Source: Candidatus Micrarchaeota archaeon (lineage in GTDB: Archaea > Micrarchaeota > Micrarchaeia > Norongarragalinales > UBA8480). From it: a DNA stretch of 28,160 nt. Within the stretch, counting starts at the first letter, position 1. The number at the start of each line of letters is the position of its first letter. Both the position numbers and the translations under genes were made by a program. The notes under the pieces are model-generated. The model was not told the DNA's origin. It did no database searches and worked only from the letters and a program-made list of their open reading frames with translations. Of the stretch, positions 1-28,160 are shown piece after piece. The stretch lies in contig JAZDHP010000045.1 in assembly GCA_043805855.1 (NCBI GenBank), positions 1 through 28,160 on the forward strand, read 5' to 3'.

Positions 1-104
1 CAGAAACCATTTTAAAGTCTAGTTTGTCTTTTAATTGTAACTAAGTTGTTTCGCCCGAGGCAACTTCTTTACTAACTACTTTCCTTTGGGATAACAGTAG
101 AAGG

Positions 105-749
105 GTGTTTAATTTGGATAAAAAGAAACTATTACAATGTATTGAAGCTGCGGTTACTCAAGGTCATGGAAAGTGCAAGTTCCAGCAAAGTGTGGAAATT
201 GCAGTTAACTTCCGCGACGTTGACTTCAACAAGCCAGAAAACAGGTTGAACTTAGACGTTGTACTGCCGTACACTGCTAAAGAGCCAAAAATTGCTATTT
301 TTGCAGAGGGACAACTTGGCATCGACGCAAAAGGTGTATGTGACAAGGTAATTTCACAAGCTGAAATTGAGTTATATGCCAAGGACAAGAAAATGCAAAA
401 AGAGCTCTTTTCCTACACGCTTATTTCTTCAACGCAGCTCATGCCAGTTGTTGGTAAAACTCTTGGTCAATTGCTAGGTGCGCGCGGTAAACTACCTCGT
501 CCAGTTATGCCTGGAATGAACTTAAAAGACCTAGTGAACAGGGTGAAGCGCAGCGTTTCGATAAAAACCAAGGGAAAGTACTTGCCAACTGTGCACGTTA
601 TGATTGGCAACGAGGCAACTCCAAAGGATCAGCTTCTTGAAAACTTACAGACTATTCTCGAGGCAATTGAGAAGAAAATTCCCGAACACCAAATTTCTTC
701 AATTTACATTAAAACCACAATGGGTCCAGCAGTGAAGGTGGCTAACTAA
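105..749 (+). CDS. rpl1: 50S ribosomal protein uL1
   Basis: FQQSVEIAVNFRDVD at the N-terminus, LGQLLGARGKLP, and C-terminal IYIKTTMGPAVKV; first gene of the L1-L10-L12 cluster. Confidence 0.97.
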   Translation: MFNLDKKKLLQCIEAAVTQGHGKCKFQQSVEIAVNFRDVDFNKPENRLNLDVVLPYTAKEPKIAIFAEGQLGIDAKGVCDKVISQAEIELYAKDKKMQKELFSYTLISSTQLMPVVGKTLGQLLGARGKLPRPVMPGMNLKDLVNRVKRSVSIKTKGKYLPTVHVMIGNEATPKDQLLENLQTILEAIEKKIPEHQISSIYIKTTMGPAVKVAN

Positions 750-750
750 A

Positions 751-1572
751 ATGATCACTAGACAGCAAAAAACCCAAACTGTGAAAACCGTCGCTAGCTT
801 ACTTACTAAATATAGCGTAATTGGCGTTGCTGATATTTCAGGCTTAAAGTCAAGGCAATTCAACGCGATTAAAAAGAAACTACGCGGACAAGCGGAGTTA
901 ATAGTTGCTCGGAAAACCTTATTGAAAATGGCTATTGAAAAAGGCAAGCCAGAAGTCAAACAATTGGAAGACTCAATGACCAAGGCAGAAATCCTTGTGC
1001 TTTCAAACTTAGGTGCGTTTAAACTTTATAAGTTATTCAAGCAAAATAAGTCAAAAACCCCTGCAAAGCCCGGGTCAATTGCGCCAATGGACATTATTGT
1101 TCCAGCCGGCGAAACTAGTTTAGCTCCAGGTCCAGTTTTAACTGAATTAAAACAAGCAAAGATTGACGCAAAGATCCAGGGGCCGAAAATTATAATTACA
1201 AAAGACTGCACTGTTGCACGTGCGGGGCAGCCAATTTCGCCGCAAGTAGCTGGAATTTTAGCCAAGCTCGGTATTGAACCAATGGAAGTTGGAATTGAAC
1301 TTAAAGTCGCCTACGAAAACGGCACAATCTACCCGGGTGAAATCCTGAACGTCGACGAAGAGCAAGTAATTGCAAACATCCTTGACTGCCACAGAAAGGC
1401 AATTAACCTCGCGGTTAACGCAGAGATCTTCAACAAGGTTTCAATTGAACTACTGTTAATGAAAGCTGCACGTGAAGTCAAAGCACTTCCAGTTGCTAAA
1501 GCTGAAGCTAAAGCGGAAAAGCCAGTTGCAACTGAAACTCCAGCAGAAGCACAAGCTCCGCCCGCAGCGTAG
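751..1572 (+). CDS. rpl10: 50S ribosomal protein uL10 (P0)
   Basis: PAKPGSIAPMDIIVPAGETSLAPGP and LAKLGIEPMEVG motifs; lies between L1 and L12. Confidence 0.97.
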   Translation: MITRQQKTQTVKTVASLLTKYSVIGVADISGLKSRQFNAIKKKLRGQAELIVARKTLLKMAIEKGKPEVKQLEDSMTKAEILVLSNLGAFKLYKLFKQNKSKTPAKPGSIAPMDIIVPAGETSLAPGPVLTELKQAKIDAKIQGPKIIITKDCTVARAGQPISPQVAGILAKLGIEPMEVGIELKVAYENGTIYPGEILNVDEEQVIANILDCHRKAINLAVNAEIFNKVSIELLLMKAAREVKALPVAKAEAKAEKPVATETPAEAQAPPAA

Positions 1573-1700
1573 AACAGTTCAATAAATCAAAACAATCTTT
1601 TCTTTTAATTTTTTAATAAAATAAGCAAAAAACAACAAAAATAAATAAAAAATAGAAAAATAAACAAAACAAGAAAATAAAAAATTTAGGTGAATGAAAA

Positions 1701-1994
1701 ATGGAATATACTTACGCAGCAATGTTGCTCCACGCAGCTAAACAACCAATCAACGAAGAGAACGTCAAGAAAGTTTTACACTCAGCAAGTGTAAAGGTTG
1801 ACGATTTGAAAGTCAAAGCACTTGTAACTGCTTTGGATGGCGTTGACATTGAAGCGGCAATTGCAAAAGCAGCAGTCGTCGCAGCAGCACCAGCAGCTAC
1901 TACATCAACAGCAAAAGTTGAAGTGAAAGACGAAAAGACCGAAGAAAAGAAAGAAGAAGAAGCAGCAGCAGGACTCGCAAGCCTCTTTGGTTAA
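1701..1994 (+). CDS. rpl12: 50S ribosomal stalk protein P1 (aL12)
   Basis: [11 protein letters not shown] start, Ala-rich hinge, acidic tail ending GLASLFG; AGGTGA SD upstream. Confidence 0.97.
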
Positions 1995-2003
1995 AACAAC
2001 GAT

Positions 2004-2050
2004 AAAAAGAGGGAAGCCGCCTTTGGCTCCCTTTTTCTCTTTTTATTTTT
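2004..2050 (+). terminator. Hairpin plus T-tract terminator after rpl12
   Basis: GAGGGAAGCC...GGCTCCCTTT stem followed by long T runs, between convergent genes. Confidence 0.55.
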
Positions 2051-2075
2051 TAACCTTTTTTTCTAGTTTCGGCGT

Positions 2076-2861
2076 TTAATCCATTACGCTTGCGTCAATT
2101 TCTATTGGTCTTCCTGCGGTTGTCAAGCCTGTCAAAGTTTCAGGTTTTAGCAATAAATCATAGAACTCTGGTTTTGTCGGTTCTCGTTTGTTCACTGCGA
2201 GTGAAGTTTCAAGTACTGTTTCTTCTAAATCAACGCCTTGTTTTTTAAAGTGTTTTTCAATTGCAGTGCAAGCGCGGACAATGCGATTTGCTAGAGTGTT
2301 AACTTGTCTTTTATTTAAATTCGTTTTAAGTTTGTGCAAGGCTTTTTTCAAAGTTTCTAAATCATCTGCACTTTGTGAATCTTCGCTGTCCGTTATAGCT
2401 GCGGTGCGCCATACTTTGTTTCCTCTAGAAAGGGTTTTTACATTGAAAAACCAGCGACTGGAAATGCCTAATTGTCTTTCTACAATGCACGCAATTGGAT
2501 AGTTTGCCCTTGGTTCAACGCTATGTACGATAAAGTGCAAAGAGCGCGGTTTCTCGGTTCCTCTAAGCCAAATTCCGGAGCTATCAGTAAGTAGCTTTTC
2601 GACCCATTTTCTAGATAGCTGCGCCATTACTTCGCGCGCTTCTCTTGGAGTGGCTTCCTCACGTGGCAAATTTCCCCACGCTCCACGGTTCATATTACCC
2701 TCTAAGTTAGTTCGCAACAATACTCGTTTTGCACCTGGAAAGTGCCCCGGTTGAAATTCTTCTGGTTTCCGGTAAACTCGCCACGGTAGTACTGAGACGC
2801 CTGCTGTTCCGTGCAGCGCTTTTCTCAAGTGTTCCAAACCGTAAAGTTTATTGTAATACAT
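2076..2861 (-). CDS. Hypothetical protein (basic, no recognised family)
   Basis: 261-codon ORF with ATG start that fills the intergenic gap; TATA-like TTTTAAA upstream. Confidence 0.75.
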   Translation of the reverse strand: MYYNKLYGLEHLRKALHGTAGVSVLPWRVYRKPEEFQPGHFPGAKRVLLRTNLEGNMNRGAWGNLPREEATPREAREVMAQLSRKWVEKLLTDSSGIWLRGTEKPRSLHFIVHSVEPRANYPIACIVERQLGISSRWFFNVKTLSRGNKVWRTAAITDSEDSQSADDLETLKKALHKLKTNLNKRQVNTLANRIVRACTAIEKHFKKQGVDLEETVLETSLAVNKREPTKPEFYDLLLKPETLTGLTTAGRPIEIDASVMD

Positions 2862-2976
2862 TTAATGAAAGAAGTAGCGCGGCTGTTTTTTAAAATACGT
2901 GTCTTTAGCGGTTGCAAAGTAAAGCCAAGGCTAGGAAGTTAAAAAAGAAGTAAACTAAAGAAAAATAGTTACTTTT

Positions 2977-3381
2977 CTACGCTGCGGTTTTGTTTTCTAC
3001 GGGGGTTAAACGTGCGCGTGGTACGTTAATTGGTGCGCTTATGTTAACTGCAAATGCAAGTAGCGTTCCAACTGCTGAACACGTGTATGTAACTGCAGTG
3101 AGCATGTCTGAAGCGAACTTTTCAGGGAATTGCTTTGTCTTGTCCCAAGAGTCTTTTAATTCCTTGTACTCTTTGTCGTTTTCCTCGAAGTGCAATTCGC
3201 CTTCGAGTGTCATTTTGCCAGCGTCTGGCGTATAGTTAATCTCGTAAGAATAAGTTACAGTTAGTTTGTTCTTGCCTTCAAATTTAGCGTCTTTAACTTG
3301 GATGTTGACGTTCATGCCTTGGTTTGGCCCGTCTTTCATCCTCTCTGCGCTGACTTTTTTAATTGTTCCACCAGTAATCAT
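2977..3381 (-). CDS. Conserved archaeal hypothetical protein
   Basis: MITGGTIKKVSAER... beta-rich pattern ending in a PINVP motif; GGTG SD upstream. Confidence 0.8.
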   Translation of the reverse strand: MITGGTIKKVSAERMKDGPNQGMNVNIQVKDAKFEGKNKLTVTYSYEINYTPDAGKMTLEGELHFEENDKEYKELKDSWDKTKQFPEKFASDMLTAVTYTCSAVGTLLAFAVNISAPINVPRARLTPVENKTAA

Positions 3382-3458
3382 TTTCAAAACACCCTGTACT
3401 AGAATTGCGTATATTCTTTAGAAAATAACAAGTTTTTAAATCTGCGCGTTTTAGCGAA

Positions 3459-4145
3459 TTAGAAGTCTAGAGTCTGTCCAATTTCCAACACCTTTGCAAC
3501 TGTGCGAGTGTTGTTGCTGTGCAGGCGTTTTGCGAATTCATGCGGGTCAGCGTGGATTCTTTCAAAAGTGTTAAAGTGCATTGGCACAACGAACTTGGCC
3601 TTTATCTTCTTTGCAGCGCTAAGCGCACCGTACATATCCATTGTGAACGTGCCGCCTATTGGAAGCAAAGCAACGTCAACTTCAATTTGGCCCATTTCAA
3701 AAAAGTCATAAGTGTCGCCGGCAAAGTAAACGCTCTTTCCGTCTTTTTCAACAATAAACCCGACGGAGTGTACACTTTGCGGATGTCTCGCAGGAGTTAC
3801 AGTAACTTGCAAGCCGTGAAGTGAAAAACTATCGCCTTCTTCAACTGACATCTTTTGCCGGCTAGAAATATCTGGAAAATTTGCTAGCGTCTCGTCTGGC
3901 CCAACTACAGTTGCAAACGTGCGCTGTGCAATTCGCGTAACGTCGTATGGGTCACAGTGGTCAAAATGCTCGTGGCTGACCATAATCAAATCAGCGCGCT
4001 TAATCGCGTCTACGTTTTTAACCGCTGGTGCAACTAGCCTATCTGCCTGCCGTGGCTTTTGGTCAAACCACGGGTCGAACAAAATGATGCTGCCGTTCAA
4101 GTTAAGCTCAAAACTCGAGTGACCAAACCATGTTAAACTAGCCAT
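3459..4145 (-). CDS. Metallo-beta-lactamase-fold hydrolase (UPF0173-like)
   Basis: TWFGHSSF, DPWF, SHEHFDH (HxHxDH), YFAGDT, LPIGGTFTM, PMHF; start placed at MASLTWFG. Confidence 0.93.
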   Translation of the reverse strand: MASLTWFGHSSFELNLNGSIILFDPWFDQKPRQADRLVAPAVKNVDAIKRADLIMVSHEHFDHCDPYDVTRIAQRTFATVVGPDETLANFPDISSRQKMSVEEGDSFSLHGLQVTVTPARHPQSVHSVGFIVEKDGKSVYFAGDTYDFFEMGQIEVDVALLPIGGTFTMDMYGALSAAKKIKAKFVVPMHFNTFERIHADPHEFAKRLHSNNTRTVAKVLEIGQTLDF

Positions 4146-4226
4146 GAAAGAACACAGGAGGCAAGCGATATAAAACACTTCGCGTTTTGACAAAGTAATT
4201 AAAAATACCACGTCGTTTCAATATGG

Positions 4227-5369
4227 ATGACTATGTTTAAATCTAACCTTTCCAAAAGCGCTGAAAAGCCAAATGTTCCCTTTGTATTTTTATTCATAGC
4301 TGCAATTGCAGTTATTTTTATTGCAGTTAACGTTTACTTTACACTTGCACCGCAAGGCAACGCCGCGGCGCCAATCCAACTGATTAACAGCTCGCAAAAG
4401 TCGATTTACTTATATGCGGCTGAATGTACAAATTGCTTTGCGCTTGACAAACTAGCGCAACAGTTGCTGCCAGATGCTGAACGCGTTTCCCTGAGTGAAA
4501 ACCGCGGTCGAGAGTTAGTTGACAAATATCAAATAACAAAACTTCCCGCAATTATTTCTTTCAACGCTTCACAAGAACAAATCGCAATGGGGGCCTTTCA
4601 ACAACGAGAAGGCGCCTACGTGTTAGAGGTGTTTACCGCTCCATTTTTCGACGTTGCATCTAGAACAATGAAAGGCAACGTAAGTGCATTTGTTGTGCTC
4701 CCTGCCAACTGTCCATCTTGTATGAATGCATCTGCTTTGATTAGAGAAATCAACGCAACTGGATTTTTACTAACTACGAAGTTTATAACTCAAGGTTCAC
4801 CAGAAGCAGGTGCGCTGATTGCAAAGCATAATTTGAACTTTTTACCCGCGTTTATATTTTCAAAAGATGTGCTTGACTATAAGAGCAGTTCAATGCTAGC
4901 AACGCTTACTCCGAGCGCAACCTACGCAGATACTTTAGAGTCAATAAGCCGTACAAGTGAAAATTATTTAGTTGTAAAGCAACCGTTCCCGCCGTTTGTA
5001 AACCTAACGACGAGCGCGATTGAAGGAATTGTAGAAGCAATTTATCTAACTAACAACAACTGCACTAGCTGTTACAATGCGTCAATTCACAAAAACGCAA
5101 TTCGCACTTTCAACATTTACCTTGCAAATGAAACTTTTGTAGATATTTCAACTGCAGCTGGCCAAGCATTAGTTAGTAATTATAATATAACCGCAGTTCC
5201 GACGTTGTTAATGTCAAAAGGCGCCAACGCTTATTCTGCGCTTATCAAATCCTGGAAAACAATCGGGTCAATTGAAAAAGATGGCTGGCTTGTGTTCCGT
5301 AACTTTTCAGTGCTAGGTAACATTAATTATTCACTTGTAAATGGAACTATAGTAACAAGCGCGCCTTAA
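4227..5369 (+). CDS. Membrane-anchored protein with three CxxC thioredoxin-like repeats
   Basis: N-terminal TM helix; CTNC, CPSC and CTSC, each followed by a YxIxxLP/VP-type cis-Pro-like motif. Confidence 0.8.
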   Translation: MTMFKSNLSKSAEKPNVPFVFLFIAAIAVIFIAVNVYFTLAPQGNAAAPIQLINSSQKSIYLYAAECTNCFALDKLAQQLLPDAERVSLSENRGRELVDKYQITKLPAIISFNASQEQIAMGAFQQREGAYVLEVFTAPFFDVASRTMKGNVSAFVVLPANCPSCMNASALIREINATGFLLTTKFITQGSPEAGALIAKHNLNFLPAFIFSKDVLDYKSSSMLATLTPSATYADTLESISRTSENYLVVKQPFPPFVNLTTSAIEGIVEAIYLTNNNCTSCYNASIHKNAIRTFNIYLANETFVDISTAAGQALVSNYNITAVPTLLMSKGANAYSALIKSWKTIGSIEKDGWLVFRNFSVLGNINYSLVNGTIVTSAP

Positions 5370-5970
5370 CAAATCCAACCAAATCCGACAACGTTGCATC
5401 TACGTCTAAAATTAGCCCGCGTTTGCGGTAAACTTTTACAACTGGAAGTGTCTTTTTGCGATACTCTCCAAGTCGCTTTGTAATTATTTCTTTACGGTCA
5501 TCTTCGCGGTGAATTAGCTTTCCACTGCACTTGTTGCAAACTCCTTTTTTAACTGGCGGTGAAAATTTAACATTGTAAATCTGCTGGCACTTTGAACAAA
5601 TTACTCGATTTACAATTCTTTTAATTACAGTTTCGTCGCTTGCAACTAAATTTATAACTTTGTCAATTTTCTTCCCGCGTTTTGCCAACAACATATCTAA
5701 ATCGCTAACTTGTTTCAACGTCCGCGGGTAGCCATCAAGAATAACATTTCCATTTAATTCCTTTTCAACTAGTTTTAGAATATCTGCATCGTCAGCGTAG
5801 TTGCCTGTTTTTATCTTTTCCGCAACGATTTGTCCAAGGTCAGTGCCAGCAGTAATTTCCTTACGCAGCAAATCTCCTGTTGAAACTTGCCGCGCTACGC
5901 CACTCTTTTCCAAGCCCTGCGCTAAAGTGCCTTTGCCAACACCAGGCGGACCGAATAAAATTAAAATCAT
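5347..5970 (-). CDS. adk: Adenylate kinase (AdK family, Zn-lid type)
   Basis: GPPGVGKGT, STGDLLR, LDGYPRT, CxxC...CxxC lid, REDD. Confidence 0.96.
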   Translation of the reverse strand: MILILFGPPGVGKGTLAQGLEKSGVARQVSTGDLLRKEITAGTDLGQIVAEKIKTGNYADDADILKLVEKELNGNVILDGYPRTLKQVSDLDMLLAKRGKKIDKVINLVASDETVIKRIVNRVICSKCQQIYNVKFSPPVKKGVCNKCSGKLIHREDDRKEIITKRLGEYRKKTLPVVKVYRKRGLILDVDATLSDLVGFVKARLLL

Positions 5971-6055
5971 TTTGCTAAAACGTAAGGCGGGGCAAATAAT
6001 AATACTTTGCGCGCTAGCGCTTTAAGCATAAATAGAAAAAACGGGCTCGAGGGGA

Positions 6056-6113
6056 TTTTCACTGGGAGTTTTTCTTTTCCCACGGACTTTTCTTTTTCTA
6101 AAAGAAAAGCCGA
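6056..6113 (-). other. tRNA-Lys T-loop intron (59/60), 58 nt
   Basis: TTCA/TGAA 4-bp helix flanked by 3-nt bulges AA|T and AA|T. Confidence 0.9.
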
Positions 6114-6135
6114 TTTGAACCCCTGACCCTCTGGT

Positions 6136-6159
6136 TGCTGCCTCTAGTTTTAGTAGAGT
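6136..6159 (-). other. tRNA-Lys canonical intron (37/38), 24 nt
   Basis: CTCTA/TAGAG stem; relaxed BHB with one mismatch in the central helix. Confidence 0.88.
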
Positions 6160-6205
6160 TAAAAGCCAGATGCTCTAGCCAAGCTGAGCTACGAGCCCGT
6201 ACAAG

Positions 6206-6294
6206 GGCCGCCACCGGGAAGTTTAGCCGGACGCATTCCGACGCCGGAACCTCGCCTTACTGATCCCTCTGGAACCATAAAAACCCGTGCGACC
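6206..6294 (-). ncRNA. Candidate structured RNA (three-way junction) immediately 5' of tRNA-Lys
   Basis: GC-rich; GGTCGC/GCGGCC closing stem enclosing TGGTTCC/GGGATCA and GAGGTT-CCGG/CCGG-AACTTC hairpins; G-U pairs favour the minus strand. Confidence 0.5.
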
Positions 6295-6320
6295 TTTTGC
6301 TTATTTTTTCGGGGTAAAGG

Positions 6321-6330
6321 TAAATATAAA
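6321..6330. promoter_or_regulatory. Probable bidirectional TATA box
   Basis: TAAATATAAA lies about 25-30 nt from both the PIN ATG (+) and the structured RNA/tRNA unit (-). Confidence 0.5.
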
Positions 6331-6351
6331 TGCGTGTACCTAATTTTTGAA

Positions 6352-6729
6352 ATGATTCCAGTTGTAATTGACACTAATGTTTTGCTTCTTCAGTTCCAGA
6401 AGCGGGTTAACCTAGAGGAAGAGATAGAGCGGTTAATTGAAGCACCGCATTTTTTTGTTGTGCTAGAGCAATGCGTTGATGAGTTGAAGGCAATGGCTTC
6501 GAAGCAAAGGAAGTTTTCCCTCGCGGCTAGGGCAGCGTTGGCTTTGATAAGGGTAAAATATAAAGTTGACAAAAGTACCGCTGGAAAGCCAGACGATGCG
6601 ATGTTAAATTACTGCGTTGCGAATGGCGGGATATTGTGTACGCTTGACGTTGCGCTTCGCAAAAAAGCTCGCGACAAGGGGGTAAAAGCAGTTTTTCTCA
6701 GGGGGGAAAGCCACTTGTCTCTAGCGTAG
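6352..6729 (+). CDS. PIN-domain protein (Fcf1/Utp24-like, COG1412)
   Basis: VVIDTNVL, DEL, DDAM, CTLDVALRKKA; conserved position upstream of rpoE1. Confidence 0.9.
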   Translation: MIPVVIDTNVLLLQFQKRVNLEEEIERLIEAPHFFVVLEQCVDELKAMASKQRKFSLAARAALALIRVKYKVDKSTAGKPDDAMLNYCVANGGILCTLDVALRKKARDKGVKAVFLRGESHLSLA

Positions 6730-6821
6730 CAAAGGCCCCCAGCGCGGCCTTCAGCACAAGCGAAGCTTGTGTCTGAGTCACAAATGCAGCGGCATTTGTG
6801 CTCATTGAGACCACGGCAACC
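6730..6821. repeat. Multi-hairpin intergenic element, copy 1, flanked by a 9-bp direct repeat CTAGCGTAG
   Basis: Direct repeat at 6721-6729 and 6822-6830; core 6751-6804 is homologous to 23377-23431. Confidence 0.8.
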
Positions 6822-6885
6822 CTAGCGTAGTGTTTTTTAATCAGTTTTCTTCTATTTTTTTTACGTTTTATTGAGGTTTACTTAT

Positions 6886-7401
6886 ATGTATCGATTAGTT
6901 ACTTTCAAAGAAGTTGTAAGAATTCCCCCAAGTTACTTTGGCAAAAAAGTTTCTTTTGGGGCGCTTGACTTGCTCCGCGAGCAATATGAACGTACTGTTT
7001 CCAAACAGCATGGCATAATTGTTTCGCTGCACAACGCTCGCGTTATGTCAAAAGGCAAAGTTATTCACGGCGATGGCGCAGTTTTCTGCGATGTTGAATT
7101 CGACGCGCTTGTGTTTACGCCGGTTGTAAATGAAGTTGTTGAAGGTAGAGTTTCTGAAATTGTTGAATTCGGCGCGTTTGTGCGCCTAGGGCCAATTGAT
7201 GGTTTAGTACACGTTTCACAAGTTGCAAATGACTACTTTTCCTACGACAAGAGAACTGGTTCCTTAGTTGGAAAGAACTCTAAGAAAACAGTGAAAAAAG
7301 GAGAGTTAATGCGCGGTAAAATTGCAACTGTTAGTTTGAAAGACACAATTCCAAACAGTAAAATTGCGTTGACAATGCGCAACGAGCCGTCAAACAAGTA
7401 A
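6886..7401 (+). CDS. rpoE1: DNA-directed RNA polymerase subunit Rpo7 (E')
   Basis: VRIPP, HGDGAV, and an S1 domain EFGAFVRLGPIDGLVHVSQ. Confidence 0.97.
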   Translation: MYRLVTFKEVVRIPPSYFGKKVSFGALDLLREQYERTVSKQHGIIVSLHNARVMSKGKVIHGDGAVFCDVEFDALVFTPVVNEVVEGRVSEIVEFGAFVRLGPIDGLVHVSQVANDYFSYDKRTGSLVGKNSKKTVKKGELMRGKIATVSLKDTIPNSKIALTMRNEPSNK

Positions 7402-7415
7402 AAAGGTCGATTGTA

Positions 7416-7604
7416 ATGAATGAAAAAGCATGTAGGCAATGTCGATTAGTAGTTGAAGGGCAAGTTTGCCCGTTGTGCAATACTGGTGAACACTTAACCA
7501 AAACCTGGGAGGGGTACATTTTCGTTGTTAACCCTGAAGGTTCTGAAGTTGCAGCTGCAATTGGTGCAAAAACGCCAGGCAAGTATGCTTTGAAAATCAA
7601 ATAA
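7416..7604 (+). CDS. spt4: Transcription elongation factor Spt4 (RpoE'')
   Basis: KACRQC...CPLC, WEG, SEVA, PGKYALK. Confidence 0.96.
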   Translation: MNEKACRQCRLVVEGQVCPLCNTGEHLTKTWEGYIFVVNPEGSEVAAAIGAKTPGKYALKIK

Positions 7605-7652
7605 GTTAAGTAGCTAGCTGAGTGATTTAATTATTTTTAATGGTGAATAAAA

Positions 7653-7952
7653 ATGGAAGTTAAAATAAATTCTAAAACTGAAAACAAGCTTTTCGATAGG
7701 ATTGAAGTGAATGCAACTTTGTCTAAGTATACATCTACTCCCTCGCGTAAAGAAGTTGAACAAGCGCTTTGCAATGAATTAAAATGTCCAGTTGGCGCGC
7801 TTGTTATAAATGAAATTTTACAACCGTTTGGTACGAAAACTGCAACGGTAAATGCGCGCGTCTATGTTTCTCCAGAACAAGCTGGAAAAATGGAACCAAA
7901 GTATAAGTTCCAGCGTGGGAAACCAAAAGAAAAACCAGTGGAAGCTAAGTAG
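7653..7952 (+). CDS. rps24e: 30S ribosomal protein eS24
   Basis: ENKLFDRIEV, TPSRKEV, FG...ARVY; synteny. Confidence 0.93.
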   Translation: MEVKINSKTENKLFDRIEVNATLSKYTSTPSRKEVEQALCNELKCPVGALVINEILQPFGTKTATVNARVYVSPEQAGKMEPKYKFQRGKPKEKPVEAK

Positions 7953-7976
7953 TAAGAAAAAGGGTGTTTACAAATT

Positions 7977-8114
7977 ATGGCTAAAGATAAAAAAAAGAAA
8001 CCAAAAGCATATGTTGTAGGAAAATACTGTTTAAAATGCGGGCCAGGAACTAAAATGGCCAGCCACAAGGATAGAAACGCTTGTGGAAAATGCGGCTACG
8101 CTGAACACAAGTGA
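7977..8114 (+). CDS. rps27ae: 30S ribosomal protein eS31 (S27ae); not in the ORF track
   Basis: Translated by hand: MAKDKKKKPKAYVVGKYCLKCGPGTKMASHKDRNACGKCGYAEHK. Confidence 0.95.
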   Translation: MAKDKKKKPKAYVVGKYCLKCGPGTKMASHKDRNACGKCGYAEHK

Positions 8115-8698
8115 GTCTCGTAGCAAACGTACTAATACTTCTTTTTCCCTTTTTTACAATCATGGCTGCTTTAAGTGCGTTTATTTTATACGCGGCGCTA
8201 ATTGCTTTTACGCTATTTCTAGCTAAGAAAAAAAACTGGAAACAAACGCTTGAATATTTAGGTGTATTTTGCAAAAAGTTTTCCCTCTCCCAAACGGTTG
8301 TTGAGTCAATTTTACTTTTTGTTTCGATGTTCTTTCTCCTAGCTGTTGAACTTTTTGTATTTTCTCTTTTCAATTTAGATGATTCGCAAAACGTTGCAGT
8401 TGTAATTTCGCAATTGTCTATATTTGCAATTATAGTTGTTGCTACAATTGGTCCATTTGCTGAAGAGTTGTTCTTCCGCGGCTTTTTGCAAAAACACATT
8501 GGTGTAATTTTGTCAAGTTTAGTGTTTGCGCTGTTGCATTTTTCTTTTGGTTCAATTGTAGAAGTTGCTGGCGCGTTTACCGCTAGCTTGGTTTTAGGTT
8601 ATTGGGTGCGTTACCGTAGCAAGAATTTGTGGCCTGCAATAATCGCCCACGCGCTTTACAACATTGTAAGTATGGCTTTTGTTCTGGTGGTGCAATGA
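8111..8698 (+). CDS. CPBP (CAAX/Abi) family intramembrane metalloprotease
   Basis: AEELFFRG, FALLH, IIAHALYN; multiple TM helices; GTGA overlap with rps27ae. Confidence 0.92.
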   Translation: MSLVANVLILLFPFFTIMAALSAFILYAALIAFTLFLAKKKNWKQTLEYLGVFCKKFSLSQTVVESILLFVSMFFLLAVELFVFSLFNLDDSQNVAVVISQLSIFAIIVVATIGPFAEELFFRGFLQKHIGVILSSLVFALLHFSFGSIVEVAGAFTASLVLGYWVRYRSKNLWPAIIAHALYNIVSMAFVLVVQ

Positions 8699-9762
8699 AA
8701 ACCATAAAAGCAACAAGGGTAACGAAGACAAAGAAAGTAACTGCTGCAATGAAAGTGCTTGGTATTGAAAGCACTTGTCATACTTTTTCAATCGCGATAG
8801 TTGAAAAGCGCAACGGAAAATTTACGGTTCTTGCCAACGAAGTTGCAAAATATCCTTCTACTTGCGAAGGTTACATTCCGTGGAAACTAGCAGACCACCA
8901 CGCTGTTGTATTTCAACAACTGCTAAGCGACGCGCTTGCAAAGTCGCATATTTCATTAAGCGAAATTAGCGCAGTTGCATATTCGCAGGGAAGCGGCATT
9001 GGGCACTGTTTACATGTTGGGTTCGTCGCTGCCAAAACCCTTTCTAAAACACTAGCAGTGCCGCTTGTTCCAGTTAACCACAGCGTTGCCCACATTGAAA
9101 TTGGCCGCGCGTTTAACTGCGCTACGACTGATCCGTTGATTGTTTATGTTTCCGGCGGCAACACACAAATCCTTGCGCTTGACGTTAACAATAAAAAAGA
9201 AAAACATTATCGCGTTTACGGTGAAACTATCGACATCGGGATTGGCAACTTCCTTGATGTTCTTGGCAGAGATTTGCAGTTAAAGCCGCCAGACGCAGCA
9301 GGAGTCGCGCACTCTGCAGGGAAGGGAAAGAAATTCATCGAACTTCCATATACTGTTCGCGGCATGAACCTCGCGTTTTCCGGGTTGCAAACTTACATTA
9401 GCAAGAAAGTGCTGCCGCAGATTAAGCTTGGTAAATTGTCCGCTGAAGATGTTTGCTATTCTGTTCAAGAAACTGCATTTGCAATGTTGTGCGAAGCAGT
9501 TGAACGAGCGCTGTGTCACACGGGCAAAAAAGAATTGCTGCTATGTGGAGGAAACGCGCGTAACCAACGCTTGCAGGAAATGTTGAGAGAAGTTTGCCAC
9601 GAGCACGACGTTAACTTTGCGTGTACTTCGTTTGAGTATTCCGGCGATCAAGCGGCGATGATAGCGTTAACTGGGATAAAAATGCTTGAAAGCAAAAGCG
9701 TGCCGAGGGATGTGACGCCACGGCAGCGAATGAGAACTGACTCGACGAGAATAATGTGGTAA
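8695..9762 (+). CDS. kae1: KEOPS t6A transferase Kae1
   Basis: LGIESTCHT, VNHSVAHIE, YVSGGNTQ, GETIDIGIGN, QETAFAML; ATGA overlap with a GGTGGTG SD. Confidence 0.96.
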   Translation: MKTIKATRVTKTKKVTAAMKVLGIESTCHTFSIAIVEKRNGKFTVLANEVAKYPSTCEGYIPWKLADHHAVVFQQLLSDALAKSHISLSEISAVAYSQGSGIGHCLHVGFVAAKTLSKTLAVPLVPVNHSVAHIEIGRAFNCATTDPLIVYVSGGNTQILALDVNNKKEKHYRVYGETIDIGIGNFLDVLGRDLQLKPPDAAGVAHSAGKGKKFIELPYTVRGMNLAFSGLQTYISKKVLPQIKLGKLSAEDVCYSVQETAFAMLCEAVERALCHTGKKELLLCGGNARNQRLQEMLREVCHEHDVNFACTSFEYSGDQAAMIALTGIKMLESKSVPRDVTPRQRMRTDSTRIMW

Positions 9763-9807
9763 ATTTCGTCGTGTCAAAACCTTTTTATTCTCTTTTTTCG
9801 CATGTTT

Positions 9808-9873
9808 TACTTAACGAAGCGTATGTGCTTCGTTAAGGCCTTACACTTCGCTTGGCGAAGTGTAAGTTAAGTA
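9808..9873. repeat. Tandem perfect hairpins between kae1 and the sua5-like gene
   Basis: CTTAACGAAGC/GCTTCGTTAAG (9810-9837) and CTTACACTTCGC/GCGAAGTGTAAG (9840-9866). Confidence 0.8.
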
Positions 9874-9938
9874 CCCAAGGTTAGCTAGAAGATTTAGATT
9901 CTAGTGGGCAGTGGGAATTCAAAGTGTAGGTGTTTAGA

Positions 9939-10589
9939 ATGAAGACTAAGCTTTACCAGTTTATTTTAAAAGAGCGTGAAAAAACCGCCAAGGTTTTGGA
10001 ACAAGTTGCACTTATGTTGCAGAACAACGGCGTTGCTATTATTCCAACTGAAACTTGTTATGTAATTACAATTGACGCCACTAGCGAAGAAGCTGCTAAG
10101 AGAGTACTTGCGTTGGGAGTAGTGCCTAGTGAAGGTCACCCGGTTCTAGTGAGCGATTTGAGAATGGCACAGGAGTACTTAAATGTTAATGAAATAGCTG
10201 TACAAATTGCAAACGCGTTTATGCCTGGCCCAGTAACGGTTTTAGTTGACCGCGCTCCTGAGTCAAAACTATCCCCAACAATGTTTCCCTCCGCAGCTGC
10301 GTTTAGAGTTTCTAGCAACGTTTTCGCCCGCGCGTTGTCAAATGAATTAGGAAAACCACTTGCAATTTTCATTTTGCCAGACAAGCCAATTTACAACTTA
10401 AAAGAAATCCAAGACAAATTTACGGGCAAGGTTGAAGCAATTGTAGGTGCGGGAGATTTGCCTCACACACCCCCAACTACAGTTGTAGATGTACGTTCAA
10501 CTCCGTTAAAGCTAGTGCGCGAAGGGCAGATGCCGTTAAGTGAAATAAACGCGCTTGTAACTGAAACGTCTCAAACTATTTCAAGGTAG
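9939..10589 (+). CDS. Sua5/TsaC (YrdC)-family protein with degenerate catalytic motifs
   Basis: IPTETCY, FMPGPVT, PTTVVD, LVREG; the KxR and SAN motifs are absent. Confidence 0.85.
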   Translation: MKTKLYQFILKEREKTAKVLEQVALMLQNNGVAIIPTETCYVITIDATSEEAAKRVLALGVVPSEGHPVLVSDLRMAQEYLNVNEIAVQIANAFMPGPVTVLVDRAPESKLSPTMFPSAAAFRVSSNVFARALSNELGKPLAIFILPDKPIYNLKEIQDKFTGKVEAIVGAGDLPHTPPTTVVDVRSTPLKLVREGQMPLSEINALVTETSQTISR

Positions 10590-11191
10590 TGAAAGCAATG
10601 CACGGTGCAGAAGCAATTGTAACTCCTTGTACTTTTTTCAACGCTAGTTGTGTCGCAAAGCGCCGGCTACCAAAAGTTTACCGCAATTTAGTTCTAGATT
10701 CTAAACTACGCCGTGAGCGCACTAAACTAGAAGCGAGGTTGTTACATCGTGCAAAAGAACGTGGTGTTTCGTGTCCGTTGGTGTTAAATGTTGATTTGGA
10801 AAAATGCGAGATAGTTGAATCTCAATTAAATGGCGTAAAGTTAGTTGATTTTCTCAAGACAAAAAACGTGTCGGCAGTATTGCAAAAAGCAGGAGTTCAA
10901 CTTGCACTACTGCACAGCGCTGGAATAAGTCACGGCGACGCAACAACTTCCAATTTTATGGTGTGCAACGACGGCGACAAAGTTTTTCTATTTGACTTTG
11001 GACTATCGCAGGGAAGCGCTTCGCTTGAAGACCAAGCAATTGATATACTGTTGTTTGAAAAGAGTGTTTCACCGCAACAATTTGTCAAATTTCTAACTGG
11101 CTATCGCGGTGAACGCGGTGAAAAACAAACCACTGCACTTTTACGCCAAGTTGCTGAAATAAAATCACGCTGCCGCTACGTTGAACGCTAA
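10589..11191 (+). CDS. bud32: KEOPS kinase/ATPase Bud32
   Basis: GAEA, KRRLPKVYR, RTKLEARLL, HGDATTSN, DFGL, C-terminal RCRY. Confidence 0.95.
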   Translation: MKAMHGAEAIVTPCTFFNASCVAKRRLPKVYRNLVLDSKLRRERTKLEARLLHRAKERGVSCPLVLNVDLEKCEIVESQLNGVKLVDFLKTKNVSAVLQKAGVQLALLHSAGISHGDATTSNFMVCNDGDKVFLFDFGLSQGSASLEDQAIDILLFEKSVSPQQFVKFLTGYRGERGEKQTTALLRQVAEIKSRCRYVER

Positions 11192-11240
11192 ACTTGTTTC
11201 AGTATTACTTTTTTAACTTGTTTTTAGTATAGTACTCTTC

Positions 11241-12113
11241 ATGTGGTTCTGGTATGCGCTTGGTGCGGCTGTTATAGTTGCGCTTTCTGCAATGACTGAA
11301 AAGAAAATCTTGCAGCATGAGCATTCGCTTTCATTTTCAACTGGCTACTCGCTTGTTGTTCTCCTTTTATCGTTGCCGTTGTTTTTCTTCGCTGACTTTT
11401 CCACTCTAACGCGAGAAACGCTGGTTTTTCTATACATTGGAACGTGGCTAGCGTCAATAGGCTTTTGGCTAAACGCCAAGGGAACCAAACATTTGGACTT
11501 GTCAATAGCATCTCCTTTAACCGTTTCCAGCTTAGCTTTTCTCCCGTTCCTTGCGTTTTTTCTAGTTGGCGAAAAACTAGTTTTGCAGCAAATAATTGGA
11601 GTAGCGCTTATTTTCATCGGCGTAGTCGCACTTGAGCTAATAATTCACCATGGTAAATTGTTTCCAGTTATTTCAACAAAGGGAAAAGAACGTTACATTT
11701 CGCTAATGCTATTAGCTGGCTTGCTATACGCGTTAACCGCAATTGTTGACAAAACAGTTCTTTCAACTTGGAGCGTTTTTACCTACCTGTTAATCGCGCA
11801 TTGCTTCATTGCGTTTAATAGCGTAATTTTAATGTGGGTGATTGACGAAAACTACAAACGCGACTTGAAAAAACTATTCTCGCAAGATTGGAAAATAATT
11901 GTACTTGATTCGATTCTCTCTGTATTCGCTCGTTTGTTAACAATGTTTGCCATTTCAGGCGCATATGTGAGCCTAGTAGTTGCAGTGAAACGCCTAAGCG
12001 CACTTTTCACAACGGTTGTTGGCGGAAAGCTGTTCCACGAGAAAAACTTAAAAGAAAAAATAGCAATTTCTATAATGATGGTCGCCGGAGCAGCGCTACT
12101 GGCGCTATCGTAA
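11241..12113 (+). CDS. DMT/EamA family transporter
   Basis: About ten TM helices in two repeats; GEKL and FHEKNL motifs. Confidence 0.9.
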   Translation: MWFWYALGAAVIVALSAMTEKKILQHEHSLSFSTGYSLVVLLLSLPLFFFADFSTLTRETLVFLYIGTWLASIGFWLNAKGTKHLDLSIASPLTVSSLAFLPFLAFFLVGEKLVLQQIIGVALIFIGVVALELIIHHGKLFPVISTKGKERYISLMLLAGLLYALTAIVDKTVLSTWSVFTYLLIAHCFIAFNSVILMWVIDENYKRDLKKLFSQDWKIIVLDSILSVFARLLTMFAISGAYVSLVVAVKRLSALFTTVVGGKLFHEKNLKEKIAISIMMVAGAALLALS

Positions 12114-12147
12114 AAATTCTTTTAGACAAAATGCGTTTCAATTCTTT

Positions 12148-12666
12148 TCAACGCAAGTGTTTTATGTAGTGTAAAACGCGGAAGCTTTGCCTAAGTTTAC
12201 GGTCAATAATAACTTCTCCGCTGAATTTTCTAAACCCTTCTTTTTCAAGTTGCGTACGGCGCGGATAGTTAGTTGAAAGAGTACTTCCAAGTATACAATC
12301 ACTTTTAGTTTCTTGTGCGTGTTTTAACCTAGCTAAGTTCAAAGCAGTTGCAATGCCTCTCCTGCGGTGTTCCTTTGCAACTGCTAAATTGTGCAAAACG
12401 TAAACTTTTTTGCCTTCTAGTTCTCTAAACTTTGTTTGGTTTAAAACACTTCCAACTGCTAATCCCAAAACCACGTTTTTTTCAACAGCTACAAAGACTT
12501 TAACATGAGTAATTGACCTCCCTCGGTCAACTGCCGGCCTTACGTTATCTGGAGTTAAAATAACTTCGTGCGGCAGCTCCTTAAAAGTCTCGCGATAAAG
12601 CCTATCTACTTGTTCAACTTCCTCTTCGTTTCTAATGTCCAATTCACGAATTTCAAAGTTTGGCAT
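12148..12666 (-). CDS. GNAT family N-acetyltransferase
   Basis: LAVAKEHRRRGIATAL acetyl-CoA motif A; LEKEGF. Confidence 0.88.
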   Translation of the reverse strand: MPNFEIRELDIRNEEEVEQVDRLYRETFKELPHEVILTPDNVRPAVDRGRSITHVKVFVAVEKNVVLGLAVGSVLNQTKFRELEGKKVYVLHNLAVAKEHRRRGIATALNLARLKHAQETKSDCILGSTLSTNYPRRTQLEKEGFRKFSGEVIIDRKLRQSFRVLHYIKHLR

Positions 12667-12679
12667 GTTTTTTCTCTCT

Positions 12680-13249
12680 TTATAATTTTTTAATAAAGTA
12701 AGCAACTGGTTGAGGTGTTTTTTCTTCACGGTGTATTTCAAAAAAACCCATTTTTTTAAAGTTAGCTAGTTGCACATCATTATCTAGTGTGGTAACTGCG
12801 CAAAGTGATTTGCATCCTAATTGCTTTGCATGTTCAACACGCGCCTCTACAAGTGCCTTACCTATTCCTCTGCGTTGAAATCTCGGGTGAACCGCCATAT
12901 TATCAAGGAGATAATGTCGCCCGGATTCGAGCTTGGCTATAACTTTCGGGGGTAAATTACGTAAGTGTAAGACGTAGCTAAGTAGTGGTAAGAGAGGGGA
13001 TCTTAAAATGCGGCTAAATAAACATCCTATAATTTTGCCATTTTCCTTGGCAACAAAGGCGTTACCGAATCCAAATGTTTGTATTCGTTCATATTCATCA
13101 ATAAATTTGACTTGGTCCGCCATTGGAGGTAAGTGCGGCGAAGTGCCTCTCTCGCGGTGAAACTTTTTCGTTGCAGCGTGAATTACTCTTAAAGTGGCTA
13201 ACTTTTCTCGCTCGCTTTTGTAATTCAAAGACTCAATCGTAATGACCAT
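12680..13249 (-). CDS. GNAT family N-acetyltransferase
   Basis: MAVHPRFQRRGIGKAL motif A; FKKMGF. Confidence 0.9.
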   Translation of the reverse strand: MVITIESLNYKSEREKLATLRVIHAATKKFHRERGTSPHLPPMADQVKFIDEYERIQTFGFGNAFVAKENGKIIGCLFSRILRSPLLPLLSYVLHLRNLPPKVIAKLESGRHYLLDNMAVHPRFQRRGIGKALVEARVEHAKQLGCKSLCAVTTLDNDVQLANFKKMGFFEIHREEKTPQPVAYFIKKL

Positions 13250-13342
13250 AAAACAGTTAGCAAGTTGAAGTTTTAAAATTAGTTTGTGCAAATGTCACAA
13301 AAGCTCACGCTAATTGTTTCGTAAAAAATTAAAAGAAACGAC

Positions 13343-13456
13343 TTAAAGTTCGCCAACTCTGCGTTTCTGTTTGCGTTTCATGCGTTTGCGTCTTTTCTTG
13401 ACCCATTTCCAGCGCATTTTGCCTGCTTTTTTCCATTTTCGTGGTCTTGAACCCAT
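13343..13456 (-). CDS. rpl41e: Ribosomal protein eL41 (eS32); not in the ORF track
   Basis: Translated by hand: MGSRPRKWKKAGKMRWKWVKKRRKRMKRKQKRRVGEL. Confidence 0.9.
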   Translation of the reverse strand: MGSRPRKWKKAGKMRWKWVKKRRKRMKRKQKRRVGEL

Positions 13457-13667
13457 AAAGTAAAACCTGTAATTCTGCTAATATTAGTGTATTTATTGTG
13501 CTGCCAAAGTTTATAAGTTGAATTCCTTGGCTATTTAATTAGGTAATAGCGTACTGAAGCAAAATCACTAACTGAGAAACTGGTATATTTTCTTAATTCT
13601 TTCCAATTGATTTTTATGTTAATTATGGCGAGTAAATTGTTTGAAATTAGTTTAGTCTCTTAGATGG

Positions 13668-13696
13668 GTGTAAACAATATATTTATATATTTACAC
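13668..13696 (+). promoter_or_regulatory. Candidate operator/TATA region of the VapBC-like operon
   Basis: GTGTAAA-N15-TTTACAC inverted repeat enclosing TTTATATA. Confidence 0.4.
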
Positions 13697-13740
13697 GGCT
13701 TAAACGTATTATAAATAATCAACCTTTGAGGTGGCTTTAT

Positions 13741-13974
13741 ATGGTTAGTATGACTTTGGCAGTTCCCTTGGAAATGAAAAAGGAAATGGATGAACGTGCT
13801 GAAATAAACTGGTCTGAAGTGGCGCGAACCGCTATTCGTAGTAAATTAGCTTTATTAAATAAGTTCGAGGAGTTTACGCGAGACAGTACTTTAACTGAAG
13901 AAGATACTTTGAGGTTAAGCCGTGCCGTTAATAAAAAACTGGCTAAACGATATGCTTCTTTAGAGCGTGGCTAA
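13741..13974 (+). CDS. RHH-type antitoxin (VapB-like)
   Basis: MTLAVP...INWSEVARTAI ribbon-helix-helix pattern; GAGGTGG SD; abuts a PIN gene. Confidence 0.85.
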   Translation: MVSMTLAVPLEMKKEMDERAEINWSEVARTAIRSKLALLNKFEEFTRDSTLTEEDTLRLSRAVNKKLAKRYASLERG

Positions 13975-14205
13975 ATGGATTTAGTTGTCGATGCGAATAT
14001 TCTATTCGCTTCTTTGATAAAACAAGGTAAGACTATTGAACTATTGTTTAACGAAGATTTTCGCCTTTTTGCACCTGAATTTATCATTGAAGAATTGTTG
14101 GAACACGAAGAAGAAATTTTACAAAAATCAAAGCGAACCAGGGCCAAAACGCTTCACGAAAATAGCAGCTGCTTCTTTCAAGCTTTTTTTATCCCTCAAG
14201 TTTAG
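13975..14205 (+). pseudogene. Truncated PIN-domain (VapC-like) toxin
   Basis: LVVDANILF and APEFIIEEL present; only 76 aa, lacking the C-terminal acidic residues. Confidence 0.75.
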
Positions 14206-14228
14206 CGTTTGTATTTCCATTTAATCAT

Positions 14229-16295
14229 TCATCCTTTTACTAGAGTTTTTCCACTTGTGATGTTTTTAACCTGTTCTTTTGTCAACTGGGTATAGTCCAT
14301 TTCGGTTTTTACTCCTGCGTTCCATAAACGCCGTCCACGTACCCGGCCAATACCGCGTATCTTCGTTATATCTAGTAATTCTGCTTTTATTCCGTGTTTT
14401 ATCCTGCGGCGTAGGTGTTTTGCCTCGCGGTAAACTTCAGTTCTATTTTCCAAAAATGCGAGTTCACGCAACGCGTACGCTAACCATTCAGCGTTTTTCT
14501 TCCTCGTTAACAAAATTCCGGGCGGCATTTCAAATTCTTCAAGCATCTGCTCTTCAGTTGCCTCGTTAATCCAAGCGTTTAGCAACTTAGCTGTTTTGAA
14601 TTTATCAAGAGCTTCGGCGTCCCACGCGGGGAAATCGCTAAGTAATCCATAAGCGTCTTCGTACAATAATTTCTCTTCGTTTTTCTTACACCTCATGAGC
14701 GGCCGCATTTCAGTTGCTTCGCACAAACAATATAGGTAGTCAATTACGCCGCTTTTTCCAGTAGTTTGCTTTTTTATGAATTCGAGGAACTTCGCGCCAG
14801 TAAGCGGGTCAATGTAAAGTTCAGCAATTCTCCGGCCAACAGGCGTTGCGCTTAGCCGTCCGCTTTTCTCGCGGATAAAGTCAAACTCTTTTAACTCAGT
14901 ACAAACTCGGTTGACAACTTCTTTTAATTTTAACTCGTCGCCGTATTGAAACGCGTAGAACGTCGACGCGAAGAATTTACTCAACTCTTCTGTCGTCGTA
15001 ACATAACCTGACGAAACTAAAGAGAGGCAGTGGAAGCGCAGTGCAGTTTCATTAGCTAGTTTACTGTATAAGTTTTCCGGCTTGCCGTAAACATAGCGCT
15101 CCCATGCTTCTGTTGAATCGCGGCTATTGCATAGCATTACTCCGATGCCAATATCGTCGTAGTTTGGCCGTCCGCTTCTTCCGAGCATCTGTTGTACTTC
15201 CATCGCTGGAATAAACTCAGAGAAGTTGCCGTTAAAGCGTTTCAAATCTTTTACAACAACCCAAGTTGCTGGATAATCTATTCCCATTGCAAGCGTTGTA
15301 GTGCAAACAATTGCCTTGAGCATCTTTTCCTTCTTGAACGCAGTTTCAATCAAATCCCGCTGCTTTGGAGTTATTCCTGCGTGGTGAAACGCAACTCCAT
15401 TTGCCAAGCATTGAGATAGAGCTTTGCACTGCTCTGTCGGAGTTGCCAATGCCTTTAGCGCCTTGTTGCTTGTTTCGCGAAGCCGGAACTTCTCCCCTTC
15501 GCTCAAAAACGTTCCTGTGATCGCGCCTAGCTCGCGCGCTGTTGCCTCTGCACTGCGCCGTGAAGATACAAATACCAACGCTTGTGCGTTTTTCTTAAAA
15601 CCCAACGCGGTTTGCACAACGTCATGCAATTGCTTCTTTTCGCGTAATTTAACATCCGGCAACGCTGTGTCCTTAAAAATAATTGACTTTTCGCTTCCAA
15701 CTCCGACAACTAACTTCGTCGGCCGAAAGGTACTTGTGTACAACTTTGCGTTTAGCCAGTTGCTAATTTCAATCGCGTTGGGAATCGTCGCGCTTAACCC
15801 GAGTAACTTCTTCTCCGCGCGGTGGAGTTTAGTAAGCACAACTTCTAACGTAGCGCCGCGCTCTTCATCTCCAATTAAGTGACACTCGTCTATAACAACA
15901 CTTTCAATATCTTGCATGAACTTCGGCGAATGCGTCAAAAGAGAGTCGAGCTTTTCACTTGTAACAATCGCAATGTCTGCATCGTGGATTTTTTCATCGC
16001 CGCTGTCCAATTCTCCCGTGCTAATTCCGACCTTGAGGTCAAACACTGTAAGTTTTTCAGTGAACTCGCGGTACTTTTCACTTGCCAATGCGCGTAGCGG
16101 CACAACGTAGAGTGTTTTCTTCCCGCGCTGTAAATGGCGCAACATCCACAGTAACGAAATAAGAGTTTTTCCTGATGCAGTTGGTGCGCTTAGCACAGCG
16201 CGGTTACTTTCAAGTAGCCCTTCGTTGATAACTGCGTCTTGCATTTCGTTTAACTTCGCGTAGCCTAGCTTCGCTAAGTTTTCAGAATGTTCCAT
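14229..16295 (-). CDS. hel308: Ski2-like DNA helicase Hel308/Hjm
   Basis: APTASGKT, VPLRALASEK, DECH, LSATIPN, FHHAG, QMLGRSGRP, IAELYIDP, HhH GIGRVRGRRL. Confidence 0.95.
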   Translation of the reverse strand: MEHSENLAKLGYAKLNEMQDAVINEGLLESNRAVLSAPTASGKTLISLLWMLRHLQRGKKTLYVVPLRALASEKYREFTEKLTVFDLKVGISTGELDSGDEKIHDADIAIVTSEKLDSLLTHSPKFMQDIESVVIDECHLIGDEERGATLEVVLTKLHRAEKKLLGLSATIPNAIEISNWLNAKLYTSTFRPTKLVVGVGSEKSIIFKDTALPDVKLREKKQLHDVVQTALGFKKNAQALVFVSSRRSAEATARELGAITGTFLSEGEKFRLRETSNKALKALATPTEQCKALSQCLANGVAFHHAGITPKQRDLIETAFKKEKMLKAIVCTTTLAMGIDYPATWVVVKDLKRFNGNFSEFIPAMEVQQMLGRSGRPNYDDIGIGVMLCNSRDSTEAWERYVYGKPENLYSKLANETALRFHCLSLVSSGYVTTTEELSKFFASTFYAFQYGDELKLKEVVNRVCTELKEFDFIREKSGRLSATPVGRRIAELYIDPLTGAKFLEFIKKQTTGKSGVIDYLYCLCEATEMRPLMRCKKNEEKLLYEDAYGLLSDFPAWDAEALDKFKTAKLLNAWINEATEEQMLEEFEMPPGILLTRKKNAEWLAYALRELAFLENRTEVYREAKHLRRRIKHGIKAELLDITKIRGIGRVRGRRLWNAGVKTEMDYTQLTKEQVKNITSGKTLVKG

Positions 16296-16304
16296 TTTGA
16301 TTAA

Positions 16305-16745
16305 TTATAATTTGTCTTTGTACAGCTTTAGAAAGTTTGGTATTTGCGAGTGAATGTTAGCTGGCAAATTATCAAGCGTAAACCACTTTATTTCGTCGAA
16401 CTTGTGCGGCTCGCCGTTGCCAACTTTGGTCGGATCAATTAGTACTTTGAAATCTAAACCAATCCAGTGCGTTTTCTTCCCGTCGTGTTCGCGGTGCACA
16501 TCGCGATAGCCAAGAAACTCGCAGTTCAAAACGTCAGTGCAGTACTCTTCTTTGATTTCTTTTCTCAACGTTTCCTCAACTGTATCTTCAAACTCTAAAC
16601 CGCCAGCGCCAATATCCCAATTGCCATGCTCGTCGCGACAGTTCTTGCTACGCAATGCCATTAGCACATTGCCTTTGCCATCGTGGCAGAAATAGACAAT
16701 CGAAACGCCAACAAAATCAAGACCTTTAATAAAATGGTCTTTCAT
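16305..16745 (-). CDS. NUDIX hydrolase
   Basis: GGGLEFEDTVEETLRKEIKEEY Nudix box; EPHK...WF. Confidence 0.92.
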   Translation of the reverse strand: MKDHFIKGLDFVGVSIVYFCHDGKGNVLMALRSKNCRDEHGNWDIGAGGLEFEDTVEETLRKEIKEEYCTDVLNCEFLGYRDVHREHDGKKTHWIGLDFKVLIDPTKVGNGEPHKFDEIKWFTLDNLPANIHSQIPNFLKLYKDKL

Positions 16746-17598
16746 CTTCCCACACCTTTAATCGTGCTGGCGTTATTTTGTACGCCCTTTCGTAAGCTTC
16801 TTGTGGAGTTATTTTTCCACTTGACATTAAATGTAATAGTGTCCACGCTGGTTTTCTAGTTTCTTGACGTGCGATTAAATTTCCCAAAGCTTTGCCAAGC
16901 GCTTCGCCCTTGAGATATGGATCTTTTAGCTCAGGCCATGTCTCTGGACTGTGAACGTCTTCATCGGTTCGCGATCGTAAACGGGTATATAGCCCCAGTA
17001 CTGTGTTTGCTTTTATCTCTTGTTCATTTTTACGATAAGCTTTCCTGCGAGGTAGCATCGAATGAGCGGCTTCATGTATGCTAGCAAAACTACCTGTATC
17101 CGGGCTAATTGTATTTCTGTTGGTAATTGTGTTATGGTATGCTATAGCTTCTCCTTTCCTTGCCATTAGTAATTGTTTTACTCCGAGTACAGGTAAACCG
17201 CCAGATGAAACGACACTTAGCCAGTGAACAAATTCATTATTGGTATGCCGGCCAATATAAAATGCTAACGCGCCTGCAGCTAAAAACTTTCCAGCTTTAA
17301 GCACAAGGTGTTTTTCCATATTGCTAGTGATTTTAGTGCGTCGGTCTATTTGCTCCAGCAATTTTCTCCTTTGCTCTACGGGCAAGTGTCTACCGTAAAC
17401 TGCAACTGCGAAAGCGTTTTGACGGTGAATTTCTCTACGTAGCGGCTCGTTGGTTAGTTGATGCAAAGGAATTCCGTTAATTTCACGCAGCGTTTTCCCC
17501 CACAGCTTTGCGCGAAAAGCAGCTGCAGAAGCAGCACGTACGCCTGCGTTTACAACTTTGTGAAAAACAAACTTAGCTCGCTCTTTCTTTGTAACCAT
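16726..17598 (-). CDS. Hypothetical membrane protein with an HExxH motif
   Basis: Two hydrophobic segments followed by SIHEAAH and a downstream E..AN. Confidence 0.7.
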   Translation of the reverse strand: MVTKKERAKFVFHKVVNAGVRAASAAAFRAKLWGKTLREINGIPLHQLTNEPLRREIHRQNAFAVAVYGRHLPVEQRRKLLEQIDRRTKITSNMEKHLVLKAGKFLAAGALAFYIGRHTNNEFVHWLSVVSSGGLPVLGVKQLLMARKGEAIAYHNTITNRNTISPDTGSFASIHEAAHSMLPRRKAYRKNEQEIKANTVLGLYTRLRSRTDEDVHSPETWPELKDPYLKGEALGKALGNLIARQETRKPAWTLLHLMSSGKITPQEAYERAYKITPARLKVWEDERPFY

Positions 17599-17647
17599 AA
17601 CAACACAAGAGATACGTTAAAGAATTTAAAAACCACTTTAATTGCCT

Positions 17648-18142
17648 ATGAATAGTAAGTTAGAGGCAAGGAAACTGGCTTTTAATAGAATTAGAGATTT
17701 ACCTCTCCACTGTCCAGAATTTTTAACAGATAAAAACTACACTTGCTGGGGAAAACACAGGTTACTTTTTTTGAAGCTAAAAAAATTAAGCTATAGAGTA
17801 CGGTTTCGCGTTTGTTTGTTTAAGTGGTCGGAGTTTGGGCTTCCTAAAAGAATTTACAAATTAGCACCGCAAGATTTAGATAAACACCTTTACCTTGAAG
17901 TTTTTATTAATGATCGTTGGACGGTTCTGGATTGTTCTAATGATTCTAAACTTTCGCACTATAATAAATGGAATGGCAAATCTAATTGTAGATTAGCTGT
18001 GAAGCCAATAAGGATTTTTTCTCCTAGCGAAAGTATAAAAATAGAAAAAGAAATGAGGTGCAATTTTAATTCAATAGTCAAGAAATATAGCGAGTTTTAT
18101 AAGTTACTAAATTTATTCCTTTGTGAACTAAGAGCAAAATAA
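17648..18142 (+). CDS. Transglutaminase-like (Cys-His-Asp) protein
   Basis: TCWGKH, HLYLEV and WTVLD arranged as in the transglutaminase-like superfamily. Confidence 0.7.
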   Translation: MNSKLEARKLAFNRIRDLPLHCPEFLTDKNYTCWGKHRLLFLKLKKLSYRVRFRVCLFKWSEFGLPKRIYKLAPQDLDKHLYLEVFINDRWTVLDCSNDSKLSHYNKWNGKSNCRLAVKPIRIFSPSESIKIEKEMRCNFNSIVKKYSEFYKLLNLFLCELRAK

Positions 18143-18160
18143 AAAATAGCCCCGAGCGGA

Positions 18161-18222
18161 GTTCCGATTTCTTCATGGTTTTCTTTTCCGTGAAGCTTTT
18201 CTTTTGTAAAAAGAAAAGGTTC
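18161..18222 (-). other. tRNA-Gln T-loop intron (59/60), 62 nt
   Basis: TTCG/CGGA helix with bulges AA|G and AC|T. Confidence 0.9.
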
Positions 18223-18243
18223 TTCGAACCGCTGTCCACAGCT

Positions 18244-18303
18244 CTCTCTGAAAAGCGCTCGGCCAGAGGTCTAAAAGGCCTGCGGCCGTAAGCGGCCTTT
18301 TCT
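18244..18303 (-). other. tRNA-Gln canonical intron (37/38), 60 nt
   Basis: Strict BHB: CTCT/AGAG helix, bulges GG|A and AG|A, GAAAAG/CTTTTC outer helix. Confidence 0.93.
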
Positions 18304-18326
18304 CCAGAGGCTGCTATCCTTGACCA

Positions 18327-18386
18327 ACATCTGAACAAGTCGAGTTTCTTTTCCCGACGGCTTTTCTTTCTTAAAGAAAAGGCTCA
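18327..18386 (-). other. tRNA-Gln D-loop intron (15/16), 60 nt
   Basis: GTCT/AGAT helix, bulges AG|T and GT|T, GAGC/GTTC outer helix. Confidence 0.88.
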
Positions 18387-18465
18387 CTAGACGACGGGGC
18401 TATTTAGTATTATTTTGGTAGTTTATGTTTTTATAATTGAGTTGTACTTGTTACTTTGGTGTTTT

Positions 18466-18729
18466 ATGGTTAAAGTTAAGCAAGTTGAAATTACGAACAG
18501 CGAATTAAGCGCACTTGAAAATTTGGTAGTTGCTTGGAATCTCTGTGAGAAGCACAATCGAGAAACTTATGACAAGAGCGACGTTGAAATTTTTAAATTA
18601 CAAAATTCTTGCAAAGCTTGCCAAAATAAAGAAGGGAAAATGAGGAACAAAGCGCTGCATCTCTGGAGCAAACTAATTCACGCGTATGAAATTGCTCGGC
18701 ATGGAAAATGTGGCTGTGAAATAAAATGA
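18466..18729 (+). CDS. Small Cys-containing hypothetical protein
   Basis: ATG ORF with CxxH, CxxC and CxC. Confidence 0.6.
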   Translation: MVKVKQVEITNSELSALENLVVAWNLCEKHNRETYDKSDVEIFKLQNSCKACQNKEGKMRNKALHLWSKLIHAYEIARHGKCGCEIK

Positions 18730-18730
18730 G

Positions 18731-19252
18731 CTACCATGGCACTTTCTTTAATTTCAAGTAGTGTGCGATTTTGTTGAAAGCAATGTGTAGGAGGTAAGTT
18801 AGTGCGACGATTATTACTGCGTCTAGGTGTAGCAAGTTTATTTTGCCACTGTAAGCCGGGTACGCGACGACGAGTGCGATTATTACGAAGAGGATTTTGT
18901 CCATTACTAGGGATTCTGAGCCGCTTTGCATTCCCCTTCTTCGCTTTACGAAGCTTCCAATTAAATCGCCGAGCATTGCGCCGAGTGACAATAAGAAGTA
19001 AATGAGAATTTTGTCGTTTGTTGAAACTGTTGGGAAAATTTGCGGGAATAACAGTGTAATTATTATTCCTGTAACTGTGCCGCCTGCAACTCCGGCGATG
19101 AACCCTTTGATTGTTTTGTTTTGCCCAAATATTCTCTGTTTATCTCCCAATTGTGTTCCGAAATCAATTGGCGTTTTTCCTCTTAGAAGTACTGGCGTAG
19201 CGTTGGCAACGTAGGCTGGTAAAATGAATAGGATTATTTCTAGTGGGTTCAT
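18731..19252 (-). CDS. carS: CDP-archaeol synthase (DUF46)
   Basis: PAYVANATPV, PIDFG, FGQNKT, GAMLGDLIGSFVKRR, C-terminal LKKVPW. Confidence 0.95.
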   Translation of the reverse strand: MNPLEIILFILPAYVANATPVLLRGKTPIDFGTQLGDKQRIFGQNKTIKGFIAGVAGGTVTGIIITLLFPQIFPTVSTNDKILIYFLLSLGAMLGDLIGSFVKRRRGMQSGSESLVMDKILFVIIALVVAYPAYSGKINLLHLDAVIIVALTYLLHIAFNKIAHYLKLKKVPW

Positions 19253-19325
19253 TTGATAACAAGGTTAATATTGTTACTCCGGTTATTTAAACTGTTTTTT
19301 ATAAGGAACGGAGTTAGACCCACTG

Positions 19326-19484
19326 ATGACTATGACTGGAGACGATATTGTACAGAATTGCCGCGAGTGCTTTTTCCAAAACGGCTATGGAATTAAGCTT
19401 AACCCAAATGGAAATATACTAGTTTGTCCACATGATTCTAACCATCGCTATGAAGTTCGCAGCGGTATGTTGGAACGTGTTTAA
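19326..19484 (+). CDS. Small zinc-ribbon protein; not in the ORF track
   Basis: MTMTGDDIVQNCRECFFQNGYGIKLNPNGNILVCPHDSNHRYEVRSGMLERV; TATA-like TTTATAA upstream; ends 3 nt before the next ATG. Confidence 0.75.
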   Translation: MTMTGDDIVQNCRECFFQNGYGIKLNPNGNILVCPHDSNHRYEVRSGMLERV

Positions 19485-19487
19485 ATC

Positions 19488-20054
19488 ATGGGTTTATTTT
19501 CGTTTGGCAAAAAGCCAATTGAACAACTTTTAAAAGAAGGAGTGAAAAACGAAGCTGAGTTAAAACAATTAATCAGCGAAGCTTGCTCAAAAGGTGCAGT
19601 GCATGCTAAGTTTTTCCTAGATGCCCACAGCGTTGAAAAAACAGCAGCTGAAGATTCTCTAATTACGTTAGTTGCGCAGTTAACAAAAGAAAAAGGCGTA
19701 CTTTACTGCAAGGGGATTATTGAACCAACAGTTGAATCTGACGGTTTAAACTCTGCATTCACAACTGTTGATCTAGTTACTACTAACTTTAGAATTATGG
19801 TTTCAATTGCAATGCGCTATGGTCCAACTAGTGTTGAAATAATGGAACCAAATGATAAAGTTGTTGTTCCAGTTGCTGATTGCCAGGGTATTTTGCTAAA
19901 CGCTAGCGACATGTCCCAGTCATTCTCGCGTCACATTATGGAAAATTCAATGAACGAACAGCAACGCGTTACGTTTACTAAACAAATGCAAGCTAAAGCA
20001 GACTACGGAGCAAAGCTAAGAGAAAAAGCTGAAAAAACAGCTTCTAAACCATAA
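19488..20054 (+). CDS. Conserved archaeal hypothetical protein
   Basis: 188 aa with a YGPTSVEIMEP motif; host-like codon usage. Confidence 0.8.
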   Translation: MGLFSFGKKPIEQLLKEGVKNEAELKQLISEACSKGAVHAKFFLDAHSVEKTAAEDSLITLVAQLTKEKGVLYCKGIIEPTVESDGLNSAFTTVDLVTTNFRIMVSIAMRYGPTSVEIMEPNDKVVVPVADCQGILLNASDMSQSFSRHIMENSMNEQQRVTFTKQMQAKADYGAKLREKAEKTASKP

Positions 20055-20057
20055 AGT

Positions 20058-20402
20058 CTAGCAAAGCGGCAAGTGGAGATTCCAAAGGCGTTTAAACGTC
20101 TGACCGTACTTATTTTGACTTGTTATGAAAATTACATCTCCAGTTTGCAATAGCTTGAAGTGAGTTGCAAAGCCCGGGCTATAGTCCCGCATTATTTCCG
20201 TTAACTCTGCATACTTCGGCCGCATTGTTTCTACATGCGTTTCTCCAACGGCGTCATTGTTCCAGAGTTTGTCTCCTCTTTTGTTTTGTTTGTGGTGTTC
20301 GTGAATTGCGTTTATCAACTCGCGCGCCCTACACGGCAAGTCTTCAAAACGCAGCTTATCCCTACACGGCGTTTCTATCACAATTACTGCCCCCCTGTTC
20401 AC
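20058..20402 (-). CDS. Hypothetical protein
   Basis: 114-codon GTG ORF that ends 3 nt from the convergent gene; no motif recognised. Confidence 0.45.
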   Translation of the reverse strand: MNRGAVIVIETPCRDKLRFEDLPCRARELINAIHEHHKQNKRGDKLWNNDAVGETHVETMRPKYAELTEIMRDYSPGFATHFKLLQTGDVIFITSQNKYGQTFKRLWNLHLPLC

Positions 20403-20582
20403 TATAGGAAATGTCTGATTAATAAAGCAAAGTGCCTAGTTTTCGGCATAAAGGGACAAAATTAGGGCGTTTGTTAGTCGTTTGACTGAACTCTGAGGGC
20501 TTTTTTTGTACATTTTCCGTCTATTTCCAGTCGTTTTGCTTATTTAACGAAACAGTGATAAGTTTGAAGGTTAATTTCTGGT

Positions 20583-22166
20583 TTATTTCTTCGTGTACAT
20601 TTCTTCTAGGATGACTCCAAACGCCGGTCGAGTGATGAACACTCCAGCTAGTATTCCAATTATTACTGATAGCGCAAAGCCGCTGATTTCAACCATTCCT
20701 GAAAGAAGTAAAGGTAACATGGCGACTATTGCTACTCCTGCGATTGTAAATATGATTGTAAATGCTTTTCCAATTTTTTCGCGCATGTTGTACTCGGTGC
20801 GTTCATCTTCTTCTTCGCCGTTTGTTTTCTTACGCAGTAGTTCATCTGTAATAATAAGCTGGTCAGCTACTCCGGTTCCAATTAGGGAGATTACTGCTGC
20901 CATTGTTGCTAAGTCAAGTGTACCGATTTTGCCAATTATTGCGGTCAGTATCAAGATTTCACATGCGTTTATCAACACAATTGGGACGCTTAACTTGAGA
21001 TCGCCATAGCGTATAATAATGAAAAATGCAACTACGATAATTGCAAGCAGCGTTGCGATCCAACTATAATTTAGAAATTGCTTGCCTAGTGAAGGTTCAA
21101 TTGAAAATGAGCTGCCTACAAGTGCGCTTACTGGTAACTTCCCGCCGCTGATTACGCTTTTGAGTTGCTTTATCTCGCGCTGTGAATACTCTTCTTGTTC
21201 TTGCTGCGTTGCGCCAACTGCAGTGCCGCTAATTGAATAAAATTGCGATGCAGTGCCGCCGGCAAGCCCTTCTGAAAGCCGCGGTGAAGACAATAGCCCA
21301 ATTGCCTTCCATTCGCTTATCTCACCACTTACTGCGGTTGGCTGCATTTCTAGTTGTGTTTTTACAATTATCTTTTTAGTTGCATTTTCGGCATTTGAAA
21401 AGCCCAACGCTGTTAATTTGCCGCTAATTGCGGTTAATGTTTCTTGAGTGAGTATAATTCTACTTTTGTTTGCAAGTAACGCTGTTGAATTTGACAGCTC
21501 GTCGGCGTATAATAGCAACATGTTGTCATTTTCTTTTACAAGCGCGTCGCTTGCTTGTTTTTCTCCAATTGCCGATAAGTCACCGTGGGTTAGAATCACA
21601 GCTGCATTTTCCGGCCTGTCGAGAAACATGTAAACTGGGTAATTAGCTTTGTTGAGTGCTGCTTTGGCGAATAAATCAGCGCCGCCGCGCGTTACGGTAA
21701 AACTAAGCGACCATTGTGGCACGCCGAGGTTTTCTGGCGTTTGTTCCCCGTTTGCACCGCCAACTGCAACTACGCTTTCTCCTGAAACTGCAATTTTACC
21801 GTCAATAATGCCTTCAAAACGGCCTTGGTCTTGCAAAATTTTCTTTACGCTTGTAATTACCTTTTCATCAGCTTGAGGTATTTCAACTAAAACTTCGTTG
21901 CCCCCAATTGGCCGTACAATTGCTTGTGACATGCCATAACTGTTAATCCTGTTTTTCAAAGTTTCTACAATTGAATCCATTGTAGTTGCGTCAACGTTCT
22001 TCTCAAGCGTAATTGGTATTCGCACCCCGCCGACAAATTCAATTCCTAGCCTTGCGTCGAAAGTTGACGGGTTAGCATCGCTTAGAAACAGTGAAAATAT
22101 AGAAAGGAAAACAACTACTAGTAGCACTTGGATTTTGAAATTTTTAAGTAGTTTAGAATAGTTCAT
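20583..22166 (-). CDS. secD: Protein translocase subunit SecD
   Basis: LGIEFVGGVRI, RIN.YG, large extracellular domain, GKLP, PSLG, GTGVADQLIITDE, FITRPAF. Confidence 0.93.
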   Translation of the reverse strand: MNYSKLLKNFKIQVLLVVVFLSIFSLFLSDANPSTFDARLGIEFVGGVRIPITLEKNVDATTMDSIVETLKNRINSYGMSQAIVRPIGGNEVLVEIPQADEKVITSVKKILQDQGRFEGIIDGKIAVSGESVVAVGGANGEQTPENLGVPQWSLSFTVTRGGADLFAKAALNKANYPVYMFLDRPENAAVILTHGDLSAIGEKQASDALVKENDNMLLLYADELSNSTALLANKSRIILTQETLTAISGKLTALGFSNAENATKKIIVKTQLEMQPTAVSGEISEWKAIGLLSSPRLSEGLAGGTASQFYSISGTAVGATQQEQEEYSQREIKQLKSVISGGKLPVSALVGSSFSIEPSLGKQFLNYSWIATLLAIIVVAFFIIIRYGDLKLSVPIVLINACEILILTAIIGKIGTLDLATMAAVISLIGTGVADQLIITDELLRKKTNGEEEDERTEYNMREKIGKAFTIIFTIAGVAIVAMLPLLLSGMVEISGFALSVIIGILAGVFITRPAFGVILEEMYTKK

Positions 22167-22169
22167 TTT

Positions 22170-23279
22170 TCAAACTCGCGCCTCTTTTTTCTCAGCGTAT
22201 GACAAAATTAACACGGCGTTTAAGCCCCATGTTGCGGCAAAGTCAATAACTCCACCAATCATGGCAACTATTCCAAGTTCAAAGTAAACTGGAATTTGTA
22301 AATATAACCCGGTAAGCGCTAGAACTCCATATGCGCTGATTACAGTTAAGTTCATCAATGAACCGGTTTTAAACGCGCCAAATACCCGTTCTGCGGGTGT
22401 TCCTTCTTTTCTCTTTAACACACGCATCGTAAGCATAATGTCAGTATCAAGAGAAAATCCAATTAACATTAACAACGCTGCAATAGACGCGAGGGACATT
22501 GGAATGTTGAACAAACTCATTGCTCCTAGTGTTATGACAATATCACTAACTGCGCCAACTATAACCGCGGCGCTTGGTACAATACTTCTAAAAACAACGA
22601 AAACTGCAATTGCAGCTAAAATAAAAGAAATTAATAGAACTTCTCGAGATTTGTCAAGGAAAAACTTACTAAGCGCCGGGCCAACTTCTCTAAAGGAGTA
22701 ACTCTTTACATTAACAACGCCTTTCACCGCGTTTATAACTTCATTGCGATAAACATCCTGTTGGTTATTGTAAGCGCCAACAGCTTCTTTTACAGTTAAA
22801 TGCGCTTCAATTGGAGTGTAACTAACCCCAAGTTCTTGAAAAATTACCTTTGCATCTGAAATAATTTCTGCGCTTACTGCGCTTTCCCGCTGTGCAATTG
22901 TAACAGCTTCCTCTGTGGGTACAACAGTCGCGTTTACCTCTAACTCTCTTAGCAAACTATCCTTTGCCTGTAGCGCTTTAATTTTCTCTTCAATTTTAGC
23001 CAGTTTGTCATTTGTTTCAAGTTCAACTTCCAAGCCAGTGCCAACTGGGCTTGCAAAAGTGCGAATGTTAGAAATAGTTGCAACTTTAGCAACTGCAGCG
23101 TGTACCGCAGCTACGTCTACGTTGCCTTGAGCTTGTATTGAGAGTAAAACTCCTCCCTTTAGGTCAACTCCCTGCGGCACGCCGTTGAAAAAGATCAGCC
23201 CAAGAGCTGCAATGAATAAAACTATGGGGATTATTGCGAGTAACTTATAATTTCCAGTGTAAAAATTCGGTAACTTCAT
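22170..23279 (-). CDS. secF: Protein translocase subunit SecF
   Basis: GVDLKGG, EVGPAL, FRSIVPS, LMLIGFSLDTDIMLT, TWGLNA. Confidence 0.93.
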   Translation of the reverse strand: MKLPNFYTGNYKLLAIIPIVLFIAALGLIFFNGVPQGVDLKGGVLLSIQAQGNVDVAAVHAAVAKVATISNIRTFASPVGTGLEVELETNDKLAKIEEKIKALQAKDSLLRELEVNATVVPTEEAVTIAQRESAVSAEIISDAKVIFQELGVSYTPIEAHLTVKEAVGAYNNQQDVYRNEVINAVKGVVNVKSYSFREVGPALSKFFLDKSREVLLISFILAAIAVFVVFRSIVPSAAVIVGAVSDIVITLGAMSLFNIPMSLASIAALLMLIGFSLDTDIMLTMRVLKRKEGTPAERVFGAFKTGSLMNLTVISAYGVLALTGLYLQIPVYFELGIVAMIGGVIDFAATWGLNAVLILSYAEKKEARV

Positions 23280-23339
23280 TCTAAACCACAAAAAACCTAA
23301 AAACAGTACTAAATCCAGCGCGCTGAACTTTAATAACCC

Positions 23340-23442
23340 TTGGCCATGCCTTTCTTTTTTCCAAAAAGAAAGGCCATCAGCACAAGGCAGAGCCTTGTGT
23401 CTGAGTCATAATGCCCTAGGCATTATGCTCAGGCGTGGCCAA
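23340..23442. repeat. Multi-hairpin intergenic element, copy 2
   Basis: TTGGCCATGCCT/AGGCGTGGCCAA closing stem; three internal hairpins; core homologous to 6751-6804. Confidence 0.8.
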
Positions 23443-23513
23443 AGAAAAATCGTTTTAATATGAAATTAAATGCAGGGAGCCCAAGCCAAGGTTAAACCTA
23501 GAAGCTCAAATGT

Positions 23514-23831
23514 TCAGCGGTTGACTCCAAGCGCTTTACATGTAATGCAGTTGTTTTCATATTTCTTGTAACGATAATACTTCAAATGAATGCCGCGTTG
23601 TTTCATCAATTCAAGCAACTCCTTATGCGTCATCATTTTTCCCCGTAGTTCAACGCGCAGCGTTTCAACTTCCTGCAACGCGCAACCCAATTTACTGGAA
23701 ATTACTGAGCCATTTTCCAGTTCTTCAAAATATTTTTCTTCATCCCGCAAAGCATTATTCGGGCTCTCAATGTAATTCCCCAAGTACCAATTAATCGCGC
23801 GGTCAGCTGAAACAACTAGTTTAGAAGCCAT
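23514..23831 (-). CDS. Hypothetical protein with a C-terminal CxxC
   Basis: 105-aa ATG ORF inside the island. Confidence 0.6.
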   Translation of the reverse strand: MASKLVVSADRAINWYLGNYIESPNNALRDEEKYFEELENGSVISSKLGCALQEVETLRVELRGKMMTHKELLELMKQRGIHLKYYRYKKYENNCITCKALGVNR

Positions 23832-23917
23832 GGCAATAACAATATTACGATCAATTTGCGCCTTTTACCCCTTTTGTTAAACTCCACTAATACCGACCGA
23901 TCTACATAACTTATATT

Positions 23918-23947
23918 TAGTTTACTTTAGGGTAAACTATTTAAATA
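23918..23947 (+). promoter_or_regulatory. Inverted-repeat operator abutting the TATA box of the AbiE-like operon
   Basis: TAGTTTAC-N6-GTAAACTA followed by TTTAAATA about 20 nt before the ATG. Confidence 0.55.
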
Positions 23948-23966
23948 TCAATTTCCATAATTTTTC

Positions 23967-24587
23967 ATGGGCAGCGGGTTTACCGGACAGTCACAGCGAA
24001 TAGTCATGTTTCTCTTGCTAAATGCCAGGAAGCCAGTCAGTCAGCTAGCGATAGTTAAGGCAACGAGATTGAGCAAGAGTTTAGTAAGCAGAGTAGTGAG
24101 TTTACTAGTTGCAAAGGGGGTCGTCAAGCGGCCTTATCGTTGCCGGTTTGTGCTTGAATACCCTGAAAAGCTACTTTTGGATTGGATTGGACAACGAAAC
24201 ATTGCGATGAAAAAAGCTTATTTTGCCAAAGACACAAACTTATTGAAAGAAGTAAAGCACTGCCACACTCTTTTGTCTGGTGCTTGGCTTGATTCTGGCT
24301 ACTTGGCAAGTGAATTTATAACTGTTTATGTTGAGCCAAATTTCAAACCAGCGGCTTCCATGAACCTAATTGAAGGTAAAGTTGGCGAGTTAAAGTCGAA
24401 AGTGGTTTTAATCCCAGCTGATGATGAATTTGTATTTTACGGCAAATGGAGCATAAACAACGAAGAAGTTGTAAACCCTTTTCTGCTTTACGTTGACTTA
24501 GCTAGCTTTGGCGGCATTGCGTTTACTGCCTTGCAGCAAGTTAGCGAAAAACACGGCTTCCCGAGTTTATTTGAGGCGAAAAAATAA
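23967..24587 (+). CDS. wHTH protein, AbiEi-like type IV antitoxin
   Basis: N-terminal HTH SQLAIVKATRLSKSLVSRVV..L..KG; LLLDW; C-terminal VVNPFLLYVDL. Confidence 0.75.
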   Translation: MGSGFTGQSQRIVMFLLLNARKPVSQLAIVKATRLSKSLVSRVVSLLVAKGVVKRPYRCRFVLEYPEKLLLDWIGQRNIAMKKAYFAKDTNLLKEVKHCHTLLSGAWLDSGYLASEFITVYVEPNFKPAASMNLIEGKVGELKSKVVLIPADDEFVFYGKWSINNEEVVNPFLLYVDLASFGGIAFTALQQVSEKHGFPSLFEAKK

Positions 24588-24588
24588 T

Positions 24589-25239
24589 ATGGTTGAAGTT
24601 TATGGAAGGGAGATTTGTGAAAAATCTTTCAGGGAAATGGAACGGTTTGTGTTCCATGCTAATCAACTTGGCGAAACGCCCCTATTGTTCGGCGGCTGGG
24701 CAGTTTATCACTACAATCAATACGCTGGAAGCCGCGACGTTGACTTCATTGTAACAGATGAACACTTTGAAGCGCTGGTTGACTTTCTAGTTGCAAATGG
24801 CTATACAAATAAAGAGGTTCGCTTGTTTAAAGACGACATTTTCTTTGACTTATACAAACAAAGCGAAGATATTGGAAGCGAAGCAAACAAACTCCAATTC
24901 AATTTACTTTACAAAGATGCAGAGCGAGTTTACTTGAAACGCTATGGTTCAACCGGCGGAAAAGGAGAAGTGCTAATTCCAAAGATTTCCAATTTGCTTT
25001 TCTTCAAAATCCACGCCTTGGCTAACCGCAGCGTGCCAAAAGACAGAAGCGACGTAACCGCACTAATACTCAAAGCCAATGACGACGACTTAAAAGAACT
25101 TGAACAAATGCTATCGCCAGAACTCAAAACGCGACTCGAAACATTGAGAAACGACCAAGCAACACTAACACTCATAACTACTCCGACACGGCGAAACCTC
25201 AACTCACTGAACAAGAAAATCAAAGAAATAACAAGTTGA
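24589..25239 (+). CDS. Pol-beta-superfamily nucleotidyltransferase, AbiEii-like toxin
   Basis: LFGGWAV...SRDVDF; K..A...R...KDRSDV. Confidence 0.8.
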   Translation: MVEVYGREICEKSFREMERFVFHANQLGETPLLFGGWAVYHYNQYAGSRDVDFIVTDEHFEALVDFLVANGYTNKEVRLFKDDIFFDLYKQSEDIGSEANKLQFNLLYKDAERVYLKRYGSTGGKGEVLIPKISNLLFFKIHALANRSVPKDRSDVTALILKANDDDLKELEQMLSPELKTRLETLRNDQATLTLITTPTRRNLNSLNKKIKEITS

Positions 25240-25285
25240 ACTAAAAATAGCGATTCTTGGTTTAAGCAAGATGCAGGGAGCCGGA

Positions 25286-25347
25286 TTTTCACGGAAAGAA
25301 TTTTTCTTTTCCCACGGACTTTTCTTTTTTGCAAAAAGAAAAGCCGT
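25286..25347 (-). other. tRNA-Leu T-loop intron (59/60), 62 nt
   Basis: TTCA/TGAA helix, bulges AA|A and AA|T; near-identical to the tRNA-Lys T-loop intron. Confidence 0.9.
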
Positions 25348-25378
25348 TTTGAACCGGCGAACTCCTAAGAGACAGGAT

Positions 25379-25439
25379 TTCTCACCCGCAAGTGTTCTTT
25401 TGGGGTTGAAAGACCTTTTCTTTCAAGAAAAGGGCTTTC
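25379..25439 (-). other. tRNA-Leu canonical intron (37/38), 61 nt
   Basis: CTTA/TGAG helix, bulges AG|G and AA|A; two internal hairpins. Confidence 0.9.
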
Positions 25440-25483
25440 CTTAAGTCCTGCGCATTTGACCAGACTTTGCTATCCCTGCATTT

Positions 25484-25578
25484 TACAGTGATAGGAGGAA
25501 TGCTTCCTTTCAGTCGTTTTTTTGGCGACTGAAAGCACCTTTTCTCAAAAGGGGCTTTCCTGAACTATCCCTGCATTT
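25484..25578 (-). repeat. Intron-like double-hairpin element upstream of tRNA-Leu, with a duplicated tRNA 5' end
   Basis: CTATCCCTGCATTT (+) at 25470-25483 and 25565-25578; internal GAAAGC-C-CCTTTT/AAAAGG-T-GCTTTC and CAGTCG/CGACTG hairpins. Confidence 0.75.
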
Positions 25579-25736
25579 CTGCGTTTATGCTATTTTCGCG
25601 CGTATCTTTTTGGGATATTGTGTTTTTTATAATCGTGGGTAGGTTTTATTTGCTAACTTCAAAAACTCGTTTAACCGCCACATTTCTAAATATTGGCTAC
25701 GTTATTTAGCTTATATAAAGATTGGTGGTTATTTTC

Positions 25737-27029
25737 ATGAAACGCACTTTGTCAAGAGAAGTTAAAAAATTCAACGGAAAACAAGTAACGTGTTCTGGTT
25801 GGGTACAAACCATTCGTGATGTTGGTGCGCTTGTTTTTGTTATACTACGCGACCGTACTGGTTACTTGCAATTAATTTGCAAAAACGCCGCGGCCGAAGA
25901 GGCGCGCAAGCTAAGTTTAGAAAGTTCCATAACCGTCAGCGGAGTTGTGAAAGTCGACGAAAAGATAAAAATGGGCGGCGTAGAGCTACAAGTTGAAAAA
26001 TTAACACTAGTCGCTGGTTCACTTCCAAAATTACCTGTAGACGTTGCTGGAAAGACGGAAACTAATTTCGAGCACCGTTTTGACCACCGTGTGATTGACT
26101 TGCGCCGCGAGGAACCACAAGCTATATTCGCCGTGCAGTCAACTTTGTGCAGCGCGTTTCGCGAAATTTTAAACAAAGAAGGGTTTACTGAAATTCACAC
26201 GCCGAAAATAATTGCAACTGGAACAGAAGGCGGCACGCAAATGTTTCCAGTGAAGTATTTCGAGCGCGAAGCATTCCTTGCCCAGAGCCCGCAATTTTAT
26301 AAACAAATGTTAGTTGGCAGTGGTTTTGAGAGAGTTTTTGAAATAGCGCCTGTATTCCGCGCAGAAGAGCACAACACACCGTGGCACTTAAACGAATATA
26401 TATCGCTTGATTTTGAAATGGGATTTATCCGCGATGAAAAAGAAGTTATCAAGTACAGCGAAAAAGTTTTGAAACACATGTTGAAACGTGTAAAGGAGAA
26501 AAACCCAGGGCAACTCGCGAAGTTCAACAGCGAAATTAAACTACCAGCAAAAATTCCAATTGTAAGTTATTGGCAGTTACCTGAAATTTTCAAGTCAATG
26601 GACAAGCCATTTGAACCCAAACAAGATTTGTCATGCGAACACGAAGCAACGCTATGTAAATACGCTGAAGAAAAGTTCAACTCGCACTTCATTTATGTTA
26701 ATAATTATCCAGTTGAACTACGGCCAGCTTACACACAACCTCACAGCCGTAAAGGTTACTCGCGCGGTTTTGACTTGCTGTTCGATGGTGTTGAAATTGT
26801 TTCTGGCGGGCAACGCGTCCACGATCCAGTGCTATTAGAAAAGCAATTCGCTGCAAAAGGGTTCAACGTGAAAGATTTTGAATTCTACTTTGAAGGTTTC
26901 CGATACGGCATGCCACCACACGGAGGGCAAGCTTTTGGACTAGAACGCCTCACGGCTAGGTTATTGAAATTAAACAACGTGCGCGAAGCAACTTTCTTCC
27001 CACGCGATAGAAACAGAGTCACACCTTAA
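25737..27029 (+). CDS. aspS: Aspartyl-tRNA synthetase (archaeal type)
   Basis: OB-fold GWVQTIRD...[58 protein letters not shown]. Confidence 0.96.
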
Positions 27030-27049
27030 CTTGAGGTTAGGTTTTTTCT

Positions 27050-28090
27050 TTAGGCTACGTTAGCAACTGCCGCTGCGCGTTTAGCTTTCAATACCTTTAC
27101 AACAATTGCAGTTATGTTGTCAGTGCCGCCGTTTTGGTTGGCAGTGCGCACTAGCATTTGGACCGTAGAATTGTGCGTTGCCTTGTTATCTGCGTAGCGT
27201 TTCAATGCAATTTGAATCCCGGAATCTGGAACGTGCTTGTTCAAACCATCACTGCACAACATGAACACATCATTGGGTTTAACGTCAACTTCTTTAACCT
27301 CTGGTTTAAAGTCACGCTCATTTTCCATTCCAATTGCTTGGGTTATGACATTTTGATAGTCGGGATGTTGGTGGTCAGTTGTCAATTGTTCCAATTTTCC
27401 ATCGCGCAGGCGGTATACTCTAGTGTCTCCAACGTGTACAATGTGCCCGCTTTTTTCAGTTAAATGCAATGCGGTTAACGTCGTGCCCATATTAGAGCTA
27501 TTACTAGCTTGCGCGTCGCGCACTTGACTTTGTGCTTGGGTAAACGCCCCGCGTAGCGACGTAACCTTTTTTGAATCAAAATTTTTTACAACTTGATGAA
27601 CCGCAATTTGCGCTGCAACTTCACCATATCCATGCCCGCCCATTCCATCTGCAACTACAAAAAGGCCGCGCGATGGATCTATTGCAAATCTATCTTCGTT
27701 ATTTTTCCGTACAAGCCCAACCTGTGTTTCGCCAGCGTGTTCAAGCTCAAAAAGCGGCGCAGGCGGCTTAGGCTCTAGAAATTCAACAAGCGCTTGTTTA
27801 GATGCACTGTGCCTAAGTAAAAGTTCAACTGCATCCCTGTGCTTTCCCGCAACGTGCAACTCAACTGCTTTTGGCAGTAATTGTTTTAATAGCATCTGAC
27901 GGTGTGGTTCTTCTGGTTTGTCTCCAAAGCCACTGAATTGCGTTCCAATTTGCCTTAATTCCTCTCGCGTTACAGTGCCTGCAGTATGCATTTGTTTAAA
28001 ACCAGCAAGCAACGGGCGCGGTAGCCAACCCCAGCGGGGCATGCCAATTTCTTTATCGTAAAAGTGTCTTGTTTCTTCACTAATTGCCAT
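27050..28090 (-). CDS. PP2C/PPM Ser/Thr phosphatase (PrpC/Stp1-like) with an N-terminal extension
   Basis: GLVRKNNED, VVADGMGGH, MGTTL, HVGDTR, TTDH, CSDGL, GGTDNIT. Confidence 0.93.
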   Translation of the reverse strand: MAISEETRHFYDKEIGMPRWGWLPRPLLAGFKQMHTAGTVTREELRQIGTQFSGFGDKPEEPHRQMLLKQLLPKAVELHVAGKHRDAVELLLRHSASKQALVEFLEPKPPAPLFELEHAGETQVGLVRKNNEDRFAIDPSRGLFVVADGMGGHGYGEVAAQIAVHQVVKNFDSKKVTSLRGAFTQAQSQVRDAQASNSSNMGTTLTALHLTEKSGHIVHVGDTRVYRLRDGKLEQLTTDHQHPDYQNVITQAIGMENERDFKPEVKEVDVKPNDVFMLCSDGLNKHVPDSGIQIALKRYADNKATHNSTVQMLVRTANQNGGTDNITAIVVKVLKAKRAAAVANVA

Positions 28091-28160
28091 GAATATCTCT
28101 TGCGCAAAACAAGAATAAAAACCAAAGGTACTGTAAAGGCGCCAAAGAAACCACTAGCTT

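Follow-up and report, generated by a model that had tools for sequence, protein, structure and literature searches.

A dispersed three-tract mirror repeat carried mainly in the tRNA introns of a Micrarchaeota genome

Interrupted tRNA genes and stray module copies

The window, that is, the whole 28,160-nt stretch of DNA that was analysed, yields no tRNA in its unspliced form, either by ARAGORN or by Rfam at the gathering threshold. When bulge-helix-bulge (BHB) introns are removed in silico, ARAGORN recovers three minus-strand tRNAs, Lys-UUU, Gln-CUG, and Leu-UAA, each with a canonical cloverleaf (scores 116-123) and interrupted by two, three, and two introns, respectively, in line with the preliminary description of three multi-intronic genes with seven introns. 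Five of the seven introns carry a shared module. The tRNA genes and introns are as follows, with BHB pairs given as central/outer/inner.

6042..6198, minus strand: tRNA-Lys(UUU) gene, two introns; ARAGORN 122.9 with both removed
6136..6159, minus strand: Lys intron 37/38, 24 nt, without the module; BHB with 3 of 4 central, 5 outer, and 5 inner pairs
6056..6113, minus strand: Lys intron 59/60, 58 nt, with the module (hairpin, then mirror tract); BHB 4/5/1
18147..18401, minus strand: tRNA-Gln(CUG) gene, three introns; ARAGORN 116.1 when spliced in silico
18327..18386, minus strand: Gln intron 15/16, 60 nt, with the module; BHB 4/3/4; covariance model 51.4 bits
18244..18303, minus strand: Gln intron 37/38, 60 nt, without the module; BHB 4/5/5; missing in the orthologue of genome G002
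18161..18222, minus strand: Gln intron 59/60, 62 nt, with the module; BHB 4/5/1; covariance model 56.5 bits
25272..25479, minus strand: tRNA-Leu(UAA) gene, two introns; ARAGORN 119.0 when spliced in silico
25379..25439, minus strand: Leu intron 37/38, 61 nt, with a variant of the module; BHB 4/5/0; covariance model 47.1 bits
25286..25347, minus strand: Leu intron 59/60, 62 nt, with the module; BHB 4/5/3; covariance model 57.4 bits

At their own junctions, all seven introns have 3 or 4 of the 4 central pairs and between 3 and 5 outer pairs, and the five with the module reach 4 of 4 central and 3 to 5 outer pairs, each with its own exons, which bears out the earlier claim of site-specific ends. 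As had also been noticed, all five contain a pyrimidine/purine hairpin (hairpin 1) with an AAAAGAA-type tract on its 3' side, the variant in Leu 37/38 being built from a GAAAG/CTTTC outer stem and short tracts. The Lys 59/60 intron is the top covariance-model match (62 bits), and its minimum-energy fold comprises two 3-nt bulges, hairpin 1, and a looped purine tract. Two 3-nt bulges appear in the folds of four of the five module introns, with Leu 37/38 as the exception, and the purine tract is unpaired in four of the five (ViennaRNA minimum-energy folds, which contain hairpins only). The tract had been described as the A-rich loop of a second hairpin; it is indeed mostly unpaired, but the stronger regularity is that it mirrors the purine arm of hairpin 1. 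The exact hairpin pattern occurs four times in the window, against 0.00 expected from 100 shuffles. At Gln 37/38, a single metagenome contig skips the 60 nt, a weak hint.

Two hairpins had been pointed out beyond the tRNA genes, and both prove to be copies of the module.

23342..23449, plus strand: free-standing full module in an intergenic gap, in pyrimidine-purine-purine order, with tracts A5GA3 and then A3GA5
23375..23429, no strand assigned: nested 55-nt double-hairpin insert between hairpin 1 and the mirror tract, interrupting the free-standing module
23471..23481, minus strand: 11-nt fragment that matches the 3' acceptor end of tRNA-Leu(UAA) exactly, located 21 nt upstream of the free-standing module
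25480..25574, minus strand: leader insert upstream of tRNA-Leu, containing a degenerate module (25531-25559)

The hairpin placed at 23348-23374 belongs to the free-standing module, which sits between the open reading frames at 22170-23291 and 23514-23831; exactly the 55 nt of the nested insert are skipped by one related-metagenome contig (joint 23374 to 23430, side 52). By simple arithmetic, about 0.013 matches such as the adjoining 11-nt fragment are expected by chance in 28 kb on both strands. The variant placed at about 25532-25559 is the degenerate module of the leader insert. This insert, at whose border the first 10 nt of tRNA-Leu (25470-25479) recur at 25565-25574, is not seen in the 30-50 nt inspected upstream of the tRNA-Leu orthologues in G001-G003. 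Matches of 95% to the degenerate module occur at other places in G002 and G003, and one of these follows a tRNA-Thr match by about 6 nt.

A mirror rule and its genome-wide reach

Two features go beyond what had been observed before, namely, the genome-wide spread of the module and the mirror repeat of its third tract. The element, a non-coding repeat dispersed through the genome and about 45-50 nt long, is made of three tracts. A pyrimidine tract comes first; a loop of 2-4 nt separates it from a purine tract, its reverse complement; and a short spacer leads to another purine tract, the mirror image of the preceding one. All three are rich in A/T, with one or two G/C. Among 48 asymmetric cores, an exact mirror lies downstream in 44 and an exact direct copy in 6, whereas 2000 permutations gave a mean of 17.6 mirrors and a maximum of 27. 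The loci of relatives behave alike (mirror in 17 of 18, direct copy in 5; permutation mean 6.7, maximum 13), and a reversed-pattern control returned 0 matches in 401 genomes. A mirror tract (at least 80% match) is found on exactly one strand at 67 of the 76 hairpin loci, all three tracts vary in length jointly among the orthologous Leu 37/38 introns of G001-G003, and the rule holds in antisense copies and outside introns as well. On one DNA strand, this arrangement is that of a class II (purine-motif) intrastrand triplex, and on the other strand it is that of a pyrimidine-motif triplex. Since the third tract mirrors the purine arm of the hairpin, the likely level of action shifts from RNA to DNA.

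The 1.03-Mb genome contains 76 hairpin loci with perfect pairing over at least 8 bp, and a covariance model of the five window introns gave at least 53 genome matches at E≤0.01 when 150 of 806 candidates were scored. The majority of copies sit in tRNA introns, at 15/16, 37/38, 53/54, 59/60, in the D-loop, and at further sites, but others occupy an rRNA-like intron, tRNA leaders and trailers, and positions directly 3' of the stop codons of protein genes; several begin at, or no more than 4 nt past, a stop codon. Inverted pairs occur, and head-to-head dimers and antisense copies are found inside single introns. In 36 regions with a BLAST-assigned tRNA strand, complemented by reading of the sequence, 51 of 60 hairpins lie on the tRNA strand, 8 on the opposite one, and 1 is undetermined. 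Flanking duplications, exact runs of 16-23 nt within longer imperfect repeats, occur at three loci, the only 3 of 76 above the 95th percentile of the control (mean score 7.7 vs 7.8 in the control).

About 17 more tRNAs elsewhere in the genome reach ARAGORN scores of at least 114 once introns are removed in silico; in all, some 20 tRNA genes were reconstructed by script, other contexts being assigned from BLAST exon matches and reading of the sequence. Across the whole genome, ARAGORN without its intron option finds 3 tRNAs, and only 5 tRNA matches exceed the Rfam cut-off, only one of them of intron-free length. Nearly all tRNA genes of this genome are interrupted by short introns built on the element.

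Turnover between relatives and the enzymes encoded

Comparison of orthologous tRNA genes within the genus, as the preliminary description had proposed, reveals that the element is gained and lost between close relatives. At tRNA-Lys 59/60, G003 has no intron and G004 has one without the module, so the module is dispensable for that tRNA; in tRNA-Gln(CUG), the 15/16, 26/27, and 37/38 introns vary among G000, G001, and G002. Both introns of tRNA-Leu(UAA) are kept in all four same-genus genomes. Copies of the Lys 59/60 intron, 89% identical, lie beside the 3' half of tRNA-Phe in G002 and the 3' half of tRNA-Leu in G001, both halves assigned by reading of the sequence. With copies outside tRNA genes and differences between orthologues, the family is therefore neither confined to the loci first described nor invariant among relatives.

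The genome encodes a 388-aa EndA with the Pfam domains tRNA_int_endo and tRNA_int_endo_N, which matches PDB 4FZ2 over its full length (residues 9-388; E 9e-131). We take this structure to be the ARMAN-2 splicing endonuclease, and by similarity the enzyme is epsilon2-like. RtcB is also encoded (476-bit match), so that the predicted repertoire comprises both an RNA ligase and a splicing endonuclease suited to non-canonical sites. Searches of the 92%-complete genome gave no RVT_1 match for a reverse transcriptase, no Y1_Tnp match for a Y1/HUH transposase, and nothing convincing for TnpB (a single sub-threshold TnpB-like match of 18.6 bits). Hence, of the mobile selfish family proposed earlier, the conserved core with site-specific ends, the varied sites, the copies outside tRNAs, and the orthologue differences stand, whereas an insertion mechanism of its own gains little from these searches or from flanking duplications at three loci.

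Readings of the element and known relatives

We consider the element most probably (roughly 60%) a dispersed repeat that operates at the DNA level, its copies surviving in tRNA genes by being spliced out. Copies would spread at the DNA level through a process dependent on the three-tract structure, either recognition by some enzyme or replication and repair errors at a triplex, and would be retained chiefly in tRNA and rRNA genes, since there the broad-specificity three-unit EndA can excise them as BHB introns and RtcB can rejoin the exons. In the pre-tRNA, hairpin 1 would stack beside the 5' bulge as the inner helix, and the short 3' tail, 4 nt complementary to the 5' exon plus 2 nt, would supply the central helix; because this tail is site-specific, the ends vary from site to site and the core stays constant. 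We counted in favor of this reading the abundance, the mirror covariation, the opposite-strand and non-intron copies, the three flanking duplications, the turnover within the genus, and the presence of EndA and RtcB. Against it we counted the strong sense bias, the failure to find a dedicated mobility enzyme, the rarity of flanking duplications, and the A/T-rich tracts, whereas known stable triplexes such as TMECO are rich in G/C. The sense bias is not expected of selfish spread purely at the DNA level unless selection removes antisense copies, possibly because these would add oligo-T, terminator-like tracts.

The sense bias, the majority of copies within introns, and the position of hairpin 1 against the 5' bulge with the purine tract mostly unpaired would also suit a functional RNA domain, which might shape the BHB in advance for the three-unit EndA, make the excised and possibly circular intron more stable, or bind a protein, its mirror tract making a tertiary contact with hairpin 1. 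We regard this as rather unlikely: purine-motif triplexes are reported to form in single-stranded DNA and not in RNA (Holder et al. 2015, in part of PMC4666352), a stem-closed loop of 9-11 nt should, by our reasoning, be unable to span a 10-bp groove, the mirror rule extends to antisense copies and copies outside introns, and tRNA-Lys of G003 and G004 does without the module. Less probable still is an absence of mobility, with old introns inherited vertically and homogenised by gene conversion and the mirror a by-product of A/G low complexity. T-arm flanks are indeed alike among tRNAs, and tRNA-Leu(UAA) keeps its introns throughout the genus sample, but both permutation tests and the reversed-pattern control reject a composition effect, Lys and Gln orthologues differ in intron content, and flanks are not shared by the copies in D-loops and anticodon loops, at 53/54, or outside tRNAs. 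Reverse splicing of an excised intron into another pre-tRNA, followed by copying to DNA and recombination into the gene, would account for near-identical introns at the same T-loop position of different tRNAs and for the sense bias, with EndA and RtcB at hand, but is improbable given the missing RVT_1 match and the antisense copies, head-to-head dimers within single introns, copies past stop codons, and long flanking duplications, none of them expected from it.

Our literature search found no paper describing the element. REP elements are linked to RAYT transposases. The element shares with REP/BIME elements and MITEs, which are named in the introduction of PMC4666352, a short structured form, stop-codon-adjacent starts, and inverted pairs; unlike them, it has no terminal inverted repeats, its third mirror tract is foreign to REPs, and no Y1/HUH enzyme was found. 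We rejected a transposase-driven MITE or REP, given the absence of Y1_Tnp and RVT_1 matches from the 92%-complete genome and flank repeats at 3 of 76 loci. According to the same part of PMC4666352, PIT, BoxC, and TMECO have the same class II order (pyrimidine stem, loop, purine stem, loop, mirror purine stem), many copies patchily distributed among close relatives, frequent inverted pairs, and ties to local sequence variability. TMECO, for which a DNA triplex was demonstrated, has G/C-rich 9-nt stems and is intergenic in Proteobacteria, unlike our A/T-rich, archaeal element, most copies of which lie within predicted spliced introns; we accordingly rejected membership in that family, which the element resembles in its workings. 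The words tRNA and intron do not occur in PMC4666352.

Closer in setting are the transposed tRNA introns of Thermoproteales (Fujishima et al. 2010, as summarised in the review PMC4090602), for which DNA-level spread was supposed and the mechanism left unexplained. Our element shows the marks of such a family, with closely similar introns at differing positions of non-orthologous tRNAs and with presence or absence varying between orthologues of close relatives. Our element differs, as far as that review summary goes, in its phylum (DPANN/Micrarchaeota), its defined three-tract mirror core, and its copies outside tRNA genes and in both orientations. ARMAN-2, in the passages devoted to it in PMC3239211 and PMC5829648, has the same type of enzyme, a three-unit epsilon2 EndA, together with multi-intron tRNA genes, introns at 37/38, 53/54, and 59/60, and a similarly large fraction of disrupted genes (56%); its example introns are short (13 and 25 nt), and those passages make no mention of a repeated module or mirror tract. 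In Caldiarchaeum, tRNA fragments are scattered and introns are gained through a mobile element (Sugahara et al. 2012, in part of PMC3293823), reminiscent of our short tRNA-end copies adjoining inserted DNA (23471-23481, 25565-25574, and the C9 and C32 trailers), but that element is 1.8 kb long and encodes a recombinase, whereas the inserts here are about 50-100 nt and non-coding.

The element offers an unusually clean case for the spread of tRNA introns, with a strict mirror rule, dozens of copies, gains and losses within a genus, and copies caught outside introns, some with flanking duplications. Since mutation can break the mirror rule, the rule lends itself to direct tests, in vitro (triplex formation, EndA cleavage) as well as in population data. 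Since standard finders miss almost every tRNA, inferences of completeness and codon usage are biased for DPANN genomes of this kind. More tentatively, the three-tract DNA structure may itself drive the gain of introns by archaeal tRNA genes: in tRNA and rRNA genes under heavy transcription, the non-template strand would adopt an intrastrand triplex, which would stall replication or draw in repair, the element would be copied to new sites by template switching or a structure-specific enzyme, and insertions would survive anywhere a BHB can form. If true, this would provide a first mechanistic handle on "intron transposition," left unexplained in the 2014 review (PMC4090602), and would explain the near-lack of intact tRNA genes in element-rich genomes.

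Module-bearing introns in the window and across the genome

Neither ARAGORN nor Rfam detects a tRNA in the unspliced sequence of the 28-kb window. We read the minus strand, spliced out candidate bulge-helix-bulge (BHB) introns computationally and applied ARAGORN to the result, which bears out the preliminary description of three multi-intronic tRNAs with a total of seven introns:

6042-6198, minus strand: tRNA-Lys(UUU), introns at 37/38 and 59/60, ARAGORN score after splicing 122.9
18147-18401, minus strand: tRNA-Gln(CUG), introns at 15/16, 37/38 and 59/60, score 116.1
25272-25479, minus strand: tRNA-Leu(UAA), introns at 37/38 and 59/60, score 119.0

The five introns that had been grouped as one mini-intron family (Lys 59/60, Gln 15/16, Gln 59/60, Leu 37/38, and Leu 59/60) are 58-62 nt long and share a module: a pyrimidine/purine hairpin (hairpin 1) followed, after a spacer, by a third tract of the AAAAGAA type. 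The exact hairpin pattern matches four times in the window versus never in 100 shuffles. All five introns can form a BHB with their own exon, as had been claimed: in each, four of four central-helix pairs join the intron to its 5' exon, and the outer helix has 3-5 pairs. Two 3-nt bulges are seen in the minimum-energy fold of four of them, where the 5' bulge directly adjoins hairpin 1 and the purine tract stays single-stranded; the fold of Leu 37/38 lacks the two bulges. Taken together, the gene reconstruction, the shared hairpin, and the BHB pairing establish that the original observation was correct. One detail requires amendment: the purine tract had been drawn as the loop of a second hairpin, which is facultative rather than a conserved trait, its stems shifting register and sometimes pairing with the tract. 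Watson-Crick pairing of the third tract with the first was rejected because asymmetric copies fall out of register, as was a C/D-box or k-turn identity (no box motifs visible, no Rfam match).

Across the whole assembly (1.03 Mb in 67 contigs, 92% complete; the window is contig C45), ARAGORN reports 3 tRNAs without and 10 with its intron option, and 5 Rfam tRNA matches lie above the cut-off, 1 of them of intron-free length. A covariance model trained on the five introns of the window returns at least 53 matches at E<=0.01 (5 being the training introns), with 150 of 806 candidates scored, and hairpins with perfect pyrimidine/purine pairing over at least 8 bp occur at 76 loci in 51 regions. By enumerating BHB candidates and passing the spliced sequences to ARAGORN, we reconstructed about 20 tRNA genes at scores of at least 114, relaxed settings yielding little more; in these 20 genes the module sits at 59/60 in the T-loop 17 times, at 37/38 four times, at 15/16 twice, and at 53/54 once. 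Contexts of the remaining hairpins were set by BLAST exon matches and by reading the sequence, making the census partly hand-made; further module-bearing genes are as follows.

Module-bearing tRNA genes identified by sequence reading
tRNA-Ala(UGC): module introns at 37/38 and 59/60
tRNA-Pro(UGG): module introns at 37/38 and 53/54
tRNA-Arg(CCU): module introns in the D-loop and at 37/38 and 59/60
a tRNA-Met: a further module-bearing gene
tRNA-Glu(UUC): a 150-nt D-loop intron made of a head-to-head module pair

Another copy, at C5:60434 (contig 5), looks to lie within an intron-like insert with flanks resembling 23S rRNA. Seven copies were read as lying in the leader or trailer of a tRNA, and six of the nine contexts left unplaced by BLAST as intergenic, their DNA starting 0-4 nt past the stop codon of a protein gene. 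Within the window, the reported hairpins outside tRNAs correspond to a free-standing module at 23342-23449, separated by 21 nt from an 11-nt fragment that repeats the 3' end of tRNA-Leu, and to a degenerate module in the tRNA-Leu leader, at whose border the first 10 nt of the tRNA recur. Immediately upstream of the 11-nt fragment and the free-standing module is a 105-codon ORF (23514-23831, minus strand).

A mirror rule and the strand of the copies

An alignment of 63 copies, used to compare the third tract with the purine arm of the hairpin, reveals that the former is the mirror image of the latter, and neither its direct repeat nor its complement (e.g., arm A3GA6 vs third tract A6GA3, or AGAAAGAAAAAG vs GAAAAAGAAAGA). 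At 67 of the 76 loci exactly one strand carries a mirror tract that matches by at least 80%, and at no locus do both strands carry one. An exact mirror lies downstream in 44 of the 48 copies with an asymmetric A/G core and an exact direct copy in 6, compared with a mean of 17.6 exact mirrors (maximum 27) when downstream flanks are randomly reassigned among copies in 2000 trials. The same holds in an independent set of 155 kb of loci from seven other genomes (G001-G003 of the same genus and the further relatives G004, G005, G013, and G021), where 25 of 31 hairpins have a mirror tract and asymmetric cores are followed by a mirror in 17/18 cases and by a direct copy in 5/18 (permutation mean 6.7, maximum 13). 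In the orthologous Leu 37/38 introns of our genome and G002, the length of all three tracts shifts together.

Templated copying gives rise to direct or inverted repeats, not to mirror repeats, and intrastrand triple helices are defined by just this layout, a homopurine mirror tract beside a hairpin. Judged by its sequence, the module covaries as a triplex motif. According to the available text of Holder et al. 2015 (PMC4666352), class II motifs, with pyrimidine-purine-purine order, form intrastrand DNA triplexes, and purine-motif triplexes cannot form in RNA, where pyrimidine-motif triplexes can. Comparison of 69 mature tRNA sequences with the 51 regions by BLAST assigned a strand in 36 regions holding 60 hairpins: 51 lie on the tRNA strand, 8 on the opposite strand, and 1 received neither call. 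The transcript has the purine-motif order in 51/60 cases and, since such a triplex is reported not to form in RNA, whatever keeps the mirror rule is more likely to act on DNA, on either strand, than at the level of the intron RNA. We regard an RNA-level function of the module as unlikely.

The strong sense bias stands out as the main finding that spread at the DNA level does not directly explain. Selection against antisense copies is one possibility; we conjecture that such a copy would put a second T-rich, terminator-like tract on the transcribed strand. The 8 opposite-strand copies comprise 3 partners of inverted pairs within single introns, 2 sole intron modules (C59:16122 and C34:1055), and 3 in leaders or trailers.

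Turnover between relatives and duplicated gene ends

Comparison of orthologous tRNAs, as the preliminary description had proposed, shows that intron presence differs between relatives in tRNA-Lys and tRNA-Gln. At position 59/60 of tRNA-Lys(UUU) our genome has a module intron and G004 a 43-nt module-less one; the G003 gene has an intact T-loop and an apparent D-loop intron.

Introns of tRNA-Gln(CUG) in three genomes of the genus
G000 (this genome): 15/16 module; 26/27 none; 37/38 module-less intron; 59/60 module
G002: 15/16 module with other tracts, still mirrored; 26/27 none; 37/38 none; 59/60 module
G001: 15/16 none; 26/27 25-nt intron; 37/38 intron; 59/60 module of another subtype

Both module introns of tRNA-Leu(UAA) are kept in all four same-genus genomes. 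Copies of the Lys 59/60 intron, 89% identical, adjoin the apparent 3' halves of a tRNA-Phe gene in G002 and of a tRNA-Leu gene in G001. Counted per strand, the hairpin pattern occurs 37 times in our genome, 8, 18, and 8 times in its three same-genus relatives, and 0-21 times per genome elsewhere in the order, a backward-hairpin control giving 0-1. Of 401 genomes sampled from the phylum, 52 contain the full three-part pattern, with ours at the top (25) and the reversed control at 0 everywhere, and its distribution by family is very uneven (0/94 and 0/83 in two large families vs 9/30, 5/7, and 9/21). Vertical inheritance with conversion appears improbable to us. Across five related genomes, as a description only, more hairpins go with fewer tRNAs that Rfam recognizes.

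Hairpin pattern and Rfam tRNA matches (E<=0.001)
G005: 0 hairpins, 31 tRNA matches
G021: 0 hairpins, 24 tRNA matches
G004: 3 hairpins, 21 tRNA matches
G002: 18 hairpins, 11 tRNA matches
G000: 37 hairpins, 6 tRNA matches

Flanking direct repeats exceed the control 95th percentile at three loci, each repeat being a copy of a gene 3' end:

C32:6163: tRNA-Pro 3' end
C9:30824: tRNA-Ile 3' end
C10:28990: last ten codons and stop codon of endA, flanking the module on each side

At endA (C10:28880-29140) the module lies directly 3' of the gene, with frame and stop intact in both copies. For tRNA-Pro(UGG) (C32:6095-6235) and tRNA-Ile(GAU) (C9:30760-30870), the duplication of the 3' end takes in the T-rich trailer as well (~30-40 nt, imperfect); the module inside is antisense and of the CCATGCC/GGCCAGGCGTGGCC subtype, and the second copy of the end could pair too as T-stem and acceptor.

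We also observe a second small element, two short perfect hairpins linked by a CTGAGTCA-like core, which in 4/4 cases splits a module at an equivalent point, after hairpin 1 and before the mirror tract:

window 23375-23429
C8:~9650-9690
C56:~2265-2320
C2:~11890-11945

We compared the window with metagenome contigs from a single study (three runs), which come from related organisms and are mostly less than 95% alike; stretches that no contig covers carry no information. One contig skips exactly the 55 nt of the window element (joint 23374 to 23430, side 52), which is a hint only. Two further joints, 18241-18302 with a side of 25 and 18244-18385 with a side of 20, are short-sided and weak.

Processing enzymes, precedents, and a proposed mode of spread

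The genome encodes a single EndA of 388 aa, with endonuclease N- and C-terminal domains, which aligns over its full length (E 9e-131) to PDB 4FZ2, presumably the three-unit epsilon2 EndA of ARMAN-2. The available text of PMC3239211 describes that enzyme as cutting strict and relaxed BHB motifs. RtcB is encoded at C59:12806-15532 in a 960-codon reading frame; between profile positions 50 and 45 this frame is interrupted by an insert of ~460 codons that looks like an intein. Neither RVT_1 nor Y1_Tnp has a match in the 92%-complete assembly, where absence is not proof, and the sole TnpB-like match is sub-threshold. There are two tyrosine recombinase matches, one of which (C32:15091-15585) lies ~0.5 kb downstream of an apparent multi-intron tRNA-Asp gene (C32:14426-14602) and may be part of an integrated element. 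Reverse splicing is the least probable explanation, and we give it very little weight.

The component phenomena are each known. As far as the available texts go, multi-intron tRNAs and epsilon2 EndA are described from Micrarchaeota (PMC5829648, PMC3239211), look-alike tRNA intron families at different positions, of unexplained mechanism, from Thermoproteales (PMC4090602), and intrastrand triplex repeats that mark variable regions, often in inverted pairs, from bacteria (PMC4666352). The last paper, in its available text, contains neither the word tRNA nor the word intron, whereas the module here is mostly intronic. As for the combination, our search of full-text literature, which reached few subscription journals, retrieved no description of a triplex-type repeat forming the core of most BHB introns in an archaeon, with copies also in leaders, in trailers, and after stop codons. 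A search of IMG/VR contigs for the exact three-part pattern gave 12 stretches, and at none of them was a tRNA context evident. Four viral contigs (loci L080, L086, L087, and L089) carry a longer form of this three-tract motif in non-tRNA context, a 14-15-nt pyrimidine tract followed by its complement and then the mirror, with nearly identical flanks in three of the four.

Abundant and present in either orientation, outside introns as well as inside them, the module turns over within the genus. In the pre-tRNA, hairpin 1 would serve as the BHB inner helix, and the 5' exon would pair with a short 3' tail that is specific to each site. We favor, with a probability of roughly 0.6, a reading in which module copies spread at the DNA level through a structure-dependent process and would persist where the cell can excise them from RNA.
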